Virus record (IMG/VR): IMGVR_UViG_3300050131_000113
Location: 1-58,171 of that record
Length of the DNA: 58,171 bases
Strand: one strand, 5' to 3'
DNA from: a virus
Taxonomy: Duplodnaviria; Caudoviricetes
Program-made: the position numbers and the translations under genes
Shown here: positions 1 to 58,171 of the stretch, one piece after another
Numbering within the stretch: position 1 is the first letter of the stretch
Layout: each line of letters starts with the position of its first letter
The notes under the pieces: generated by a model
What the model saw: the letters and a program-made list of their open reading frames with translations, nothing else
Told to the model about the DNA's origin: nothing
The model's database searches: none

Positions 1-55
1 ATTTTTCTAACACCCGGGGGGTGCCTTTTGCGGTAACAAACCGGCGACCGGGAGG

Positions 56-328
56 CTAATCGAAGACGTTGAGCGAGCCGGAGCAGTGATCCAGCGCGAG
101 GCCTAGCGCCTGCAGCGCGTCGGCAAGCGTGGTGATAACCGGCGAAGGTGCGCTCAGCTTGGATTCTGGCGTCGGCTCGTAATATCCAAGCGCGCGGGCG
201 TGCCGAATGATGCGGTCAGTCGTGCGCTCGATGCCCTCAATCATTGTCTTGACCAGTTCGACATCGTGTTCGATGCGTGATGCGCTGCGGTCGGTGGCAG
301 CGTTTGCCTGACCAATTCCCATTCCCAT
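56..328 (-). CDS. hypothetical phage protein
   Basis: ORF with ATG at 328 preceded by GAAGGA. Confidence 0.55.
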   Translation of the reverse strand: MGMGIGQANAATDRSASRIEHDVELVKTMIEGIERTTDRIIRHARALGYYEPTPESKLSAPSPVITTLADALQALGLALDHCSGSLNVFD

Positions 329-375
329 ATCGAATTTCCTTCTCGTTAAAATACCGGCGGCCGGCCGGTGCGGGC

Positions 376-606
376 TCATCGCGGCACGATCTTGTAGCCG
401 GCCATCCGCAACCCATCGATCACGGCCCGCACCGGCTCGCTCGTGACCGACAGCGGCGGTTCGTTCTTGTGCGTCCGCCACCATTTGTAGGGGATGAAGT
501 TGAGCGAGTGCATCACGGCCTCTTCCGGATCGAGCAGCGGTCCGGCGCGGGGCTTGCGGGATGAAAGCGGCATGCGGTCGATCGAGGTGGGGAGGTGGTC
601 GGTCAT
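376..606 (-). CDS. hypothetical protein
   Basis: ATGA overlap with the upstream gene. Confidence 0.55.
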   Translation of the reverse strand: MTDHLPTSIDRMPLSSRKPRAGPLLDPEEAVMHSLNFIPYKWWRTHKNEPPLSVTSEPVRAVIDGLRMAGYKIVPR

Positions 607-1508
607 CGCGCGACCTCCGGCATTTCGTTGTATTCGACGCCGTCGAGAAGGCGGCCGGCGGATTTCTTGCCCATGTTGAATGTGAAGACGGTGCGCGGTG
701 GATCGGCGACGTCCGTGTCGATCACATAGCGACCGTCCCTATCGACTACGGCATGCTTGCTTGCACCACGAATGATTCCGCCATTCGGGAATTGGTCGAT
801 CGGCTTCCAGTTTCCCCATTGCTTCATGAAAAACGAAACGCCAGCCGTGGCACACTGATCGCGCAGGGAGCGATACCAGTCGGGATGGGACGGCCGCGCA
901 TTGAGCCCGGATTCGCCGCCGGCTATCACCCAGTCGATTTCAGGCGGGGGCGCCATGAACTGCTTTCGCCAGACCTTTTTGCCGCCAGCCCGCCACAGAT
1001 GGAGTGGCCCCGATCCCTTGTAATGGGTGCCGCAGCACGTGAGATCGATCGGCCCCAGTAGCGGCTCGGCCGAGATGAACCGGACTGCCGCCGGCGTCTG
1101 CAACAGCAGTGGGATCCGTTCGTCGGCCTCCTGCTGGCGTTCGGCAGAGACGCCGAGCCAGACGTTCGGAAGAATCATGATCCGGTCTTCTTGGCTTTCT
1201 ACCTTCAAGAGATAATCGCGCATTCGTTTGCCGCGCTTAGTCAGCACTTGGAAGGTATGCTGCGGCGTCCGTTCCATGATGGTAAAAATCTCATCGATCC
1301 ACTCGTCGGGGACGAAGTCCGCAAACAAGTCCGTCATGCTGCAAACGAAGATCATCCGCGGCTTTTTCCAGCGCAGCGGCAGGGTCAGCATTTCTTCGTC
1401 GATGAAGATTTCGACGTAGTGCCATCCGACCTTGCCAGTTTTCTTGTTGCGGGCGCGGATCGGTGTCCAACTGGCGTCGGTCCACTCGATTTTGGATTTA
1501 TCCGCCAT
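603..1508 (-). CDS. DUF5131 (gp37/gp68-like) protein, apparently lacking the N-terminal Cys motif
   Basis: MADKSKIEWTD, IFVCSMTDLF, LTKR, RFISAEPLLG, WVIAGGESG, FFMKQWG, GRLLDG motifs. Confidence 0.85.
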   Translation of the reverse strand: MADKSKIEWTDASWTPIRARNKKTGKVGWHYVEIFIDEEMLTLPLRWKKPRMIFVCSMTDLFADFVPDEWIDEIFTIMERTPQHTFQVLTKRGKRMRDYLLKVESQEDRIMILPNVWLGVSAERQQEADERIPLLLQTPAAVRFISAEPLLGPIDLTCCGTHYKGSGPLHLWRAGGKKVWRKQFMAPPPEIDWVIAGGESGLNARPSHPDWYRSLRDQCATAGVSFFMKQWGNWKPIDQFPNGGIIRGASKHAVVDRDGRYVIDTDVADPPRTVFTFNMGKKSAGRLLDGVEYNEMPEVAR

Positions 1509-1621
1509 GCTCGCCTCCGCAAAGAGTGGCGTCCGCGCCATCGGGCCGTTCACCTGGCAACAGCGCGGACGCAATCGGCGCGGGAAGCCCTCCGGCGCCG
1601 GGTTGGGTTTCGGGCAGGGAA

Positions 1622-1760
1622 GCAGGATGGTTCAATCGAGCGGCGGGGTCGCGGGGGGTGAGTGCGATCACCGTTTCAGAATCACTTGCTGCCGCGCGCT
1701 CACTGACAGGGTGATCGCACACTGTTGCAGCGGCAGCATTGGTTGATTGAAACAAATCTT
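1622..1760. repeat. dispersed element, inward-facing pair of arms
   Basis: TTCAATC-N24-GTGCGATCACC on both strands; colinear with 18520-18659. Confidence 0.75.
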
Positions 1761-1772
1761 TCTTCCTTCCGA

Positions 1773-1943
1773 TCATCCAAACCGCCTCCGCAAAATCCTC
1801 TCCACCGGAGACCTTCCCCGCAGCCACAACCCCAATTCAAGCGCCACCACGCCCACCACGCAGGCCGCCAGCGCCAGCAGCAACAGAAACAGCCACGGCA
1901 TCGACTGCTCGACCAGGAACTCGATTTCGTCCGCTTCGGTCAT
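1773..1943 (-). CDS. small membrane protein (56 aa)
   Basis: MTEADEIEF...WLFLLLLALAACVVGVVAL; ATGA overlap. Confidence 0.55.
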   Translation of the reverse strand: MTEADEIEFLVEQSMPWLFLLLLALAACVVGVVALELGLWLRGRSPVERILRRRFG

Positions 1944-2332
1944 GGCGCGGTACTCCCGTTTTGCTGTTGCAACTTCTGGTCGAGCGCGCTCCTGCCGATC
2001 GGCGGCTCGCCTAGCAGCTCGGCGAACGGCCTGGCGTAACGGACCGAAGGAGCCGCGGTCTGCATGCCGTAGCGTTCCTCTATCTTTGTGGAGACCTTGC
2101 CGTTCGGCTTGCGATCACGCGGCGGGCGCTTTTTCGGCATGATCCCGAGGATGATCCGGCGCAGATAAAGCCAGCGCTGCCGGCAGGCCAAAGGCGTACG
2201 ACCCAAGAAGGATTCGCAGATTGCCTCCCAGCCAGCGGAACGGGAGGCATGCGACGGCAGGTTGATGCAAAGTTCGGTCAACCGGGCGTCGTCCTCGGCG
2301 TTCCAGAGTTTCCATTTGCCGGTGATGCCCAT
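1940..2332 (-). CDS. Myb/GcrA-like HTH protein
   Basis: WNAEDDARL...GRTPLACRQRW and C-terminal GEPPIGRSAL. Confidence 0.55.
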   Translation of the reverse strand: MGITGKWKLWNAEDDARLTELCINLPSHASRSAGWEAICESFLGRTPLACRQRWLYLRRIILGIMPKKRPPRDRKPNGKVSTKIEERYGMQTAAPSVRYARPFAELLGEPPIGRSALDQKLQQQNGSTAP

Positions 2333-2844
2333 TAGAACGCCCTCCGCTTGCGGTTGCGGTCGAACTTCTCGCCTTCGGCGATGATCAGGGCGCAGGCCTT
2401 GACGAGATCGCGGCGGAAGCCGCCGGGTTTCCACCATTCGCTGGACCATGGCCAAGTGTTTGGCACGGTCGGCCACGATAACGGACTGCCTGCATAATGA
2501 CCGTATGTGCCGCCAGCCTTCGCTAAATCGCCGACAGGATGCGCGTCATCGTGTGCATGGTCCCAGCCTTCGGATTCAATCTGCCGGAAGCGCTCGGCGA
2601 TGACGGCTTGCGAGAATGGCGAAAGCGGCCTGCGGATATGCAGCGCCTCGAACAGCCTTCGAAGCGTGAAGCTGCGCACAATCGAGATCACGGTCATGAT
2701 CAGCGCAAAGACGAGGTTCTGATGGAAGTCGATGTTCACGCCGAGCAGCGGCAGGAAATACATCTGCGCCAAAAGCGAAATGCCGAAGCCGACGGCGATG
2801 TTGATCAGGCTTTCCAGCCAGGACATGAGTTTGGATTGCTTCAT
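2332..2844 (-). CDS. membrane protein fused to a conserved phage domain
   Basis: Two TM helices followed by ERFRQIESEGWD..HDD and RRDLVKACALIIAE. Confidence 0.65.
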   Translation of the reverse strand: MKQSKLMSWLESLINIAVGFGISLLAQMYFLPLLGVNIDFHQNLVFALIMTVISIVRSFTLRRLFEALHIRRPLSPFSQAVIAERFRQIESEGWDHAHDDAHPVGDLAKAGGTYGHYAGSPLSWPTVPNTWPWSSEWWKPGGFRRDLVKACALIIAEGEKFDRNRKRRAF

Positions 2845-2860
2845 ACCGACAGCCCTCCGC

Positions 2861-2917
2861 CGCCGCCTGACTTCTCAGGAGCCGAAGCAGTCTCAGTGCC
2901 GCGCTGAATCAAATCTT
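2861..2917 (-). repeat. dispersed element arm (solo)
   Basis: AAGATTTGATTCAGCGCG-N23-GAGAAGTCAGGC on the minus strand. Confidence 0.75.
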
Positions 2918-2920
2918 CCC

Positions 2921-4060
2921 TCATGCCGCCTCACTCCCTTTTGTTACTGGATTGTCGTCGTCTGTGGTGTCGGGTTCGATGATCTCGCCGGTTTCGGAAT
3001 CGTGTGGCGGGAGTTTGAATTCGAGTTCGTTCCCCCACGTCATCCAGCCGGGCCGTTCGCGCCGCGCGTAAAGCTCGAGATAGGGGCCGGGCACCAGATG
3101 CTCGATCCGGTCGTGGATCTCATCGGGCTTGCGGGAATGATCCATCACGGGAGCGACCAGAAACTGCCGCACATCGGCGTAAAGCCGTTTGGGATGGCCG
3201 CGCGTGGCGAGCCAGCAATCTTCCGGATTAGCGCGGGTCCAGTAGCCTTGGCCCATGAACCAGCCCTCGCCCAGCCGGTTTTCCTTAGCCCAGGTGAACG
3301 CCGTAGTCTGGTGCTGGAATCCCCACGCTTCGATCAGCGCCAGCGCATCGCCGGGGCACCAATCGACCATCCACATGAACAGCACGCAATCCGGCGCGGC
3401 GAGCTGCTCGACCGGCAGCTCCATGATCTCTTCGATTCCTTCGGTCTTGTAATGGAGGTTCGCCGAACGGCCCTCGCCAGCGGCGGACCGGGTTTTGAAT
3501 TTCCACGGCGGGTCGGCCAGGATCGCGCCGGCCTTGTAGCCGGACGCGATCAGGGTTCGCAGATCGTCAACCGTGCCGCCCTGCAGCGCGCGGTCGGCAT
3601 GATCGGAGCGGCGCTTGGCGTCGGCGTGTTCCTTCAGAAGATTGACCGAGACGTGTTTGGCCGATTTTTCCTGCAATTCGCGCCAGCGCGCCACCAGACG
3701 GTCGAAGCTATTCGGCTCGATATTGGCTAGTTGCTCGCAACGACGCGACGAATGCTCGTCGATGTCCATATCGCTCAGCTTGATCTTGGAAACCGCCGCA
3801 TCCGATGCGGAGGTTTTTACCGGCCGGCCGCCCTCGTGAAGCTCGCCAGAGGCGCGCAAATCCTTCTTGATCTCGCCAATTCGCCGCTCAGCGCGGAAGC
3901 GGATTTCGGCCATGGAAATCTCGGCTTCGCGATTTTTGGCCTGCCGCCAGTATAGGCGCAGCGCATCAGCCTTGTTGCGGATGTCCTTGACCTCATCGAC
4001 CGCCTTCGCTTCAGCGATGGCGCGGCAGGCGGCGTCGTATTTGAGGATGGCGGTCGTCAT
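2921..4060 (-). CDS. MT-A70 family N6-adenine DNA methyltransferase
   Basis: ILADPPW, LFMW, WGF..TTAFTWAK, HSRKP, LELYAR, WGNE motifs; N-terminal helical extension. Confidence 0.9.
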   Translation of the reverse strand: MTTAILKYDAACRAIAEAKAVDEVKDIRNKADALRLYWRQAKNREAEISMAEIRFRAERRIGEIKKDLRASGELHEGGRPVKTSASDAAVSKIKLSDMDIDEHSSRRCEQLANIEPNSFDRLVARWRELQEKSAKHVSVNLLKEHADAKRRSDHADRALQGGTVDDLRTLIASGYKAGAILADPPWKFKTRSAAGEGRSANLHYKTEGIEEIMELPVEQLAAPDCVLFMWMVDWCPGDALALIEAWGFQHQTTAFTWAKENRLGEGWFMGQGYWTRANPEDCWLATRGHPKRLYADVRQFLVAPVMDHSRKPDEIHDRIEHLVPGPYLELYARRERPGWMTWGNELEFKLPPHDSETGEIIEPDTTDDDNPVTKGSEAA

Positions 4061-4287
4061 CGCATCCCCCAAACCCGCTTCAACGCCCGCCCGATCTCGC
4101 GTCTCCGTTTCCAGCAGATCCAGGCAAACCATGGCCAGACGACAATCATCGCCAGCGAAGCCCGGAATCCCCAGAACAGCGACGTCGAACCGCGGCGCGC
4201 GAAGCTCTTGGCCACCACCCCGGTCGGGATCAGCACGAAACACCAGAACGCCATGCCGATCGCTGTGTAGATCAGCGCGGCCAGCAT
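4057..4287 (-). CDS. small membrane protein
   Basis: Two hydrophobic segments; start uncertain. Confidence 0.5.
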   Translation of the reverse strand: MLAALIYTAIGMAFWCFVLIPTGVVAKSFARRGSTSLFWGFRASLAMIVVWPWFAWICWKRRREIGRALKRVWGMR

Positions 4288-4291
4288 CAGC

Positions 4292-4305
4292 GTTTCACGT
4301 GAAAC
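4292..4305. promoter_or_regulatory. parS: parS-type palindrome
   Basis: GTTTCACGTGAAAC, the core of the bacterial chromosomal parS consensus. Confidence 0.65.
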
Positions 4306-4428
4306 CATTGCAAACATGGGGTTTCCTACATTCAAAGAAATAGCGGTCCACGAAATGATCGCGGATGAAGGAAGGGGGTTTTGGATTTTTCGGGGTACGC
4401 TGTGACGCAACTAAACTGCAGAACAGGT

Positions 4429-4696
4429 TAGGTTTGATTCAGCGCGACACTTGCGGTCGCTTCTGGTTAGGAGAAGTCAGGCGGCAGGGTCGCGGGCATC
4501 AGCAATTCGAACTTTGCCGAGATCGAAATCCCAAACCATCTGCCCGCGCGAAAACGCGGGCAGTTGCCGGCGGTAGCTGAGCGCGCGCAACAGTTGCGCG
4601 ATGATGAACGGATCGCCTTTGGCTGGCGCAGTATCCCCCACCGATTCCTGACTTGATGGTGCCGACGCTTGCGCAGTGCCGATGTGAATCATATTC
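4429..4696. repeat. dispersed element, inward-facing pair of arms around ~160 bp
   Basis: Plus arm 4429-4487 TAGGTTTGATTCAGCGCG-N24-GAGAAGTCAG; minus arm 4647-4696 TGATTCA-N33-TCAG. Confidence 0.7.
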
Positions 4697-4698
4697 AT
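4477..4698 (-). CDS. hypothetical protein spanning the repeat pair
   Basis: ORF with AGGAG upstream. Confidence 0.4.
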   Translation of the reverse strand: MNMIHIGTAQASAPSSQESVGDTAPAKGDPFIIAQLLRALSYRRQLPAFSRGQMVWDFDLGKVRIADARDPAA

Positions 4699-4707
4699 GC
4701 CGCGCTC

Positions 4708-4959
4708 CTAATCGAGCATGGCGGCATAGACCGCGAGCGCCGCGCGTGCGTTCGGCTTTCGCTTGCCGTCGATGAGATATTGCGCGCCGCGTTCGGAGAG
4801 CCCTGAGCGCTGCGCCAGGTTGAGCGCGGGCTTCGTGGGCCAGAGCGCCATGACGACGCGCCCGAATTTGGAAGATTTATCCGCGCACAAATTCTTTGGA
4901 ACAATTGTTCGGATGTTCTCACTCGACGGCGCGAGCGCGCCGTGACGTGATTCGGCCAT
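4708..4959 (-). CDS. HTH regulator (CII-like position)
   Basis: LAQRSGLSERGAQYLIDGKRKP HTH; lies downstream of cro. Confidence 0.55.
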   Translation of the reverse strand: MAESRHGALAPSSENIRTIVPKNLCADKSSKFGRVVMALWPTKPALNLAQRSGLSERGAQYLIDGKRKPNARAALAVYAAMLD

Positions 4960-5137
4960 GACACACTCTCCGCAACGCAACACAACACAGTCGTTAACTT
5001 TCCCTGAATCGCTGCGCCGCACAGGCGCGGTAACTGCACAAAATAATTGCGGTGCGCTCGCGCAAAAGGTGTGCAATCTTGCAGACACACTTTTGCGGGG
5101 TCGAGTTCATGGGCAAGGTTGTTCGGTTTCCGGGGCG

Positions 5138-5368
5138 TCATGGGCGCGCTCCAGCTTCGCAGACTTCGGCCGGCCAGAGATCGGGGCGCAACTCACTGCG
5201 GGAAACGCCGGTCTCACGTTCGATAGGCAGCACGAATTCTGCCGGCACTCCCTTCTTGGAGCGCTCAAGCCAGTACCAGACCTGTGATTGCGTCGTGCCA
5301 ATGCGTTCCGCGAGGGGTTTTTGTCCCCCTGCTAATCCGCAGGCCCGCTTGAGTGCCTCGTTCGACAT
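5138..5368 (-). CDS. cro: Cro/YdaS-like repressor
   Basis: GGQKPLAERIGTTQSQVWYW...ELRPDLW; divergent from the cI-like gene. Confidence 0.85.
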   Translation of the reverse strand: MSNEALKRACGLAGGQKPLAERIGTTQSQVWYWLERSKKGVPAEFVLPIERETGVSRSELRPDLWPAEVCEAGARP

Positions 5369-5453
5369 GGAATCACCATACCCACTTTTAGGTAGAATTC
5401 AACCTAGAACTCTGTCGGAGACCGATAACCTAGAATTCGGTAGAATTCTTGGC
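5369..5453. promoter_or_regulatory. divergent cro/cI promoters and operators
   Basis: Operators TACCCACTTTTAGGTA (5379-5394) and AACCTAGAATTCGGTA (5427-5442); minus-strand TTGAAT-N16-TATGGT; plus-strand -10 TAGAAT at 5441-5446. Confidence 0.75.
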
Positions 5454-5798
5454 ATGGCGGACACCTCTCCCAAGGGCATTGGAAAACGCATCCGCGCGAG
5501 GCGCATCAAGCTCGGCTTGAGCCAGCCTAAGCTCGCGAAAATACTAGGTATTCCGCAGCAGACCATCGGTGGATGGGAAACCGGCAAAGCCGCCCGCCCC
5601 CGTTACCTTCCGGAAGCCGCAAAAGCGCTGTGCACAACTCAAGAATGGCTTCTCAGGGAAGAGGGCCCCGAGGAGATGGTTCCAGCCGTCTCAAAGCAGC
5701 AAATCGCGATGGCGGTCGAATCACTTCACCCTAAATTGGTGCCGGCAGCGCTAGAATTCCTCAGAAACCTCGCTGAATCCGATACCGAGGCGGCCTAA
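5454..5798 (+). CDS. cI: CI-like XRE-family repressor without an S24 peptidase domain
   Basis: IGKRIRARRIKLGLSQPKLAKILGIPQQTIGGWETGK HTH; 114 aa. Confidence 0.8.
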   Translation: MADTSPKGIGKRIRARRIKLGLSQPKLAKILGIPQQTIGGWETGKAARPRYLPEAAKALCTTQEWLLREEGPEEMVPAVSKQQIAMAVESLHPKLVPAALEFLRNLAESDTEAA

Positions 5799-5809
5799 TG
5801 GGGGAACCA

Positions 5810-6055
5810 ATGATCAGGATCGTCGCGGCCGCGATTGGAACGTTATGCCTTTCGGCGTGCACCAGACCACAGACCGCTTACGAACCCCCGCCTAAACCGA
5901 TTTCCGAGATGACATTCGCCGAAAGATGCGCAAAATTGCTTGAACTTTCAGGCAATTACTACCTGAGCTCGGGCCAGCAGGCCGCCGCCTTCGAGCGCGC
6001 CAGGAACGACGGTTGCATGGGCCAACCCCAACCACAGACCATCATCGTTCGATAA
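5810..6055 (+). CDS. predicted lipoprotein downstream of cI
   Basis: MIRIVAAAIGTLCLSAC lipobox. Confidence 0.65.
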   Translation: MIRIVAAAIGTLCLSACTRPQTAYEPPPKPISEMTFAERCAKLLELSGNYYLSSGQQAAAFERARNDGCMGQPQPQTIIVR

Positions 6056-6105
6056 TCTGCGTTCACGAACTTGTGAACAGCCGCGCGAAAGATTAGATTT
6101 CGTCC

Positions 6106-6147
6106 TACCCATTATTAGGTTGACTACTACCTAATTCTAGGTAAGGT
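6106..6147 (+). promoter_or_regulatory. early rightward promoter with two operators
   Basis: TTGACT-N16-TAAGGT; TACCTAATTCTAGGTA (6128-6143) and TACCCATTATTAGGTT (6106-6121). Confidence 0.75.
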
Positions 6148-6186
6148 CGCTCCATAGCAACCCACCCGCCATGGAGTCCAACCCCG

Positions 6187-6540
6187 ATGACCGCCACCAT
6201 CGAAACCACCACCCCCACCACCAACCCGCTCAAGCCCGCCCGCGCCCGCCTGATCTCTGAATTCTTGTCGCTGGTGCTGCCGTCCTATCCGAACTTCCCG
6301 GCCCCTTCCGACCATGAAGGTGTCGCGCAACACATCCGCGATGTCGCGAACATGTTCGACCGGTATCTGGCCGCGATCGGCTCGGAAGTCCGCGACAACG
6401 CGGTGACCGCGATCGATCGGCACATGTTTGCAGGATCGTTCCTTGGTACTGTCGACGGCAACGAGACGGGTGTTTGCGAAGAACAGGCCAGCGCCTTGAT
6501 CGAATATGCCGCCGAGCGCCGCGCATCGCGGAGGGCGTGA
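6187..6540 (+). CDS. hypothetical early protein
   Basis: First ORF after the promoter; GGAG upstream. Confidence 0.65.
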   Translation: MTATIETTTPTTNPLKPARARLISEFLSLVLPSYPNFPAPSDHEGVAQHIRDVANMFDRYLAAIGSEVRDNAVTAIDRHMFAGSFLGTVDGNETGVCEEQASALIEYAAERRASRRA

Positions 6541-6635
6541 TGACAACATTGCAGTTTTACATGATCGCGATCCCGCTAGGTCTTCTGGCTGGTGCCCCGC
6601 TCGCCGTCGCGTCGCTCTTTGTTTGGGGGATTTGA
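6540..6635 (+). CDS. 31-aa membrane peptide
   Basis: MTTLQFYMIAIPLGLLAGAPLAVASLFVWGI; fills the gap between genes. Confidence 0.45.
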   Translation: MTTLQFYMIAIPLGLLAGAPLAVASLFVWGI

Positions 6636-6636
6636 G

Positions 6637-6870
6637 ATGGCCATCCACCACATCAGCGGCATCAACATCCGCACCAATTACGACTACCCGCCGATTCCGG
6701 TTCGTCAGTTCGACTGGTCCGCGATCGACGATGACACCTATGACGGCGCCGATGATTCATCCTGCCCGATCGGGCATGGCGCGACCGAATTCGACGCGAT
6801 CGAGGATCTGCTGGAGCAGATCGACGACGAGAAGATTTCCGCCAACAGCCAATTCGGAATGGGAGCCTAA
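6637..6870 (+). CDS. conserved hypothetical phage protein
   Basis: YPPIPVRQFDWSAIDDDTYDG...GHGATE. Confidence 0.65.
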   Translation: MAIHHISGINIRTNYDYPPIPVRQFDWSAIDDDTYDGADDSSCPIGHGATEFDAIEDLLEQIDDEKISANSQFGMGA

Positions 6871-6873
6871 ACC

Positions 6874-7662
6874 ATGCTTGCCGTAGCAGAACAGTCAGCC
6901 GAAACCAGACCGCCGCGCCGCGCTGTAGCCAAGGTGTCGCAGTCGCTAAACCCAATGACCGTGGTTGATCGCGCGATTGATCGTGGTCTGACCGGCCAGG
7001 ATCTCAAGGAGATCATGGACCTGCAGGAGCGCTGGGAAGCCGGTCAGGCGCTCAAGGCCTTCGATATCGCGATGGCCAATGCGCAGGCCGAGATTCCGAC
7101 CATCATCAAAAACCGCCTTGTCAACTTCGACGGCAAGAACGGTAGCCGCTCGACCAACTACAAACACGAAGATTTGGCCGAGATCGTCGAAACCATCCGC
7201 CCGATCCTGCACAAGCATGGCCTTGGCCATCGCTTTCGGACCACGCAGAACATCGAAACCGGCCTGATCACGGTGACATGCGTCATTACCGGCCACGGTC
7301 ACCGCGAGGAAACCTCGCTTTCTTCGAAGCCGGACTCCAATTCGAGCGGTATGAACGATCTGCAGCGTATCGCGTCCGCCACGACCTATCTACAGCGCTA
7401 CACGCTCAAGCCCGCACTTGGTCTGGCCGTGGCTCATGATGATGATGGGCGAGGGGCCGGCGCCAAGGTGGTCGAGGCAACTGCCCTGCCCGGCACCATC
7501 AGCGCCGCCCAGGCGTCCGAAATCCGCAAGATGCTCGATGATCGCGGCATCAACGAAAAGGCGTTCCTGCAATTCGTGAAACTGCCCCGCGTCGAGGATA
7601 TCGGCGTCGAGCACTTCGACCGCGCAATCGCCAAGATCAAGAGTGTGGGGCCGAAATCATGA
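6874..7662 (+). CDS. erf: Erf-family ssDNA annealing protein
   Basis: SATTYLQRYTLKPALGLAVAHDDDG Erf motif. Confidence 0.9.
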   Translation: MLAVAEQSAETRPPRRAVAKVSQSLNPMTVVDRAIDRGLTGQDLKEIMDLQERWEAGQALKAFDIAMANAQAEIPTIIKNRLVNFDGKNGSRSTNYKHEDLAEIVETIRPILHKHGLGHRFRTTQNIETGLITVTCVITGHGHREETSLSSKPDSNSSGMNDLQRIASATTYLQRYTLKPALGLAVAHDDDGRGAGAKVVEATALPGTISAAQASEIRKMLDDRGINEKAFLQFVKLPRVEDIGVEHFDRAIAKIKSVGPKS

Positions 7663-8663
7663 TCGACCAGACAAACCACAACCACCTCGCCGCCCAATTT
7701 ACCGCCCGCATCGCGGAACAAGCCGCGACCGCCGCCACGGTCAACCATGGAGCCAAAGTCATGACCGGAATCGAAATCTTCAACTGCGAGCAAAACTCGC
7801 CCGCATGGCATCTGGCCCGCAAGGGCATTGCGACCGCATCGGCTTTTGGCGACGTACTTGCCAAGGGCGAGGGCAAGACGCGGCGGACATATCTGCTCAA
7901 GCTGGCCGGCGAGATCATTACCGGCCAGCCGATGGAATGTTTCGTCAGCAGGGACATGGAACGCGGCCACGCGATGGAAGCCGAGGCCCGTGACCTCTAC
8001 ACGCTCAAGACAGACGCTCAACTGGCCCAGGTCGGTTTCGTTCGCAACGGCCGCGTCGGCTGCTCGCCGGACTCCCTAATTGGGGACGACGGCGGCCTGG
8101 AGATCAAGACTAAGTTCCCGCACCTGTTGATCGACGTCATCCTGAAGGACGAATTTCCGGCCGAGCACAAGGCCCAGGTGCAGGGCGCACTTTGGGTGAC
8201 CGGGCGGCAATGGTGGGACGTTGCGATCTACTGGCCCGGCCTGCCGCTGTTCGTCAAACGCGCGCATCGGGACGAAGCTTATATTCAGCAGATGGCGACC
8301 GAGGTCGAGCGGTTCAATGCCGACCTTGACGGTGTGGTCTCCGAACTGCGCCGCCGCGAACTCGCGGAAGCGTTGCCGAACAGTTTTGCTTCGCTGGCGG
8401 CCGTCAGCGCCCCGATCGCCGAAACGATTGTGCCGGTGGCCGCCGTTGACGCTCTCGACGAACGCGAACTGCTCGCGGATATCCAGCGCGCCTTCGACCA
8501 ATGCGTCGATTGGACTTCCTTCGGCAAAAAACAGCAGGAACTGATGGCACCGAACAAAAAACGGGTTTCGCCTGCGACTTGGAAGAAAGCAGTCAAACTG
8601 GCAATGGCGTGCGTGATGCGCCTTGCCGAGGAACCCGGCGGCGTGGCCGTGGCGGCAGAGTAG
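7659..8663 (+). CDS. YqaJ/lambda-type exonuclease
   Basis: W..ARKG.ATAS, MERGHAME, GCSPD, LEIK, QVQG motifs. Confidence 0.9.
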   Translation: MIDQTNHNHLAAQFTARIAEQAATAATVNHGAKVMTGIEIFNCEQNSPAWHLARKGIATASAFGDVLAKGEGKTRRTYLLKLAGEIITGQPMECFVSRDMERGHAMEAEARDLYTLKTDAQLAQVGFVRNGRVGCSPDSLIGDDGGLEIKTKFPHLLIDVILKDEFPAEHKAQVQGALWVTGRQWWDVAIYWPGLPLFVKRAHRDEAYIQQMATEVERFNADLDGVVSELRRRELAEALPNSFASLAAVSAPIAETIVPVAAVDALDERELLADIQRAFDQCVDWTSFGKKQQELMAPNKKRVSPATWKKAVKLAMACVMRLAEEPGGVAVAAE

Positions 8664-8674
8664 CGCCGCTGGTA

Positions 8675-8720
8675 GGCGGCGGCGATAGGCTTTGGCTCCA
8701 GTCGCCGCCGCCGATTTCTT
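8675..8720 (+). terminator. GC hairpin, probable terminator
   Basis: GGCGGCGGCGA...TCGCCGCCGCC followed by GATTTCTT. Confidence 0.5.
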
Positions 8721-8743
8721 AACCCTCAACCCGAGATAATCCC

Positions 8744-8935
8744 ATGCCCGTTCTTGAAACCATCGACCGTATTTTGGTCATATCGGAAGCCCCGCCGCCG
8801 ATGCTGATCTGCACCGACGCGGATCCGTTCGAAATCGACGATCCCTGCCCGTTCAACGCCAGCGGCCCGCATCGCTTTCTCGCCATCTGCGGCGATGTCG
8901 TCTGCGTGCATTGTGCCAAGGTGATCTGGTCATGA
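8744..8935 (+). CDS. small Zn-binding protein
   Basis: C-P...H...CxxC; coupled to the next gene. Confidence 0.5.
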   Translation: MPVLETIDRILVISEAPPPMLICTDADPFEIDDPCPFNASGPHRFLAICGDVVCVHCAKVIWS

Positions 8936-9195
8936 ACGCGCCGCAGCAGAATGGCACTAAACCGTTGCCAGAGCCTCGTTTGGTCGACGGACCGCTATTG
9001 CCTGTCCGCCGCAAGACGCTGGTGGAGCGGATGGCGAAAGACCTCATCCGATACGACGCGGTAACGCCGGAAGCGGACTCCATCCGCTCGCTGTTCGGTC
9101 GCGGCTATTCGATGGTCGATATCGTGATGCTGATCGATGACGCCCGCCAGGTGGCGATGCAGGCGATCGTGGCGCGGGAGATGTCCGCACCGTGA
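8932..9195 (+). CDS. hypothetical protein
   Basis: 4-nt overlaps on both sides. Confidence 0.55.
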   Translation: MNAPQQNGTKPLPEPRLVDGPLLPVRRKTLVERMAKDLIRYDAVTPEADSIRSLFGRGYSMVDIVMLIDDARQVAMQAIVAREMSAP

Positions 9196-9641
9196 CCCTC
9201 CCCCGCCCCCAGCGCCTATTCGCCCCTTCGAAACCCGGCTCGCTGTTGAAGCATGCCGGCGCGGCTGACTTACCGCAACAGCCGCGTAAACTAGGGGTAT
9301 GGGAGGACGTCGGATATCTCCGTCTCATCCGCCAGCTCCCATGTTTGTACTGCGGCGTCGAGCCATGCGGAGAGGCCGCGCATGTCAAATTCTCCAGCGC
9401 GCAATTCGGCCGCGCCAACAGCCTGGGCAAGCGCCCGCATGATCGTTTTGCGGTGCCGCTATGTCGCGACGATCATCAGAACGCGCGCCATGCCCAGCAC
9501 AAAGGCAACGAGGAAGCGTTCTGGATCGGCCTCGGGATCAGTCCCTATCCGGTAGCAGCACAACTCTATGCGCAACGCGGCGACCTGGTCGCGATGCGCG
9601 CCGTGATCTACGTCACCATCTCACAACGAGGCATCACATGA
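9192..9641 (+). CDS. DUF968/HNH-like recombination-associated nuclease
   Basis: LPCLYCG, AAHV, AVPLC..H...QH..NE..FW. Confidence 0.7.
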   Translation: MTLPRPQRLFAPSKPGSLLKHAGAADLPQQPRKLGVWEDVGYLRLIRQLPCLYCGVEPCGEAAHVKFSSAQFGRANSLGKRPHDRFAVPLCRDDHQNARHAQHKGNEEAFWIGLGISPYPVAAQLYAQRGDLVAMRAVIYVTISQRGIT

Positions 9642-9856
9642 GCACCTTTCCCCCAACAACCATCGCCCTGATCGCAAGCGCCATCCTGCCCGGTGTCCCC
9701 GTCACCGCCCGCGAACTGGAACTGAGCCTGCCGTTTCACTATTGCCGCGGCACCGTGCGCGGCGTGCTGGCGCATCTGGCGAAAGAGGGCCGGCTTTGTT
9801 TCGAGGAAGTGCAGCGCGGACAATGCCTGCAGAAGGTTTATCGGGTGGTGTCGTGA
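9638..9856 (+). CDS. small winged-helix protein
   Basis: TAREL...RGTVRGVLAHLAKEGRL. Confidence 0.5.
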   Translation: MSTFPPTTIALIASAILPGVPVTARELELSLPFHYCRGTVRGVLAHLAKEGRLCFEEVQRGQCLQKVYRVVS

Positions 9857-9934
9857 AGGCTGACCTGATTTCGTCTGCACACCGCTGATACCTACCCGCG
9901 CCTCGGGGTTTCTCAGGGGCAAGGAGAGAAGAAA

Positions 9935-10240
9935 ATGGCTAACCACCCAAACCGCGCCAAGCCCAAAGAACGCGCCGTGATCGTCACGACAGAGCATCGC
10001 GGCGTATTCTTCGGCTATGCCGACGATACGGACGGCGACGTAATCAAACTGCGGGCCGCGCGCAATTGCATCTATTGGTCGAGCGGCGTTCGGGGTTTCA
10101 TGGGCCTCGCCGCAACCGGACCCGATAAGCAATCGAAGGTCGGCCCTGCGGCTGATATCGAGGTTCGCAAGATCACCAGCGTGATCGAATGCACGCCGGA
10201 CGCGGTTGCTGCCTGGGAGGCGCAGCCATGGAACCGGTAA
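9935..10240 (+). CDS. DUF6948-like protein
   Basis: VIVTT..RGVFFG...L..AR..IYW....G..GLA..GP; AGGAG RBS. Confidence 0.7.
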   Translation: MANHPNRAKPKERAVIVTTEHRGVFFGYADDTDGDVIKLRAARNCIYWSSGVRGFMGLAATGPDKQSKVGPAADIEVRKITSVIECTPDAVAAWEAQPWNR

Positions 10241-10911
10241 TTCTTAGAGGCGAGCCGGCGAAGCTGGCGATCCTTTACGGCGACGGCGACGGCTACGGCT
10301 ACGGCTACGGCTACGGCTCCGGCGACGGCTACGGCGACGGCTACGGCTACGGCTACGGCTACGGCTCCGGCGACGGCGACGGCGACGGCTCCGGCTACGG
10401 CGACGGCGACGGCTCCGGCGACGGCTACGGCTACGGCTACGGCTCCGGCTCCGGCGACGGCGACGGCTCCGGCTACGGCTCCGGCTCCGGCTCCGGCGAC
10501 GGCGACGGCTCCGGCTACGGCTCCGGCTACGGCTCCGGCTACGGCTCCGGCTACGGCTCCGGCTCCTATTGGCAAGCCACTATTATTAACTTCGCGGCCA
10601 AGTGGCCTCAAGGTCAGCGGGATAGGCTTGAGGCCGCGAAGTTAGAGGGCGCAACGATCGCCTTTTGGCGATCGAGCCAGCAAGGTATGCCGTCCAACGG
10701 CGGAAAGAAGATCGAGCCCGCGGCGCCTGGGGTTATCCATATCTCGCCAGGCCCGCTGCAAACTTGTTACAGCGGCACGCTGCACGCCACGCTGATCCCG
10801 TCGAAGTGGGAAGGCGCGCGATGGTGGATCGTGGCACTTCACGGTGAGGTTGTCGGCGACGAAGAAAAGTATGGTTGCCTGAAACGCGAGATTTTGGGTG
10901 AGGCGCTATGA
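10228..10911 (+). CDS. Gly-X repeat protein with a C-terminal globular domain
   Basis: About 95 residues of G-Y/G-D/G-S repeats. Confidence 0.7.
   Translation: MEPVILRGEPAKLAILYGDGDGYGYGYGYGSGDGYGDGYGYGYGYGSGDGDGDGSGYGDGDGSGDGYGYGYGSGSGDGDGSGYGSGSGSGDGDGSGYGSGYGSGYGSGYGSGSYWQATIINFAAKWPQGQRDRLEAAKLEGATIAFWRSSQQGMPSNGGKKIEPAAPGVIHISPGPLQTCYSGTLHATLIPSKWEGARWWIVALHGEVVGDEEKYGCLKREILGEAL
10276..10566 (+). repeat. hexamer low-complexity repeat (GGC-GAC/TAC/TCC)n
   Basis: Directly visible. Confidence 0.95.
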
Positions 10912-11849
10912 CCGCTCCCCGATCCTCTCCTGACAGCACCGCGAAGTTTGACGCCGATGGCATCGACAGCATTTTGAGCCTCATTGAGCGCCGCGAGGTT
11001 CGGATTATTGTCGAAACTCTCGACGGTGCCGCATTTGAACGCATCAAATGCCCCGACAGTACGGCGAAGGCGCTGGCCGCAGTACACCGCGATTCTGCCC
11101 AAATACCGATGGTTGAGGAAATAAAACGCGCCGATGCAGCCCCTCCGGAAGCCAGCTTTAACAACGTCGAGGATATGCTGGAATATCTCAATGCCCCTGC
11201 CCAAGCACCAACTCTGACCGCAGAAGATGTCTACGCCATTTGCGAGACGACGCTGATCGGATTCCGCGACGAGTTGACCGAGCGCGATATAAAATTAATC
11301 TGCGATCAGGTTTCGCGCAAGGTCATGCTTGCCCTATCCTCGGTCTCATCGACCAAGCGCACAGGGCTTCTAGATCCCGGCATCGACGGGCCATACAACG
11401 AACCCTGCGAGCACAAATCTGTTCACAACGGCGGGCGCGTCGAGCTTGTATATGGCACCGCACCCACGCAGGTTTGCGACTGCGGCGCTTGGCGCACGAT
11501 GCATCATAAGCCGGGGCTTTGGCAGACCTCCCCGCATCCATCGACCAAGCGCACAACCATCATTGAGCCAATCGAAAGCGCTGGCCTGCGTGGCGCGCAA
11601 AAGCAGGCAATCGCCGACCATGCCTCAATGATTCCATCGACACATGAAAAGACTCCCTGCGAGCACGCAGCAATAATCGGCCTTGACGGCAAATGGCATT
11701 GTCAGCGATGCAGCGACGCTGTCGAAATGGGCGCCGCGCAAACGGTAGTCCCCTCCACAAATCAGTGTACCTGCGCCGCCTTGGGCAAGGACAATATCCC
11801 ACACGCGCGAAATTGCCCGGTGAATCTACATGTCCGGGGTGGAAAATGA
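10908..11849 (+). CDS. mosaic hypothetical protein (fused modules)
   Basis: Recurring (V/P)-S-T junction peptides; several Cys/His clusters. Confidence 0.55.
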   Translation: MTAPRSSPDSTAKFDADGIDSILSLIERREVRIIVETLDGAAFERIKCPDSTAKALAAVHRDSAQIPMVEEIKRADAAPPEASFNNVEDMLEYLNAPAQAPTLTAEDVYAICETTLIGFRDELTERDIKLICDQVSRKVMLALSSVSSTKRTGLLDPGIDGPYNEPCEHKSVHNGGRVELVYGTAPTQVCDCGAWRTMHHKPGLWQTSPHPSTKRTTIIEPIESAGLRGAQKQAIADHASMIPSTHEKTPCEHAAIIGLDGKWHCQRCSDAVEMGAAQTVVPSTNQCTCAALGKDNIPHARNCPVNLHVRGGK

Positions 11850-12061
11850 TGCCTCATTACACGCTTACCCTCTCCGGTCGCGAAACCATTTTTTGCGCTA
11901 CACTTCTTCTGATTATCGGCGCTGGGATTGGCTATGCCTTAAGCATGGATCGCCGCCACACTGACCTTGAGACCTTCAAGCGGAATTGCGTATTGTACGA
12001 TATTTGCGTAACGCCATATGCCGACGCCCTGTCTCTACAACAGCGCGAGGGACAGTCGTGA
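11846..12061 (+). CDS. small membrane protein
   Basis: One TM helix; ATGA overlap. Confidence 0.5.
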   Translation: MMPHYTLTLSGRETIFCATLLLIIGAGIGYALSMDRRHTDLETFKRNCVLYDICVTPYADALSLQQREGQS

Positions 12062-12258
12062 AACTAGAAGTGACAGACGAAATGGTGACCGCAGCCATGC
12101 GCGCGTTCGAGCGCATGCGCGCGTTCGAGCGCATGAGTTCGGTTCTTCGCTACCGCGAAAAGGACAAGTGGCATTCGTGCGACATCATGGGTATGCGCGA
12201 TGCGATAGCGGCAGCCCTCGCGGTTTCGCGCCCACATCCGCGAGAGGGTGCCGAATGA
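12058..12258 (+). CDS. hypothetical protein
   Basis: VTDEMVTAA motif; 18-bp tandem duplication (MRAFER x2). Confidence 0.5.
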   Translation: MKLEVTDEMVTAAMRAFERMRAFERMSSVLRYREKDKWHSCDIMGMRDAIAAALAVSRPHPREGAE

Positions 12259-12389
12259 CCCTCCTTGAAAAGCATCAAGAGATTATCGACGCTTGGTTCG
12301 CGCGTTGGCTTGCACAAGAACGGGCGCGAATTAAAGCGGTTTTCGCGCGCCGCACCACGGTTTCTTCGCAACAGGGAAAGACCCCATGA
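12255..12389 (+). CDS. hypothetical protein
   Basis: Coupled overlaps. Confidence 0.45.
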   Translation: MTLLEKHQEIIDAWFARWLAQERARIKAVFARRTTVSSQQGKTP

Positions 12390-12637
12390 CGCATCTCGTT
12401 TGGTCGAACCAGCATCGTGCGTGGTGGCGCGCCGCCAGCAAAGGCTACACAACGGATATTAGAGCGGCGGGGTGGTACGAGCGAGATGAGGCTATCGCTA
12501 TCTCCGGTCAGTCGCGTGACGGATGGGGCGACCCAAGCAGGCCGCCGGACGAATTAGCCATCGCCATCAAAGACCTGCCGAAAAACATTTTGGCGGAAGT
12601 GATGGCTGCGCGCATTCCCCAGGACACCGCGCCATGA
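12386..12637 (+). CDS. conserved hypothetical phage protein
   Basis: WSN.H.AWW....GYT....AG.Y...EA. Confidence 0.65.
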   Translation: MTHLVWSNQHRAWWRAASKGYTTDIRAAGWYERDEAIAISGQSRDGWGDPSRPPDELAIAIKDLPKNILAEVMAARIPQDTAP

Positions 12638-12969
12638 CTGACATTGTTGAACGGCTGCGCTCCAGCGAGCCCCTACCCGCCTGCCCGTTTGATCGCCTAT
12701 CGCCGCATTATCTGACAATGCCGGACGATAAGCCCTGTCCGTTCTGCGGACAAGAGAACACCACCGAAGGGCCGGACAAGTGCCGTGGCGCAGATACCCG
12801 GATCATGGGAGAGGCGGCGAATGAGATCGAGCGGCTGCGCTCCGAGAAGTTGGAATTGGCCAATCATATTGATGGCTGCGTTAGGGTTGCTGCCGATGCA
12901 TTGAAGCGGGCCGAAGCCGCCGAAGCTCGCCTCCGCGAGGTTGTGGGAAATGCAGGGAGTGGGTCATGA
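12634..12969 (+). CDS. hypothetical protein (MTDIVERLR...EAANEIERLR type)
   Basis: Common phage motif. Confidence 0.6.
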   Translation: MTDIVERLRSSEPLPACPFDRLSPHYLTMPDDKPCPFCGQENTTEGPDKCRGADTRIMGEAANEIERLRSEKLELANHIDGCVRVAADALKRAEAAEARLREVVGNAGSGS

Positions 12970-13184
12970 GCGATAAAGGTCATGCGCCGTGGTGCGCGGC
13001 AGTCATTGCCGCAAACGCAGAGCTTCCATGGCGCGTAAAATGCGATTGTCAACCTAACGAAGACCCTTCGGGCCAGCGCCGCGAGCCCATGTTGCCCGAC
13101 CAATTAGACGACGAGCCGCCTTTTGACTTGGTGTCCCCAAGGTCTCCGGCAAATGAAGATGTGGGAGGACCGCGCCATGGGTGA
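12966..13184 (+). CDS. hypothetical protein
   Basis: Coupled ORF. Confidence 0.45.
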   Translation: MSDKGHAPWCAAVIAANAELPWRVKCDCQPNEDPSGQRREPMLPDQLDDEPPFDLVSPRSPANEDVGGPRHG

Positions 13185-13569
13185 ATGGCAACCAATCGGG
13201 ACCGCGCCAAAGAACGGTACGGCGATCGAAGTCAAATATCTGACCGATGATCCGCGCCGGGTTTGTTGGCTGTTTGGTAAATGGCAACTTGAAAAGTTTG
13301 TTGCCCCGTTGAAATTTGAGCCGACGCATTGGCGACCGCTGCCGGTAACCCCGGATACAGAATGTCACTGCGGTAAGTATGGCCACGCGCTCAATTCGGT
13401 TAATTGTCCCGCGCATGGTCATCAGTGGGCGGCCGATGAAATCAATCTGCTGCGCAAGGCTCTTACGGACATCCTCGATGCGAGCAATGACCCATATGAG
13501 ATCGCCCGGGCGGCGCTCAATGCGGTTGCGGGACGACAGAAGGACGCTACCGATGGCCCATGGCTGTAG
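13177..13569 (+). CDS. DUF551-like protein
   Basis: WQPIGTAPKNGT...PTHWRPLP. Confidence 0.65.
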   Translation: MGEWQPIGTAPKNGTAIEVKYLTDDPRRVCWLFGKWQLEKFVAPLKFEPTHWRPLPVTPDTECHCGKYGHALNSVNCPAHGHQWAADEINLLRKALTDILDASNDPYEIARAALNAVAGRQKDATDGPWL

Positions 13570-13840
13570 ACGATCTGGCGGATTCGTTAATAGTAACTGT
13601 TTAGCAATGTGCGATTGCCACGAAACCATGAAGCTTGAGCCAAACAGTCCCGGCGGCATCGATCCCGTTGAGGCAGAACGCCAACGCTGCATCGCCGTCT
13701 GCGAAGGTTGGATCGGCACTTTCCAAGACAAAGAAATCCAGTTCACGAGCGCCCGCGAGTATGCGGTGGATGCGATCGAGGACATCATTGACCTGATCCG
13801 CAATGGCCCGGCGTCTCCGGCAAATCAGGGACCCAAATGA
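13553..13840 (+). CDS. hypothetical protein
   Basis: AERQRCIAVCE motif. Confidence 0.5.
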   Translation: MAHGCRRSGGFVNSNCLAMCDCHETMKLEPNSPGGIDPVEAERQRCIAVCEGWIGTFQDKEIQFTSAREYAVDAIEDIIDLIRNGPASPANQGPK

Positions 13841-14088
13841 CGAAGCCGGCCGCCGACACGCTTGAGCGCGAAAGGAGCGACCCTATAAACCCCGTCGCTC
13901 GGATCGACATGCTAGACAAGCTTATCCCGCGCAAGAGGCTGGCGGAAATGCTTGGAAAGAGCGAAGTAACGCTGATCCGCTGGGAAAAGGATGGCAAAGG
14001 TCCGCCTGTCACCCGGATCGGTCGCGATGTTGTCTATTCCGTTTCGAGCATTGAAAAATGGCTGAAAGCGCAGGAGCACACTTGCTAG
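13837..14088 (+). CDS. xis: excisionase/AlpA-like HTH protein
   Basis: LAEMLGKSEVTLIRWEKDGKGPPVTRIGRDVVY; abuts the attP-like site. Confidence 0.7.
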   Translation: MTKPAADTLERERSDPINPVARIDMLDKLIPRKRLAEMLGKSEVTLIRWEKDGKGPPVTRIGRDVVYSVSSIEKWLKAQEHTC

Positions 14089-14100
14089 GATATCGCGCCG

Positions 14101-14373
14101 TGTGGGCAATATGTGGGCACATCGGATGATACGCGGATGAAAACAAATGTTATCGAATGTAACGGGATGCAGGCGAAAGACTTTGAAAAATATAGCTATT
14201 CCGGCAGAGACCTGAGAAACACTTTATGAGTCAACAACTTAGGAAATCCGATGAATATGATTATTGGTCATGGGCTAGAAGGTTCTAGTCCCTCCGCATT
14301 CACCAATGAAATCAATATCTTAAACAAAAATCCTGATATCGACCGGAGGTCTCGTGTGGGCACTGTGTTGGCA
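14101..14373. other. attP-like site (tRNA-3'-like core, arm repeats, IHF site)
   Basis: TGTGGGCA at 14101, 14112, 14355 and TGTTGGCA at 14366; core GGTTCTAGTCCCTCCGCATTCACCA 14281-14305; AATCAATATCTTA 14310-14322 fits WATCAANNNNTTR. Confidence 0.75.
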
Positions 14374-14551
14374 AAACGATTGCCGCAGGCACTAGCAGAT
14401 TGCGCCTGCCACCTTACCCGGCTCCGTGCCAGTCATCCGGAGCCGCTCATGATCTCGACGCTGATCGAGCAATGTAAGGAGTTCGATAGCGACCCGGACG
14501 CGATGCGTCCGAAGATACTGCGGACGATCAAGCTTCTTGATGAGGGACACA

Positions 14552-14923
14552 ATGGGTGATGTTACCGGACCGATTTCGACGCTTGCCGGCGCGCTTCACG
14601 AATTGCCAGATGGACAAATGTGTGACGAGCACCCGCGCCGCAAGGCCGTTGTTCGCATCCAGGGCGAGACGGACTCGTTCGGCTGCGAAATGCATGACAT
14701 GTGCGAGCAATGCGCCAAAGAGCATCGCGCTTATCTGAAATCGCCAGAAGCAGCAGAGCACCGCAAGGGCATCTGCGAATGGTGCAAGAACCCGGCCGAC
14801 GATCTGCGCGATCGTCGCGACTATGAAGAGGGAATGTGCGGGCGCGTCTATCGCGTTTGTGGTCCCTGCGTAAAGCGGGAGAACGAAGAACTCGAAGCCG
14901 AGTCCAATTATTGGGGTGACTAA
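14552..14923 (+). CDS. Cys-rich (Zn-finger-like) protein
   Basis: Multiple CxxC/CxxH; GAGG RBS. Confidence 0.65.
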   Translation: MGDVTGPISTLAGALHELPDGQMCDEHPRRKAVVRIQGETDSFGCEMHDMCEQCAKEHRAYLKSPEAAEHRKGICEWCKNPADDLRDRRDYEEGMCGRVYRVCGPCVKRENEELEAESNYWGD

Positions 14924-15021
14924 CCGTTTCCTGCTATGAAACATTAGGTATTTGATTTTGCAAGGGCGTGTCAGTCATCAGAGGCATGAAAGGCCGCGTA
15001 GGGCGGCATAGGGAGAATGAG

Positions 15022-15234
15022 ATGGCGAATAAAAAAGAGCCTGAGAATGTCGAATGGGTTGTTACGGGTCGCGCGGTTTTCGACGGGGCAACGTGCATCG
15101 TTCACGCCAAAACACGCCAAGAAGCCATTGCGAAAGCCACTAGCGGCGATTGTATCGGCGAAATCGAAATTAATTGTGCTTCGCTTGTGGATTTCACCCA
15201 TAGCCGGGCCGAGTCAAATGTTGACGACGGTTAA
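15022..15234 (+). CDS. hypothetical protein
   Basis: GGAG RBS. Confidence 0.55.
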   Translation: MANKKEPENVEWVVTGRAVFDGATCIVHAKTRQEAIAKATSGDCIGEIEINCASLVDFTHSRAESNVDDG

Positions 15235-15277
15235 TTGAAACCGCAGAGCGCCGCATAGGGCGGCAGAAGGAGATGAG

Positions 15278-15769
15278 ATGAGGTTTTGGTTTGATACCGA
15301 ATTTATCGAGGACGGCAAGACCATCGAATTGCTTTCAATCGGCGTCGTGTCCGAGGATGGCCGGTACTTCTATGCTGAGCCCCTTGAAACGGATCGCTCC
15401 AGAGCGAGCGCGTGGGTTCAAGAGAACGTCTTTCCGGGGCTGGGTGGCCCGCTCCTGCCGCGCGCCGAGATCGCCGCCGAGCTGATCGAGTTCATGGGCG
15501 AGAAGCCGGAAATTTGGGCCTACTATGCTGACTACGACTGGGTAGCGCTCTGTCAGCTTTATGGCACGATGATGGATCTTCCGAAGAGTTGGCCCATGTA
15601 CTGCCGAGATGTAAAGCAGCTTTGCGACGGCCTCGGGAATCCCAAGTTGCCCGAGCAGCTTTCGCAGGAACACGCCGCCTTGGCCGACGCAAAATGGACG
15701 AAGGAGGCTTGGCAATTTCTGATGAACTTGGCGAGCCATCGGGAAGCGGCTTTCGCCGGCCGCATATAA
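15278..15769 (+). CDS. DEDD 3'-5' exonuclease (DUF5051/RNase AS-like)
   Basis: FDTEF, SIGVV, YDW, HAALADA. Confidence 0.85.
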   Translation: MRFWFDTEFIEDGKTIELLSIGVVSEDGRYFYAEPLETDRSRASAWVQENVFPGLGGPLLPRAEIAAELIEFMGEKPEIWAYYADYDWVALCQLYGTMMDLPKSWPMYCRDVKQLCDGLGNPKLPEQLSQEHAALADAKWTKEAWQFLMNLASHREAAFAGRI

Positions 15770-15796
15770 CCGATGAATGCAGAGGACCATTGAGCC

Positions 15797-16024
15797 ATGA
15801 GCAAGAAGAAAAGCTTCACTCGTTGGGCGATCACGGGAGAGTGCGGCCTGTATATCGGACAGCGTCTCACGAGGCGGGGCGCCATCGCGGAACATGTCTC
15901 AGCAAAGTTCGCTGGCGTGTCTCCATATGCAGGCAATGGCCTAGACGATAGTCAGCGTTCCGCTTGGGATAGATGCCTCCGGCTTGGCGATCGGGCCGTA
16001 AAAGTCCGCATCACTGTTCAGTAG
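15797..16024 (+). CDS. hypothetical cassette gene
   Basis: Preceded by the ATGCAGAGGA motif. Confidence 0.6.
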   Translation: MSKKKSFTRWAITGECGLYIGQRLTRRGAIAEHVSAKFAGVSPYAGNGLDDSQRSAWDRCLRLGDRAVKVRITVQ

Positions 16025-16046
16025 CCAACAATGCAGAGGACTGAGC

Positions 16047-16142
16047 ATGACTACGCAGGATAAGATCGCCATCATCGCGATTTGGGTAATTGGATTTAGT
16101 ACAATGTGGACGCTGTTCCAGCTAACGCACGCTGTTCAGTAG
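16047..16142 (+). CDS. 31-aa membrane peptide
   Basis: MTTQDKIAIIAIWVIGFSTMWTLFQLTHAVQ; same upstream motif. Confidence 0.5.
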   Translation: MTTQDKIAIIAIWVIGFSTMWTLFQLTHAVQ

Positions 16143-16171
16143 TCAACAATGCAGAACCTCAGGGATAGGCC

Positions 16172-16405
16172 ATGACCGCCAAGCTATTTGAAACCGAGAT
16201 CGATTTGGCCGAGCTGACACTGCGGATCGCAGAAGCCTGCCTGGGCATGAAGCGCCCGCCGGGAACGTCGGCGAAGGATGCCTTGGCCCAGCTTCGCGCT
16301 GCGGAGCCAGAGCATATTGCTGGATTCGACAGGGCCGCAATGCGTGCCGCTCAATACTTCGTCGAGTGCATCAACAAATCCGGCCACTTTGCCGAGATGA
16401 ACTAA
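16172..16405 (+). CDS. hypothetical cassette gene
   Basis: ORF after ATGCAGA. Confidence 0.6.
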   Translation: MTAKLFETEIDLAELTLRIAEACLGMKRPPGTSAKDALAQLRAAEPEHIAGFDRAAMRAAQYFVECINKSGHFAEMN

Positions 16406-16429
16406 CTGCATGCAGAGGACTATTGAGCC

Positions 16430-16651
16430 ATGAACGAGAGACGTCCGGCCAACGATGATATGGTGGATGGCTATATGGACGGTTACGACATGACCGCGCC
16501 TGAGCCTTCAGCCAACCGCTCTGCGTCCTATCGCCATGGTTTCATGGTTGGGCGCGGCGAAAAGACGGGCGACTTTGCTGGCAATTACATAGACCTAAAT
16601 CGAGCCGCCGATGCGGCGATGGACGCGGACGATATCCGCGCGTTTCAGTAG
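16430..16651 (+). CDS. hypothetical cassette gene
   Basis: GYMDG...YRHGF..G motif. Confidence 0.6.
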   Translation: MNERRPANDDMVDGYMDGYDMTAPEPSANRSASYRHGFMVGRGEKTGDFAGNYIDLNRAADAAMDADDIRAFQ

Positions 16652-16668
16652 GATGCAGAGGATGACCC

Positions 16669-17028
16669 ATGGGAATGTTTGATAGCGTCTATGTCGATTG
16701 CCCGCATTGCGGTAAGCCCGTCGAATTTCAGAGCAAGGAATGGGATTGCCAGATGGATACGTGGACGCTCGACGACGCGCCGACGCAGGTCCTTCGTGAC
16801 ATTATGAATTGGCCGAACCATTGCGAAAAGTGCGATGGTTGGTTTGCGCTGATTGACCCCTATTTTCCACCTGGACCACCACCCCGGCCGGCCCTTCATG
16901 CCGCGATGGTCAAGGCGCCAGACAACCCGGATACGCATCCTCAGGGCATGAAGTGGTGGCCGGATGACCGGGATTTTTCATACAATGACCTGATCGCCTC
17001 GGCGGTCCCGAGTGGAGACCGTACATGA
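16669..17028 (+). CDS. Zn-ribbon protein
   Basis: MGMFD...CPHCG...FQSK...CEKC. Confidence 0.65.
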   Translation: MGMFDSVYVDCPHCGKPVEFQSKEWDCQMDTWTLDDAPTQVLRDIMNWPNHCEKCDGWFALIDPYFPPGPPPRPALHAAMVKAPDNPDTHPQGMKWWPDDRDFSYNDLIASAVPSGDRT

Positions 17029-17192
17029 TACACGTCAAGGCGATTCTGGTTGGAAGTCTACTTTTGGTATCGATGCTCGGGTGTGGCGTACTTCTCGCAA
17101 AATACCCAATGATTGGATTCTCCATTGTTGGCCTCGGGTGCTCTTACTGTTTTGGCCGCGCTGCAATGGCTCTAATACCCAACCGATCCTGA
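17025..17192 (+). CDS. small membrane protein
   Basis: Two hydrophobic segments; ATGA overlap. Confidence 0.45.
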   Translation: MIHVKAILVGSLLLVSMLGCGVLLAKYPMIGFSIVGLGCSYCFGRAAMALIPNRS

Positions 17193-17219
17193 CCGAACAG
17201 ACGAATGGAGATCTCACAC

Positions 17220-17372
17220 ATGGCGCTTATGTCGAAGCCGTTACCACCGAATCCCAATCTAGAAAGGCTGATTGAGGAAGCGAAAAAGCGATGGGCTGCT
17301 ATGACGCCAGAGCAGCAAGAGGCCGAGTTGCAATTGCAGCGCCAAAGCTGGGCTCGACAGGATATGGACTAA
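17220..17372 (+). CDS. 50-aa hypothetical protein
   Basis: GGAG RBS; MTPEQ...QRQSW motif. Confidence 0.5.
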   Translation: MALMSKPLPPNPNLERLIEEAKKRWAAMTPEQQEAELQLQRQSWARQDMD

Positions 17373-17406
17373 CATGGCCGATACTCCTGACCGAAGATAG
17401 GATGGA

Positions 17407-17769
17407 ATGATGAAGCGAATAGAGAGCATGCTTGACGATGTGCGCGGCACAGTCACTTACGACTTGGGCAATGGCCGCTATGCCACCTTCGACGCTCGCA
17501 CCGTTCGGGAGGTCGGCCTTGCGCGCCTGATGGACGCCCACGGCATCGAAATGCCGACTGAGCGCCTTCCGGTCATTTATCATGGCAGGCGCGTAGGTAC
17601 GATGGCTCCGGACTTTGACCCCGCGACCGCCCGCAGCATTTCATTCATGTACGATGTGCGGCCGGGAGACTTCCGACGCGAGGGCAATACTTGGGTAGTT
17701 GGTAGGGCCATGGGTGCCGGCGATGTCGATTGCGTCGCTGGCTTCATTCGCGACAGTAACCAATCCTGA
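17407..17769 (+). CDS. hypothetical protein
   Basis: ORF with RBS. Confidence 0.55.
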   Translation: MMKRIESMLDDVRGTVTYDLGNGRYATFDARTVREVGLARLMDAHGIEMPTERLPVIYHGRRVGTMAPDFDPATARSISFMYDVRPGDFRREGNTWVVGRAMGAGDVDCVAGFIRDSNQS

Positions 17770-17787
17770 GCAGAAATCGAGGATAGC

Positions 17788-17976
17788 ATGGTCTATGTGA
17801 TGGTAGGACTCGCCTGCTCGACGCTCGGCTGTGAATGGTGGAAGCCAGCATTCAACGACGGCCAGACTTTCGATACCGAAAGGGCCTGTATGGATCGCGT
17901 AGCCGAGGTAAGACCTAAGCAGATCATGTTTTTCGATATGAAGTGCGAGCCAATCAAGCCCGGTGCCCAATCCTAA
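17788..17976 (+). CDS. small Cys-containing protein
   Basis: GAGG RBS; four Cys. Confidence 0.5.
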   Translation: MVYVMVGLACSTLGCEWWKPAFNDGQTFDTERACMDRVAEVRPKQIMFFDMKCEPIKPGAQS

Positions 17977-17993
17977 GCGAACATGGAGCAAAC

Positions 17994-18185
17994 ATGGGAC
18001 AACCTAATTCAAAACGCGCGAGACGCAGGCTCAGAGCCAAGCTTGAGAACGATCCGAACCTTATTTATGAGTTTGGGCGGATGATGGTCCGCACGGTATC
18101 GGCGGTCGAAAGAATAGATTTAGGGAACAATCTCTATATCGAAATAGAAAATGAAACTTGGTATGAGCTTGGACGCCCTCAGTGA
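17994..18185 (+). CDS. hypothetical protein
   Basis: GGAG RBS; last rightward gene. Confidence 0.5.
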   Translation: MGQPNSKRARRRLRAKLENDPNLIYEFGRMMVRTVSAVERIDLGNNLYIEIENETWYELGRPQ

Positions 18186-18192
18186 TGGGCAA

Positions 18193-18357
18193 TCAGCGCC
18201 GTAGACACTTCCTCATCTCCGCGATCTGCTTATCTGTATAGCCCTTGCCCCGCGCCCATGCTTCCGCGGTCGCCTGCCCGTAGTCAGTGACGGCCTGCCG
18301 GACGACCCAGCAGGGGATCGCATAGGCCGGGCTCGCCAGCAGCAAACTGGAAGCCAC
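18193..18357 (-). CDS. small exported protein
   Basis: LLLASPAYA-IPCW...C; start uncertain. Confidence 0.5.
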   Translation of the reverse strand: MASSLLLASPAYAIPCWVVRQAVTDYGQATAEAWARGKGYTDKQIAEMRKCLRR

Positions 18358-18494
18358 TATGCCAGCCCGAATAGCCTGACCAGCGCGCGGGTGATTTGGG
18401 TTATCAGGAACAGACCGAATCCCCAACCCATCGCAGCGCCGAACGCCGCAAGAAAAAAAGCGCAACAGGTCTGCCATGTGCATGATACGGGCAT
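18357..18494 (-). CDS. 45-aa membrane protein
   Basis: FFLAAFGAAMGWGFGLFLI; GGAG upstream. Confidence 0.5.
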   Translation of the reverse strand: MPVSCTWQTCCAFFLAAFGAAMGWGFGLFLITQITRALVRLFGLA

Positions 18495-18519
18495 CACAGG
18501 GGGCTCCGGGTTGAAGTTT

Positions 18520-18659
18520 TAGATTTGATTCAATCAACAGCATGCGCGCTGACAGCGAGTGCGATCACCATTTCAGGGTCGCTTGCTAAAGCAGGCTCAA
18601 GCGTTGCCTGACTTCTCCGCTCATAAAGCGAGATGCGCTGTCGCGCTGAAACAGACCTA
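18520..18659. repeat. dispersed element, inward-facing 'empty' pair
   Basis: TAGATTTGATTCA...TGAAACAGACCTA ends; colinear with 1622-1760. Confidence 0.8.
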
Positions 18660-18821
18660 CAATCGACCGAGCAGCAGCAAGATCACAAGCACCACCACGA
18701 TCAGCCCCAAGCCCCCGCCGCCATAATATCCGGTGCCGTAGAACGGCCCGCCCCCGACGCCGGAGAAGCCGCCGAGCAAACAGATCACGAGAATGATCAG
18801 GATGATGGTTCCGAGTGACAT
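18657..18821 (-). CDS. DUF3309 family membrane protein
   Basis: MSLGTIILIILVICLLGGFSG...YYGGGGLGLIVVVLVILLLLGRL. Confidence 0.8.
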   Translation of the reverse strand: MSLGTIILIILVICLLGGFSGVGGGPFYGTGYYGGGGLGLIVVVLVILLLLGRL

Positions 18822-18823
18822 AT

Positions 18824-18994
18824 TCAGTCTCCTTCTTCTTCAATCGTGATGCGATAGGTTTTGCCGTCCTTGAGCTCGCCGATTTGTTTCGGGATCTCGC
18901 CCATCAGGTGGCCCGGAAGCGGATCGAATTTCAAAAGCACCATGGATGCGCCGTTTTTGGAGACGACGGCGGCGCAGCGGGCGCTGAATTGCAT
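18824..18994 (-). CDS. 56-aa hypothetical protein
   Basis: MQFSARC...GKTYRITIEE; fills the gap between genes. Confidence 0.5.
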   Translation of the reverse strand: MQFSARCAAVVSKNGASMVLLKFDPLPGHLMGEIPKQIGELKDGKTYRITIEEEGD

Positions 18995-18996
18995 CG

Positions 18997-19332
18997 TCAG
19001 TGTTTCGGCACGTTCGACAGCCGCAATTCAGCGACACCCTGGCTGATGTACTTCACGTCGCCGCTCATCGATACGATCTGGCGATCGAGGCTGTTGATCT
19101 GTTCTTCCATCGCCTTGTTGCTGGTACGAAGGTCGGCAATTGTTTCTGCAAAGCGGTGACCGTCTTCGCGAAGCGAATTTAGCTCTGAACTCAGGTAGCG
19201 CTCGCCAGTGATGAACCCGCCGATAAAAACGAATACGCTGATGATCGATGCTACTGCGCCGGCAATCGAGATGACCTGCCGCAGTTTAATGCGAATCGAC
19301 GAGACGCCTTCCTTGTCGGTTTCCATCGTCAT
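18997..19332 (-). CDS. TM plus coiled-coil protein (lysis region)
   Basis: One TM helix then heptad repeats. Confidence 0.6.
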   Translation of the reverse strand: MTMETDKEGVSSIRIKLRQVISIAGAVASIISVFVFIGGFITGERYLSSELNSLREDGHRFAETIADLRTSNKAMEEQINSLDRQIVSMSGDVKYISQGVAELRLSNVPKH

Positions 19333-19589
19333 GGCGGCGCGGCCCTCGCACAATTGTCGATGGTCTCGCGCTGCTTTGGCGTCGATTCCCTCAGTGCCCG
19401 CTCAAGGTTCTTGGGGTCGAGTACCTTGATGGATTCGTTGATGCGGTCGCAGTTCGGCGGCTCGACAGCCGGTTCGGTTCCCTGATGTCGGCGATGAACG
19501 CGGTAATGAGGTTCCCACGGCCAATGAAATGCCGACGCCTCAGAGGGAGATGCGATCATTAAAATTAAAAGTGCCGCCATAATCCTCAT
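19329..19589 (-). CDS. small exported protein
   Basis: Signal peptide MRIMAALLILMIASPSEASA; Cys pair. Confidence 0.55.
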   Translation of the reverse strand: MRIMAALLILMIASPSEASAFHWPWEPHYRVHRRHQGTEPAVEPPNCDRINESIKVLDPKNLERALRESTPKQRETIDNCARAAPP

Positions 19590-19614
19590 TGTGCAGCGCC
19601 TCGGGGCCAATCGG

Positions 19615-19872
19615 TCATTGGTTTACCTCATGCATGGGCGGCGCCCACGGCTCCCGTTTCAAATCCGCGAGAATCCCAACCCGCCGCTCGATCCGTTCCA
19701 GCGCCTGAAACAACGGCATGTAAGCGAGCCGCAATCGCAACCGGATGATATCCGAGACGCCCTCATAATATATTGCCGCGATCGAACCGTTGGAGCGCGG
19801 CGGGATGCACCCCAGCCGCCAGTCGGTCAGGGCCTCGGCCACCTCCTGCCGAAATTGTTCTCGCGCTGTCAT
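19615..19872 (-). CDS. hypothetical protein
   Basis: ATGA overlap. Confidence 0.45.
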   Translation of the reverse strand: MTAREQFRQEVAEALTDWRLGCIPPRSNGSIAAIYYEGVSDIIRLRLRLAYMPLFQALERIERRVGILADLKREPWAPPMHEVNQ

Positions 19873-20231
19873 TTCCTCGGCAGGCCATCCACCTGGACCT
19901 GCAAATGGTCCAGTTGTTTCGCCGTGTTGTTCACTTGAACCGATAGCCCGCTTTGAATTGCATTCGCGGTGGCCTGCGCATCGACCATCTTTCCGATCTG
20001 TAGCCAGACTTTGCTCTGGCCGTCTTTTACTTCAGCCAATCCATCCCGTTGCCCCGCCTTCAGATCGTTGATGACCCAACCTAGTCCGCCCAACGCGACC
20101 GTGATGAGAAAGGGCATGACGAACCGCGCGACCGAGATCATAACCGTGCTGTCGATTATCTTGCGGAACGGGGCCTCGCTGGACGGCACATTTACGGTAT
20201 CGCGTGGTTGATGTTCTGGCAGTCCATCCAT
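19869..20231 (-). CDS. TM plus coiled-coil protein (lysis region)
   Basis: One TM helix then a coiled coil. Confidence 0.6.
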   Translation of the reverse strand: MDGLPEHQPRDTVNVPSSEAPFRKIIDSTVMISVARFVMPFLITVALGGLGWVINDLKAGQRDGLAEVKDGQSKVWLQIGKMVDAQATANAIQSGLSVQVNNTAKQLDHLQVQVDGLPRK

Positions 20232-20249
20232 TCCGACATTCCCATTTCC

Positions 20250-20293
20250 AAAAGAGAGACAAAGGCCCGGCGCGCGTGATGGCGGCCGGGCCT
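20250..20293 (-). terminator. intrinsic terminator after the OMP gene
   Basis: AGGCCCGGC...GCCGGGCCT followed by a T-rich tail. Confidence 0.55.
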
Positions 20294-20304
20294 GATATCT
20301 GCGA

Positions 20305-21015
20305 TCAGTATTTGAACGCCACACCCACCCGCGCCTGGTTGCCGAGCCGCGCGCAGGTAGTGCCGCCGCCAGGGCAGAACGATTGCGAATTCATCTGCCA
20401 GCCGGCCCAGGTATCGACCATGACGTTGTTGGAGAGGCGCGTCAGAAGGCCCAGGCCGACGAGGGGCGCCACTACCCACTGATGGCCGGAGAACACACCG
20501 ATCTGGGCGCCGATGTCCTGTTCGACCAGGCCAGCGAAGGCGTAGCCATTGCCCGGGCTCGAGGTGATGCCGGCGGGGAGCAGCGGGATCGATGGCAGCG
20601 CCGGGTTGGTGGATGCCGGCAAAATGCTGCCGAGCAGACTGTTGATGGGCGAGCCCGCGCCGGCGCGTTCGATGAATAGACCGGGACCGGACAGGGCAAA
20701 CCCGTTGGTCGAGCCATTGAGGTTGGAGAAACCGCCTTGGCCTTCAACAAACCAGAACGCATTGACCGCGAATGGGCAGGTATAGCCGACGATGGCATCG
20801 ATATCGCCCTGCACGATCTGGGTTCCAACGGCCGCGCCATTGACGGCGCCCGCGTTGCCGCCGGTGCCGATACCATAATAGATGCCGCAGCGGGTCGGGT
20901 AACCGGCGGTCAACTGGCTGGTGATGGCCTTGGTGGCGAAGTCGGCGGCCTGAGCGGTCGCCGAGATCGCAACAGTGCCCGCGATCAGGGCAAGCAACAT
21001 CGTTCGCATTTTCAT
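20305..21015 (-). CDS. Omp25/RopB-like outer-membrane beta-barrel protein
   Basis: Signal peptide AQA-AD..TKA, GIYYG, VGY, C-terminal RVGVAFKY. Confidence 0.75.
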   Translation of the reverse strand: MKMRTMLLALIAGTVAISATAQAADFATKAITSQLTAGYPTRCGIYYGIGTGGNAGAVNGAAVGTQIVQGDIDAIVGYTCPFAVNAFWFVEGQGGFSNLNGSTNGFALSGPGLFIERAGAGSPINSLLGSILPASTNPALPSIPLLPAGITSSPGNGYAFAGLVEQDIGAQIGVFSGHQWVVAPLVGLGLLTRLSNNVMVDTWAGWQMNSQSFCPGGGTTCARLGNQARVGVAFKY

Positions 21016-21046
21016 GGTGTGGTTCTCCTAGTTGAGGATGGGAAGG

Positions 21047-21103
21047 AAGGTTTGATTCAGCGCGAGAGCGCTGCCCGCTTCAGCAGCGGAGAAGTCAGTC
21101 AGC
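21047..21103 (+). repeat. dispersed element arm flanked by an 11-bp direct repeat
   Basis: AAGGTTTGATTCAGCGCG-N24-GAGAAGTCAG; AGTTGAGGATG at 21030-21040 and 21104-21114. Confidence 0.8.
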
Positions 21104-21115
21104 AGTTGAGGATGT

Positions 21116-21472
21116 CTAAGCGGCGTGAGTGCCTTCGACGCCGCGCGCCATGCGGGCGCGGGTCCGGTGCAGAAGCCAGTGTTGTGCCTCTTCGATCTTG
21201 GTCAGGGCAAGCGCGTTCTCGCGGCAGCCAAATTTGCCTGCCTGAAACGACCGAAGCCGATCGATGACGATCGCCAGCAGTGCTTCCTGCGTCACGCCGT
21301 TGACGCCGTTCTCGGCAATCGGGCCGTTCTGAAAGCTGATGCGGCAGGTCAGCCCCTTCTGCGTTTCGATCATATATTCGTGGTTCGCCCCGCCAGCGCC
21401 GGGATCATCCAGAACGGTGATTTCCAGCAGATCGTTCGCCGGATTTACCTTATGCTCGTTGATAGTACGCAT
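21116..21472 (-). CDS. tad1: Tad1-like anti-defence signalling-molecule sponge
   Basis: GAGGANHEY, ISFQ.G, LL.IV.DRL.SFQAG.F..RENA.ALT..EEA..W...R...R..R.V.GT match the Tad1 pattern as recalled. Confidence 0.8.
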   Translation of the reverse strand: MRTINEHKVNPANDLLEITVLDDPGAGGANHEYMIETQKGLTCRISFQNGPIAENGVNGVTQEALLAIVIDRLRSFQAGKFGCRENALALTKIEEAQHWLLHRTRARMARGVEGTHAA

Positions 21473-21552
21473 TTTTGCAGGCTCCTTTTGAGCAAGCATT
21501 ATGCCGGAAACCGTCCGGCGCGGACGCTTTTACAAATGGTGAAGCATCAAGA

Positions 21553-21609
21553 CTGCGGGGTGACCGATAGGCGCCAACGCTTGCGCGGTGGCGCGTTGAA
21601 CCAGCCCTT
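21553..21609 (-). repeat. dispersed element arm
   Basis: AGGGCTGGTTCAACGCG...GCGCAAGCGT.GGC.CC...TCAC, similar to the 4647-4696 arm. Confidence 0.65.
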
Positions 21610-22000
21610 AAACTGCCCTGGGCATATCCGCGACGTTGGCCTGGATCGCCGCCGGCAGCGTGGCGATGGTCTTCGCGACTTCGGCCGGCTGCAGGGTCAG
21701 ACTTTGCGCTGCGATCTGACTGACCGTCACTTGCGGTAATCCGGCCTGATTGAGTTTTGCCGCCTGTGCCAGCGATTTGGCTTTCAAGACTTCGAGCTGC
21801 GATACCACGATAGCGCGGCCATAACTGTTCCAGAAGGACCATGCGCCGCCCAACGTCGCCATGCCGATCGCGACGAAGGTTTCGGTCTGGCTGCCGTTGA
21901 TAATGCCGTGTGCGGCGGCAGCCGAGCCGAGCGCCATCAGTCCGTTTTTCGCAACACTCGCCGCCAGCGTCAGCATCATGGTCTTGGTCTTGTCGTCCAT
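21608..22000 (-). CDS. putative holin
   Basis: Two N-terminal TM helices; located in the lysis cluster. Confidence 0.55.
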   Translation of the reverse strand: MDDKTKTMMLTLAASVAKNGLMALGSAAAAHGIINGSQTETFVAIGMATLGGAWSFWNSYGRAIVVSQLEVLKAKSLAQAAKLNQAGLPQVTVSQIAAQSLTLQPAEVAKTIATLPAAIQANVADMPRAV

Positions 22001-22045
22001 TTGGATTGTCCCCTGTCAGTGATTGCGGTCGCCCGCGAGTTGAAA

Positions 22046-22303
22046 TCAGCTTTTCGAATTGACGAACGCGGCCATCTTCCGCACCACCGGCAGTATGATC
22101 GAAACATCCGCCGCTCGGGATTTCAGGATCGGCAGCATCTGGTCGATATGTGCCTCGAGCGGTTGCTCCTTGGCCGCGATGGCCTGCAACTTTTCTTCGG
22201 CATCGAGCAACCGCAGCGCGGCCGGCGCCGCCGCATCAATCGCGGTCAGGTCGGATTCCGAAACCCCGTTGAAGCCGAGTATCATGCGAAGCCAGCGGTT
22301 CAT
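22046..22303 (-). CDS. hypothetical protein
   Basis: AGGAG RBS. Confidence 0.55.
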   Translation of the reverse strand: MNRWLRMILGFNGVSESDLTAIDAAAPAALRLLDAEEKLQAIAAKEQPLEAHIDQMLPILKSRAADVSIILPVVRKMAAFVNSKS

Positions 22304-22312
22304 GGTGTGCTC

Positions 22313-22663
22313 CTACTTCGTCGGTTCGACGCGAACGGCCGGAGGCCGCAGCCGCGTATCGGGCTCAACCCAAGGCGCATCCTGGAAACGCTTCGCCTTG
22401 GCGCGATCAGCGTCGGTCAGGCGTTCGTTGGCGGCTTTGGTGTCCCATCTCGGCGCGAGTGCTACTTGCGCCATCGCTGAATACGCGCCCGCAAACAGCA
22501 CAAGCAGCGCAACGGCGATCAGAAGCCATGTGGAATCCTTGTGCAGATGCAGCCTACTTCCGATGAATTTCCCGAAGAAAATAATCGCAAGCGCCGGGAT
22601 GCCGGCAGCCAGGATCAAAAGCAGGAGAACGACAAGAAGATCCGATAGTCCAGGCACTCTCAT
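22313..22663 (-). CDS. two-TM membrane protein
   Basis: Hydrophobic helices; AGGAGG RBS. Confidence 0.55.
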   Translation of the reverse strand: MRVPGLSDLLVVLLLLILAAGIPALAIIFFGKFIGSRLHLHKDSTWLLIAVALLVLFAGAYSAMAQVALAPRWDTKAANERLTDADRAKAKRFQDAPWVEPDTRLRPPAVRVEPTK

Positions 22664-22795
22664 ATCGAAAACCTCCTATGCAGGCAGAAAATAACCAGAC
22701 TAATCACCAGCAAAGGCACAGCCAGGATCTCGGCCCAGATCACGATTTCGAACTCGACGATATTGAAGCCTGACGGCAGCCATGGGCCCATGCGT

Positions 22796-22993
22796 TCACT
22801 CCGCGAAAATCTTGTCGACGGCCGCACTCGCCAGAGAATGGGCTTCATCGCGTTTCGACAGGCCTTGCGTGAATTCCTTCACCGCATCGACCGGGGACTG
22901 CTCTTCGATGTTGGAGACCGGCCGCTCATAGAGCCCCTTCAGCCCATCGCCGAAGGCGTCGTCGAGGGCATTTTGGGCGTCGGCGCGTTTCAT
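22796..22993 (-). CDS. hypothetical protein
   Basis: ATGA overlap with the endolysin gene. Confidence 0.45.
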   Translation of the reverse strand: MKRADAQNALDDAFGDGLKGLYERPVSNIEEQSPVDAVKEFTQGLSKRDEAHSLASAAVDKIFAE

Positions 22994-23556
22994 GAGCCCG
23001 ACATCGCAATCGACAGCGACTCGCACCGTTCCGCGCGGCCGATCCAGTCCTTGCCGAAATACTGGAATTTCGACAGATGCCGATACCAGTTTTCCTCGTC
23101 GGAACCGAAGGACTTGATGGCGGCGACGACGTCGGTAGGCGCGATCGATGCTACCGCCGTATCGGTCTGGCCGCCCCATACCCCGTCGATGCCGATGCCG
23201 AGCGCCTGCTGCAGGAGCCGGGTTGCTTCAAGGGGACCGCCGTTGACGGCGATATTGAAGAACGACAGATCGAGTCCAGCCGGAAGGTTTGCACAATGCG
23301 GCAACCAGTATTCCGTCCAGTAGATTTCGTTCTGCTCGTCGGTCGAGATGTTCTTGACCCACTGCAGCGGGAGCGCCTTGGCCCTCCGGTAGCGGTCGTA
23401 TTCCCGCTGGATGATGCCGTGCATAGTCATGCCGCCGGAATCATGAGGGTCGTTGGAATAGCCGCCCTCTTCCTTCAGAATGAAAGGCATGCAGGCGAGG
23501 AAACGCTTGGAAAGAGGCAAAGCGGCAGCGCCCGCGGGCGCGGTTAGGTCGGTCAT
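22990..23556 (-). CDS. endolysin, glycoside hydrolase family 108
   Basis: EGGYSNDPHDSGG.T.HGI; LQQALG...DGVWG..T; FGKDW..R. Confidence 0.9.
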   Translation of the reverse strand: MTDLTAPAGAAALPLSKRFLACMPFILKEEGGYSNDPHDSGGMTMHGIIQREYDRYRRAKALPLQWVKNISTDEQNEIYWTEYWLPHCANLPAGLDLSFFNIAVNGGPLEATRLLQQALGIGIDGVWGGQTDTAVASIAPTDVVAAIKSFGSDEENWYRHLSKFQYFGKDWIGRAERCESLSIAMSGS

Positions 23557-23642
23557 GGGATTGCCTGTTTTTCAGATGTCAAGGGTCGTTATTTGAGCGC
23601 GCCGGCTTGATCTGCCGATTCACCTAGAGGTAGCGTTGCGCC

Positions 23643-23798
23643 ATGCAACCGATCCAGCCAGCAATGATCATCGCCGCGTGCCTTCTGGTCGCCTTCGGGA
23701 TTTTGCTGGCCGCCATGAACTTCTGGCATTGTGAACGCCGCACCGAGATGACTCAGGCAGAGCGCGACGAGGAAGATCAAACGGCAGAGCGGTGGTGA
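23643..23798 (+). CDS. 51-aa antisense membrane protein (moron)
   Basis: One TM helix; TTGATC-N18-TAGCGT 6 nt before the ATG. Confidence 0.45.
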   Translation: MQPIQPAMIIAACLLVAFGILLAAMNFWHCERRTEMTQAERDEEDQTAERW

Positions 23799-26700
23799 CT
23801 ACGGCAGCGCGTTAACCGCGACAATTCCATTCCAGCGCGCGTTGGTGTCTCCGACATATTGACTTGCGCCGTAAGTGCCGTTGCCTTTGCCCTCGGTGAA
23901 GATTCCCATGTCTTGGAACTGCGCTAGCTTGGCCAGCTTTCCACTTTGAACAAGCTGGGTGTAGCACGACATATAAGCGGTCGCCTGTCCCGAACTGAAG
24001 TTCTCATAGTACCAAGCCGAAAGTAGATTCGGGTCTTTTCCAAAAAAATACGTTCCAATGTCAAAGATGATGATATCTTCCGATCCGCCCTCATAGCAAA
24101 TCAATTGGCTGCCAGCGAGCGGCTTACCTACGGCAGTATAGTTGGTGTTGTAGTAATCGCAGAACTGAGCAAAAGCGTTGACGGTGAAGGCTTGTGGCTG
24201 TCCGTTGACCGCTCCAACCCCGGTCCACTTGCCGCTGATAAGGTCTTGACCGATCTGGTCGCCATAGTAGGTCCAGGGGTGAGGGTAGGTTACTGGACTT
24301 GAACTGTGCAGGCTCTTGCTCTGCGCCATGAGGTACTGGACCGCTTCAAGCGGGCTCACGCATGCGGTATTCGAGCCGGTGCCGCCCGTGAAGGCACTGG
24401 GAGAGCCGCCCGGTGTTGTAGCTAGTCCGTAATTCGGTCCGATTCCGACAATCCAGTAAACTGTCCCGGTGCCCTGATTGGTCAGCGGTCCAGTAAACAT
24501 CAGGGTTGGCGTCGAGACGTTTCCGGGAGAACCAGAAAGCTGATAAGTACCCTGCGCGCCGAGCCCCGTCGTACCGCCACTTCCATACGCATTAATGGTG
24601 AGGCCGGATATCTGATCCGGATTTGACGAAACGAGCGTCATGCCCGCCTCGATATTGGTAGTGCCCTGACTGATGATTTGTGACTTGTAAAGTACAGTCA
24701 GCACATTGCCGCTGATTGTGGCAAAGAACGACGCCGGATTGCCAGAACTTGGGGCGGTCGATAGCGTTCCGGCCGCGAGCAATGCCGGCAGCGTTCCGAC
24801 GGGACTATCGACGTTTAACTTGATCGGCAGACCGATCAGCGGATCACCGCTCACGCCGACAAGATCATTCGCAATGGTATTGTTATTACGATCTTTCAAC
24901 CCACTTGGGAATGCGACAGTACTTGAGCCAAACGTGATTGGAGCGGTGTATCCAGCATTCATAAAATAGGAATGGCCAAGATAGCTTGCCATCGGCAGGT
25001 AGTCGAACAGAGCAGTAAGCGCGGGCGAGGACGGATTATCCGTTATGAACTGAGCCGCGCCTAAGCAAGCTCCCGCCAATCGATCACCTCCGGTCTGGTT
25101 GTTGCCGAAGTGCATCTTGTACTTGGAGCGGTTGGCAGAGCCATAGACCTGATAGACCGCATAGGCAGCGGCGGCCATCAAATATCCAGCAACGAAGTCA
25201 CCATTGTTGACGAACTTGGCAACGGTTTGTGTGATTGAAGCGATGTGAACGATGTTGAAATACTGACTGATCCCGGTGACCGGATTCCAGATTTCGTTGC
25301 TGAACTCATAGAGAGTGAGTTGACCGGACGGCATATTGGAGAGGAAGTAATTCGCAATGCTGGCGACATTTGTCGTCATGTCACTGAGCGTATAGCTACG
25401 GAAGGAAACGCCAGTGGATACGCCAACGCCAGAGACGTTCCCCGCATCATTTACGCAAGCACCGATGAATCCGGTCGTATCTATACCGGAGATGGTGCAT
25501 GTATTGCCGGAAATGCTCGCGACCGTGAAGCCGTTGAAGGTGTTGAGCGAGATAAAGATGTTCGCCGTTCCTGTCATCGATCCAGTGGTGCCAGCGACCG
25601 ATCCTCCTGGAGTGGTTGAAAGTTGGAACGTGTTTGTCGTTGCATTGATGACGTAGTAACGTGTCAGTTTCGTCAACCAGCTTGGATATGTCGAGGTATC
25701 CGCACTTCCCTGCTGATAGGGCGCAGCGGTCGAAACACCGGGAACAACCTCGGTTCCGTTGACTAATCCGTGACCGTTGAGCGTCCATGTCCCGCTGCTG
25801 TATGTCGGATTGACGATGCGAGCGAAAGCACCCACTATTCCGTAGTTCGTCACGACATTGATCGTACCGCTGGCGGAGCCGGTGAGCGTTATCTGAGAGC
25901 CACCTGGAGTAGGGGCAATGTTCCAAGTGCCGGTACTCGGATTTGAATTTATGACGTAGTAGCGCGTGCCTTTGGTGAGGCCAGTGGGGTAGCTATTAGA
26001 ATCCAGTCCCGACAGAAGGAGCACGCCAAAAGTAACATTGGCATTGTTTGGCGGCGTCCCCGCTCCGGTCGGGCTTGTGAATGTGCCGTTGCCGCTCGTA
26101 GAAAACGAAGAAGCATTAAGGTGTTGTCCCCCCGAGAAAACGCCCATGGTCGTCGTGAAATAGATTTGGTCGCTGACGCTGTAAGGGCATGGTCCTAGGA
26201 AATTGACGGTCGGCGTCGCCGCATTGGTGATCGACTGGATTTGCGCAACGCGACCCATCGTGCCGAACGGTAAGTTTTTCCAGATGTGTTTGCCGGTTTG
26301 CTTGGCGAGAGCAATTTCGACCGCAAGTGGTACGCCCGTATATCCGTTGATAGTACCGGCCCAACTCGAAGCCGCTAATGGCGTAACTCTGGTGCTGTCA
26401 TATGTTCCGTTGTTATTGTTGGTCTGGTCAATGTCCATCGTGCGGATTGCCCACGATGCTTGCTTGACCCAGTTAACATAGTCTGGGTCCCAGTAATTCC
26501 CGGCCGCGATCATTCCAATGTTGGCCGTTTTGGCCATGACGAAGCCGTAGGGCGGATTATTTCCAGTGCCAGAGAAAGAGATAACCAGCGAGCCGGTGGG
26601 ATCGACGTTTCCAGTTGGCAGCGTGAACGTCTGACCGCTGGATGTGGTCGTGAGAAGCGTACTGCCGCCGACCGCCTGCCATTGGAGAGTGACAGTCCAG

Positions 26701-27191
26701 CCAGCGCCACCGCCGCTGAAATTGAGCGTGATATTGGTATTCTGATATGAGGGCGGGCAGCCGCCTAGATCGTTTGTGAAGGAGATCGTTCCGGCGCCGC
26801 TCGGCTGCGTGGCCAATGGCTCGCCATTCGCGTCGAGGAATACTCCGATAGCAGACGGGGCAAAAACACCATTGCTCATCAACCCGGATTGGGCGCCTTG
26901 CGGCACTTCAGGGCGAAACGTAACGCCGGCAGCATAGCTATTGACTGTATTAGATGCGGTGACAATCCAGCCGCTACCGTTCTTCATCATGTTGACGAAG
27001 GGATAGTTATTGATGGCGAAGGGAGATGGGCTCTGGAGGTCTAGAACGAATTGGCCACCCGAACTCGGCACCACCGCAGCCGATCCGCGCAACAGCCTCG
27101 CCTCGGCAACATCCATGAAATGCGGAGCGAGGGAAACTGCCGCTGCCGTACACCCGGCATGAATGAAATCGCGACGGTTTATGTTCTTCAT
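23799..27191 (-). CDS. Tat-signal glycoside-hydrolase-like protein / putative depolymerase
   Basis: NRRDFI Tat motif; IRTMD, GVPL, YEFSNEIWN, YEGG; inserted repeats (TRYYVIN...TPGG). Confidence 0.7.
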   Translation of the reverse strand: MKNINRRDFIHAGCTAAAVSLAPHFMDVAEARLLRGSAAVVPSSGGQFVLDLQSPSPFAINNYPFVNMMKNGSGWIVTASNTVNSYAAGVTFRPEVPQGAQSGLMSNGVFAPSAIGVFLDANGEPLATQPSGAGTISFTNDLGGCPPSYQNTNITLNFSGGGAGWTVTLQWQAVGGSTLLTTTSSGQTFTLPTGNVDPTGSLVISFSGTGNNPPYGFVMAKTANIGMIAAGNYWDPDYVNWVKQASWAIRTMDIDQTNNNNGTYDSTRVTPLAASSWAGTINGYTGVPLAVEIALAKQTGKHIWKNLPFGTMGRVAQIQSITNAATPTVNFLGPCPYSVSDQIYFTTTMGVFSGGQHLNASSFSTSGNGTFTSPTGAGTPPNNANVTFGVLLLSGLDSNSYPTGLTKGTRYYVINSNPSTGTWNIAPTPGGSQITLTGSASGTINVVTNYGIVGAFARIVNPTYSSGTWTLNGHGLVNGTEVVPGVSTAAPYQQGSADTSTYPSWLTKLTRYYVINATTNTFQLSTTPGGSVAGTTGSMTGTANIFISLNTFNGFTVASISGNTCTISGIDTTGFIGACVNDAGNVSGVGVSTGVSFRSYTLSDMTTNVASIANYFLSNMPSGQLTLYEFSNEIWNPVTGISQYFNIVHIASITQTVAKFVNNGDFVAGYLMAAAAYAVYQVYGSANRSKYKMHFGNNQTGGDRLAGACLGAAQFITDNPSSPALTALFDYLPMASYLGHSYFMNAGYTAPITFGSSTVAFPSGLKDRNNNTIANDLVGVSGDPLIGLPIKLNVDSPVGTLPALLAAGTLSTAPSSGNPASFFATISGNVLTVLYKSQIISQGTTNIEAGMTLVSSNPDQISGLTINAYGSGGTTGLGAQGTYQLSGSPGNVSTPTLMFTGPLTNQGTGTVYWIVGIGPNYGLATTPGGSPSAFTGGTGSNTACVSPLEAVQYLMAQSKSLHSSSPVTYPHPWTYYGDQIGQDLISGKWTGVGAVNGQPQAFTVNAFAQFCDYYNTNYTAVGKPLAGSQLICYEGGSEDIIIFDIGTYFFGKDPNLLSAWYYENFSSGQATAYMSCYTQLVQSGKLAKLAQFQDMGIFTEGKGNGTYGASQYVGDTNARWNGIVAVNALP

Positions 27192-28429
27192 GGCCAGGCG
27201 ATCACAGGGAAAAGGCCGCCAGCGGCGACCAGTAAGTTCGCCGCCTGGTTCGGGTGGATGCCGTCTGGCGTATAGGGCGGCGATGGAGAAACCAGCCATT
27301 TGCCGCTGTTGAGGCTGCTTTCCAGAGCGCTGGTGATATCGACATATCCCTTGATGCCGGAGATTCCGGCCCGCACCGCCGCGTTGAATACCTGTCGCTG
27401 CGCTTCACTGGAAAGGACCGTCTGATTTCCCAACGTCGCCCATGAGTCCGTCGATGTCGTCAGCGGCGTGCAAGTTGTCTGATAAATCTTCTGGAACGAC
27501 GCTATGTTGGCCCAAATCGCCTGCAGCGCCGCAATCGTCGTTGCCGAGGTTTCACTATCCCGCATGTCGTTCACAACATATTGCGTGAAGACATGGGATC
27601 CCTTGGTCCAAAGCAACTTGCGCGCGGTGCTGTTGGACAGGCCATCGCTGGCGGCCTCACCGCCTTCGCATAGATTGATGAATGGTACATTCCCTAACGA
27701 GCGCGCAATCACGCCGACCTTGCCGCCATATCCAGTCGCCGAATTCGAAGTGTCCTCGACATCCTCCCCATCCGGCCAGCCGACACCGAGGCTGTCTCCG
27801 ATGATGATAACCGATGGGTTGCGCGTAATACCTAAAATAGCGATCGGCGCATGCGAATAGCTCCCCGAATTCGTGATCGTGCCACCCATCGTCTGGTTGG
27901 AAATAGAAGTTGTCGACAAGGCCATCGCCTCGCCGAGAAAAGCGTTCTGATAATTATTGTAGAATGTCCCGTTTGGATTGTTCCAGAAGATGCGAACCCA
28001 GAACGTCGCGCCCGAGGGAACACTGACCGGAAGATAATCCGAAAAAAGCAGACTGGCGTCGGAGATGGTGCCCGTCGTGGTGCCGGAAAACTTGACTTGG
28101 GTGAACGTCCCGCTGGGATATTCGATTGATGCTATGACTGTCGCACTGGCGCCCAGTCCAGCATCCGCCGAGCCGCCGTTAAGATTGGCGAAGTTTGAAA
28201 ACGCCAGCTTTATCGAAGTGAGATTTTCGGTCGCCACATGGGCCGACCGCGCCATCAGATATTTATTTGATGTGTCCTTGGTCCTGACCGGGCGGGCGCG
28301 GGACGCAACTGAGCCCTCATAATTTTGCAGGACGCTGCCATGCAAGAGACGCCCCTGCGCCTGCGCAGCCAATGCAACAGCCGATCCGGTCGCACAGCCA
28401 GCATAAACGAAATCGCGGCGGGATATCAT
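27188..28429 (-). CDS. Tat-signal SGNH/GDSL esterase
   Basis: SRRDFV Tat motif; GDSL, VND, DGIHP. Confidence 0.8.
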   Translation of the reverse strand: MISRRDFVYAGCATGSAVALAAQAQGRLLHGSVLQNYEGSVASRARPVRTKDTSNKYLMARSAHVATENLTSIKLAFSNFANLNGGSADAGLGASATVIASIEYPSGTFTQVKFSGTTTGTISDASLLFSDYLPVSVPSGATFWVRIFWNNPNGTFYNNYQNAFLGEAMALSTTSISNQTMGGTITNSGSYSHAPIAILGITRNPSVIIIGDSLGVGWPDGEDVEDTSNSATGYGGKVGVIARSLGNVPFINLCEGGEAASDGLSNSTARKLLWTKGSHVFTQYVVNDMRDSETSATTIAALQAIWANIASFQKIYQTTCTPLTTSTDSWATLGNQTVLSSEAQRQVFNAAVRAGISGIKGYVDITSALESSLNSGKWLVSPSPPYTPDGIHPNQAANLLVAAGGLFPVIAWP

Positions 28430-29337
28430 CAGAATCCTAAAACCGAATGATCGTTAGCGCTGATCGCGGCGAACGACGCGCTCTTGTCGGTGGCATAGAG
28501 GCCGAAGCTCATGATGCGAGAGAGGGAATGAAATCCGGTATTGTTGAAAGCCGCCGCTGTGAGATTATTCGTTCCGGGATTGGTGGTGACGGTGGAATTA
28601 ACCGTTCCGTCAACCGCGCCCTTTGAACTGGCACCAGCAAACAATCCCTGGATCGAATGATAATTGCCTTCCGTTGCGCCAGATGCGAAATCCCAAACGC
28701 CGCCTTGCGCGTACATTGCAACAACGCCAGAGCCATCGAAAAATAAACCCGTTGCTGAACTGTCACCGACGATCATGCCAAGAGATGCGACAGTGACGCG
28801 ACGCGCAACCGTAATCAGTGTAAAGGCTTGTACCAGAGCGAGCGATGCCGAATAATTCAGGTATTGACCGGCCGTGAAATCAATTGCAGGGAGCGAACCA
28901 AGATCGGAAAGCACGAGCGAAGGAAGTGATGTGCTTGTGACAATGTGATCCGTCCCGATTTGGTCCCATATCTTCGAGACATACGGCGTACCGTGCGCGG
29001 TAATCCAGGCCGACATTGCAGAGGTATCGAGAAAGCCGCTAGTCAAGATATTGAGGGTCAAGCCGTTGCCGGCCGACCCGTCCTGAATGTTTACGCTGGG
29101 GGTTGATCCCGTCGCATAAGCCGCGTTATAGGCATACACACCATAGAAATGAGCGGCCCCAGAAGCGATATCACCGGGGCCAACATAGCCGCCGCCGCTC
29201 GCTACCGGCAGCCCCGGTCCCGGCAAGATAGGACCTTGAGCACGAACGATAGCCGGTGACGCAATAAGCACCGCCGCCGCACTCTTTATGAAGGTACGGC
29301 GTGAAGGCAGGATAAGTTCCCGCGATGGCAAAATCAC
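28429..29337 (-). CDS. Tat-signal arabinofuranosidase-B/LamG-like protein
   Basis: SRRTFIKSAAAVLIASPAIVRA; YVSKIWDQ.G; GTGA overlap. Confidence 0.65.
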   Translation of the reverse strand: MILPSRELILPSRRTFIKSAAAVLIASPAIVRAQGPILPGPGLPVASGGGYVGPGDIASGAAHFYGVYAYNAAYATGSTPSVNIQDGSAGNGLTLNILTSGFLDTSAMSAWITAHGTPYVSKIWDQIGTDHIVTSTSLPSLVLSDLGSLPAIDFTAGQYLNYSASLALVQAFTLITVARRVTVASLGMIVGDSSATGLFFDGSGVVAMYAQGGVWDFASGATEGNYHSIQGLFAGASSKGAVDGTVNSTVTTNPGTNNLTAAAFNNTGFHSLSRIMSFGLYATDKSASFAAISANDHSVLGF

Positions 29338-31091
29338 CGCTTCACGCTCCAGTTGGTCGTCAGGGCAGACGGTGTGATCGAGGTGCCCGTTAGGTTGCAC
29401 TGCTTAATATTAATGTTGCCGGAAGTCGGATACGGAACGATCGTAAGCATGGCCGTAGGCAGATATCCCGTCGTTCCCGTGGGGTCTCCATTGAACCCAA
29501 TGGTTATGACATCTGTCGTTGCGACGCCCGGCGCCGAAACTATCGTGGCCGAGCCGCACGCACCCGACGAAATCGCCGACGTACCGAGTGTTGCGGTGCC
29601 GCTGGCGATGGTGAGCGTCTGACCGCAGGTACTCGCAAGCTGATGGAGATTTGTCCCGTCGAAATAAAGGTCTGAACTTTGGTACTGTTTACATGCAAGC
29701 GTAGCTGCGCCGTCGATATTACCCGACGAAGGCGTGTACGTAGCAGTGCCCGCTCCTAAATTCTTGACGGTGAAATAGTCGGTCGAGACAAAGCCCGTTA
29801 TGGTGATCGCTGCCGCAACCGGCGAAGCGTTGCTCTCCGTGACCAGCGAGCCCTTGTCGGTCGATGTGATGGTGTCCGTGGTGGCCGTGTTGTTGCGCGC
29901 TGTGACGGCCGCGCTGACAACCACCGCGCCTGTCGTCGGGCTGACTGTGACGCCGATGCCGCCCGTGACGGATGAAACCGCGCCAACGGCACTGATCACG
30001 CCACTCGACGCCGTGATCGATGTCCCATCGACCTGCACAATGCCCTTCTGCGAGGAAGTGGCGAGCTGGATCGCCGGGGCCCCATCGGAGCGCAGGAAAG
30101 TCGTCGCCGAGCCATTGACGGCTGTGGGTCCGGCGGTCGCCGTGGGATTGGCGCCGGACGATCCCGAGCCGCCGCAGACCGCTCCAGTCCCGGAAATTAC
30201 ACCGGATGAATTGACGTTCAAGCATTGCGTCGATCCCGTGATCCACGCCAGCGTCATCGCCGTCGTGGCGTTAAGGCTGTCGATCGTCGGCGCACTTCCA
30301 AACACCGCGTTTCCGGTTCCGGTCTTGGTCGTGAGTGCCGCCAGCAGGTTGGAGCTGGAGGGCGTCCCCAGGAATGTGCCGACGCCCGTACCGAGGCCAG
30401 AGAGACCGGAGAGCGGCAACCCCGTTCCGTTGGTCAGGGTGATCGAGGAAGGTGTGCCGCCCGCACCGTTGAACACGACCGGAGCACCGGCCGAGCCGAT
30501 GTTGTCGGCGAGTGCGGCCGCAACGCCCGTACCGAGGCCAGAGACACTTCCAATCGCCGGCGCACATGTCGAGGCCGAGGCTGCGGTGATCAGACCCTTG
30601 GCGTTGACCGTCAGCGTGATGCAACTGGTGGAACTACCAAACGAGCCGACATTGCTGTTGACGGTCGCAAGCGTGATGGTACCGCCAGAGGAAACGGTCG
30701 CATCCCCCGAGAACAGCGAATTGATGTAGGTCGCGACCTGCGTAAACGTCGCCTTGACGCCGCCGGAGCCTGCGGTCTGCACCACATAGATCAGGTTGGC
30801 GCCGGCAATCGCGCCTGAGGCGGACAGGTTCGATAGCGCGGTGTTGGCGGCGTAGGCGGCCGTGGCGAACGACAGCGCGCCGATCAGCGATAGCGTCGTC
30901 AGGCGTTTATTTCGCAGGATCTGCGCGAGTAGCGCCACCACCAGGCACAGCGATGCTGCGATGAATGCGCATTCCAAAATGCTCAGCACATTGATGCCGT
31001 GCCATGAATGGTTGAGTTCGCATATTTTGGCCGGGCAGCCGCCGCCGAATTCAACCAGATAGTGCATAAAATGCGGGAAATTATCGAACAT
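29334..31091 (-). CDS. tail-fibre-like protein with N-terminal TM and signal sequence
   Basis: KRLTTLSLIGALSFATAAYA; G/S/T-rich shaft with LTVNAKGLITAA; paired Cys. Confidence 0.7.
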   Translation of the reverse strand: MFDNFPHFMHYLVEFGGGCPAKICELNHSWHGINVLSILECAFIAASLCLVVALLAQILRNKRLTTLSLIGALSFATAAYAANTALSNLSASGAIAGANLIYVVQTAGSGGVKATFTQVATYINSLFSGDATVSSGGTITLATVNSNVGSFGSSTSCITLTVNAKGLITAASASTCAPAIGSVSGLGTGVAAALADNIGSAGAPVVFNGAGGTPSSITLTNGTGLPLSGLSGLGTGVGTFLGTPSSSNLLAALTTKTGTGNAVFGSAPTIDSLNATTAMTLAWITGSTQCLNVNSSGVISGTGAVCGGSGSSGANPTATAGPTAVNGSATTFLRSDGAPAIQLATSSQKGIVQVDGTSITASSGVISAVGAVSSVTGGIGVTVSPTTGAVVVSAAVTARNNTATTDTITSTDKGSLVTESNASPVAAAITITGFVSTDYFTVKNLGAGTATYTPSSGNIDGAATLACKQYQSSDLYFDGTNLHQLASTCGQTLTIASGTATLGTSAISSGACGSATIVSAPGVATTDVITIGFNGDPTGTTGYLPTAMLTIVPYPTSGNINIKQCNLTGTSITPSALTTNWSVKR

Positions 31092-31321
31092 CAGCAGCCC
31101 CCCTCAAGACAGAAATGGCTTGAACCGTCTTCAAGCAGCAGGAACGAGGTGCCGTCCTCGAGCAGAAGAGCGCCGGCGATCGGCGGGGGTGCTGTTGCGC
31201 TTGAAATAGGCCCAGTGAGAGTCTTATTCATCCATCCACCCTCGGGGCCGGTCAGGTTTGAAGCCCCCGCCAAGCTGGCGAACAGCATCAGCGCGGTCGC
31301 GATAAAGAGAACCTTGTTCAT
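31091..31321 (-). CDS. small exported tail connector-like protein
   Basis: Signal peptide; LLLEDG repeated twice. Confidence 0.6.
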   Translation of the reverse strand: MNKVLFIATALMLFASLAGASNLTGPEGGWMNKTLTGPISSATAPPPIAGALLLEDGTSFLLLEDGSSHFCLEGGC

Positions 31322-31713
31322 GGCTGCGCGTATCCCTGAACAATCCGCAGCGTCGTCGTGTTGGATGCGGTGATTGCGGCCAGATACGCGGCGGTCTCAT
31401 TGCTGATGTTAAGGGTGACGAACGAATTGCCGGGCAGGCTATAAGTGCCAGCTATAGGTGCCGCGGTGGATGTCGTCTGCGCTGTGGCGGCAGCACTTGA
31501 TGTCGCACCGAAGGCATAAAACGCCTCCTGCGATGTGATATTGTAGACGATAACGACCGGGCCGCAGGTCGAAAGCTGCACATTCGCGCTGCTGCTTGTG
31601 ACCGCCAGCGTACCTCCGGCGCATGCCGAGATGCCGGCCTGTTGCGCCATCGCGCCCGCGGGAAACAACAGGGCAAACGCAAAGCCGATCGCCGCAACAA
31701 GTTTTGCGCGCAT
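31318..31713 (-). CDS. exported beta-sandwich tail-region protein
   Basis: MRAKLVAAIGFAFALLFPAGAMA signal peptide; Cys pair. Confidence 0.65.
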   Translation of the reverse strand: MRAKLVAAIGFAFALLFPAGAMAQQAGISACAGGTLAVTSSSANVQLSTCGPVVIVYNITSQEAFYAFGATSSAAATAQTTSTAAPIAGTYSLPGNSFVTLNISNETAAYLAAITASNTTTLRIVQGYAQP

Positions 31714-31769
31714 GGGGATGTTCTCCAGTCAGGATATTTCAGGGAAAGTTGATAAAAACCGACGCACCG

Positions 31770-32282
31770 TCAGTGCATCGCGACCGTGACGCCGTAGGCG
31801 CAAAATGTGCAGCTACCCGGGCCCAGCGTGATCTGGATGTAATGCCCCGCCGCTACCCCTGGTATGGATACTGTCCCATCGACCGCGGTATTGCTGGTGT
31901 TGCTGGTGGTGACACTCCCGATGGTCGAGACAGGCGAACTACAATTATTCGCGACCGTGCCGCAGTCCTTGACAATGAATTGCAGGCTTCCCGGTGCGGT
32001 TGGAACCGCGGTAACGGCCTCGATACTATCGACCGTGACGGCGACGTGGGTCTTGCAAACCGCAATGGTGCCGGAATTCCCGGAGGTTGCGAACAATGAA
32101 CCGTTGCAGAAGCTTTCCGGGACGTTAGCGGCAGGGATGGCAGCGATGCTGTCGACAACCAGCGCCTCCGAAGCACAATTTGCCGTCGATGTCCCGACCG
32201 GTGCAGTGCGGCATTGCTGGCCTTGGGCCATCGCCGGAGACGCCAGCAGCACCAGACACAGGGCGAGCAGCCATCTCATCAT
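31770..32282 (-). CDS. exported Cys-rich tail-region protein
   Basis: MMRWLLALCLVLLASPAMA signal peptide; 8 Cys in the mature part. Confidence 0.65.
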   Translation of the reverse strand: MMRWLLALCLVLLASPAMAQGQQCRTAPVGTSTANCASEALVVDSIAAIPAANVPESFCNGSLFATSGNSGTIAVCKTHVAVTVDSIEAVTAVPTAPGSLQFIVKDCGTVANNCSSPVSTIGSVTTSNTSNTAVDGTVSIPGVAAGHYIQITLGPGSCTFCAYGVTVAMH

Positions 32283-33493
32283 AGTTTGACGATCGCATTG
32301 AGGAACTGAGACGGCTGCATGTTGTTGTGCGCGCCGCCGCCGGTATTGGTCGATGTCACCACCGCATTACCAGCCGTGATATTGCCAGTCGAAGTCCGGG
32401 CGCCCACGCTCCCGGAGGTTCCTACCAGTTGCCCGTTGCCGCCACCGCCCGCGCCGGATGAAGCGACCCCCGCCGGGTTGTTGACGATGCCGCTATCGCT
32501 CGAGGTGACGGTGAGCGAGATATTACCGCCGTTCGCCGATACGATGCCCGCGGGCGTCTCGGACAGCGCCAACAGATGCGTTTCCTCGCCGACCGTCAGC
32601 CCCATCGTCCGCGCCGTAAGCCCAGAGCCGCTTCCAGCGACCGCCAGCGCACGCCCCAGCATCTTCGGTAGTGTCATCCGGCAGTTCGCGGCCCATGCGG
32701 CTGCAGCAGAGCCCTGCGCTGCCCGCGTCGTCCCAGCACCCGTAGAAGTCAGTAGCGGACAGGTCGTATCGGTGAACGGCGAAGCAAACAGGATATTGAA
32801 CAGCGCCAGGTTGACGGCGGAATTGCTGTTGGAGGATCCGGAAGTCGCGTCCCCGAAGGTACCGTCGTCGAACATCAGCCAGCCGGTCGGCGGCGTCGAG
32901 GCAACCGTCAACCATACGACGCCAGTCGAGGCGGTCCCGTTGTTGATCGATGAATTGGAGGGGTTGAGCAGTTCCCAGCGGGTGTTGGCCGAATTATAGC
33001 GCAACACGATTTCAGCCAAATTGCCCGGGATGTCGCCGACCGCGAGCGCCGATCCGCCGAGCTTGGTGATGGTCCGCGCCGTCAGCCCATTCGGGGCAAA
33101 GGTCGGCGTCGTGGTGGCATTCGAAGCGCTGGCCCGGCCGAAGCACAATTGGCCGTCATTGAGGGTCACGAGCGCCGGGGTATAGGTTGCGGTCAGTGCG
33201 TCTGCGGTGCCCCCGAAGACGGTCCAATTGACCAATCCATCCTGAATCTGCCCAAAAGCGCTATAATCGGTCCGATTTACCGCGTTTTGCACCACTGTAT
33301 GACGAAATCCGGCCATCGGCAGGTTCGCGGACGGTTGACCCTGACCGTCCCGGGTGAGACAATTGCCCAAACCGTTCGCTGCGATGTCGTTGGTATCGGT
33401 ATCCATCCGGGAGGACGAAATATCGAGCCCGGCCGCCTTGTCGGCGACCCAGCTGAAGATTCTGTTAAAACTACCGGAACCGTTCCAACCCAT
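32279..33493 (-). CDS. tail fibre/spike with collar domain (cytoplasmic)
   Basis: MGWNGSGSF..., PTGWLMFDDG, GEETHLL, HNNMQPSQFLNAIVKL. Confidence 0.8.
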   Translation of the reverse strand: MGWNGSGSFNRIFSWVADKAAGLDISSSRMDTDTNDIAANGLGNCLTRDGQGQPSANLPMAGFRHTVVQNAVNRTDYSAFGQIQDGLVNWTVFGGTADALTATYTPALVTLNDGQLCFGRASASNATTTPTFAPNGLTARTITKLGGSALAVGDIPGNLAEIVLRYNSANTRWELLNPSNSSINNGTASTGVVWLTVASTPPTGWLMFDDGTFGDATSGSSNSNSAVNLALFNILFASPFTDTTCPLLTSTGAGTTRAAQGSAAAAWAANCRMTLPKMLGRALAVAGSGSGLTARTMGLTVGEETHLLALSETPAGIVSANGGNISLTVTSSDSGIVNNPAGVASSGAGGGGNGQLVGTSGSVGARTSTGNITAGNAVVTSTNTGGGAHNNMQPSQFLNAIVKL

Positions 33494-33547
33494 CGATTAT
33501 TTCCAGTGCAAAGCGTTGCGCGCCCGGCGCAAACCGGGTCGGATCAG

Positions 33548-33796
33548 ATGATGATGAAGCTGTTTCAGATGCTGGTTTTTACCGCCGTGATGTTTTCCAA
33601 CATTCACTGGCAGTGGACGCCGAACGGTTACCTGGCGTCGCTGATATCGATCGGTGTGACGTTCATCGCGACAGTTTCGCTACTCTGGATCATCGATGTG
33701 TCACGGCGCGCTGCGAGATATATCAAGCCGCGGCGCGGTCGAGGCCATCAGCGCGTTTATCAGCGCACTTTTCCCCCCGCCTTGCCGCGGCGGTAG
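33548..33796 (+). CDS. antisense two-TM protein, putative superinfection exclusion
   Basis: Two TM helices and a basic tail; convergent with the last ejection gene. Confidence 0.55.
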   Translation: MMMKLFQMLVFTAVMFSNIHWQWTPNGYLASLISIGVTFIATVSLLWIIDVSRRAARYIKPRRGRGHQRVYQRTFPPALPRR

Positions 33797-35347
33797 TGGC
33801 ACGTAATTCGGATTCGGCAATGTCACTCCCGGGGTAACCCGGCTCGCGATCGTCGGGCTTTGGGTATTGGCGAGATTGGCCTGATGCAGCGGCGATCGAG
33901 CGCGCAGCATTTCATCCAGATTGTTGAAGCTGCGCCTCGTGATTGCATCGCCACCCATCTTGGAGGCCAGTGCTGCCAGCGATAGCGGGATCGAAGCGCC
34001 TCCGGTCAGTACAGCGTCCTGGGCATGGACGATACCCTTCAGGCCAGTGTCCGGGCCAAGCTTTCCCACCTGACGAAGCGTATTGCCAAGCCAGTTGCCA
34101 CGAATTCCACTTTCCAGCGCCGCCTTCTCGGCGTCGTTAAACCCTCCGGCACGCCTGAAATTATCCATGGCCAGCGGTCGCAATGCCTGCCGCGTGGCAT
34201 TATTGATATTGCCCCCTCCATAGGTGGAATCGGCCTTCAGATCAGCATTGCCAAGCCGGGTCTGGACTTCCTCCGCACGTTTTGCAGCACCCCAATTGCC
34301 CCCGGCTTCCTTCAAGAGATCGCCGGCCTTTTGCGCGTTGCCTTGAACCAGATCCGGTTGCCGCAGGTTTTCCAGGAACGAATTGACGTGCCCGATCGCA
34401 CGATTGGCGGCGACCGCATCGCTTGTCATGTTGCCGGTCGGGCTGCGATCGTCCGCGATGCGCCCCAGCACTTTCCGCACCGACTGGATGTCGTCGATCG
34501 AGGCCGGCTGACCGATCGAGCGCGCCATGCCCTGGTTCGGATTCGATAGTTCGCTGATCGCCGCAAACGTCTTCGGCTCATTGGCGGCGCGAAAGCCGCT
34601 ATTGGTGCCGTTTTCCAGATCGTTCTGAATCCAGTGGTGCAGGAACGAAACCGCATCGGGATGGATCTGCACGTCCTTGACGTCGGGATGATTGTATTGA
34701 GCCCGCGCAGCGTCTTTCAGTTCTTCCACGGTCGGAGCCGCGATCGACTTGGCCTTGTTCAAGACATCCGCAAGCCCGCCGCTTGCGACCGCGCCAGCAA
34801 CGCGCGCATAGGGTTCGGCCGCAGTCCCGGCTGTCAGTTGCCCCGCGGTCTCGCTGCCGATCGCGGGTGCGGCAACGCGCGTCAAGACCTTCGATAGCAG
34901 TCCCTCGCCGCCGCCCAACGCGGCAGGCGCGAATTCGCCGACGGTTTGGGCATACTGCCCCGGCACCGTCTCCGGCTTGTGGAAATCGCCAGTGACGCCC
35001 TCGATGCCCTTTTGGATGCCGCTGCTGGTCGGAAGGATCGGCCCCGTCGGTTCCGGTCCTTTGTCAAAGCCGAGCTTGTTGGCGATATAATCCGACGCGA
35101 CCTGGCTGCCTTTGGTAAGAAGATTGGCGGCGTCGCCGGGAAGTCCGGCAAGCCCGATCGCACCCTTGGCAAGCCCGATCCCGCCGCTCTTGGCGACGTC
35201 GGCCATGACAGACGGATGCGAGGCGTAAGCTGCCTTCAATTCGTCATCGGACATCTTGCTCAGATCAGGCGTCGCCGCAGATGGCACAGCGGGAGCGGCG
35301 TACATCGCCTTCAGATGATCGTCCGATAGCGCGGAAAGATCGGTCAT
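33701..35347 (-). CDS. DNA ejection (internal virion) protein
   Basis: Ala/Gly-rich helical protein; DLS.LSDD.L repeats; synteny. Confidence 0.7.
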   Translation of the reverse strand: MTDLSALSDDHLKAMYAAPAVPSAATPDLSKMSDDELKAAYASHPSVMADVAKSGGIGLAKGAIGLAGLPGDAANLLTKGSQVASDYIANKLGFDKGPEPTGPILPTSSGIQKGIEGVTGDFHKPETVPGQYAQTVGEFAPAALGGGEGLLSKVLTRVAAPAIGSETAGQLTAGTAAEPYARVAGAVASGGLADVLNKAKSIAAPTVEELKDAARAQYNHPDVKDVQIHPDAVSFLHHWIQNDLENGTNSGFRAANEPKTFAAISELSNPNQGMARSIGQPASIDDIQSVRKVLGRIADDRSPTGNMTSDAVAANRAIGHVNSFLENLRQPDLVQGNAQKAGDLLKEAGGNWGAAKRAEEVQTRLGNADLKADSTYGGGNINNATRQALRPLAMDNFRRAGGFNDAEKAALESGIRGNWLGNTLRQVGKLGPDTGLKGIVHAQDAVLTGGASIPLSLAALASKMGGDAITRRSFNNLDEMLRARSPLHQANLANTQSPTIASRVTPGVTLPNPNYVPLPPRQGGGKSALINALMASTAPRLDISRSAP

Positions 35348-37506
35348 TGCAGCAGCCCGCGCTTCTTCATTTCAGCCTCAAGCGCGGCGCGATCGGGAGC
35401 GCCAGCGGGTGCTGCGGGTGAAGCCGCGGACCCGGAAGTCGCTGCGGCCTGCTGTGCGCCCCACGTATGCTTCTGGATCTTGTCCATGATATCGCGTTCT
35501 TTTGGTCCAAAAACACTTAACGGGTCGGTGGTTCCCGCAGGGTTTTCAAACACGCGATCTTTTTCTTGAACAACATTTGATATTCTTCCGTTCATCAAAG
35601 AACGGAACTCATCAAGGCCACCTCTAACTTCGGTTGGTGAGTGTTTGTTGAGGTCAAGACGGTCGAGCCAATACTCCCTGCTGGCTTGATCACCATGGCC
35701 AGTGCCAGCCAATAGCGTCGCGGTTTCGTCCGCGATACCCTTGCGCGCCGTCTCATAATGGCCGAGTGCGTCCTGATATTCTTTGTCGCCGTACTGGTTT
35801 CGTATGAAACCCTTGGCACTGTTGAGAATCGGCAATGTATTGCTGGCCCCAAGCGGTCCTTTTTCAAGTGTGGAGATCGCGGAATCAGCGTCGCCAAGAT
35901 GTTTTGCAACCGTTCCCGCAGACCTGACTTGTCCACCAAATGAACTAGGCGTAGTCGCTGCCATACTCTTTTCAAAATTGCTACGCGCCAGCCATTTTGC
36001 GGCGGTGAAGTTCCCGTCAACTTGAGTGACATCTTCCTTTAATTGCTGCTGTAGCGGATTGAGGCGGGAGCCGACTGGATACGGAATACGACCATCAAGC
36101 ACACCCTGAGCCTGCGAAGCGCGGGCCGGATCAGACTGTTTAAGGGCCTCCATCCGCTGCGGCCCCTGCAGACCATCCAGCGGATCGATCTTGGCGCTCG
36201 ACTTCGGCTGGGCCGCATAATCTTCCCGCGTCGGCGGGTAGCCGTAGACCGGCTGGTTATATTTGTCTTTACCGACGATACCCCATGCCGGCTTATCGTC
36301 AGGCGTCAACTGCTGCAGGATCAGTTTCGATGCCAGCGCCTTCGACGTGTCGTCGGAATACGGATTCTGCAACACCGCCATCAGCCTGTGAACGTCGGGA
36401 GTGCCCGGCGACGCCGCTGCGGCCTGCGCCGTCGGCAACGTCCCCTGTGCCGGCTGCGCACCGGTCGGTATTGCGTCATCTTCCGCCGCTGCTTTCGGCG
36501 CGGCTGTGGCAGGGCCTGCGACCTGGTAGGGTTTGCCAGGCGCAGCCCCTGACATCCCCGGCGCCGCCTGCCCATTCTCGTGCGCGGCCATGGCCGCAAT
36601 CAATTGTGGCCGCATGTTAGCCGGTATCGGCGCGTTCGGATCCAGCCCGAGTTTTCCCGCCACATCCGCGGCATAAGCCGAGACATTGTTACCATCGGCA
36701 GCTGGTGCCCAGCGCCCGACGATGCCGGCAACCGTGTTCAAACCGTGGTTCTTTTCGTAACTGTCGAGCAGCGTGTTGGCCGCTGCAACCCCGTGATCCG
36801 GCGTCTGGAATTTGGCGAAACGGCCGTCCGAGCCGGCATAGCCAGCTTGCGATTTGGCAAATGGACCATCCTCGATGTTGAGCGCGTTATTGTTGCGGAT
36901 ACCGCGCGGAGCCGTGGCCGCAGCAATCGCCGCGAGGGGATCGGCAGAAGCGACTTGCGTTGCCGGCGCCGCCGGAGGCGTGATCTGCGCGGTGCCTGAC
37001 TGGATCGCGGGATCGCCCCCAGGAAACCGGTTGGCGACCTGGTCGTTCGGCGAACCCGGAACGGGAGCGTGTGCTACCGGCGACATTTCGGCCGGGAAAC
37101 GATTGGCGACTTGCGCGTTCGGCGAGCCAGGAACGGCTGCAGGTGCATCGGCTTGAGGCGTAGCATTCGGCGGCGCAGCAGGTGCCGGCGAGCTTGGCAT
37201 CATCACCGGCGGCGCGCTTGGAATTGCCGCCGGTCGCTGCTGCGCCTCGATCGCCGCCATCAATTGATCGGTTGCCGACTTCTTCCCGCCCGCAATTGTC
37301 CTGGCGAGATCGGAGGTCGACGAATTTGTCAGGTAACTGCCGGACAACGCTTGCGCCAGCCGGCCGATCGCGCCCCATTTCGATGTCGGCGAGGAATCCG
37401 ATCCCTGCGTAAACAGTTCGTTGCCGGTTTGCATATAACCGAGTGGCCGGTAGGTGTTGGGGTCCATACCCTGCAGCACGGCTTGCGAGAGAGGGGTAAT
37501 TGCCAT
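35344..37506 (-). CDS. ejection protein with lysozyme-like domain
   Basis: RGIRNNN.LNI...F.TP..G...RWAP..DGN...Y...HENG. Confidence 0.7.
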   Translation of the reverse strand: MAITPLSQAVLQGMDPNTYRPLGYMQTGNELFTQGSDSSPTSKWGAIGRLAQALSGSYLTNSSTSDLARTIAGGKKSATDQLMAAIEAQQRPAAIPSAPPVMMPSSPAPAAPPNATPQADAPAAVPGSPNAQVANRFPAEMSPVAHAPVPGSPNDQVANRFPGGDPAIQSGTAQITPPAAPATQVASADPLAAIAAATAPRGIRNNNALNIEDGPFAKSQAGYAGSDGRFAKFQTPDHGVAAANTLLDSYEKNHGLNTVAGIVGRWAPAADGNNVSAYAADVAGKLGLDPNAPIPANMRPQLIAAMAAHENGQAAPGMSGAAPGKPYQVAGPATAAPKAAAEDDAIPTGAQPAQGTLPTAQAAAASPGTPDVHRLMAVLQNPYSDDTSKALASKLILQQLTPDDKPAWGIVGKDKYNQPVYGYPPTREDYAAQPKSSAKIDPLDGLQGPQRMEALKQSDPARASQAQGVLDGRIPYPVGSRLNPLQQQLKEDVTQVDGNFTAAKWLARSNFEKSMAATTPSSFGGQVRSAGTVAKHLGDADSAISTLEKGPLGASNTLPILNSAKGFIRNQYGDKEYQDALGHYETARKGIADETATLLAGTGHGDQASREYWLDRLDLNKHSPTEVRGGLDEFRSLMNGRISNVVQEKDRVFENPAGTTDPLSVFGPKERDIMDKIQKHTWGAQQAAATSGSAASPAAPAGAPDRAALEAEMKKRGLLQ

Positions 37507-37510
37507 GGCG

Positions 37511-37825
37511 TCAGGCGATCATGAATGGCAGGAGGGACGCGAGCGCCGACGTGCCGCCGGTTGCTCCCGCACCCGCAGCAGCGGTGCCGGCAGCAGCAGC
37601 ACCTGGCGCCAGCAGCTTGCCGCCGGCGCCGATGATGGCACTTCCCAAGCCCGCCAATCCGCCAAACTGCGCGTTCTGCTGCGCCACCTGCGCCTTGTAC
37701 GCATCCATGTTTTGCGCATCGTTGTTGGCATAAATGCCGGCGACGTTGGTTGGCTGTACCGTGGTCTGCGGCGGCGCCGGAGGCGGCCGGTTGGCGGTTG
37801 CGAGGATCTGCGCAAGCGGGCTCAT
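37511..37825 (-). CDS. small ejection protein part
   Basis: Q-rich region then GGLAGLGSAIIG. Confidence 0.55.
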   Translation of the reverse strand: MSPLAQILATANRPPPAPPQTTVQPTNVAGIYANNDAQNMDAYKAQVAQQNAQFGGLAGLGSAIIGAGGKLLAPGAAAAGTAAAGAGATGGTSALASLLPFMIA

Positions 37826-38553
37826 GCGACGGCTCCCGGGGCTTGTCCGCCGTAGATCTGAGAGAGCAGCGCCAGCGGATTGGATTGCTGCGTCTGCTGC
37901 TGGTTGAGGTTCTGGTTCTGGCCCTGTACCGCCAGCCCGAACATGTTGTTGGCGATGCCGGCGCCTTGCGACGTGCCGGAATCCTGCGCCGACTGGAACG
38001 CCTGCGTCTTGGAATTGTTGAAATTCGTCATCGCCGAATTATAGGCGTCCGAGCCCACGGGAATTCCCGCCCGGCTCAATTGATCGGTCAGGTTCTGCTG
38101 GGTCTGGTTCCACTGCGGGGTCAGGAACGATTCCTGCTGCTGCGTCACTGCATTCGCCACACTCGGATCAAGCGCCTGCGGGCCGCCGGCGATGATGGAA
38201 TTATTCGCGGTCTGGTTGACGTTGAGCGGCGTGGTCGCCGTGCCACCGGCCTGTGTGGCCAGCGTCTGCGCCGTCGGCACCAGCGTATTGGCGGCCTGCT
38301 TGGTGCCGGCCAGCACCGACTGTGACAACGGATCGAGCGTGCTGGTTTGGGTATAGGTCGGAACCGACGTGCCCGTGGTCGGGTCCGTGTAGGTCCCGGA
38401 CTGGTTATAGGTGGTCGAGCCGTTCGGACCCACCTGATTGACGTTGTTTTCCGCCTGCTGCGCGGCCGACGTGCCGAGGTTGGACGTCGTTGTCGCATTG
38501 GCGACCGTCGTCGGGTTAGCCGGCGTCGGAACGGTTGGGCTTGATTTGCTCAA
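37822..38553 (-). CDS. ejection/pilot protein
   Basis: TTG start after GAGGA; NVNQVGPNGS.TY, GIPVGS.AY. Confidence 0.65.
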   Translation of the reverse strand: MSKSSPTVPTPANPTTVANATTTSNLGTSAAQQAENNVNQVGPNGSTTYNQSGTYTDPTTGTSVPTYTQTSTLDPLSQSVLAGTKQAANTLVPTAQTLATQAGGTATTPLNVNQTANNSIIAGGPQALDPSVANAVTQQQESFLTPQWNQTQQNLTDQLSRAGIPVGSDAYNSAMTNFNNSKTQAFQSAQDSGTSQGAGIANNMFGLAVQGQNQNLNQQQTQQSNPLALLSQIYGGQAPGAVA

Positions 38554-38983
38554 GGGGAAATTCCTCTGCGACCCACCAGGCTTTCGCGTCGTGCGCGAGC
38601 AGCCCATAGGTCTCGGCAGCACCCGACGTGAACACGTCCGGATGAATGCCTTCCAGTTTAAATCCGAGGCGGCAGAGGAATGCCCTGGCGGGCTGGTTCG
38701 TAGCCTCGATGATGGCGGTAACGCGCTTGCATCCTAACTGTCTGAACGGATATTTCAGGATTGCCGAGATCGCGCTTTTGCTGGCCCAGCGCGGCGAGGA
38801 CGTGACGAAGGTTATCTCGATATTCGGCGGCCGGAAGTTGTTGAAGACCGCAACTGCGACGATTTTTCCTTGACGCGCGACGCCGATCGAAGTGTTCGGT
38901 TTGGCGATTTCCATCCCGAGGCGATCGCCGGCCCATGCGGCGAGAGCATCATCGGCGCGAAAGAGAAGCACGAAGCGGCGCAA
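38516..38983 (-). CDS. GNAT-fold tail assembly protein
   Basis: YPFRQLGCKRVT...RLGFKLEG; follows the nozzle gene; start uncertain. Confidence 0.7.
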   Translation of the reverse strand: MRRFVLLFRADDALAAWAGDRLGMEIAKPNTSIGVARQGKIVAVAVFNNFRPPNIEITFVTSSPRWASKSAISAILKYPFRQLGCKRVTAIIEATNQPARAFLCRLGFKLEGIHPDVFTSGAAETYGLLAHDAKAWWVAEEFPLEQIKPNRSDAG

Positions 38984-38984
38984 T

Positions 38985-39044
38985 CTGCCCAAGTGATCGC
39001 AAACCAGAATCAGATAGCTCCGTGTTCGATTGAACCATCTCCTA
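38985..39044 (-). repeat. dispersed element arm (solo)
   Basis: GATGGTTCAATCGA...GCGATCAC....GCAG directly after the nozzle stop codon. Confidence 0.65.
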
Positions 39045-40607
39045 AAACCCCACGCCCATTTCCCCACGCAAATCCGTCCGTAACCAGGTCGCAGGCTCCG
39101 TCGCCGAGATATTCAGCGCCACGCTCAACGCCACGCCCGATCCTCCCGACGCACTCCACAACGTACCAACCACCTGTTCGGCCGACCATGGCGAGGTGTC
39201 CCATGGCGAGGTATCCCACGGGCTGCCCGGGTTCGATGTCACCAGCGCCACCGGCACGTTGACGTCGCCATAATCAAACCCGATCGAAAATGTGTAGCCG
39301 AGCGAACCGATGGTCTGCAGCACCGGGCGGATCGCGGTAGCCCGCTTGCGCAAGGGGCTTTGCAGCGTATTCCAGGCCTGCTGTCCGATCGCGGTGACGG
39401 GGCCCAAGAGATCCATGCTGCCGGTATCGGCGAGATAGATTTTTCCTCCCGAACCCCCGAAATAAAGCGAATCCTTGAACAACCCCCAGCAGGAAGCGTT
39501 CATATTGACAAAACGGCACCAAGGCGAGGCCATCCGGCCGGTTTGCGTATCCTGATATTGCACCCCGGTATTATGGACGTGCTGGCTAAAGGTGCCGTCA
39601 GGATTCGGGATGTTAAAAATCAGACGCCGCCCCTTCGGATAGTACAGCGCCTGCCAGCCGAACGCTCCCTTGTTGGCGGTAACTGCTGCCTGCACCGCGC
39701 TGGAGACTTTCGAGCGAGACGGAAGACCGCCCGATGAGATCGCCGTTAGTTGATCCTTCAGCGGCACATGATCGTCATAGGTGGTCAAGAACGCTTCCGC
39801 TCCGTAATTGCAGACCGCGCGGGGGCCGACAGGCGGCGACAGCGCATAAGTTCCGACCAAGGCCCAGTTCAACAGGTTCGCCGGATCGTTGCCGAAATAA
39901 ATCAGACAATCGCCCGATGACATGATGAAGACGATAAAATCCTGCACCCCGTTGCCGCCGTCGAGACTATAGGTCGTGACCGCGACCAGGTTGCCGCCGC
40001 GCGGCGCCCAGGCCGACAGATCGAAGAACGACAGCGCGCCGGAAATCGAATTCAGCTGCGCAAACCAGAAGCCGGGCGAATTGGCCTGCCAGAAGAACAG
40101 CCGCTGCTGATAGAGCGCGCCCGCAATGATGGTCGCAAGCGACGGCGTCGAGCCCCCCGTAAACGCTGCGTTGCCTAATGTGGTGCCGTCGAACACCTGC
40201 ATGACATCGGTGCCGTTGGCGAAGAACAACCGCGACAGGAAGCTGACCGTGTTCCAGGCGTCCGAACCAAACCCCGTTGCCAGGGGAGAGCCGACCACAC
40301 CCGAGGCCGACACGTCATAGATCGCGCCTGAAGCTGCTGCCAGAAACTTTCGCGTGGCGCCGACATTGAATTCCGCCAGCGTCTTGACCGTTCCGGCACC
40401 CAGCCCGCTCGCATATAGTGTGTAGCCGTTGCGGGTGGAAACGCCGCCGGCGTCGGGATAGAGATTGTCGAGCTGAATTGCGTCGGCCGGATCCATTGCA
40501 TCGAGCGCGTCCCGCGTATTCCAGCCCTTGATTGGAGAGACGAACGAAAACGGTTCCTGCACGGCTTGCGAGGCAACCTGCAAGCGCTGCTGTTGCGTCA
40601 TGCGCAT
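39042..40607 (-). CDS. tail nozzle / DNA stabilization protein
   Basis: PIKGWN.RD, beta-propeller-like, SPWDTSPW; synteny. Confidence 0.75.
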   Translation of the reverse strand: MRMTQQQRLQVASQAVQEPFSFVSPIKGWNTRDALDAMDPADAIQLDNLYPDAGGVSTRNGYTLYASGLGAGTVKTLAEFNVGATRKFLAAASGAIYDVSASGVVGSPLATGFGSDAWNTVSFLSRLFFANGTDVMQVFDGTTLGNAAFTGGSTPSLATIIAGALYQQRLFFWQANSPGFWFAQLNSISGALSFFDLSAWAPRGGNLVAVTTYSLDGGNGVQDFIVFIMSSGDCLIYFGNDPANLLNWALVGTYALSPPVGPRAVCNYGAEAFLTTYDDHVPLKDQLTAISSGGLPSRSKVSSAVQAAVTANKGAFGWQALYYPKGRRLIFNIPNPDGTFSQHVHNTGVQYQDTQTGRMASPWCRFVNMNASCWGLFKDSLYFGGSGGKIYLADTGSMDLLGPVTAIGQQAWNTLQSPLRKRATAIRPVLQTIGSLGYTFSIGFDYGDVNVPVALVTSNPGSPWDTSPWDTSPWSAEQVVGTLWSASGGSGVALSVALNISATEPATWLRTDLRGEMGVGF

Positions 40608-41548
40608 CAGGACGCCGGTCCGCCGAACCCGGTTTCGGGCACGTTGCTGTAGGGATCGAGCAGATGATAGCCGGAGCGCGGCACCAGGGAGAGGATTGCC
40701 GCCCCGCCATCGGCCGCGATCGCCTTGGAGACTTCGCGCTCGTATTCGTCGAGTTCCTCGTTATAGGAAAATCCGAGGCGCCGCAGTACCCGCCAGCGGG
40801 TGCCCAGCATCAACAGATATTCGTCGAGAATCCCGGTATCGGTATCGGCGAGCCAGGAGTTCTGCGGCACATCGCCGGCCGACTGACACCAGCCGTTCGA
40901 GACATATTCGAACACCAGCGGCGAGCCGTTATCGGTCGGCACCGGATCAATCGAAAACCGCGTGGCGCCGGCAACCTTGCGAAACCGGAACCGGCGCTGG
41001 ATCGAGGCCTGCCCAATGATGCTCGATTTATAGAGCTGCCATTGCTGCGGCGACAAGGGACCGCGCATCTGCCAGTAGCGCGAGCGGTCCCACATCGTGG
41101 AATCGATCACCCGCTCGAAATCAGCCGGCAGATCATAATCCGACTTGCCGAAATTATAGATGCCGGATCCTGTAAAGGTCGCGGGCTGGTTGATGGTGAC
41201 GCTCGAGATCGTGACGGCGGTAATGATCGAATTATTCGGGCAACCATTGCCGAAGCCGTACCATGTCCCGGCGACAATCCCTGCAGTGGAAGCCAGCCCC
41301 GAGATCACCCCGAACCCGCCGACGTTGGCGATGGTGCCAGCCTGCGGCGCGACCGCCGACGTCGTGAAATCGAACTCCTTGATCATCGCAATCCAGCCGC
41401 CCTGCGGCTTGCGCGCCAGGGCTTCGCCGGCGTTCTGCGCACTGGCCAAAAGCCGGATCGCGGTTTCGTCCGAATTGCCGACGATCGACGTCGGCGCCGC
41501 CAGCGGAATGTCGTTGGCAATCTGGGTGCAGATCGAGAGCAGGGTCAT
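40607..41548 (-). CDS. head-tail adaptor
   Basis: MTLL.I, YDLPADF, W..D.D, synteny. Confidence 0.75.
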   Translation of the reverse strand: MTLLSICTQIANDIPLAAPTSIVGNSDETAIRLLASAQNAGEALARKPQGGWIAMIKEFDFTTSAVAPQAGTIANVGGFGVISGLASTAGIVAGTWYGFGNGCPNNSIITAVTISSVTINQPATFTGSGIYNFGKSDYDLPADFERVIDSTMWDRSRYWQMRGPLSPQQWQLYKSSIIGQASIQRRFRFRKVAGATRFSIDPVPTDNGSPLVFEYVSNGWCQSAGDVPQNSWLADTDTGILDEYLLMLGTRWRVLRRLGFSYNEELDEYEREVSKAIAADGGAAILSLVPRSGYHLLDPYSNVPETGFGGPAS

Positions 41549-41805
41549 TCGGCCGCGTCCGCCTTGCACATGTCAAATTGAAGCAACGTCAGTGCGCCGA
41601 GCAAGCCGCGGGTGGTGCGCCCGCGTGTGTCGTAAATGGAAAGATCGCCGGGATGCAGCGTCGCATACGCGATTCCGACCACTTCGCCGGCCCTCGCCAT
41701 TTCCAGCAATTCCGCAAGACGATCGACAACGGCAGCGTTCGGCTCGCCGCCAGAAGGCGACGGCGCAAGGCCAGCCCGCAGCGGAATGACCTTTGCGCTC
41801 GTCAC
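41545..41805 (-). CDS. hypothetical protein
   Basis: LLE.A.AGEV.GIA motif. Confidence 0.6.
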   Translation of the reverse strand: MTSAKVIPLRAGLAPSPSGGEPNAAVVDRLAELLEMARAGEVVGIAYATLHPGDLSIYDTRGRTTRGLLGALTLLQFDMCKADAAE

Positions 41806-42092
41806 TTCGGCTTACGTCCCAGTGCGGCCATGCCGAGCTTGCCGACGCCAGGGCCGTCTTTAGCCGCCAGCCGCCGTTCAAGTTCCTTGCCGGGTCCGGT
41901 CTGTTTGATGGCCGGATATTTCTGTTCGACCTTGGCGCGGACTTCGGCCTTCACCGCTGGCGATCCATTTTGCGAGACGCGCGACAACGCGTTGCGCGCG
42001 TGATTTGCATTCTCGATCGGATAGGATTTGTTCGGTCCCGCGAAATTCTTCGGCGCGATCTTGTCGCGGCCGGCGGTTGTAAGTTTGACCAT
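41802..42092 (-). CDS. basic hypothetical protein (DUF6582-like)
   Basis: YPI...HARNAL.RV.Q. Confidence 0.6.
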   Translation of the reverse strand: MVKLTTAGRDKIAPKNFAGPNKSYPIENANHARNALSRVSQNGSPAVKAEVRAKVEQKYPAIKQTGPGKELERRLAAKDGPGVGKLGMAALGRKPK

Positions 42093-42379
42093 CAGTTTGC
42101 CCTCGCCCCTTGCGCATTGAGAATGACTGGCGTCTTGCCGCGTTCTTTCATCAGTCGCGCCACGTCATGTTCGAGATCGCGGACATGGGACTGCAACTCG
42201 CCGATGATATCGATTGCGAGTTTCATCTGACCTTCGAACTGCTGTTGTGAGGCCAGCATATTCGAAAGCGTCGCCATCACGGCATCGCGTTCGGCGCGGG
42301 CTATCGCCTCGACGTCGTCCATTTCGGAGCCGGACCGCGGCTGAAACGGAATGACGCCGCCGGTTGGTTTGTCGGTCAT
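42092..42379 (-). CDS. coiled-coil hypothetical protein
   Basis: GGAG RBS. Confidence 0.55.
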   Translation of the reverse strand: MTDKPTGGVIPFQPRSGSEMDDVEAIARAERDAVMATLSNMLASQQQFEGQMKLAIDIIGELQSHVRDLEHDVARLMKERGKTPVILNAQGARAN

Positions 42380-42441
42380 AGATCGATCTCTCCGGAAAAG
42401 AGCCGGCGCGGCCCGTCAAAGGCCGCGCGGCTAGAAGCCGA

Positions 42442-42915
42442 TCAAACGGCGGCGTGCTGCGCCGCGCTTTCTTTCGCCCAGGATTCGCCGTCAGCATGAG
42501 CCTCGGCAGCGACCGCGGCAGAAACCTCTTCCGGCGTGCTCTTCGAGGCGAGACCAGCGGAAGGATAGTCGCGCGCCTTGCGACCGCTGGCCACCCACTC
42601 CTGAATCGTCGGGCCATCGTCCTCGACCAGGGGCCGGGGCTGATCCTTGTGCTGCTGCGCCTTCTTTTCCTTCAGCTTCTGATCGGCCTCGCCGTGCGTC
42701 TGCGCCAGCATATCGACTTCGGCTTTCTTGACGTCGAGCTGGCGCTTGAGGAATTCGACGTGCTGCTCTTCGGTTGCCGGAACGTCGGCATAGCTCGTCA
42801 CGCCGCCCCCTGCGCCGCCGGCCGGCATCCGGACATGAGTGCGTCCGGTCTGGGGGTTAAGATAGAACTCGCGATGCTCGGTCAGGGAAACCTGGGGACT
42901 AAGAAGGTCGGCCAT
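42442..42915 (-). CDS. hypothetical protein
   Basis: AGGAG RBS; GPT..EWV..G..A..YP. Confidence 0.6.
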   Translation of the reverse strand: MADLLSPQVSLTEHREFYLNPQTGRTHVRMPAGGAGGGVTSYADVPATEEQHVEFLKRQLDVKKAEVDMLAQTHGEADQKLKEKKAQQHKDQPRPLVEDDGPTIQEWVASGRKARDYPSAGLASKSTPEEVSAAVAAEAHADGESWAKESAAQHAAV

Positions 42916-42958
42916 TTCAATTCTCCTTGTTGGCGATGATCACCGTTGAACTCAACAC

Positions 42959-43708
42959 TCAGGCGGTTTTTTCGTTCAATTCGGCATTAACCGGAGATGC
43001 CGCGCGCCGACGTCGCGAACCGCCGATATTGTCGAGCGAAGAGGTCGCGACTTCGACATGCTGACCCACTTTCGCCAGCTCGACCGGATCGGACATGCCG
43101 GGGATGTGCGTCAACAACGGCGATGGCGCGTTCTTCATGGTCTGCAGCTCGGCAAAGGTCTTTTGCGTGAGTTCGCCCATTTCCGCGACCTGGCGGCGCA
43201 GCATCGCCACTTCGTCAGTGAGTTTTTCGTTTTCGGCCGACATCCGGCTCGTGACCGCCATGCGCTCGGCATCGTCGAGGAACACGCCCGCAAGTTCCTT
43301 CAGGCGCCGGCCACCCATGCCGATGCGCTGGATCGCCTGATCATCCATGTCGCGGATGTGTTCGACCGTCCTGAAGCCCAGCCATTTCAATTCCATCACT
43401 TGGCTGCGCTTGAGAATCGGCCATTCCTCCAGCGGAGTTCCCTCGGGAGAGATTTCGATGCCGGCCTTGAAGGCCTCATACTCGCGAGGCCACTTCTGGC
43501 GATGTTCGTCGGTGACCCGCGCCACAGGCCGAGTATGCGGATTGCCCGGCATGATGATCTCGACCCGCTCTTCATCCCGAGCGATCAGCCGGCCGGCATT
43601 TGCCGAGGCCACATGATCCTCGACCTGCTCGAGATAGAACCGCGGATGGTTTGATCCATCCTGCTGGCCGAGATTGGTGCGGGTAAAGGTGCCGTTCGCA
43701 ACTGACAT
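42959..43708 (-). CDS. conserved podophage protein
   Basis: PRFY, GTPLEEWP, FRTVEHI motifs. Confidence 0.7.
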   Translation of the reverse strand: MSVANGTFTRTNLGQQDGSNHPRFYLEQVEDHVASANAGRLIARDEERVEIIMPGNPHTRPVARVTDEHRQKWPREYEAFKAGIEISPEGTPLEEWPILKRSQVMELKWLGFRTVEHIRDMDDQAIQRIGMGGRRLKELAGVFLDDAERMAVTSRMSAENEKLTDEVAMLRRQVAEMGELTQKTFAELQTMKNAPSPLLTHIPGMSDPVELAKVGQHVEVATSSLDNIGGSRRRRAASPVNAELNEKTA

Positions 43709-43744
43709 TGGATTTCCTTCGAAAACGAGTTGATGGAGACCGGC

Positions 43745-44101
43745 TTACGCGCTTAGGATGGCGCCCCAGGTCAAGCCATTCGAAATGAATATGGCTGATT
43801 TGCCGTTCGTGACGGAGAAGCCGGCGTTGAGTGTTCCACCATTGATATTCCCGCCGACCTGCGGATAGACCGTCAGAGGGCTACCGCCGCCATTGACGAT
43901 GATGTAGATGCCACGCTCGCCCAGGATGGCGCCGGTCGAGCCAGCGACCGTGCCGAAAATGGCAAAGTTCGACGCCAGTGCCAAGGCGCCGCCTTGTGTC
44001 GATCCCGTCGCGGTCAGAGTGGTTGCGGCAGGATCCTGACCGACGAGACCGGCTGCACCCGCGGCCATGCCGCGCGCCATGAATTCACTTTTAAGCGGCA
44101 T
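43745..44101 (-). CDS. putative capsid decoration/fibre protein
   Basis: G/T-rich beta protein in the head module. Confidence 0.55.
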   Translation of the reverse strand: MPLKSEFMARGMAAGAAGLVGQDPAATTLTATGSTQGGALALASNFAIFGTVAGSTGAILGERGIYIIVNGGGSPLTVYPQVGGNINGGTLNAGFSVTNGKSAIFISNGLTWGAILSA

Positions 44102-46067
44102 CTTGTTTCTCCGTTGGCAATTGGACAAACCAGCAGAAGTTCTCGCCGGTCTCCAGGTTGAGGGCGTGACGCGACACGAATTCATCGACGGCGCGCGTCA
44201 CGCCGAATTGGGGAAAAGCATGATTCTGGTAGTCGTGGCCGCACAGCCAGCCGCCGGGTTTGATCTTGCGCCGCCAGTCATAGATATCGGCACGACAACC
44301 GTCATAGGAATGATCGGCGTCGATGAAAACGAAATCGAGTGAGTGATTGGCAAAACGGAAAACTGCTGCATCGGAGCGCTCGCGCATGATCGTCGCCCGC
44401 TTCCCCGCGAACGTCACGCGCTTTTGCGCCCTGCAATAAAAATCATCCTGTGCGATCTGCGGCAGCCCCGCATGGAAGTCGCCGGAGCCATCGCGGTATG
44501 CGGCCCCGTGGCCTTCCCAGCTGTCGATCATCAGAAGCGAGAGATCTTCGCACCCCATCAACAGCGCTCGGGACAGTTCCCCCGCGAACACCCCGATCTC
44601 GGCGCCGACAAGTTCCTGACCATGCGCAAACCGCTTGAGTATTTCATGCGCGCGCACTTCCGCCGGCGACATGGTCTGGCGAAGATCCGCCGCGATATCT
44701 GGTAGCAACCCATGGCCGTGCACCGTGATCACTACGCCGTCGGCTTCATAGCCCGGCGCCAATTCCGCGAATTCGTTGGCCTGCCCCACCATCCACGGCG
44801 CGCATTTATAATGCTTGTCGCCATAGAGCACGTCCGTTATCGGATCGGAATCGTTGAGCGTCTGCGGGTAGGCGTGGTGCTGGTCGTCGTCGTAGGAGGA
44901 ATCAAACCCGTAGAGATGGATCTTGCGATAGCCGCGCGATATTGCAAGCGCCAGCGCGTTCATGCCTACCGTCGAGCCGCCGCCGATCAAATAGGTGACG
45001 CGGGCCTTTTCGTCCTTGAGTAATTCCGCCATGCCCGGCGAATTGGCGTGCCAGAGCGTGGTCCGGGCAGTTCCCGCCGCTTCGAATACCTCGGGAGCAC
45101 ATTGCGAGGCGATCAGATATTCCTTCGCGGGCCGCACGAATGCCAAATTCTCCGGACGGGCGTCCAGCAGCAACTGCGCCTCGATCTCGAGATCGGCGAG
45201 CACCACACCCGCATTGTTCAAGACCCAGACATCCTGCCCGATGCTCTTGCGCCAGAAAATCTCCGGCAGCATCCGCCGCACCGATGGCCCGCCCCCGATA
45301 ATCGCTACATGCCGGTCGTGTTCATCGTTCTGCGCATCGAACCAGGCAAGATTCCGCGCGCAAGCCGATCGCACGTTGGAAAACAACGCCTCTTGCGCGG
45401 TATTGATAACCTTCTTCAGTTCCGCGTGCGAAAGGCCGCCGACCTTCCAGACCTTCGGCACCCAGCCTTCGGTCACTTCATGCGGCCGCGGGTGCCCGTG
45501 AAACGCCACCACGGCGGCCTCATTCGGAATTCCGCGCGTCTTCTTGTACGACACAAACATGCCGGGATATCGAACCTGCAACCGCTCCCGCCCCACAACC
45601 AAGGAACGCTCGATCCATGCCTGGTCGCCGCCGGGATCATCCGTCGGGCAGCCGGCCGCCTTGAAACTTTCCCAGATGTGGGAATGAAGGCCCGCCTCCC
45701 ATGCCATGACAGAGGATTGCAAACCCAGCGGGCGGTAAAAATCCGCCAGAATTCCAAAATCCCCGTCGTAAGCCGCCAACGCATCGATCGCGCCCGTGAT
45801 GACGGTATCGAGATCGAAGAACAAAACCCGGTCGCCCTGCGGAAACAACCCATCGCGAAACAGCGCCAGTTTGCTCCACCATCCCGGCAGGTCCGCCGGC
45901 AGAGGTTCGGTCGAAATATCTTCCGGCAATTCTTCCGGCCGGTCGGTAAAGCACACAAAGCGGCCTTCGAAACCTGCCTCAAGGTTTCGGGCAACCATGT
46001 CCTTTAAGTTGAGGACGTAGGCCGGCGAGAACATCTCGCCGGCCCGGATGCAGCAAACATGCAGCAT
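44091..46067 (-). CDS. glycosyltransferase - Maf/DUF115-like - SAM methyltransferase fusion
   Basis: CFTD, WWSKL, DLD; IIGGGPS, IHLYGFD; EIGVFAG, FIDADHSY, PGG...GHDY. Confidence 0.8.
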   Translation of the reverse strand: MLHVCCIRAGEMFSPAYVLNLKDMVARNLEAGFEGRFVCFTDRPEELPEDISTEPLPADLPGWWSKLALFRDGLFPQGDRVLFFDLDTVITGAIDALAAYDGDFGILADFYRPLGLQSSVMAWEAGLHSHIWESFKAAGCPTDDPGGDQAWIERSLVVGRERLQVRYPGMFVSYKKTRGIPNEAAVVAFHGHPRPHEVTEGWVPKVWKVGGLSHAELKKVINTAQEALFSNVRSACARNLAWFDAQNDEHDRHVAIIGGGPSVRRMLPEIFWRKSIGQDVWVLNNAGVVLADLEIEAQLLLDARPENLAFVRPAKEYLIASQCAPEVFEAAGTARTTLWHANSPGMAELLKDEKARVTYLIGGGSTVGMNALALAISRGYRKIHLYGFDSSYDDDQHHAYPQTLNDSDPITDVLYGDKHYKCAPWMVGQANEFAELAPGYEADGVVITVHGHGLLPDIAADLRQTMSPAEVRAHEILKRFAHGQELVGAEIGVFAGELSRALLMGCEDLSLLMIDSWEGHGAAYRDGSGDFHAGLPQIAQDDFYCRAQKRVTFAGKRATIMRERSDAAVFRFANHSLDFVFIDADHSYDGCRADIYDWRRKIKPGGWLCGHDYQNHAFPQFGVTRAVDEFVSRHALNLETGENFCWFVQLPTEKQDAA

Positions 46068-46082
46068 GTCGCAACGCTTCCT

Positions 46083-46580
46083 TTATGTGATCTGGCCTTG
46101 CAGAGACGGACGGTTGATCAGGACCGTGATCGTCGAGGTCGTCGTCGTCACGGTTGCAAGATTCGCAGCGCGCGCGCCGAGAACTTCGAGACCGGACGCC
46201 GAGGTCGCCATCACGCGGCCCGCGGTAGCGGACTGATAGACCTTGCCACCGGCAAGGAACTTGGTGTTGGTCTTCTTGAGGACCGCCAACCCGTCGATCT
46301 GGTACCAGCCGTATTGGGCGGCAACATTCGCCGACATCGCGACCGCCATCGGACCGACATTGTTCGCCGTATTGGGCGACAGTGCCGTCTGATAGGTGGT
46401 CGCGTTGTAGTTGACCATCAGACCAACAATGGTGCCGACGACGCCTAGCAGATAGATGAACTCGCCGGCGCCGAGGGTCGAATCATACGCACGGACGATA
46501 GATCCGAGCGGATGGTTTTGAGTGGTGGAGTTGAAGCCGATCGGCTGGATGCCGAGCTGGTTTTCAGTGGGAACGTACAT
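46083..46580 (-). CDS. capsid cement/decoration protein
   Basis: GEFIY, YGWYQ..G; follows the major capsid gene. Confidence 0.65.
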   Translation of the reverse strand: MYVPTENQLGIQPIGFNSTTQNHPLGSIVRAYDSTLGAGEFIYLLGVVGTIVGLMVNYNATTYQTALSPNTANNVGPMAVAMSANVAAQYGWYQIDGLAVLKKTNTKFLAGGKVYQSATAGRVMATSASGLEVLGARAANLATVTTTTSTITVLINRPSLQGQIT

Positions 46581-46598
46581 GCTCTGTTTCCTTTCCCA

Positions 46599-47630
46599 TC
46601 AAGCCGTGATGACGCCCTGGAGGAACCGATTGCTCATCGTCATATTGGCGGCGAGCGCGATCAGTTTCACCATGGCATCCTGGTTGACCGAGAACCGATC
46701 CGGATCGAGCGGGACCATGTTGCGGTCCTGATGCGGGCGGTAGTGGATGAAGTCGGTATTGAGCATGTACATGTGCGACGCCGGAGCGCCGCTACCGCTC
46801 AACCACGATCCGCCGGCACCGAGCACCGAGACATTGCCCGCGGTCGTTCCCTGGAAACCGCCGTCATAGACGACATCGGCATCCATGAACTTCAGCGAGG
46901 AAAAGCCCGCCATCCCGGATTTTTCATCCGTGATGCGCTGGATCGCCTGCAACGACTCCCAGTAGTACCGATAGTAGACGTTGTCGGAGATGATGAGGTC
47001 CGGACGATCCGGGCCCCGCGCCTGGGCCAGCCACGCGCGGTTCATCATAGTCTGCATCGTTGCCGCACCCGGCGTCAATCCGTTCGACGCGAAGCTCTGC
47101 AGGTTGTTCTGCCAGAACCCCCAGACGGAAGAATCGATTCCGCCTACCACGCCGGAGTTGTTGACGTCGGCGACGAGCAATTGCAGACCACCGATCTGTT
47201 TGCCGCCGTCGGCCGTGCCGTTCGAGTAGCAGTCGTTCGAGATGTTGTTCTGCATGGTGCGTTCGGCGTTGCCGATCCGCGATTCCAGCAGATTGATCAT
47301 CTTTTCTTTGCCGGCGTTCTGCAGTATTTCCAAACCGGAAATGGAGACAGCGACGGCGGCTTGCGCTATCGGAAACTGAGCTGCCGTAAAAACATCCGAA
47401 GGGCTTACATTGAGAATATCGTAGCCGGAATAACGCTTGAACGTGCCGTTTTCCGAATACTCCATCTCCTGCACGATGGCTTGGCCACCATCGAAGGTCT
47501 TGATCTTGCCCTTCTGCGAAAGACGCCGCAGCAAGGCGTTGTTCTTAGTGACATTGTCGGCCAATTTCTTGGACCGATTGAAGAGAGTAGTCGTCGTTAT
47601 CTCTCCCCAATTCGTGTTGGGAATCGCCAT
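46599..47630 (-). CDS. major capsid protein
   Basis: LADNV..NNAL, YSGYD.L, FQG; follows the scaffold gene. Confidence 0.85.
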   Translation of the reverse strand: MAIPNTNWGEITTTTLFNRSKKLADNVTKNNALLRRLSQKGKIKTFDGGQAIVQEMEYSENGTFKRYSGYDILNVSPSDVFTAAQFPIAQAAVAVSISGLEILQNAGKEKMINLLESRIGNAERTMQNNISNDCYSNGTADGGKQIGGLQLLVADVNNSGVVGGIDSSVWGFWQNNLQSFASNGLTPGAATMQTMMNRAWLAQARGPDRPDLIISDNVYYRYYWESLQAIQRITDEKSGMAGFSSLKFMDADVVYDGGFQGTTAGNVSVLGAGGSWLSGSGAPASHMYMLNTDFIHYRPHQDRNMVPLDPDRFSVNQDAMVKLIALAANMTMSNRFLQGVITA

Positions 47631-47666
47631 GGTATCTCCCTATGGCGTGCGAGTTCGGTTGAGAGG

Positions 47667-48905
47667 TCAGGCTGCTTCATCGGCGGCCGCCTCCAGCTGT
47701 TCGCGCAGCGAAAGCCCGTCGTTCGATTTGCCGCTGGGTGCCTGACCGGAGCCTGGGGCACCCTGGACGCTCGAACCTGCTCTCCTTGCAGCAGCGGCTT
47801 TCGCCCTGGCCGCTTCGGTGCGCGTTGTTTCCTCTTGCTGCGCCTTGGCAGTGAGTACTTTCTCGCGCGTTGAAGGGTTGGCGTAGACCGCGGTTTCATA
47901 AAGCGCTTCCAGCGACGGAACAGCCTGCTTGCTTGCCAGCGCGGCATTGGCGAGGGACGTCATCAGTTCCTCGACGTCTGCCATGTGCGGGTGCAACAGA
48001 TTGCCCTTGTCGTCCTTGGCACTCCTGAATTCGTTGACAGTATTTTCTGCAGCCTGCTCCTGCTGCAGTTCGAGCGCGCGGCGGGAAGCCGTTTCGCGCT
48101 GCTCGATGGTCTGGAATTTCTGGCCGAATTGGCCGACCTGCTGGCGCAGCGCGTCGAGTTCGGCTTGTACCTGCGGCGGGATCGCGACCGGCTGGCCGTT
48201 CTCGATCGCGGTTGGCTGTTGACCCGGCTGCTGCTGACCGGCAGCTGCAGCGGCCTGCTGGCGCGTGATGCCGAGCGCGGAGGCGAGCTTTTCAACCGGG
48301 ATGTTGTAACCGGTCAACAGCCCCTTGATGACCTCGATGGCGCTGTCGGGGCCGCTCGCGAGCTTGGTTTCGACGTTGGCCCAGGATTCGATCAGGGTGC
48401 GCGGCGTGAAGCCTTTCTGGCGCAGCACGTCCTTGTGCGGGGCGAACATTTCGTCGACCGGGCCGTATTCCTTCTGCAGATGGGCGACGGCCTGTGTCTT
48501 GCGGGTGTAGTCGCCCTCCAGCAACTTGACGCGATCGAGGATGAATGCCTGCGACGCCGGCGGTTGCGCCTTGAACTTGTCCTTGTCGGCTTGCGACCAT
48601 TGCGCGGGGGGGTCTTTGCTGTCGGCGGCAGGAGCGGCTGCGGCGGGAGGCGACTTGTCGGCGGAAGCCGCGGCATTCGGATCGGCTGCGGCTTCATCCT
48701 TCTTGACGAACTTGCCGTCTGGACCGCGGACGCGGCCCTCGGCCGACGCCGGATTGTCGCCGTCGGCGCCGGCCTCCGGCTTTGCCGGCGCGGTCGCCGG
48801 ATCGACGGCAGGCGTGTCGGCTTCCGCGACAGCGGCGTTTAGTGCCGAGCGGATGTCGTCGGCTGGCTGCTCGTTTTCAGTGCCGGGTTCGATGTCGACG
48901 TTCAT
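47667..48905 (-). CDS. scaffolding protein
   Basis: Acidic Ala/Pro-rich N-terminus, R..DGKF, C-terminal SLREQL. Confidence 0.75.
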   Translation of the reverse strand: MNVDIEPGTENEQPADDIRSALNAAVAEADTPAVDPATAPAKPEAGADGDNPASAEGRVRGPDGKFVKKDEAAADPNAAASADKSPPAAAAPAADSKDPPAQWSQADKDKFKAQPPASQAFILDRVKLLEGDYTRKTQAVAHLQKEYGPVDEMFAPHKDVLRQKGFTPRTLIESWANVETKLASGPDSAIEVIKGLLTGYNIPVEKLASALGITRQQAAAAAGQQQPGQQPTAIENGQPVAIPPQVQAELDALRQQVGQFGQKFQTIEQRETASRRALELQQEQAAENTVNEFRSAKDDKGNLLHPHMADVEELMTSLANAALASKQAVPSLEALYETAVYANPSTREKVLTAKAQQEETTRTEAARAKAAAARRAGSSVQGAPGSGQAPSGKSNDGLSLREQLEAAADEAA

Positions 48906-48913
48906 GAATTCCC

Positions 48914-49627
48914 TCAATTGTTGCGGCCTTGATCGGCGAGCATTCCAAAGGCTGCCGGCGCCGCGACCAGTCCGCCGTTCCGTTTGATGAAATCCCAATC
49001 CGCTTGCTTCATCAGCGGACTGCCGGGGATCGCGCCAGGCGCAGCCTCTTCGTAACCGCCGATCGCGCGCGCCTTGTCGCCTTCCCAGCCCGACTTGGTT
49101 CGTGCAACCAGATCGGCCCATGAACCTTTGTCGGCTTGCGGGCGCTTGAAGTCCCAGCCTTCGGCGGATTTTCCGACCGTCATGCCTTGCGCGCGGCGCT
49201 GGTTAGCCAATTCCTTGAACAGGTCGACGTTATCGACCATCCGCATGCGCGCCGGTCCGGAGCCCAGTGCGGCACCTGCGCCTTCTCCGGTGCCAGCCGC
49301 CCCGCCACTCATCACGGTCAGCGCTGTCTCGATCGGGACGCGCGGGTCGTAATTCCCGGTATCCAGTGAATTCTGCGAATTCTGGATTGCCCGCTTTGGC
49401 AGCGACGCAAGGCTTTCGATCATCCCGCGTACCGCCGGGTTGGCGAAGGTCTCCGGCTGCATCGCAGCCCGATCGCCTTCCGGATTATTGTACGAGGTCG
49501 GTATCCGCTGCGGCTGGCTTGCCAGTTGAAGTCTTGCCTGCGCCAGCACTTGCGCGAGACCTTGCTCGTTTGGGGACGCGAACGGATTGTCGCCAGCCGA
49601 AAGCAAGCTGGCCGGATCGTATGGCAT
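48914..49627 (-). CDS. hypothetical head-module protein
   Basis: ORF between portal and scaffold. Confidence 0.6.
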   Translation of the reverse strand: MPYDPASLLSAGDNPFASPNEQGLAQVLAQARLQLASQPQRIPTSYNNPEGDRAAMQPETFANPAVRGMIESLASLPKRAIQNSQNSLDTGNYDPRVPIETALTVMSGGAAGTGEGAGAALGSGPARMRMVDNVDLFKELANQRRAQGMTVGKSAEGWDFKRPQADKGSWADLVARTKSGWEGDKARAIGGYEEAAPGAIPGSPLMKQADWDFIKRNGGLVAAPAAFGMLADQGRNN

Positions 49628-49628
49628 C

Positions 49629-49715
49629 TCAAGACTTCTTCGGTTTCGGCGGAGTGCCCTTCAGCGTCTTGTTGATCGCCTTGAGCAGCTTCGATATCCT
49701 TTTCCGCAGGCCCAC
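49629..49715 (-). CDS. 28-aa basic peptide
   Basis: GTG start, MGLRKRISKLLKAINKTLKGTPPKPKKS; fills the gap exactly. Confidence 0.4.
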   Translation of the reverse strand: MGLRKRISKLLKAINKTLKGTPPKPKKS

Positions 49716-49716
49716 G

Positions 49717-50019
49717 TCAGCAATCTTTCATCGCGCGGCGAATATCGCCAACGCGCTCGGCCTGCGAACCTTCCTCGCGCCGTTGCGCTGGCATCTCGTT
49801 GCCGAGCTCGCGGTAGCCGTTGTTCTGCAGGAACTCGCGATGTTGCCTTCGCCCGCCGATCACGGGCCGCTTGCCTGTGGCCTTGTCGGCGGCGCTGGCG
49901 CGGTAGGGCTCAAGATCGGAGATCACCATCGGCGCGGCATCGCGCGCGATCAGCGGGGCGGCCTTGTGCTTGGGCACCAGCTTGCCGTTGCGATAGACCC
50001 AGGTGCCGGTTTTAGCCAT
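49717..50019 (-). CDS. conserved hypothetical protein
   Basis: ISD..PY.S, HRE.L...GY.ELGNE. Confidence 0.65.
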   Translation of the reverse strand: MAKTGTWVYRNGKLVPKHKAAPLIARDAAPMVISDLEPYRASAADKATGKRPVIGGRRQHREFLQNNGYRELGNEMPAQRREEGSQAERVGDIRRAMKDC

Positions 50020-50227
50020 TGGAGTCCGGCTCCCCCACCATCGCGTTGTTGAGCATCGTTGCGAGATAGGTTCGTTTGGCGATCTTGTTGACGCCGTGCT
50101 TGTCGAAATGAGCCTTCGGAATCTCGACCGTCCATCTCTTGCCGCCGCGCTCGATCGTGTAGAAGCAAGCTTGCGTGACCGGATCGAAGCGGGTGGCGAC
50201 GATTTCGGTGTCGAGATGGATGGTCAT
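50012..50227 (-). CDS. hypothetical protein
   Basis: ATGA overlap. Confidence 0.55.
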   Translation of the reverse strand: MTIHLDTEIVATRFDPVTQACFYTIERGGKRWTVEIPKAHFDKHGVNKIAKRTYLATMLNNAMVGEPDSNG

Positions 50228-50466
50228 GCGGCCCTCTTTATCAGGAGGGAGATATTCCACTCATCACACGGGTCTTGGCTTGGCTTCTCAGACATTGCGG
50301 AGACCCGTAAATAGGCGTTATGCGCCGTGAGTGCCGTTGCGATAATCCGCTTCAAATCATCGGATGATATCGGATCACTATTTTTTCCGACACAAGCGGA
50401 GTGGGAGCGAAGTGTGTTGAGCCATGCGTGCTCAATTGCCTCCAGAGACGGATAATCCTTACTCAC
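50224..50466 (-). CDS. lower-GC hypothetical protein
   Basis: GTGA overlap with the portal gene. Confidence 0.45.
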   Translation of the reverse strand: MSKDYPSLEAIEHAWLNTLRSHSACVGKNSDPISSDDLKRIIATALTAHNAYLRVSAMSEKPSQDPCDEWNISLLIKRAA

Positions 50467-52907
50467 TGCAATTCCCTCGCGCCACGCGATGCGACGTTCT
50501 GTTCCCGCGTCATGGCAATATCGCGTTCGTTCGCGACGCGCTGGCCCTCAAGCGCAATTTCCGCTTCACGGTGCGGAGCTTCCTGTGCTGCCTGATCCGC
50601 TACCTGCTGCGTCTTCTGATTTTGTATCATCAGCAGCGTGGCGTTCTTCTCCCGCGCGATGGTGACCGCATCGGAAGATTTCTGGGTTTGAGCCGCTGCG
50701 TCCACCGCTGCCGTCTGCGTTTCAGTGGCAGCCCTGGTCTCGGTCTCGTGCACCTTGGCCGCGATCTCGGCGGGATCCGCACCCTGCTTGCCGGCTGGCG
50801 CTTTGCCATCCTGGCCGGTCGCCTTCGGGTTAGGCGGCATCTGCGCAATAGCGGCGAACGCCTTTTCGATGGTTTCCTCCAGCGGACGCGCCACGCGATA
50901 GCCGCGCACCACAAACAAGGTCATTTCCTTGGCCATGTCGGCCATCGCCGGATTGCCTTGCGCGATCGGGATCACGGTTTCCATGAAGGGCACGAACTGC
51001 TGCATGAATTCGGTGCGGGCTTTCTTTTCGGCTTGCTCATCGGGAGCGATGGTAGAGTCGGCCTCGATGTCGATCCGGAAGCCGTGCACGCCATCCTGTT
51101 TGATCAGGGCGACCGCGGCGTCGAATTGCTGCTGCTTTTGCTGGTTGGCCTGCGTCAGTGCCTGCACTTGTTGGGCGACCTGCTGCCACTGCGCCATTTG
51201 CTGCTCATAGGCCTGCATCTGCGGCGACGGTGGCGCGGGTTGCGGCGCTGCCGCCGGCATCCCTGGCTGACCACCATTCTGTGGCATGCCCTGCGGCTGG
51301 AGTGCTTGCGGAGGCGCTAATTGAAGCGGCTGCGGCGGCATCTGCGGCTGCGGCGGCAATTGAGGAACCGGCGCGAGCTGCGGATAGCCCGTCACTTCCG
51401 AAATCGTCTTGGCCGAAAAATGTTCCGCGATCACCCCGCCGATCAGCCGGAACATGTCGCGGGCGAACCGGGCAATCGATTTCTGCTGCGGCGTAATGCG
51501 CCGGGTCGAAAAGTTGGCTTTCAACTCCTGCGCACCCAGTGTTTCGTCCGGAGACGTCATGCCGCGCATGATGTCGCCGATGCCGGTGATTTCGTACAGG
51601 ATGTTCTTGACGCGGTCGCGCGCGTTGTAGAGTTGAATCAGGGTTTCGGCGACCTGCTGGATCGGCAGCCACTGGACCATGTCCTTCAGGCTGCCGCTGT
51701 TGGCGAAGGCCGCGAAATCTTGCACAGGGATCAGCTGGTTGTCGCCGGAATCGAACAGCTGCTGCAAAACCTGCTTGTTTTCGCCGGGATAGATGCCCTT
51801 GACCGCAAGCGCCTGGGTCAAGACGTCGATCCGCGCCGTCAGCTTGTCGAGTTCGCGCGCCTGGTCCTGATATTCGATGAAATCGGGAACTGGGATCCGC
51901 TTGTCGTTGGTGGTGGTCGCAAGACACGGATTGGGCGACGGGAAAAATCCCGGCAGCTTTAGGGGATCATCCTGCTTGTCGAGAATGAGATCGGGCGTTC
52001 CCGGCGCAAGCCAAATCGCCTGGCTTTTGGTCTTGTCCCAATATTCGTGAACGACCGCCTTCTTGAACATGTCCGGCGGCGGGTTTTCCTTTTCCTCCGA
52101 GCCAGAACCCTTCGGCGTGAAGTCGAGATTGACGGCGTTGCCCTTCTTCTTGCCGAACCGATTTACCAGATCGTCGCGTGTCAGGTATGAGCGATAGCGG
52201 ATCCATGGCACTTCCTGCCATTTGCGCGCCGGACCCTCGCGGTAGTCTTCCCAGAACACATAAGCCGGCTTTGCCTCTTCGTAAGTCACTTCGCGCAGCG
52301 GCTCGGCTTCGTCCTTTGCACCCTTCTTTTCGCCGGCCTCGTCGTCGCTTTCGTCACCGGGATTGTCGACGATAGAGGGCGAGGAATTGGCGTTGGCGAA
52401 TTCGGCATTGCCGCCCGCATCGGGCTTCGGCGCGGCGGCGTCTTTGATCTCGTCGCCGAAATGCGGAACGTACAGCACCCGCGCGGTGCCGCGGCCCGGT
52501 AGCAAGCGGTCTTCGGTGACCGCTCCCATCATGTCGTCGAAATCGAATTGATCCGCCGAAAACGTGATGCAGCGCTCCAGTAGCGTCGAGGCCAGCCGTG
52601 CGGTCGGATCGTCGTCGCGGAAACGGCGCTCGACATCGGCCTTGGGCGTGCGCGCATACAGCGTCGGGATCAGGGTCTGGACGTTCGACCACAGGATGTT
52701 GAAGCGGTTGGTTTGTTTGTCGGCCTCAGGACGCTCGTCGCGGTAGCGCTGCACGATCTTGCGGGCTTGCTTGATCCATTTGCGCTCTTCGCGTTCGGCG
52801 ATCTTCTCCTGGCCCATCCAGTAGGCATAGGTCGCATCGGGCTCGGAGCCGAGATCCTTGCGAGTCTCGATGGTGCCGGTCTGGTTATTGGAGACGGGAT
52901 CAACCAT
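50463..52907 (-). CDS. portal protein
   Basis: FNILWSNV.TL.P.LY..TP, EITGI.DIMRG, IDIE.DSTI; follows TerL. Confidence 0.85.
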   Translation of the reverse strand: MVDPVSNNQTGTIETRKDLGSEPDATYAYWMGQEKIAEREERKWIKQARKIVQRYRDERPEADKQTNRFNILWSNVQTLIPTLYARTPKADVERRFRDDDPTARLASTLLERCITFSADQFDFDDMMGAVTEDRLLPGRGTARVLYVPHFGDEIKDAAAPKPDAGGNAEFANANSSPSIVDNPGDESDDEAGEKKGAKDEAEPLREVTYEEAKPAYVFWEDYREGPARKWQEVPWIRYRSYLTRDDLVNRFGKKKGNAVNLDFTPKGSGSEEKENPPPDMFKKAVVHEYWDKTKSQAIWLAPGTPDLILDKQDDPLKLPGFFPSPNPCLATTTNDKRIPVPDFIEYQDQARELDKLTARIDVLTQALAVKGIYPGENKQVLQQLFDSGDNQLIPVQDFAAFANSGSLKDMVQWLPIQQVAETLIQLYNARDRVKNILYEITGIGDIMRGMTSPDETLGAQELKANFSTRRITPQQKSIARFARDMFRLIGGVIAEHFSAKTISEVTGYPQLAPVPQLPPQPQMPPQPLQLAPPQALQPQGMPQNGGQPGMPAAAPQPAPPSPQMQAYEQQMAQWQQVAQQVQALTQANQQKQQQFDAAVALIKQDGVHGFRIDIEADSTIAPDEQAEKKARTEFMQQFVPFMETVIPIAQGNPAMADMAKEMTLFVVRGYRVARPLEETIEKAFAAIAQMPPNPKATGQDGKAPAGKQGADPAEIAAKVHETETRAATETQTAAVDAAAQTQKSSDAVTIAREKNATLLMIQNQKTQQVADQAAQEAPHREAEIALEGQRVANERDIAMTREQNVASRGARELQ

Positions 52908-53505
52908 GGAACGGCGTCATTTCCCAGGCGTCGATCGTCTCCGGCGTCAGGTCCTCGATATCGCTGTGAAGCTGCGCGGCGTGGCGCATGATCTCGTTGC
53001 GGCAATCTTCGCGGGAGGCTTGTTCGTCAAGGAAGTGTTGATCGGCCGCAGGGCGGCTGGATTTCGTGACCGACGCGACTTCGGAATCGCGTCGCACCTG
53101 ATCGGCCTTCCTAATGTCTATCTCGCGAAACTGGAACGCGCGCACCTTACCGGGAGGAACGACCCCGTTGATGGCTACGCCTTCGGCTTCCGAAACCCTT
53201 TGGAACAGCCGGGATTTTTTGGTCTCGAACGGCGGCCCGACGATTTCATAGTCGGCCGTGAATTCCGTCGTATCGTCTTCGCGTGGCGTGCGGCGGATTG
53301 CGGCATCTACTTCGGCCGGCGCCTGCGGCACGGCCAGCGTCACCCAACGCTCTGCAGCCGGCATATCGGCATCCGCCGCATGCGCGCGCACGACCGCGTC
53401 ATGCTCATCGTATTCCCGCAAGGTCTCGATCCGCTGCTGGACCGCCGCGGCGAAACCCTCCGGCGTAAGATTGCCCAGCGCTTCGATTGAAATCTGATAG
53501 GTCAT
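52900..53505 (-). CDS. hypothetical protein
   Basis: Coupled ORF. Confidence 0.6.
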   Translation of the reverse strand: MTYQISIEALGNLTPEGFAAAVQQRIETLREYDEHDAVVRAHAADADMPAAERWVTLAVPQAPAEVDAAIRRTPREDDTTEFTADYEIVGPPFETKKSRLFQRVSEAEGVAINGVVPPGKVRAFQFREIDIRKADQVRRDSEVASVTKSSRPAADQHFLDEQASREDCRNEIMRHAAQLHSDIEDLTPETIDAWEMTPFHG

Positions 53506-53750
53506 TCGGACTTCACCACTGCAATGCCTCGCAACAGGAAATTGTCTTGTTCGATGTCGGTTGCTTTTGCGACGGTGCGGCCCTGGCGCTCTTGCACGTC
53601 GCGCATTTCGATGAGCGCGCGATCGAACGTGTCGGCATCGACTTGAAGCGGGTTTCGGACTTGCCAGAGCGGACGGGCGTCGATTTGGCGGGTGAGATCG
53701 GCGAGCGTCGGGGCCTCGAGCTGCGGGGTTGTGCCGATGTCGGCCATCAA
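53502..53750 (-). CDS. hypothetical protein
   Basis: Coupled ORF. Confidence 0.55.
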   Translation of the reverse strand: MMADIGTTPQLEAPTLADLTRQIDARPLWQVRNPLQVDADTFDRALIEMRDVQERQGRTVAKATDIEQDNFLLRGIAVVKSE

Positions 53751-55279
53751 ATCCGCTCCCGGTTTAGTTTCGGCGAGGCCAGCTTGAACGCTTCGTTCAT
53801 GGTCATTTCGGTCATGCCGCGGAGCGGCTCGACCGTATCGGCGGCGATGCCTTTGATCATGCGGTCCAGCAGCTGGCCGATGAGCCCGAGCGCGTCGACC
53901 TGGTCGTCATGCTTGCCGGCGGGAAAACTCAATAACTCGCTGCGCAGCTCTGGATACCAAGGCGCGTTGAACGGCGCATACAAACCTTCGAGCGCCATTC
54001 GGCCCCGGATCGATTGCGCCCGGATCGATTTATCACCTCGTGTCGGAAACGCTTCACGATAGCAATAGGCCTGGCGCTCGCGCTGCCTCCGATCGAGATA
54101 GGGACCGATGCCGGCGCGGATCTGGCCCTGCTCTTCGGCCCACGCAAGAGGTTTCCATTGTTTGACGAGATCGCAGAACGCTTCAACCCAGACATCCGAC
54201 GCCGCCTGGCCGCGCCAGAGGTCGAGAAGATACATCCGGCCGATCGGATCGAGCCCGACTACGATATGGACGGTATAATCGCCCCCATTGGCCGTGACGG
54301 CATAGTCGGAGGCACCATAGATACGCAGGGTTTCGCGCGGAGGCACCGTTTCGTATGGCATGAGCCATTGGATCTTGAAGTAATCGCCCTGCTCAGGTGC
54401 CGGCCGCTGCTGATAAAGCGCCGACCAGGTGCGCGCGGGCGTATTTGTCGAAAGATCGCGCAACTGTTGGCCATAACCATAGGCATCGTCGTTCCACAGC
54501 GGCTCGCCGAGTTCGCGGCCTAGCGGATCATTGGCCTCGGCAAGCGCCGGCAACGAAAGAACCTTCCATTTCTTGTGCTGTAAAGCGCGCCCCGCCAGAT
54601 CATCCTCATGCCAGCGCGTCTGGATTAGAATCTCCGCAGCACCAGGGACAAGCCGCGTGCGGAAATCGTTGATATACCAGTCCCAGATGCGGTCGCGGAT
54701 CAATTCGCTGTCGGCATCCTGCCGTGAGCGGATCGGATCATCAATTAGCCCAAGCCGGGCCCGGAAGCCGGCAATGCCCGTTCCGACGCCGGCGGCAGAA
54801 TATTCTACCCCGTTCGTGAGTGACCATCGTTCCGCCGCCTGGCTATCTCCGGCGAGCGAGATACGAAGGACGTCGGAATGTTCGACGATCAGGTTACGGA
54901 CCTGGCGGCCCCATCTTCGCGCGAGATCGGTCGTATGCGAAGCGGCCAGAATGTTCCAGTTGCAGCTTGCAAGCAGCCAAGGTGGAAACAGGACGCTGGC
55001 ATATTTCGATTTGGCAGAGCCGGGCGGCATGAAGATCGCAAGATTGGTCGTCTCGCCGTGTGCTACTTTTTCGAGTTCGGCAATCAACAGCCGATGGTGG
55101 GCGGCGGGCCTGTAACCGCAGAGGGCGCACCAGCTTGTGAGGCTGCCCTTCAGCGACCGGTATTCCCGCTCGGATTCGGTTAGCTGACGGCGATACTCCC
55201 GCTCCGCCTTGATTTCCTCAAGCGGCGGCAGCGTCTCCGGCAGCGCGTACAATGATTTCGAGAGAGGCGAGATGTTCAT
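53747..55279 (-). CDS. terL: terminase large subunit
   Basis: MPPGSAKS, LIDDP, QTRWHEDDL.G, LYQQRP, HDDQVDA. Confidence 0.95.
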   Translation of the reverse strand: MNISPLSKSLYALPETLPPLEEIKAEREYRRQLTESEREYRSLKGSLTSWCALCGYRPAAHHRLLIAELEKVAHGETTNLAIFMPPGSAKSKYASVLFPPWLLASCNWNILAASHTTDLARRWGRQVRNLIVEHSDVLRISLAGDSQAAERWSLTNGVEYSAAGVGTGIAGFRARLGLIDDPIRSRQDADSELIRDRIWDWYINDFRTRLVPGAAEILIQTRWHEDDLAGRALQHKKWKVLSLPALAEANDPLGRELGEPLWNDDAYGYGQQLRDLSTNTPARTWSALYQQRPAPEQGDYFKIQWLMPYETVPPRETLRIYGASDYAVTANGGDYTVHIVVGLDPIGRMYLLDLWRGQAASDVWVEAFCDLVKQWKPLAWAEEQGQIRAGIGPYLDRRQRERQAYCYREAFPTRGDKSIRAQSIRGRMALEGLYAPFNAPWYPELRSELLSFPAGKHDDQVDALGLIGQLLDRMIKGIAADTVEPLRGMTEMTMNEAFKLASPKLNRERI

Positions 55280-55805
55280 CGGACAACTTTGAAAGATCCA
55301 ATAAGGGAGCCCCGCCTTTACCCGTCACTTCGGCTTTACTCGGCGCCTTGAATCCGTGCATGTCGCGGAGCTGCGCCAAGGCCTGCAGCGCGTTGTCTCG
55401 GTCGAAGTCGGTCAGGCGCCCGGTGTCCTTGTCGAACTTGAAGCCGGAAATGATCGCGCTGTAGGGCGAGACCGCGACCTTGTTCCAATCAATATCGGGA
55501 TCGCCTGTCGCGGCGATGGTCGAAAAATCGAAGATATTCCCGAAAGCCGCCAGCGCCAGCCTCTCTTCGATCCGGGCGCGCTTGGCCGCGATCATCGCGT
55601 CGTCCTGGCCCAGCGAGCGGAAATAGGCGATCTGCGCCTGTACCGATTTGTCGGCCTCCCATTTGGTGGCAAGCCCGTTTTCGACCTTGCCGCCAGCCCT
55701 TCGGCAGGCTTCCGCCGGCGGAATCCCCAGGGAACGCTCGAACGCGAACGTTTTCTTCTGCGCACTGATCTTGCGCGGGGGCTGCACGGCGAGCGAGGCG
55801 GACAT
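55218..55805 (-). CDS. terS: terminase small subunit
   Basis: N-terminal HTH, EVTGKGGAP, LS.E.L; upstream of TerL. Confidence 0.75.
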   Translation of the reverse strand: MSASLAVQPPRKISAQKKTFAFERSLGIPPAEACRRAGGKVENGLATKWEADKSVQAQIAYFRSLGQDDAMIAAKRARIEERLALAAFGNIFDFSTIAATGDPDIDWNKVAVSPYSAIISGFKFDKDTGRLTDFDRDNALQALAQLRDMHGFKAPSKAEVTGKGGAPLLDLSKLSDEHLASLEIIVRAAGDAAAA

Positions 55806-55846
55806 CAAGGATTCCAAAAGATTCCGGGCTGACTCAGTTTTGCCTG

Positions 55847-55887
55847 AAAAAGGGGCCGCCCTCGGTAGCAAAACCGCAAGGCGGCCC
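55847..55887 (-). terminator. late-leader terminator 2
   Basis: GGGCCGCC...GGCGGCCC followed by CTTTTT. Confidence 0.7.
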
Positions 55888-55943
55888 AAGTCTAGGGGGG
55901 CAGCGATGGCGCGAGCATGCGCCAGCACTAACCTATGGATAGC

Positions 55944-55974
55944 AAAAAGCCCCGCGCGTTGCCGCCGGGGCTTT
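55944..55974 (-). terminator. late-leader terminator 1
   Basis: AAAGCCCCG...CGGGGCTTTTT. Confidence 0.75.
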
Positions 55975-56041
55975 GGTCGGCTGAGGGAATTACCTTCCAT
56001 GCTACGCCAAAAGCGTGACCCCCGAAGGGTGTCTCGCCTGG

Positions 56042-56728
56042 TCAGGATTCGGATGGTGGAATGTCCTCTTTTGCCGCCACAACGCGGCTGATTCTTCCGA
56101 ACGCCTCAACGAATAGAATTGTCTGCTGAGTCGTGTCAAGTATCGTATGGGTGACGGAAGTGGATATGCCCCGCTCTTCGGCGGCTTTGGTCGGTTTGAT
56201 GACGGCGAGCCGCAGTTGTTTGGCGGTCACGCTGGCATCGCAGCGGTCGAATTTGCCGTCATATTCGGCCAGCCGCAGCATCTCGATCTCATAGTCATGA
56301 ATGACGGCGAAGCTTTCGCCGACCAGGCAAACCCCGCACATGCCGTTGAGGTCGAACAGCCGAACCAATGAATAGGACCCGAACAGCCTTCGCAGGAAGA
56401 TGTAATCGGCGTAGGGCGTGCGAACGTCCTCACGTAGGACGACTTGCTTTTGGTTGCGCTTTTTCGGTCCAACATAGCGATCCGGCATCCGCGACAGGTG
56501 GCGGCCCTGCGGGAACCAGACCTCGAAGCCCTCCCGCATCAGGGCGATTTTTGCTGGAGCATGCGATTTGGGCTTTACCCGGGCGATCCACCAAGGGTCG
56601 AAACAGTGCAGTTCTGAAGGGTCGGGTGACGAGCCGCTGGCGCGTTGATGGCGCCGGACGTCGATATTGGCCAGTGCCGCCATGACATCGGGCGAGAATG
56701 CGTCCTTCAAATCCTTCAATGCCTGCAT
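56042..56728 (-). CDS. NusG/RfaH-like antiterminator
   Basis: WWIARVKP...L...GFEVWFP...P..DYIF NGN domain; FGR near the C-terminus; occupies the Q position. Confidence 0.7.
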   Translation of the reverse strand: MQALKDLKDAFSPDVMAALANIDVRRHQRASGSSPDPSELHCFDPWWIARVKPKSHAPAKIALMREGFEVWFPQGRHLSRMPDRYVGPKKRNQKQVVLREDVRTPYADYIFLRRLFGSYSLVRLFDLNGMCGVCLVGESFAVIHDYEIEMLRLAEYDGKFDRCDASVTAKQLRLAVIKPTKAAEERGISTSVTHTILDTTQQTILFVEAFGRISRVVAAKEDIPPSES

Positions 56729-56747
56729 CGTCTGCCCTCTTTCCCGT

Positions 56748-57878
56748 TCACTTGAAATCCGCCAGTTCCGCTTCGGAAAGTTCGGCTGGAGGGGGACCGG
56801 TTGGGTAGATTTTGCCTTCGACGGAGGGCGGCCATGGCCACGGGGCGCGGTCACCTTCGGCTAGATGCTTTCGGACCTGGACGGTGACGGTTTCGCGGAG
56901 GAAACCTTCCCATGCCGCGGCTTGCTGCCGGTTGAGGGTTTCCCATTCGGACGGTTGCGGCGATTGAGCCAGCGCGAGCAGCCGAGGCGTCATCGGCGGG
57001 CGATAGCGCACGGTTCCATCGGTACCGCGGAGGATTACCCGGAAGGCCTCGCCAGCGCCGGCGACGTCGTAGGCGATGGCGATGGCGATGGCTTCCGGAC
57101 TGCCCTTGGCGTAGGCCACCGAAACCGCCGGTTCCTTGGCCTGGTCGAGCAGCGTCCAGCGCTTTTCCTCGAGGTAGCGCCACCCGGCGGGAACGTTTTT
57201 GCGCCCAAGTCGTTTGAGATTTTCCAGAAACGGCCCGATTCCGGCGATGGCGGCTGTTTCCTCGTCCTCGGAAAGCGCGCCAGCGGCATAGGCCGTTCGC
57301 TGGCGATCGTCGGCGGCGGCTGTTGGCCACCTGGCTTCGAAGGTTACGAGGAATCTTGCTTGCCGATCTCGCGCGCGCGCATCTCTCTCACGTTCAAGGT
57401 GGGGACGTTCTAAGGGGACGTTCTTGGTGCCATCGTATGGAATGGCACCCGTGCCAACCCCAGGGGTTGGCACGGGGGTGCCAACCTGTTGGCACCCCCC
57501 CTCATCAGATGTGGTTTCTGCATAGCTTTCGCCGTCGTCGGTTTCAGCTCCTTCGGCGACCGCTTCGAAGGCAAAATCGTCACGGTCAAGCAATACCCGA
57601 TACGCATGGGAGCGCGAGGGTCGCTTGCCGGCTTCCTCGACCTCGACGTCGCGGCGCTTCTTTTCCACCCATCCGGCGACGTAAAGCCGTTCCAGCGAGT
57701 TTTGCAGGGATGCGCGGGAACAGTCGATTTCCTGGGCCATCTTGACCTGGCTGCGGAAACACCATCCGGCTTTGTCGGTATGGCGGCCGAGCAGGCAGAG
57801 CACCTGAAGGTCGCGCGGCTCGAGCGAGCGGTCGGTGACGGCGCCGGCGGGGATGATGGAAAAGCGGGGATGGCTCAA
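56748..57878 (-). CDS. replication initiator (N-terminal HTH)
   Basis: FSIIP..A..D..L...D..VL..L, CFRSQ..MA. Confidence 0.75.
   Translation of the reverse strand: MSHPRFSIIPAGAVTDRSLEPRDLQVLCLLGRHTDKAGWCFRSQVKMAQEIDCSRASLQNSLERLYVAGWVEKKRRDVEVEEAGKRPSRSHAYRVLLDRDDFAFEAVAEGAETDDGESYAETTSDEGGCQQVGTPVPTPGVGTGAIPYDGTKNVPLERPHLERERDARARDRQARFLVTFEARWPTAAADDRQRTAYAAGALSEDEETAAIAGIGPFLENLKRLGRKNVPAGWRYLEEKRWTLLDQAKEPAVSVAYAKGSPEAIAIAIAYDVAGAGEAFRVILRGTDGTVRYRPPMTPRLLALAQSPQPSEWETLNRQQAAAWEGFLRETVTVQVRKHLAEGDRAPWPWPPSVEGKIYPTGPPPAELSEAELADFK
57426..57500. repeat. iteron-like palindromes, putative origin
   Basis: Three tandem GTGCCA...TGGCAC inverted repeats within rep. Confidence 0.65.
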
Positions 57879-58072
57879 TTAGGTCTCCGGCCGTGCTGGC
57901 ACTTTTCGTTGATCTGGCAGCGTCTGATCGCGCAGATGACGGTGTCCGGGTTCCGGCAGGGTTTTTCGGAATGAGGGCCAAACCGGCGGCGAAGGATTTC
58001 CATCTCTGTGTCCTTGGCGGGGTCGTAATAGGTGGCGAGGTGCGGGCTCATATGGTGTTGCTTTTGGTTCAC
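57875..58072 (-). CDS. hypothetical protein
   Basis: Overlaps the rep start; own start uncertain. Confidence 0.4.
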   Translation of the reverse strand: MNQKQHHMSPHLATYYDPAKDTEMEILRRRFGPHSEKPCRNPDTVICAIRRCQINEKCQHGRRPN

Positions 58073-58117
58073 TCGGACAGAAGGGATGCTGCGGTCACTG
58101 GTCGATCACCCGGGCGG
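58062..58117 (+). repeat. degenerate dispersed element arm
   Basis: TTTTGGTTCACTC-N27-TCGATCACC. Confidence 0.45.
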
Positions 58118-58171
58118 TGGGGGGGGGGGGGTGGGAGTAGCGGGCGGCGCGGGGAGTGAAATAATTTGTGG

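Follow-up and report, generated by a model that had tools for sequence, protein, structure and literature searches.

An undescribed ~70-base repeat at gene boundaries of a peat-soil phage and several other phages, tentatively read as the ends of non-autonomous cassettes

What are the short related sequences that recur at gene boundaries of a peat-soil phage, often in pairs that face one another? They lie in a stretch of 58,171 nt (IMGVR_UViG_3300050131_000113; Duplodnaviria; Caudoviricetes), all of which was analysed and which we call the window, or G000 where it is set beside other contigs. The initial annotation listed 11 copies and proposed a MITE-like gene-capture system mobilised in trans or, alternatively, protein-binding or RNA sites. 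The repeat, ~70 bases long in this phage and several others, is undescribed; its copies are termed arms in what follows.

All 11 copies are present at the positions and on the strands first given for them. A profile built from them scores its own members at 27.3-43.6 bits and the next-best window site at 4.8 bits; that score is circular for those 11, yet excludes a twelfth window copy. Enrichment over random sequence, which had been named as a test, was examined non-circularly with the regular expression TG[AGT]TTCA-N31-37-TCA[CG][CG] on both strands: it gave nine matches, every one among the 11 copies, whereas 300 first-order Markov simulations averaged 0.42 and reached 3 at most. The two arm subtypes and the hybrids between them are real. 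So are the stop codons said to lie where minus-strand copies start or just before, six of which were located: TGA at 1775-1773 (an ATGA overlap), TGA at 2923-2921, TAG at ~4708, TAG at 18659-18657, TAA at 21610-21608 and TAG at 39044-39042. Two pairs enclose nothing, both with a TGAGC-N7-AGCAAG middle, and measure 120 and 121 nt from the first base of TTCA to the first base of its inverted partner. The pairs at 4438/4688 and 21056/21600 enclose a 73-aa ORF and one gene, respectively (Table 1).

Table 1. Arms and neighbouring features in the window (arm bit scores from nhmmer; names of genes next to the 2852..2925 arm from Pfam and PHROG)
Feature	Position	Strand	Bits	Remarks
13-nt ATGAGCCCGCACC	367..379	-		Upstream copy of direct repeat
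Arm, GCGATCACC type	1608..1698	+	24.6	Antisense to local minus-strand genes; left half of empty pair 1
Arm, GCGATCACC type	1685..1774	-	49.2	Sense; right half of empty pair 1; in-frame ATG overlaps stop (ATGA) of upstream small membrane-protein ORF
Solo arm, GAGAAGTCAGG type	2852..2925	-	48.8	Sense; 27-codon mini-ORF bridging methyltransferase gene 2921-4243 and DUF7220 gene 2332-2844; its ATG overlaps the methyltransferase stop and its TGA the DUF7220 ATG (ATGA at both ends)
Arm, GAGAAGTCAGG type	4418..4504	+	44.4	Antisense; read in reverse complement, its TGA terminates the 73-aa cargo ORF
Cargo ORF, 73 aa	4477..4698	-		Codons 3-20 are the sense arm; no family match (Pfam)
Arm, TCAAGTCAGG type	4625..4710	-	34.0	Sense; joined in frame to cargo ORF; SD-ATG junction conserved in comparison with relatives
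ERF single-strand annealing protein	6874-7662	+		Pfam PF04404, 5.2e-20
YqaJ-like exonuclease	7659-8663	+		Pfam PF09588, 3.5e-20
Arm, GCGATCACC type	18509..18596	+	31.3	Antisense; left half of empty pair 2
Arm, GAGAAGTCAGG type	18581..18667	-	41.9	Sense; right half of empty pair 2; begins at TAG of upstream small membrane-protein ORF
Arm, GAGAAGTCAG type	21032..21122	+	44.9	Antisense; downstream of cargo gene
Cargo gene	21116..21499	-		Likely start: ATG after AAGGAG near 21471; weak Acb2/Tad1 hairpin-domain match (PF24729, E 3.8e-5, 24.2 bits, below the 27-bit cut-off)
Arm, CCTATCGGTCACC type	21537..21620	-	40.9	Sense; directly after TAA of gene 21608-22000; yields 24-codon mini-ORF
Solo arm, GGTTTGCGATCAC type	38972..39054	-	34.4	Sense; between amidase-like gene 39042-40607 and GNAT acetyltransferase ORF (38516-39067 frame)
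13-nt ATGAGCCCGCACC	58039..58051	-		Downstream copy of direct repeat
Arm	58048..58118	+	29.1	Antisense; adjoins contig end; followed by run of 13 G; partner arm not found

The arm family is common to otherwise unrelated phages. The same ~70-nt polar arm occurs in at least 10 other phage contigs from IMG/VR or metagenomes, and the window-only profile yielded 22 further copies in other phage contigs. Among 80 DUF7220-bearing loci, several arms are found only in G001, G002 and G005, with one each in two others; the whole contigs G006-G010 have none or one. Arm positions are not fixed among relatives; fixed positions were what the initial annotation had regarded as favouring a regulatory site over mobility. 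The scan of related phages and hosts that it suggested found arms in other phage contigs but none in bacteria, as far as the genomes searched go. Across 185,579 species genomes the pattern matched 44 times, which equals chance expectation, and none of these matches passes the profile; in 151 genomes of one alphaproteobacterial family both of two weak matches fall in ordinary coding sequence. As searches for a host copy these are narrow. The suggested search for an autonomous element with the same ends found none.

Across G000, G001, G002, G005 and L009, 42 of 50 arms form 21 pairs enclosing 0-1.4 kb. All 21 face inward, and no pair of opposite polarity encloses an empty interval in these contigs. 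At its simplest the unit consists of two polar, inward-facing arms of ~70 nt each, which together form an imperfect palindrome of ~136-150 bp; larger units hold one or two genes (0.25-1.4 kb) exactly at the palindrome centre. Of 14 loaded cassettes, 8 have their cargo fused in frame to an end repeat. The solo arms comprise six sense arms, one antisense arm at a contig end and one that is unclear. This sense bias hints at a sense-strand function, which would be superfluous for a purely selfish terminal repeat.

Several comparisons bear on movement. The empty pair, ~136-140 bp long, recurs in non-homologous contexts: its B/A form is found at ~49.0 and ~50.8 kb of G001 and at ~1.6 kb of L009, with a similarity of ~70-89% (translated comparison) that is limited to the ~140-bp unit, the flanks being unrelated. 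At 50778-50913 of G001 a 136-bp element lies between copies of the 12-nt direct repeat TCAAATCGATCA; removing it with one TCAAATCGATCA restores the upstream ORF, which then ends 3 nt before the next ATG. Target duplication is found in this one of the 21 pairs, and flank matches of the other 20 are at chance level. In the window, the two ATGAGCCCGCACC copies would flank an insert consisting of ORF 56-379 and the arm at 58048-58118 if the contig ends are contiguous. Orthologous sites, which were to be compared for occupancy, differ upstream of a D12 methyltransferase gene: G001 has an empty pair there, G002 has ~570 bp of cargo between arms of the same two types, and the homology stops precisely at the midpoint. 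G001, G002 and L009 have in common the antisense A arm and the flank downstream of it, but their sense arms differ, and their cargo is unrelated or absent. No excision, joint, skip or inversion was seen at arms in 2800-22799 among contigs of four sequencing runs, in which rare variants are hidden. Of the proposed gene-capture system, the MITE-like and cargo-carrying part is supported (21 inverted pairs, unit recurrence, central cargo, one 12-bp duplication, patchy occupancy, no onboard enzyme); mobilisation in trans gains no support (no autonomous partner or host copy found, 20 of 21 pairs without duplication, no excision or inversion in the contigs of four runs).

The window was said to encode no transposase or recombinase, and its 86 ORFs indeed contain no such Pfam family at E<=1e-3, integrase, resolvase, transposase and HUH families included. 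They do include a DUF968/HNH-like gene at 9192-9641 and the ERF and YqaJ-like genes, whose products are candidates for exchanging cargo between arms. These two genes invite the explanation that arms are portable-homology linkers only, between which ERF/YqaJ or host recombination exchanges modules of co-infecting phages without transposition. We consider this unlikely. It would fit the hybrids between arm subtypes, the extreme mosaicism of the genomes, whose similarity is limited to single genes, and the hot spot of G001, G002 and L009 with its constant antisense arm and flank and variable sense arm and cargo; the PeSLs of T4-type phages are said in PMC2839356 to mediate modular shuffling. Such exchange would, however, need direct repeats on either side of a module, and it leaves unaccounted for the inward polarity of 21 of 21 pairs, the empty pairs, the 12-nt target duplication, the recurrence of whole units in unrelated flanks, and invariant bases a helical turn apart within arms that are ~50% divergent.

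Arms are also part of translated sequence. The frame from xTG is open across 19 codons in 54 of 61 arms, and ORFs of 223-784 aa have arms as in-frame 5' ends. By manual count ATG is found in 11 of 34 sense versus 3 of 22 antisense arms, and TTG in 9 of 34 versus 17 of 22. Mini-ORFs, N-terminal extensions and ATGA overlaps all integrate sense arms into translation, a feature that the initial annotation did not mention, any more than the occurrence of the family in unrelated phages or the homologous-recombination genes; an empty pair of G001 lies within a 1079-aa open frame and a loaded pair of G002 within one of 919 aa. Arms might be cis-regulatory sites, either operators for a phage DNA-binding protein, much like repressor sites scattered over gene boundaries, or sense translational leaders or mini-ORFs by which the following gene's expression would be coupled or tuned, with pairs bracketing genes for looping or silencing. 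Arms are located exactly between stop and next start, the GGTTTGCGATCAC-type mini-ORF stays at 21-22 codons in six copies on four contigs, ATGA start/stop overlaps tie the mini-ORF to its neighbours, and sense orientation predominates in solo arms. A 117-aa ORF at 6187-6540 belongs to no known family, and searches for a family or fold gave no lead; its relatives are confined to the arm-rich G001, G002 and G005, with none in G003, G004 and G006-G010, but this co-occurrence may only mirror closer kinship of those four phages. A regulatory role is nevertheless improbable as the explanation: arm positions vary among relatives, the same genes are found with and without arms, antisense arms, unable to act as leaders, retain the same invariant bases, target duplication and central cargo insertion are unexpected for operators, and the coincidence of arms with sigma-70-like promoter or terminator patterns is not beyond chance.

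Sense arms (34) and antisense arms (22) have the same conservation profile: in each set TG, TTCA and CA vary little or not at all. Among 48 aligned arms, columns G17, T19-A22 and T56-A58 are invariant, and T16, C29, A30 and C40 are conserved to at least 90%. Mean entropy at codon positions 1/2/3 is 1.15/1.09/1.21 in sense and 0.99/1.07/1.16 in antisense arms; being flat, it indicates that arms have no coding periodicity. This tells against a purely coding explanation, in which the arm is a shared N-terminal targeting or packaging tag on many early proteins and inverted copies are incidental. Several long ORFs do open with an arm, giving peptides such as LIQSDT..SRDHPV, and some within-subtype changes are synonymous; but the motif is kept by 22 antisense arms, the nucleotides GCGATCAC and AAGTCAGG are kept in different frames in different subtypes, and many sense arms form mini-ORFs of their own, ending short of the following gene, all of which makes a mere tag very improbable. 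As to RNA, RNAalifold predicts no pairs in a consensus fold of single arms, same-pair arms are no more alike than different-pair arms (0.458 versus 0.479, permutation p 0.85), and Rfam yields no match to arms, whether at gathering score or at E<=1, so that the RNA sites of the initial annotation are disfavoured. Least probable of all, and hardly credible, is that the transcribed pairs each form a long, imperfect hairpin acting as processing site, stabiliser or terminator, since although empty pairs can be drawn as hairpins closed by TTGATTCAA/TTGAATCAA ends and one of eight folds has z -4.3, the other seven range from -0.97 to -2.7, pair spacing reaches 1.4 kb, solo arms exist, and the lack of any excess complementarity between partners weakly refutes hairpins. 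Because conservation is independent of orientation and goes with no codon periodicity, RNA fold or partner complementarity, we read the constraint on arms as acting on double-stranded DNA.

The explanation we put first, at somewhat less than an even chance, is that the repeats are the ends of non-autonomous elements like MITEs or 'mobile insertion cassettes', translatable where inserted; protein-binding sites, the other initial alternative, are compatible with it. Besides the rarity of target duplication, the lack of an autonomous element or bacterial copy in the searches made, the unaltered arms in contigs of four runs and the sense bias of solo arms, two observations count against it. Multi-subtype arms of 70 nt are unusual as simple insertion sequence ends, and the 'cargo' of G005 is partly ordinary, armless backbone in the window (DUF968 and its neighbour; DUF6948 and a TrAA12-like gene).

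Known systems resemble the phage element in part. MITEs, as outlined in PMC10969869, are small and multicopy, have terminal inverted repeats and no transposase, and can form in-frame fusions. The phage element shares the inverted repeats, the lack of transposase and a small empty form (~140 bp), as well as several copies per genome in unrelated contexts, location at gene boundaries and in-frame fusions; unlike MITEs, its ~70-nt arms make up nearly the whole element and are ~46-48% identical outside few invariant bases, one of 21 pairs has a target duplication, and no cognate insertion sequence is known. MITEs are reportedly common to viruses and hosts in one study; the element's copies lie in phages, with none in the bacterial genomes searched. 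In mobile insertion cassettes (MICs), inverted repeats of an insertion sequence surround passenger genes and are moved in trans by its transposase. The phage ends likewise bracket one or two passenger genes unrelated to transposition, with empty and loaded forms coexisting; MIC ends match those of a known insertion sequence exactly, whereas no such partner is known for the phage element, and its frequent in-frame fusion of cargo to an end repeat is also unlike MICs.

A REP unit is a short hairpin whose 5' tetranucleotide is conserved, and a chromosome has tens to hundreds of such units beside a RAYT gene; their doublets (BIMEs/REPINs), close inverted repeats after stop codons, are the spreading unit and are moved by RAYT. 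Phage arms are also paired, inverted, at short distance and after stop codons, but they have no internal hairpin, no Y1/HUH family occurs in the 86 ORFs, and no chromosomal copies were found in the genomes searched. Integron cassettes are promoter-less exchangeable genes, expressed from outside, with imperfect attC palindromes of ~60-140 bp just past the stop; cassettes with attC sites have reportedly been found in phages in one study. Phage cargo genes are similarly promoter-less, exchangeable units, expressed from outside and bounded by imperfect palindromes past the stop, but they lie inside one palindrome rather than between whole attC palindromes, and no integron integrase is found in window ORFs; the arms have no Rfam match, which bears on attC only if the library includes an attC model. 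Rickettsia palindromic elements, according to the description in PMC10969869, are ~150-bp palindromic repeats tolerated in-frame inside protein genes, with no known enzyme. The G001 and G002 pairs inside open frames are alike, but by description the Rickettsia elements are cargo-free, bacterial and within genes, whereas phage elements stand at gene starts and ends, supply start or stop codons and can carry genes. PeSLs are described in PMC2839356 as dispersed motifs in plastic regions of T4-type phages, where they border small, dispensable genes and coincide with the break points at which sequence has been inserted, deleted or replaced. Both are short conserved motifs flanking accessory genes in phage genomes; PeSLs combine a sigma-70 promoter with a terminator hairpin, are directly oriented and yield deletions and mini-circles when they recombine, whereas phage arms are inverted, lie in translated sequence and have no promoter or terminator pattern.

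If the repeats are cassette ends, cassettes bounded by them would reside in the operons for early and accessory genes in a group of peat and soil phages. A protein, not recognisably phage-encoded and presumably acting in trans, would read the arms as double-stranded DNA, and the invariant TG-N-TTCA, CA, C and TCA, about one helical turn apart, would serve its recognition. The unit would enter gene junctions either by cut-and-paste or by copying, and its insertion may duplicate ~12 bp of target. The host operons would be tightly packed and translationally coupled, and the arms would look translated because only insertions that keep ribosomes going survive in them. A sense arm would provide an open frame, as a mini-ORF of 18-30 codons overlapping its neighbours' start and stop or as an N-terminal extension of cargo; an antisense arm would be read through or be the source of a TGA stop. 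Once inserted, arms may become portable homology, at which ERF/YqaJ would swap cargo between co-infecting phages.

All 11 copies reported by the initial annotation were recovered in the window at the same coordinates. We call each copy an arm, a polar repeat of ~70 nt at a gene boundary, sense or antisense relative to the local genes. The aligned 11 have (A/T)AG(G/A)T-xTG-N-TTCA in common; after a variable stretch comes GAGAAGTCAGG, GCGATCACC or a variant of these. A profile built from them scores these copies at 27-44 bits and the next best window site at no more than 4.8 bits. The motif is also enriched: a strict regular expression gave nine sites, all among the 11, whereas 300 simulations matched in dinucleotide content gave 0.42 sites on average and never more than 3.

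The family extends to other phages. The exact bipartite pattern of one subtype matched 10 stretches in IMG/VR, and the window-only profile confirmed copies in eight of these, often as adjacent plus-then-minus pairs. Five of the contigs were taken whole and the profile was rebuilt from 33 copies; with it the window (G000) has 11 arms, the arm-rich contigs G001, G002 and G005 have 13, 8 and 16, the fragment L009 has two, and contigs G003 and G004 have fewer and weaker ones. Single or paired arms also occur in loci L094, L272, L275, L189, L202, L279 and L280. A scan with TTCAATC-N24-38-TGCGATCAC returned chance matches only, none of which passed the profile, and a scan with CGCGATCACCCTGTC matched G005 alone. 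Relatives of the window terminase reach 69% identity in G003 only and 28% in G002, with none in G001, G004 or G005; the arm-bearing phages are not one lineage. Early genes (DUF7220, replication initiator, DUF968, methyltransferases) are held in common by the arm-rich contigs at 40-69% identity.

Alignment of 48 arms shows the G of xTG, TTCA, and a TCA 34-36 nt further on to be invariant, with T16, C29, A30 and C40 conserved in at least 90%; fixed points at about columns 20, 30 and 40 are one helical turn apart, from which we infer protein contact on one face. A purine run (GGGAAGG-like) lies outside the arm, and its inner side continues to ...CAGCG. Across the window, G001, G002, G005 and L009, 42 of the 50 arms form 21 pairs, all plus-then-minus and inward-facing, with TTCA-to-TTCA distances of 106-1428 nt. 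Seven pairs are empty (units of 136-150 bp) and 14 are loaded with one or two genes, none of them for transposition, bearing out the variable cargo that had been noted between paired arms. Cargo includes a PAPS-reductase-like protein, a DHHA1 protein, DUF6948 with a TrAA12-like protein, DUF968 and many ORFans. The DUF968 gene and its neighbour, cargo in G005, are both ordinary backbone without arms in the window. Window cargo gene 21116-21499 (minus strand) matches the hairpin domain of Acb2/Tad1, which are cyclic-nucleotide sponge proteins, at E 3.8e-5 and 24.2 bits, below the cut-off of 27. With cargo this mixed, the label ‘counter-defence cargo’ describes a tendency and not a rule.

The eight solo arms comprise six sense, one antisense at the window end and one of unclear orientation. 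Subtype combinations within pairs look random: by our own count three of 21 pairs are homotypic and ~4.6 are expected from subtype frequencies, a difference that is not significant, and a heterotypic pairing preference was dropped. Adjoining the unpaired arm 58048-58118 is a 13-G run just inside the right contig end (window 58095-58171 and 1-60); the assembly may break inside a cassette here, so the missing partner may be an artefact. The 13-nt ATGAGCCCGCACC at window 379-367 and 58051-58039 would flank ORF 56-379 plus arm 58068 if the contig ends joined.

IMG/VR classes the window record (58,171 bp, G+C ~60%) as linear and 100% complete. ARAGORN found no tRNA or tRNA-like gene in it, and megablast of window 1-20000 against 50,697 phage records gave no known phage match. 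By PHROG and Pfam scans the terminase, portal, major head protein, tail and lysis genes lie on the minus strand at ~23.8-55.3 kb. The early region falls into two blocks, one leftward, from ~5.4 kb down to 1 with its continuation from 58.1 kb, and one rightward, at 5.8-18.2 kb, with the phage's own homologous-recombination genes (ERF and YqaJ-like; see the table); window gene positions come from our own codon-usage script, not a validated gene finder. Within the weakly TrAA12-like ORF 10189-10911, ~21-22 copies of a 12-nt tandem repeat (GCTACGGC/GCGACGGC units, window 10217-10611) encode a repetitive protein segment rich in Gly, Tyr, Asp and Ser. A 117-aa ORF at 6187-6540 (plus strand) has relatives (41-56% identity) only in the arm-rich G001, G002 and G005, with none in G003, G004 or G006-G010; it was rejected as a candidate trans factor, as Pfam and PHROG gave no family for it and the ESM Atlas low-score look-alikes only. 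Contigs G007, G008 and G009 (L290-L298), arm-free and with DUF7220 in common with the window, are classed as proviruses by IMG/VR, so the phage group includes temperate members.

Two further boundary features were seen. Several antisense arms have on their downstream side a second conserved motif: GTTCCTGTTGCGTCC, then one or two more GCGTCC units and a tract rich in A. This motif precedes the SD-ATG of the next gene by ~30-45 nt and may serve the operon leading to the replication initiator as promoter or operator. The boundary behind the conserved gene 4695-5141 (window 4695-4712) reads stop - GGAG(G/C)GCGGC - ATGA and represents another conserved type of boundary, one that lacks arms. It is kept in three related phages (L192, L194, L202), with a differing spacer in L192, and the gene that follows varies.

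Coordinates of early-region genes in the window and of the second conserved motif
Feature	Location	Strand or block
ERF	6874-7662	rightward block
YqaJ-like exonuclease	7659-8663	rightward block
DUF968/HNH-like protein	9192-9641	rightward block
GTTCCTGTTGCGTCC motif	window ~4370-4415	minus
GTTCCTGTTGCGTCC motif	G002 ~18945-18990	
GTTCCTGTTGCGTCC motif	G001 ~28500-28545	
GTTCCTGTTGCGTCC motif	G005 ~29700-29750	
GTTCCTGTTGCGTCC motif	L009 ~1710-1745	

Several loci bear signs of movement. One B/A empty pair is found at two sites in G001 and one in L009, with similarity only over ~140 bp and unrelated flanks. G001 50778-50913 (136 bp) is bracketed by a 12-nt direct repeat, TCAAATCGATCA; with this unit and one repeat removed, the upstream ORF would extend to a TAA that precedes the next ATG by 3 nt, and the repeat is therefore read as an insertion footprint. 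It is the one target duplication among 21 pairs, the other 20 being at chance level in exact and 10-mer searches of both flanks. At an orthologous site upstream of a D12 methyltransferase the pair is empty in G001; in G002 the arm types are the same but enclose ~570 bp, all within a single open frame, and homology between the two contigs stops exactly at the palindrome centre. At the DUF7220-DUF5131 junction the window has a small gene and an empty pair, and G005 a loaded cassette. The public runs with the phage are peat and permafrost metagenomes, 19 in all and kept as contigs only; contigs of four runs on window 2800-22799 show no joint at any arm. Contig breaks near 4515-4761 and at 18591 coincide with arms and speak only of assembler difficulty.

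Adaptation to translation is visible in the sense arms. ATG is present, by our own count, in 11 of 34 sense versus 3 of 22 antisense arms, and TTG in 17 of 22 antisense versus 9 of 34 sense arms. Some arms form in-frame 5′ ends of long ORFs: in G005 one ORF of 312 aa for a PAPS-reductase-like protein and one of 340 aa, and in G001 and G002 frames of 223, 571 and 784 aa. At the window solo arm 2908 the ATG of a mini-ORF overlaps the methyltransferase stop and its TGA overlaps the DUF7220 ATG, and arm 4688 stands behind a conserved SD-ATG junction that starts other genes in arm-free relatives. On the far side of the cargo, by our own reading, the arm's reverse complement supplies a TGA stop in five cassettes; in three the far-side arm is read through in a frame avoiding both its TGAs. 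Pairs also lie within long frames, in G001 ORF 29481-32720 (1079 aa; L176 9481-12720, minus) and, loaded, in G002 ORF 14059-16818 (919 aa; L178). Both frames run from an upstream segment without a Pfam match through the arm pair to a D12 N6-adenine methyltransferase; either they are real fusion proteins or their true starts are inside or after the pair.

The view that no transposase or recombinase is encoded held up apart from the homologous-recombination genes: the 86 window ORFs gave no integrase, resolvase, transposase or HUH family at E<=1e-3, and no tyrosine recombinase or integron integrase family. An autonomous element with the same ends, which the initial annotation had proposed to look for, did not appear in one-subtype scans of viral, species-genome and metagenome sequence, which were narrow searches; the metagenome scan returned known contigs and one new phage-like contig. 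In species genomes one exact subtype pattern had 44 matches, as expected by chance for 19 fixed bases, the best scoring 11.9 bits with the profile. A sequence-only covariance model, R1, run on 154 genomes picked without a known host (three, then 151 of one family), gave two weak matches, both in the set of 151 and within ordinary genes, and identity with a host repeat was rejected. The arms had not been recognised as a described element, and the literature on phage MITEs, cassettes, Rickettsia palindromic elements, mobile insertion cassettes, PeSLs and anti-defence inverted repeats yielded no published description, nor did Rfam.

Like MITEs, the arms are terminal inverted repeats (21 inward pairs) bounding a short transposase-free unit, and one empty pair recurs at three loci with unrelated flanks. 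Unlike for MITEs, no parent insertion sequence with matching ends was found in the one-subtype scans or in 151 genomes with the profile model. As to target-site duplication, 12 nt are duplicated at one of the 21 pairs and the other 20 are at chance level. Passenger genes inside inverted ends, with no transposition gene, are a likeness to mobile insertion cassettes. Those cassettes are moved in trans by the transposase of a cognate element; for the arms, the contigs of four runs gave no joints. The in-frame pairs of the 1079-aa and 919-aa frames recall Rickettsia palindromic elements, whereas most arm copies are at gene ends; those elements are shaped by the need to stay translatable at the insertion site (PMC10969869). 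REP/REPIN units are short hairpins with a RAYT (Y1/HUH) gene and many chromosomal copies, whereas arms have no consensus fold, no such family is found in the 86 ORFs, and the bacterial genomes searched hold no arm copies. PeSLs combine a sigma-70-like promoter with a terminator stem-loop, but arms have neither pattern: a consensus scan of window 1-6000 found two promoter-like sites with 1.9 expected, neither an arm feature, and terminator-like sites there were at chance level. In integrons an attC palindrome follows each cassette and an integrase is present, whereas here the cargo lies inside the palindrome and no tyrosine recombinase family was found.

From the anatomy and the traces of movement we tentatively read the arms as the ends of a non-autonomous inverted-repeat cassette, of the MITE or mobile-insertion-cassette kind, shaped by the need for translatability. 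This reading stops a little short of probable because the arms are long and diverged, target duplications are rare, solo arms are sense-biased and no partner enzyme was found. Exchange of cargo at arms by ERF/YqaJ is plausible as a second layer, similar in effect to PeSLs, which mediate shuffling in T4-type phages (PMC2839356).

A more speculative and rather doubtful proposal is that arms make up a ‘plug-and-play’ slot system, specific to phages, that takes in accessory and counter-defence genes. An arm-binding enzyme, not recognisable as a transposase or integrase, would put a palindromic docking unit of ~140 bp at a translationally coupled gene junction. A promoter-less ORF landing in the dock centre would be expressed at once, because the sense arm would hand over the ribosome and give the start, and the antisense arm would act as read-through tail or stop. 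ERF/YqaJ would then swap cargo among docks of co-infecting, otherwise unrelated phages. If true, this would be integron-like gene exchange, within operons, at the level of translation. ERF/YqaJ exchange taken alone is unlikely, since it leaves the inverted polarity and the duplication unexplained.

A regulatory role, with arms as DNA-binding sites or translational leaders, seems to us improbable to a like degree. Fixed positions in all relatives, which the initial annotation had linked with a regulatory site, were not seen: several arms occur only in G001, G002 and G005 among the best 80 DUF7220 loci of IMG/VR, and five related contigs read whole have 0 or 1 arm each.

A purely coding tag is very unlikely. 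Many arms do look coding in the xTG frame, which is open across 19 codons in 54 of 61 and gives recurrent peptides such as LIQSDTEQAASGLRSP or MIQSDTAQAEASRDHPV. However, identical nucleotides (GCGATCAC, AAGTCAGG) are retained in differing frames among subtypes, arm variability has no three-base periodicity, and the invariant bases of the 34 sense arms are retained in the 22 antisense ones. RNAalifold gave no consensus pairs for 48 single arms, and complementarity is no higher between partner arms than between non-partners (0.458 versus 0.479, p 0.85). Together these results place the primary constraint on DNA, and the last two also argue against selection for an RNA or cruciform stem. RNA hairpins formed by pairs are likewise very unlikely: folds of eight pairs have z of -0.97 to -4.3, the RNA site offered by the initial annotation found no Rfam match (whole window at gathering score; 1500-4800 at E<=1), and ARAGORN gave the arms no tRNA-like identity.

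Phage genomes are mosaics whose accessory genes, many of them counter-defence, turn over fast. To our knowledge the physical mechanisms of this turnover are known for few groups, namely PeSLs in T4-type phages, homing endonucleases and relaxed recombination. An enzyme-free inverted-repeat gene cassette that spares translation, in phages with unrelated structural modules, would add a mechanism. The arms also offer a handle on new accessory genes, as any sequence between two arms is a candidate. As ends of such a cassette they would show that a mobile repeat can be moulded by having to stay translatable, an effect described until now, as far as we know, mainly for Rickettsia palindromic elements.

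Follow-up and report, generated by a model that had tools for sequence, protein, structure and literature searches.

Introduction

Promoter-stem-loop (PeSL) cassettes in T4-type phages and the "boundary sequences" of lambdoid phages are short, conserved edges of accessory genes, and both are thought to permit shuffling of such genes by homologous recombination. In archaeal viruses, a conserved 5' sequence is reported to have been used as bait for new anti-defence genes (PMC11065993). For the Tad1 proteins, one study lists four residues of CbTad1 (F82, N92, R109, and R113) that contact gcADPR and 2',3'-cGAMP, and two further residues, R90 and T97 (R88 and T95 in CmTad1), that are involved in cyclic-trinucleotide (cA3) binding and help hexamer formation (10.1101/2023.11.15.567273).

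Here, we describe a phage gene that encodes a Tad1 homologue and is enclosed by two short inverted arms. The window, which means the whole stretch of DNA that was analysed, is a complete virus record of 58,171 bases. Pieces of this phage were found in peat and permafrost metagenome runs from 12 studies. Positions 20492-21779 recur without one difference in a contig from another study's run, and the locus is therefore not an assembly artefact of the record. The other viral loci and contigs used for comparison are denoted by labels such as L005, L006, L065, and G001.

The Tad1 locus

An initial annotation of this DNA had placed a 118-aa gene with its own ribosome-binding site between two inward-facing arms, and between a holin-like and an OMP-like gene. 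This layout was confirmed, and the coordinates of the features are collected in Table 1. All confident genes around the slot lie on the minus strand. The slot itself comprises 564 nt (21045-21608) between the lysis genes and the OMP-like gene. Three small membrane-like ORFs, the final one of which is holin-like, lie between the endolysin and the Tad1 gene. The 236-aa OMP-like protein gave no Pfam match, and the source of one of its homologues lists that protein as an "opacity protein-like surface antigen". A GH108 endolysin homologue is located about 0.5 kb upstream of the OMP-like gene in 3 of 11 related loci. Two OMP homologues elsewhere have PF23987 within one gene call.

Table 1. Features of the window, arm-bounded slots in the window and in other contigs, and proteins that begin with the gene-start module
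Feature	Position	Strand	Evidence or remarks
Left arm of the Tad1 slot, type-1 module (copy A)	21045..21110	+	nhmmer 59.9 bits; antisense to Tad1 and the OMP-like gene
Right arm of the Tad1 slot, type-2 gene-start module, apparently decayed	21554..21608	-	Pairwise alignment and type-2 HMM
Type-1 module, copy B	18596..18659	-	Inverted partner of copy A, with the OMP-like block between them (74 nt, 76%)
Type-1 module, copy C	4427..4488	+	3' end of 73-aa ORF, upstream of the methyltransferase
Type-1 module, copy D	2855..2919	-	23-codon ORF; TGA overlaps ATG of DUF7220 gene
Tad1 homologue, 118 aa	21116..21472 (stop codon included)	-	ATG at 21472; sequence, fold, and ligand-contact residues
Ribosome-binding site GGAG	21482..21485	-	9 nt ahead of Tad1 ATG; read from sequence
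GH108 endolysin	22990-23556	-	PF05838, E 1e-21
Holin-like gene, 130 aa, upstream of slot	21608..22000	-	Weak match to PF23987 (22 bits; cut-off 27)
OMP-like gene, 236 aa, downstream of slot	20305..21015	-	Signal-peptide-like N-terminus; 250 homologues
MT-A70 DNA methyltransferase, between copies D and C	2921..4243	-	PF05063, E 1e-28; phrog_359, E 4e-78
ERF single-strand annealing protein and YqaJ-like exonuclease	6874..8663	+	PF04404, E 5e-20; PF09588, E 3.5e-20
ORF, 73 aa	4477..4698	-	Type-2-like module at start (4658-4698, E 0.002); no family found
ORF, 85 codons	1498..1755	-	Weak type-2-like module at start (E 0.03); ends near DUF5131 gene start
Slot, window, cargo Tad1	Start module 21608; inverted module 21045
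Slot, window, cargo 73 aa	Start module 4698; inverted module 4427
Slot, G001, cargo 223 aa	Start module 37139; inverted module 36450
Slot, G001, cargo ~2.5 kb	Start module 31202; inverted module 28541
Slot, L085, cargo 93 aa			Start and inverted modules present
Slot, L141, cargo exonuclease (Rv2179c-like)			Start and inverted modules present
Slot, L092, cargo ~0.3 kb			Start module present (weak); inverted module present
Slot, L005, cargo Tad1			Start and inverted modules present
L141 protein, 208 aa			Rv2179c-like exonuclease; match from residue 20
G001 protein, 223 aa			phrog_37414; match from residue 25
L168 protein, 131 aa			phrog_1273; match from residue 25
L085 protein, 93 aa			No family match

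Identity of the 118-aa protein

Judged by its relatives and its predicted fold, the 118-aa protein almost certainly belongs to the Tad1 family. A phmmer search of PDB sequences at E <= 10 returned seven matches. Six of these are Tad1 chains (E 1.5e-18 to 1.2e-16), headed by CmTad1 (8kbb, E 1.5e-18) and including CbTad1 (7uav, E 9e-17); the one other match is "gp184" (8y6v, E 1.3e-11). The feature "Tad1" of the Bacillus phage SBSphiJ7 was matched by tblastn (E 8e-22; 50% identity, with 78% of the query aligned). A protein collection yielded 6215 relatives at E <= 0.001 from 6216 candidates, and 198 GenBank phage records have a tblastn match to the protein, so the gene is one more, unremarkable member of a family that is very large. 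Its start position is identical in 80 of 80 homologues from other viral contigs, which mostly begin with MR, and an AAAGGAG at the ribosome-binding site is common to the closest relatives, L065, L005, and L006. An antisense ORF at 21125-21739 was favoured by a crude composition-based gene call and was overruled by a codon-usage model and homology.

The protein scores 24.1 bits (E 4e-5) against Pfam PF24729 (Acb2/Tad1 hairpin) and does not reach the gathering score of 27. A precomputed table of the protein collection assigns PF24729.3 to it and to all 120 listed relatives. The sub-threshold score is treated here as a near miss of a short model with 58 positions, and not as counter-evidence to Tad1 membership. 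Structure prediction with AlphaFold2 used a 62-row alignment, which consists of the protein itself and 61 relatives, taken from the 80 whose sequences were translated from viral loci, and resulted in a model with a pLDDT of 89.9, in which strands are followed by helices at residues 62-78 and 84-110. Prediction from the single sequence gave a pLDDT of 52.5 and was unusable. The initial annotation had called the family from motifs and had named a fold comparison against Tad1 as one check. In a Foldseek search of the PDB with the model, the top 20 matches, which are all those with E <= 0.001, are Tad1 chains (TM 0.76-0.84), and the next match has E 0.13. The best superposition is with CbTad1, at TM 0.84 and 38% identity. 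Sequence, fold, and ligand-contact residues agree in showing that the call was correct.

With the pockets defined as in the CbTad1 study, HMMER alignments reveal that all residues of the gcADPR/cyclic-dinucleotide pocket (F76, N86, R103, and R107) and both residues of the cyclic-trinucleotide pocket (R84 and T91) are present. In the 62-row alignment, F76 and N86 are found in 62 of 62 rows, and R103 and R107 in 61 of 62 each. The cyclic-trinucleotide positions are less conserved in the clade (R84 in 43/62, T91 in 51/62). Among the hexamer-interface positions given in the same study, R84, T91, K92, E95, and W99 are retained, and three differ from the CmTad1 hexamer, namely E94 for Q98, H98 for M102, and H102 for K106.

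By homology, the protein quite probably binds gcADPR. It would act as a small sponge that assembles into a hexamer. Six pockets would sequester gcADPR, the signal of Thoeris, and probably also cyclic dinucleotides, and two would sequester cyclic trinucleotides. Such sequestration would keep the host Thoeris and CBASS effectors silent.

The two arms

The left-arm repeat lies in the 100-nt spacer below the Tad1 gene, and the spacer above the gene is 135 nt long. When 21040-21115 and the reverse-complemented 21550-21615 are aligned locally, they run collinearly for 60 nt with 62% identity, and the score of this alignment was equalled in 1 of 2000 shuffles. At one stage the right arm was regarded as chance and copy B as the true partner of the left arm, a reading that was overturned by comparing the flanks of Tad1 loci. 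Locus L005, the Tad1 of which is 77% identical, has a 17-nt string in common with the upstream spacer of the window, and downstream of its Tad1 gene is an inverted sequence that resembles both window arms. By way of this string, another form of the module, here called "type 2", was recognised in arm-bearing phages. The HMM made from six such sequences, all of other phages, matches 21608-21554 on the minus strand with 40 bits and E 9e-12, a value inflated by partial circularity, as the six sequences were chosen by a 12-mer from the right arm. The other matches of this HMM in the window are at 4698-4658 (E 0.002), at copy D (E 0.02), and at 1759-1726 (E 0.03). Both arms are real. The right arm looks like a decayed start module: CTG stands at the place of the start codon, and the frame runs for 24 codons to a TAA at 21530-21532, 57 nt before the Tad1 ATG.

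The left arm belongs to the type-1 repeat, which is about 65 nt long and has four copies in the window (52-60 bits, E 1e-15 to 7e-18). These four copies were found without any pattern. Two blocks, TTCAGCGCG and GAGAAGTCAG, spaced 24-25 nt, are identical among them. Outside the two fixed blocks the window copies are 42-64% alike. Copies A and B are the best-matching pair, and copies C and D flank the MT-A70 methyltransferase. The type-1 reading frame is (M/L)IQRGTAGASAAEKSG, and in most copies it runs into a stop after 18-55 codons. In 5 of 15 copies, this frame is broken by a 1-nt indel situated between the blocks, and as the blocks then lie in different frames, they seem to be conserved at the nucleotide level. 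By crude heuristic gene calls, about 11 of the 15 type-1 copies are antisense to their neighbours. Nine copies have no inverted partner within the contig DNA examined (B and D in the window, two in G001, and those in L090, L091, L094, L098, and L140).

Two other identities were considered for the repeat and rejected. A sigma-54-type reading of its middle was dropped, as the GG is not conserved by eye. For a host REP-like repeat, one genome each of 185,579 prokaryote species was searched, which gave 28 pattern matches against about 30 expected by chance; the best of these reached only 23.7 bits, and no member of the arm family was found in these genomes.

A gene-start module with changing cargo

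In frame, the type-2 form consists of a ribosome-binding site, a start codon, and about 17 codons, with the peptide M-V/I-H/Q-R/L-x-T-E/A-x-A-S-A-P-I-G-H/Q. Its copies vary at synonymous sites while the peptide is kept. Unrelated proteins have this module as their real N-terminus, and their family matches begin only at residue 20 or 25 (Table 1). The arms are copies of a lineage-specific "gene-start module". The 73-aa ORF of the window, for which the ESM Atlas gave no usable match, begins with a type-2-like module and ends at a TGA inside the reverse complement of copy C, which makes it a second arm-bounded slot in the same phage.

Arm-bearing DNA was scanned with the type-1 and type-2 HMMs for convergent module pairs. 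The layout of start module, cargo, and inverted module was found in 7-8 occurrences in six phage contigs, with at least six different cargos. The block spacing of the right arm is repeated in L085, G001, L141, and L005, and in three cases the stop codon of the cargo is the TGA inside the reverse-complemented type-1 block. The slot upstream of the MT-A70 gene holds the 73-aa ORF in the window and the 223-aa phrog_37414 protein in G001. In L094, a module and a new ribosome-binding site lie between two genes that overlap (ATGA) in the window. Within the contig DNA examined, 4 of 12 type-2 modules are partnerless (L088, L168, L169, and L170). The metagenome scan added only one contig, with two copies and one weak copy. 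The census is a minimum of some 25 modules in some 13 contigs, obtained with exact-pattern scans that are biased to the two fixed blocks, and the gene calls in the other contigs are heuristic.

Arms are not a feature of Tad1 genes. They were found at 1 of 80 other Tad1 loci, L005, and are lacking at 79. The arm-flanked Tad1 gene of L005 has a different neighbourhood, with a tRNA-Ser on one side and terminase and portal genes on the other. Conversely, none of five whole arm-bearing records contains Tad1, by a method that recovers the window's own Tad1 as positive control. When five whole Tad1-bearing records were compared with the query 18500-21200, all five matched the last 75 nt only, which is Tad1 itself. 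The neighbours in the window are rare at the 80 other Tad1 loci (holin-like gene 1/80, endolysin 2/80, OMP-like gene 0/80), the type-1 repeat is present at none of 11 loci with an OMP-like gene, and none of the relatives found has Tad1 flanked by the same holin-like and OMP-like genes. The DNA common to the window and the arm-less Tad1 relatives L065 and L006 extends from 21524/21523 to 21125-21130 only, inside the arms.

Origin and role of the arms

With somewhat better than even confidence, we explain the locus as a true Tad1 sponge in an accessory slot, the arms of which are recombination homology and not transposon ends. This explanation takes the family, fold, contact residues, arms, and recurrence from the results above and adds ligand binding, the oligomer, and the mechanism of recombination, which we infer. 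Accessory genes would be swapped by homologous recombination at the arms as common homology, probably via the ERF/YqaJ pair of the phage itself, and the arms would be linkers or scars of cassette exchange. Tad1 would have come with its own ribosome-binding site and a leader of about 50 nt, and would have replaced a cargo fused to the start module, which was thereby left as a 24-codon stump. A recombination slot is favoured because the phage encodes ERF and a YqaJ-like exonuclease, because a Pfam scan of 66 window proteins detected no transposase, integrase, or other recombinase, and because there are no target duplications, the copies are old and diverged, and the same slot holds different cargo in two phages. 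Some observations fit this explanation poorly. Conservation of the blocks at the nucleotide level suggests a function in DNA or RNA for which the reading as scars does not account; the bias towards antisense copies, again by crude calls, and the way in which sense copies are coupled to the gene that follows fit it poorly as well. These three features would suit a regulatory role for the arms. Joints, deletions, inversions, or alternative junctions were not seen in four metagenome runs, represented by contigs of low depth.

The regulatory alternative holds that the arms are working expression signals, in which the sense copy loads ribosomes through a coupled leader ORF or a fused leader, and the inverted 3' copy, a convergent small ORF or else an antisense start, serves to tune or to insulate the cargo. 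The junctions of copy D and of the 85-codon ORF with the genes that follow, the module with a new ribosome-binding site in L094, the blocks kept despite frame-breaking indels, and the excess of antisense copies are all consistent with it, and regulatory sequences common to anti-defence genes are reported from archaeal viruses (PMC11065993). We nevertheless regard it as unlikely. On the minus strand of 18400-22100 there is no sigma-70-like promoter or intrinsic terminator, the counts being equal to those in shuffles, and in the right arm the start codon is replaced by CTG while Tad1, further on, has its own ribosome-binding site. A structured RNA was rejected: Rfam gave 0 matches in the window, RNAalifold yielded -1.8 kcal/mol with 0 compensatory pairs, and the folding energies are unremarkable (z -0.6 to -1.8). 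A proposed 8-bp central hairpin is paired in 54% of cells, a level that 186 of 500 shuffles also reached, and shows no covariation. It is quite improbable, too, that the arms are the terminal inverted repeats of a small, non-autonomous, MITE-like element with cargo, the enzyme of which is encoded elsewhere. Arms of 60 nt that are 62% alike, single genes enclosed by inverted arms in six contigs, Tad1 with both arms in two unrelated neighbourhoods, and an L094 module at a site where the window has none would suit such an element, but no enzyme other than ERF/YqaJ came from the Pfam scan, the flanks outside 21045 and 21608, as read from the sequence, are not direct repeats and give no target-site duplication, and the flanks of the L094 insertion match at only 5/9. 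Recent transposition would leave near-identity, whereas the window copies are old; moreover, the arms are homologous to real coding N-termini, and the prokaryote genomes searched contain no family member. The initial annotation had described an element that delivers anti-defence cargo. What stands of this proposal is that related phages have arm-flanked slots with other cargo; of delivery by a mobile element no sign was seen, as the 66 window proteins scanned with Pfam gave no transposase or integrase, and neither a target-site duplication nor, in the contigs of four metagenome runs, an alternative junction was found.

Another reading starts from the 17-residue leader and makes it a protein tag, for example a virion-packaging signal that is cut off by a head protease, with the arms as remnants of tagged genes. 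The same leader is indeed an N-terminal extension ahead of three unrelated domains, its peptide is kept across synonymous changes, and it contains T/S-E or A-x-E, which we take to resemble the cleavage motifs of the T4 and phiKZ head proteases. This reading is still very doubtful, given that Tad1 is not fused to the leader, that most type-1 copies are stumps, often antisense, and that no window protein was identified as a head protease. Two unrelated GC-rich intergenic stretches might also flank Tad1 by coincidence, a reading that was already disfavoured and that we consider extremely unlikely: a blastn comparison of the two Tad1 spacers gave no match, and the HMM of the left-arm family scores only 5-7 bits (E 0.8-2.6) on the right arm, but the shuffles rarely reach the pairwise score, the block spacing recurs in four other loci and contigs, and five other contigs, as well as 4427-4698, show the whole arrangement again.

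We also offer a wider proposal, which is tentative and has rather less than an even chance of being right. The portable start module and its inverted copy might form a "plug-in slot" for single accessory genes, with cargo exchanged between slots and between phages, for which Tad1 and the MT-A70-adjacent genes would be examples. The leader may mark proteins for a common fate, such as virion packaging or translational control.

The setting appears new to us, as a short, recurrent, arm-bounded slot in which the arms are gene-start copies and related phages carry different cargo. If true, the slot would be a concrete case of phages swapping single accessory genes. If it collects counter-defence genes, the arms would provide a cheap sequence handle, or bait, for finding inhibitors. 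In the initial annotation, other arm-flanked genes were expected to be candidate inhibitors, and a catalogue of arm-flanked cargo across phages was suggested. The catalogue has yielded slots and varied cargo, but the present list shows no counter-defence bias: besides an exonuclease, it comprises several proteins for which no function is known, and the Rv2179c-like exonuclease, phrog_37414, and the 73- and 93-aa ORFs of no family are not known inhibitors.

Comparison with known systems

The closest described proteins are SBSphiJ7 Tad1, CbTad1 (PDB 7UAV/7UAW/8SMD/8KBE-F), and CmTad1 (8KBB-D). The present protein resembles them in length (118 aa against 116-131 modelled residues), in its predicted fold of an N-terminal antiparallel sheet and two long helices, and in the retention of all six named ligand-contact residues. 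It differs in its source, a 58-kb phage of peat metagenomes and not a Bacillus or Clostridium phage, and in the three changed positions of the hexamer interface, and it is known from sequence and a model. The anti-CBASS sponge Acb2 is related through PF24729, the helical hairpin that forms the cyclic-trinucleotide pocket, which is the only Pfam match of the 118-aa protein. In contrast to Acb2, the protein has the Tad1 beta-sheet domain, and no Acb2 chain is among its sequence (phmmer) or fold (Foldseek) matches.

Compared with the arms, the regulatory sequences of archaeal viruses are reported to be a promoter-type signal (PMC11065993). At the arms described here, no promoter is evident, and the repeat consists of a ribosome-binding site and a coding leader. 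PeSL and boundary sequences are likewise short conserved sequences that edge accessory genes. PeSL combines a promoter with a hairpin, whereas no promoter match was obtained for the present repeat, and the repeat differs from both PeSL and boundary sequences in forming an inverted pair around single genes. Integron cassettes with attC share with the slots their promoterless single genes, an imperfect repeat that is conserved at its ends and variable in between, and interchangeable cargo. No integron integrase was found here, and attC core sites were not seen by eye across the copies. The repeat of the present slots, unlike that of integron cassettes, is homologous to a gene start and stands on both sides of the cargo.

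Site differences and longer forms of the type-1 module

A difference at a single site comes from L094, a contig with a type-1 copy (a short repeat resembling a gene start). At positions 3465-3560 of this contig, two genes are kept apart by a type-1 module and a new ribosome-binding site, whereas their counterparts in the window overlap (ATGA) at 8911-8935. This is a presence/absence difference of the module at one site. Some type-1 copies run on into a longer conserved stretch of approximately 120 nt, namely those in G001, a related arm-bearing phage contig (48947-49070 and 50785-50910), and in two further contigs with type-1 copies, L098 and L140. Its in-frame reading is ...SGISE..AQVIANQKQLAPCPIE, and partial copies are present in the window (table).

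Genes between inverted copies

Two gene blocks of the window lie between inverted type-1 copies. At the methyltransferase locus, G001 carries the upstream copy only, compared to both D and C in the window. Around the OMP-like gene, copies B and A are 76% alike over 74 nt, and such arms were found at none of 11 related loci. A GH108 endolysin homologue lies approximately 0.5 kb upstream of the OMP-like gene in three of these 11 loci, and therefore this gene may be part of the lysis region rather than a free accessory gene.

Features of the window and of related Tad1 loci
Feature	Position	Strand	Remark
MT-A70 DNA methyltransferase	2921-4243		flanked exactly by inverted type-1 copies D and C (2855-4488)
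Cro/YdaS-like ORF	5138-5368	-	divergent to XRE-type helix-turn-helix ORF; both within 5052-5798
OMP-like gene; six small ORFs, including one DUF3309	18596-21110		enclosed by inverted copies B and A
Extended type-1 stretch, partial copies	18540-18659; 1660-1702		the former below copy B
658-aa protein	44091-46067		structural gene block; Methyltransf_24 domain, weak MptE-like match
tRNA genes (Ser, Asn, Asp, Met) upstream of Tad1	L005 169-256; L008 78-233; L014 3856-3931; L016 3841-3917		Tad1 loci of other viral contigs

Two observations concern the type-2 module, the other form of the repeat. In L152, a relative by its OMP-like gene, the type-2 block 12-mer is found with one mismatch just downstream of that gene (4327, minus strand); the first block is absent, and the match may be a chance occurrence. 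In G001, a type-2 module (31146-31202, minus strand) lies in frame mid-way through a 1079-codon ORF (29481-32720). This ORF may comprise a pair of genes; alternatively, the leader may lie at the border between domains.

Other genes and tRNA context

Within ORF 10189-10911, a 12-nt unit (GGCTAC-type) is repeated in tandem approximately 21 times or more at 10217-10611, and the ORF thus encodes a repeat protein rich in Gly, Tyr, Asp, and Ser. No integrase was found among the window ORFs scanned, and ARAGORN detected no tRNA genes in the window. Of five close Tad1 loci that were checked, four carry a tRNA gene upstream of Tad1, at a distance of approximately 70 to 260 nt, and G010, the source record of L014, is classified as a provirus. 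In the window, the divergent arrangement of the Cro/YdaS-like and XRE-type ORFs suggests an immunity switch at 5052-5798.

Follow-up and report, generated by a model that had tools for sequence, protein, structure and literature searches.

To our knowledge, known tailspikes carry no export leader and are assembled in the cytoplasm; that of phage G7C is reportedly an SGNH esterase. In multi-tailspike phages, extra receptor-binding proteins are kept in the same slot that a cassette of genes with export leaders occupies in the locus described here. Soluble phage depolymerases that are not part of the virion are expressed late, freed at lysis and act on host surface polysaccharide, and those described are made either in the cytoplasm or as alternative products from tailspike genes. 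Exported phage accessory proteins include Cor, Llp, Lom and Bor, signal-peptide and SAR endolysins and phage PstS, none of which is known to us to use Tat. The ESPR of autotransporters and trimeric adhesins consists of an extension followed by a hydrophobic stretch, a basic stretch, a second hydrophobic stretch and an AxA site.

The window analysed here is the complete 58,171-bp viral record of a peat-soil phage, whose late genes, like the cassette and the two genes that bound it, are on the minus strand. On one side is a leaderless, cytoplasmic short tail fibre of 404 aa (32279..33493), which matches the virion structural protein family phrog_13989 on residues 1–84 (E = 1.8e-21) and has a C-terminus that by eye appears to be of the collar type; a Pfam search with this fibre gave no match, and the rule-based caller flagged no signal. 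The other end is marked by a leaderless GH108 endolysin (22990..23556; PF05838, 77.7 bits; phrog_315, E = 2.4e-32). Between them, g1 (31770..32282, 170 aa), g2 (31318..31713, 131 aa) and g3 (31091..31321, 76 aa) have Sec-type leaders of 19, 23 and 20 aa ending in PAMA, GAMA and LAGA respectively, assigned by both sequence reading and the rule-based caller. A beta-strand-repeat fibre, g4 (29334..31091, 585 aa), follows with an 81-aa two-helix leader ending in AAYA. The remaining three have Tat-type leaders: g5 (28429..29337, 302 aa) one of 33 aa with SRRTFIK and ending in VRA, g6 (27188..28429, 413 aa) one of 24 aa with SRRDFV and ending in AQA, and g7 (23799..27191, 1130 aa) one of 31 aa with NRRDFI and ending in AEA. 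The leader of g4 was assigned by sequence reading; those of g5–g7 were also flagged by the rule-based caller, and that of g6 by TIGR01409 as well.

The starts of two genes were revised, that of g5 from 29400 to a GTG at 29337 (overlap GTGA with the g4 stop) and that of g7 from 27299 to an ATG at 27191 (overlap ATGA with the g6 stop); these are most likely the true starts, and g7 is present in a public protein collection in its 1130-aa form. The fibre stop likewise overlaps the g1 start as ATGA. Overlaps of 1–4 nt occur at six of the seven junctions (fibre/g1, g2/g3, g3/g4, g4/g5, g5/g6 and g6/g7), the exception being g1/g2 with a 56-nt spacer, and this fits co-expression of the cassette with the fibre gene. 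G+C drops to 0.53–0.56 over g5–g7, compared to ~0.60 elsewhere. The window contains another gene for an exported, beta-barrel-like protein at 20305–21015.

The sequence-only reading had claimed an export leader on every gene between the fibre and the endolysin, and this holds for all seven, which form a consecutive, non-random run. Leaders were called by purpose-written rules and sequence reading; the rules were positive for 0/14 upstream late proteins (terminase to fibre) versus 6/7 cassette proteins, missing the long leader of g4, which was counted by hand. Including g4, nine of the 82 greedily called genes are leader-positive, of which seven are consecutive, and a run of seven was reached in none of 200,000 label shuffles. 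Of the proposed four Sec-type and three Tat leaders, those of g1–g3 are plain Sec-type and those of g5–g7 carry twin-arginine motifs; g4 has a long leader in which a hydrophobic helix is followed by RNKR, a second hydrophobic stretch and AAYA. Curated models give the Tat assignments little support. Within the cassette, g6 alone passes TIGR01409 (17.6, cutoff 16.7), a cutoff reached by two of the 13 Tat-looking leaders tested (g6 and P0134); the Pfam TAT_signal score of g5 is below threshold (16.8 versus 22.7), and a Tat-model search with the g7 leader gave no match. The paired cysteines claimed for most of the Sec-type proteins were confirmed, the mature parts of g1–g4 containing 8, 2, 2 and 8, and those of g5–g7 contain 0, 2 and 9.

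Homologues of g4 number 2866 at E ≤ 0.001. Among the best 120 of these, 88 have a short leader, 26 a long leader of the g4 type, two are fragments and four are leaderless, so that a leader is present in 114, and in 113 of these the mature cysteine count is even (65/65, 22/23 and 26/26 by class); the four leaderless homologues have 1, 2, 3 and 2 cysteines. The conservation profile of g4 is even over its whole length, including the C-terminus, and Pfam (E ≤ 0.1), PHROG and PDB searches with g4 gave no match.

For g5, 1080 representatives of related proteins were found, and the best 150 comprise 36 Sec-type, 10 Tat-type and 104 leaderless sequences. At least four cysteines are present in 15/36 of the Sec-type and 0/10 of the Tat-type proteins in this set, where the Cys content of Sec-type proteins exceeds that of leaderless (p = 0.003) and Tat-type (p = 0.0027) relatives; Cys content in homologue families follows the predicted export route. 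In P0250 and P0347, a Sec-type leader precedes the mature N-terminus shared with Tat-leadered g5, which indicates that the two predicted leader types interchange before one mature sequence. The family profile matches the N-terminal part of GH54 arabinofuranosidase B (E = 1.3e-5), placing g5 in a predicted concanavalin/GH54-like beta-sandwich family, and fusions of g5-type proteins to g6-type esterases exist.

The g6 protein consists of an N-terminal beta-domain and an SGNH esterase domain (phrog_8480, E = 2.3e-54), and its profile matches the solved SGNH hydrolase 9kr0 over the full length (E = 8.6e-17). The catalytic residues are intact, with Ser213 and His392 invariant across 30 sequences. 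Its solved relatives are SGNH proteins of the carbohydrate-esterase type, one of which is discussed as an acetyl-xylan esterase. Close relatives have a Tat-type or Sec-type leader that ends just before a GLHLHG-type motif, and others are leaderless with a MGILLLG-like start, as is gp62 of Lo5R7ANS, a cultured phage of Mesorhizobium. The leaders of g6 and g7 are near-identical and are followed by a common mature N-terminus, RLL[HR]GS, and leaderless g6 relatives start at the equivalent motif. By sequence, g7 is a large protein with inserted tail-fibre-like repeats and a putative enzyme; a weak tail-fibre PHROG match covers residues 542–609 of its 1166-aa form, and Pfam and PDB searches, including with a profile, gave no match. 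A search of 5.8 billion proteins found one relative, P0003 (47% identity, on a 6-kb contig), and more distant exported relatives are found in loci L004 (28% identity) and L005 (23% identity).

In the Atlas, the clusters closest to g1 consist of hypothetical viral proteins (top score 0.94), and the structural neighbours of g1 there are lectin-like or CBM4_9-like (TM 0.47–0.59), a lead towards a lectin/CBM-like beta-sandwich; no close relatives of g1 were found in viral contigs. Small exported proteins with two cysteines also occupy the g2 position in L004, L005 and L006, and the L006 protein has weak pairwise similarity to g2 (E = 0.001). The C-terminus of g3 is of a repeated LLLEDG type and ends in GGC, and tblastn places g3 relatives immediately upstream of g4 relatives in the same three loci. 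The earlier description of the mature parts is supported in that they are fibre-like, lectin-like and enzyme-like.

Of 109 related viral loci, 18 contain three to six exported genes in a row; by type, runs of at least three consecutive leader genes occur in 11/41 g5-type and 7/68 g4-type loci and in 0/3 loci of cultured phages. After removal of duplicates, 40 of 159 neighbours of leadered g5-type genes have leaders, versus 8 of 164 neighbours of leaderless ones (Fisher p = 2e-7). Across 19 loci, the Pfam domains identified in 47 block proteins that bear a leader are pectate-lyase-like (2), GH54-like (2), GH5, BNR, SGNH and tail Collar (one each). No usable match to g4, g5 or g7 was found among 50,697 cultured phage records. 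The arrangement is recurrent and apparently undescribed. Its leaders are suggested to be functional because they are conserved in g4 homologues, Cys content follows the route and leaders co-occur within loci, and we infer that the cassette proteins are actually exported and cleaved and that disulfides form.

The exported blocks occupy different positions. That of L151 follows the portal gene, that of L197 separates capsid from tubular-tail genes, that of L173 has head genes on one side and sheath genes on the other, and that of L005 is flanked by capsid and connectors. L206 has the internal virion proteins and the fibre N-terminus of the window with no cassette, and L155 has a leaderless g5-type protein amid Sec-type neighbours. 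Of the two explanations offered by the sequence-only reading, these observations lean towards the second, a secreted complex. Our tentatively preferred reading, given somewhat less than an even chance, is a mobile, periplasm-matured set of polysaccharide-binding and -cleaving proteins that is released at lysis and acts apart from the virion; it is favoured because the cassette position varies among late operons and L206, with the same fibre, has none.

In the preferred reading, proteins of tail-fibre or tailspike ancestry would be transcribed and translated along with the structural genes. Sec would carry g1–g4 unfolded through the inner membrane, with disulfides gained in the periplasm, while g5–g7 would fold in the cytoplasm before export by Tat. 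The conserved fibre g4 and its small partners g2 and g3 would accumulate in the periplasm and probably associate with exchangeable lectin or enzyme proteins, here the beta-sandwich protein g5, the SGNH deacetylase g6 and the large g7. Lysis by holin, endolysin and spanin would release the set, which would most likely act, independently of the virion and stabilised by disulfides, on host surface polysaccharide (capsule, EPS or O-antigen), clearing matrix and receptor around the burst. That the proteins form a complex, act on such a substrate and do so off the particle is what we infer. Against this reading, lysis would also free cytoplasmic enzymes, and for the Tat-route proteins, without disulfides, the sole gain from export that can be named is the company of the other cassette proteins. 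Further points against it are that relatives without leaders lie in the fibre/lysis region of RHph_N2, a cultured Rhizobium phage, and carry minor-tail-protein annotations in Gordonia phages, and that the cassette fills the slot used for extra receptor-binding proteins in multi-tailspike phages.

The explanation first put forward, a distal adsorption apparatus built in the periplasm that docks on cytoplasm-built particles at holin opening or after lysis and serves in receptor binding, is considered unlikely but still deserves weight. The cassette adjoins the fibre gene with overlapping codons and extends as far as the lysis genes, it encodes proteins of the receptor-binding and tailspike type, and a related block contains the leadered tail Collar domain. 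Exported proteins of the g4, g5 and g6 types have a mature N-terminus that corresponds to the extreme N-terminus of leaderless relatives (for example P0103, and the MPLLTTGAG, MGSMTLLGAG and MGILLLG forms). The tag common to g6 and g7 recalls the anchors of multi-tailspike phages; it resembles a docking peptide and would be suited to binding a platform, which may be the virion. The whole-length conservation of g4 is platform-like. Leaders also co-occur within loci. However, a full-text literature search gave no precedent for tailed phages, and block positions are unrelated among late operons of the podo-, myo- and sipho-like kinds; a single common virion docking site is therefore unlikely. The fibre of L206 without a cassette and the mixture in L155 also count against docking, and the RLL[HR]GS-type tag, present in 6/142 leader proteins and 17/1138 others, is restricted to g6- and g7-like families.

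Action before lysis, from inside the envelope, on nascent surface polysaccharide or O-acetylated peptidoglycan appears improbable. In this reading, the exported esterase, the lectins and a putative glycanase would strip receptors (giving exclusion, or preventing re-adsorption to debris) or make the wall ready for the endolysin. Leadered SGNH esterases do adjoin lysis genes, as with g6 and in L004, where a Tat-type SGNH gene lies immediately upstream of an amidase-type endolysin in a lysis block with an exported RlpA-like protein; the acetylesterase gene of RHph_N2 immediately precedes its holin, and exported receptor-blocking proteins adjoin fibre genes in T5 and lambdoid phages. A lysis helper, however, is not expected to include several lectin-like proteins and a disulfide-rich fibre of 504 aa, late expression gives the surface little time to be altered, many blocks are distant from lysis genes, and the solved g6 relatives are not demonstrated peptidoglycan esterases. 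Finally, that the leaders are uncleaved N-terminal anchors or start-choice artefacts is very improbable: the calls come from our own rules, most Tat-looking leaders fall under curated cutoffs and P0003, the sole close g7 relative, is leaderless at its called start, but overlapping start/stop codons fix the starts, leader retention and even Cys counts hold across the g4 homologues, g5-family Cys content tracks leader types that swap before the same mature sequence, and leader clustering is far above chance.

Compared with exported accessory proteins, several of which adjoin fibre or lysis genes, the cassette likewise uses host export routes, but the accessory proteins are lysis enzymes or small proteins that occur singly, whereas here a run combines a fibre with enzymes. 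A 2026 Klebsiella screen that used SignalP 6 to look for Tat motifs in its phage proteins reports none (PMC13412088). The cultured rhizobiophages RHph_N2 and Lo5R7ANS share homologous SGNH proteins with the cassette, and RHph_N2 has the gene order fibre, small protein, acetylesterase, holin, lysozyme, spanins and SGNH protein; in contrast to the cassette, its five fibre/esterase proteins and gp62 of Lo5R7ANS are leaderless. The g4 leader has the layout of the ESPR, and both precede a long beta-strand-repeat protein, but ESPR proteins have no sequence relation to g4, which by sequence lacks an outer-membrane translocator domain.

Phages with multiple receptor-binding proteins resemble the locus in placement after the primary fibre gene, in exchangeable enzymes and in a shared N-terminal tag. 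Virion-borne tailspike and fibre depolymerases such as that of G7C are alike in fibre repeats, SGNH esterase and beta-sandwich lectin domains, to which related blocks add domains of the pectate-lyase-like, GH5 and BNR types; the cassette differs in that all seven proteins have leaders, and its related blocks also lie in head-gene regions. A literature search returned no multi-gene set in which a fibre and paired cysteines are combined with leaders of both the Sec and Tat types. The soluble depolymerases share with the cassette the mechanism tentatively favoured here, in which late enzymes would act on surface polysaccharide off the particle.

Seven consecutive late genes of this peat-soil phage, g1 to g7, encode proteins that all begin with a predicted N-terminal export signal (leader), which bears out the claim of the sequence-only reading that such a run lies between the fibre and the endolysin; leaders were called in 7/7 open reading frames by the author's rule-based caller and reading by eye. 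All seven genes are on the minus strand. The leaders of g1 (31770–32282), g2 (31318–31713) and g3 (31091–31321) are classical, with 19, 23 and 20 residues and the ends PAMA, GAMA and LAGA respectively, and were accepted by the caller as Sec-type on the basis of a basic n-region, an uncharged hydrophobic h-region and small residues at −3/−1. The leader of g4 (29334–31091) is 81 residues long and starts with a short His-rich extension; two hydrophobic segments follow, the first of them a helix, with RNKR between them, and AAYA closes the leader. Only the second hydrophobic segment, after RNKR, is of the Sec type, and the full leader is atypical.

The twin-arginine (Tat) consensus is a S/T-R-R-x-F-L-K-type motif near the N-terminus. 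The corresponding motifs are SRRTFIK in g5 (28429–29337), SRRDFV in g6 (27188–28429) and NRRDFI in g7 (23799–27191), with a weakly hydrophobic stretch and then an AxA-type site behind each of them, and all three were accepted by the caller as putative Tat-type leaders through their h-region and AxA-type site. Against curated models, g6 scores 17.6 with TIGR01409, above the curated cutoff of 16.7, whilst g5 reaches 16.8 with the Pfam TAT_signal model (PF10518; cutoff 22.7) and has no TIGR01409 match, and g7 matches neither TIGR01409 nor PF10518; among Tat-looking relatives, 1/10 (P0134) passes the curated cutoff. Two starts were revised, that of g5 to a GTG at 29337, which produces a GTGA overlap with the g4 stop, and that of g7 to an ATG at 27191, which produces an ATGA overlap with the g6 stop; the resulting 1130-residue form of g7 is the one present in the protein collection.

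The same caller found leaders in 0/14 upstream late proteins. Nine of the 82 called genes in the window encode a leader (g4 being counted by hand), seven of them consecutively, and a run of seven was matched in 0/200,000 shuffles. The mature parts of the Sec-type proteins g1–g4 contain 8, 2, 2 and 8 Cys, and those of the Tat-type proteins g5–g7 contain 0, 2 and 9. Two more leader genes are located downstream of the lysis genes on the minus strand; 20305–21015 encodes a 236-residue protein with an aromatic last residue that looks like an outer-membrane β-barrel and has no Pfam, NCBIfam or PHROG match, and 19329–19610 encodes a predicted exported protein of 93 residues.

The record is rated complete at 58,171 bp, and a search for tRNA genes found none. 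Its early genes include those for Erf, an exonuclease, a methyltransferase, a replication initiator and RNase H, and the early region also contains a 240-residue open reading frame (10189–10911, plus strand) with a long Gly-Tyr/Gly-Asp repeat (GYGYGYG...). The late genes are on the minus strand and encode, in this order, the large terminase (53747–55279), portal (50463–52907), major capsid protein (46599–47630), tail proteins (40607–41569 and 39042–40607), a 720-residue internal virion protein with a transglycosylase part (35344–37506), a 548-residue protein, a 404-residue fibre (32279–33493) with a match to a virion structural family over residues 1–84, and, beyond g7, a leaderless GH108 endolysin (22990–23556), downstream of which membrane proteins are encoded. 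The head-gene region also encodes a cytoplasmic, Cys-rich protein of 658 residues (44091–46067, minus strand), the N-terminus of which matches a glycosyltransferase family and the C-terminus a methyltransferase-named family. The 240-nt gap between g7 and the endolysin contains a 51-residue open reading frame with one hydrophobic helix (23643–23798, plus strand), convergent with g7 so that the stop codons abut, which may be a moron encoding a small membrane protein.

Among named phages, Bradyrhizobium phage ppBjS10J-1 has the most similar portal (35.6%), ahead of Ruegeria, Rhizobium, Mx8-like and Brucella podoviruses; in the capsid protein, ppBjS10J-1 and the window share 55% identity. Near-identical DNA is present in peat metagenome runs from several studies, and the copies in contigs of four peat runs are near-identical, with no informative variants. 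Host assignment from genome-collection matches was dropped, most of the 65 loci matching only the widespread central fibre repeat of g4.

From the fibre gene to g7, 6/7 junctions overlap by 1–4 nt, the sole spacer being the 56 nt between g1 and g2, which contains a hairpin and a T-run. Scans of 19000–38000 for promoters and terminators returned numbers not above those in shuffles (7 against a mean of 7.8, and 18 against 18.7), and offer no evidence that the cassette has its own promoter. G+C falls to 0.53–0.56 over g5–g7 (24001–28000), compared to about 0.60 elsewhere in the genome, a dip consistent with the enzyme part of the cassette having been acquired recently.

By sequence, g6 is an SGNH esterase. 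It matches phrog_8480 (E 2.3e-54) and scores 24.4 with Pfam PF13472, below the cutoff of 32.9; in 30 sequences G211, S213 and H392 are invariant and D212 nearly so, corresponding to the GDS and DxxH blocks. The g6 profile matches the solved SGNH protein 9kr0 over its full length (E 8.6e-17) and also matches 7tog, which is mentioned in papers on acetyl-xylan esterases. g5 belongs to a β-sandwich family whose profile touches the GH54 arabinofuranosidase B fold. Fusions of g5-type and g6-type esterase proteins exist in either order, so the two probably act on one and the same substrate.

g4 is a β-strand-repeat fibre, the central repeat of which is widespread in phage-like regions of many phyla. 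Its conservation is even along the length to the C-terminus, a pattern more in keeping with a platform than with a variable receptor tip. No useful PHROG match was obtained for the N-domain of g4, the g4 homologue P0103 or the small cassette proteins, and g1 has lectin/CBM-like structural neighbours in the Atlas, which serve as a lead only. g7 contains tail-fibre-like inserted repeats and a motif, N632-E633-x-W635-N636, that is invariant in 4/4 sequences and, as a guess by eye, recalls clan GH-A glycoside hydrolases; no second invariant Glu was found in the four sequences, neither the single sequence nor the profile matched Pfam or the PDB, and the Atlas search was uninformative.

How far the leaders are conserved was followed in the best 120 or 150 matches of each protein search. 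g4 has 2866 homologues, and the best 120 comprise 88 with a short leader, 26 with a long leader, 2 fragments and 4 that are leaderless. The number of mature Cys is even in 113/114 leader-bearing members (median 10), as disulfide pairing in an oxidising compartment would predict, whilst the four leaderless members have 1, 2, 3 and 2. In leaderless members such as P0103, the protein begins at once with the conserved N-domain found after the cleavage site in leader-bearing members. The long leader (30849–31091, minus strand, in the window) is conserved as a subfamily in 26/120 homologues; once cleaved, it would leave a two-helix membrane peptide that might itself act, for example, in the timing of lysis or export.

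For g5, with 1080 representative relatives, the best 150 divide into 36 Sec-type, 10 Tat-type and 104 leaderless proteins. The Sec-type members are richer in Cys than the leaderless (p = 0.003) and the Tat-type (p = 0.0027), and among these 150 at least 4 Cys are present in 15/36 Sec-type members versus 0/10 Tat-type members. P0250 and P0347 have a Sec-type leader before the same mature N-terminus that in g5 stands behind a Tat-type leader. The relatives of g6 occur in the same three states; Tat-type or Sec-type leaders stop just before a GLHLHG-like motif, and leaderless relatives, which include gp62 of the cultured Mesorhizobium phage Lo5R7ANS, have a MGILLLG-like start. Among 120 members, the rule-based caller assigned 14 as Tat-like and 25 as Sec-like, the Sec calls for P0133, P0170 and P0203 looking false by eye.

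The idea of one mature N-terminal tag common to all cassette enzymes was rejected after motif counts. An LLG-type regular expression picked out 20/120 g5-family members that have a GPGD motif close to the N-terminus (16 following a leader and 4 at the very N-terminus), and a RLL[HR]GS-type tag was found in 6/142 leader proteins versus 17/1138 others, confined to the g6 and g7 families. With counts this low, the correspondence between mature N-termini and leaderless N-termini rests on the named examples and not on a general count. The leaders themselves cluster, are conserved and interchange in type, with Cys content tracking the export route, and the family comparisons argue that they are functional.

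Related viral loci numbered 80 via the g4 family and 51 via the g5 family, with genes called by the author's simple length and GC3 rule. In three of them (L004, L005 and L006) the gene order of the window recurs, with a gene for a small exported protein, then those for relatives of g3 and g4, and then genes for more exported proteins that include distant g7 relatives with Sec-type leaders; three others (L151, L173 and L197) contain uninterrupted runs of five or six leader genes. Among loci of at least 8 kb, runs of at least three leader genes are present in 11/41 g5-type and 7/68 g4-type loci (18/109 overall), and in 0/3 cultured-phage loci. After removal of duplicate loci, 40/159 neighbours of a leader-bearing g5-type gene have a leader, compared to 8/164 neighbours of a leaderless one (p = 2e-7); L155, in which a leaderless g5-type gene is flanked by Sec-type neighbours, is an exception. 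From 19 loci with related blocks 79 leader proteins were listed, and of the 47 scanned with Pfam, leaving out g4-type, g5-type and obvious lysis proteins, most had no match and the remainder included pectate-lyase-like, GH54-like, GH5, BNR, SGNH, NosD and tail Collar proteins.

No tblastn match to g7 or g5 was found among 50,697 cultured phage records, and for g4 only 12% of the length was matched, in one pelagiphage (two records of the same phage). g5 was found in 0/4 bacterial genomes, and a search of 301 genomes from a single bacterial family gave one weak match to it (E 4.8e-4); when viral contigs were scanned with g7, g5 or g1 singly, no close relative was found. A 297-residue protein of L005 was rejected as a g5 orthologue, the similarity being restricted to a 36-residue signature (pairwise E 8e-5).

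Exported blocks are not tied to one position in the tail module across related phages. In L151 the block follows the portal gene, in the T7-like L197 it separates the capsid from the tubular-tail genes, in L173 the head from the sheath genes, and in L005 the capsid gene from the connectors, whilst L206 encodes the same internal virion proteins and fibre N-terminus as the window, without the cassette. L005 also has acetyltransferase-like and glycosyltransferase-like open reading frames just upstream of its exported block (compare 44091–46067 of the window) and, at 2421–3488, a gene for a collagen-like protein of Gly-X-Y repeats, flanked by those for the portal and the protease; the L005 contig is prophage-like. 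In L004 the lysis block includes an RlpA-like exported protein, and an SGNH esterase with a Tat-type leader is encoded directly upstream of an amidase-type endolysin (8932–9345 and 6056–6937).

In the working proposed here, g1–g4 would be exported by Sec and then fold oxidatively, g5–g7 would be exported by Tat already folded, and the products would pile up in the periplasm until set free at lysis, after which they would work as a set apart from the virion. This exported, virion-independent set is favoured because exported blocks occupy unrelated late-operon places in different morphotypes, because L206 shares internal virion proteins and the fibre N-terminus yet lacks the cassette, because the conserved contacts seem to be confined to the cassette (the g2-g3-g4 trio and the g5/g6 fusions), and because G+C drops over g5–g7. 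A plausible benefit would be that a freely diffusing, disulfide-stabilised lectin and esterase, perhaps with a glycanase, clear acetylated exopolysaccharide around the burst in peat.

Three points argue against a set independent of the virion: the Tat-route proteins have nothing obvious to gain from export except company, the tag common to g6 and g7 looks like a docking peptide, and the cassette of the window fills the classical slot for extra receptor-binding proteins. Docking, by which the cassette proteins become part of the particle, is therefore retained as a minority prospect, against which stand the unrelated block positions in L151, L197, L173 and L005 and the presence of the fibre N-terminus in L206 without the cassette. 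In its full form, held to be equally improbable, tailed phages of diderm hosts would use the periplasm to make some of the structures that recognise the host, from Sec-exported oxidised fibres and Tat-exported pre-folded tailspike-type enzymes, assemble these on the g4 platform and dock them onto cytoplasm-made particles between holin triggering and outer-membrane rupture. If true, tailed virions would have a second line of assembly, outside the cytoplasm, that provides them with disulfide-stabilised receptor-binding proteins. Of the exported tail module put forward in the sequence-only reading, the run of leaders has stood, and its assembly into virions is possible but not the best supported account. 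More doubtful still is that the cassette proteins act inside the envelope before lysis. Non-functional leaders are very improbable indeed, given what the family comparisons say of their function.

The textbook view of tailed phages is that virion and depolymerase proteins stay cytoplasmic until lysis, with which a whole run of fibre, lectin and enzyme proteins bearing export leaders contrasts. The leader pattern recurs across related viral loci of at least 8 kb (18/109) and hundreds to thousands of uncultured homologues, and the core cassette families were not found in about 50,000 cultured phage genomes. Under any of the readings, late phage proteins would use both Sec and Tat on a large scale, and disulfide-stabilised phage carbohydrate-active proteins would form a class. 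Questions made testable are why certain phages need the tat and dsb genes of the host, how phages travel through soils rich in exopolysaccharide, peat among them, and whether virions can be completed outside the cytoplasm. For annotation, gene callers and virus-detection pipelines may take such blocks for host genes or cargo.

In full-text literature searches, no account was found of a tail fibre or tailspike that bears a Sec or Tat leader, nor of periplasmic completion of tailed virions. A preprint on archaeal viruses states that the P22 tailspike has no signal peptide, presumably since export is not needed, and a Klebsiella screen reports that Tat-exported phage proteins were sought and none found in its phages (PMC13412088). 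The exported fibre-and-enzyme run is real, non-random and recurrent, and no description of such a run was found in the literature searched.

Three known kinds come closest to the cassette: tailspike depolymerases carried on the virion, soluble depolymerases of phages, and exported accessory proteins that occur singly, of which Cor, Llp, Lom, Bor and signal-peptide endolysins are examples. The cassette has domains in common with the first, a likely mode of action in common with the second, and the use of host export in common with the third. Cytoplasmic assembly without a leader is defining of virion receptor-binding proteins, whereas 7/7 cassette proteins carry leaders, and the cassette is therefore not filed as a tail module.
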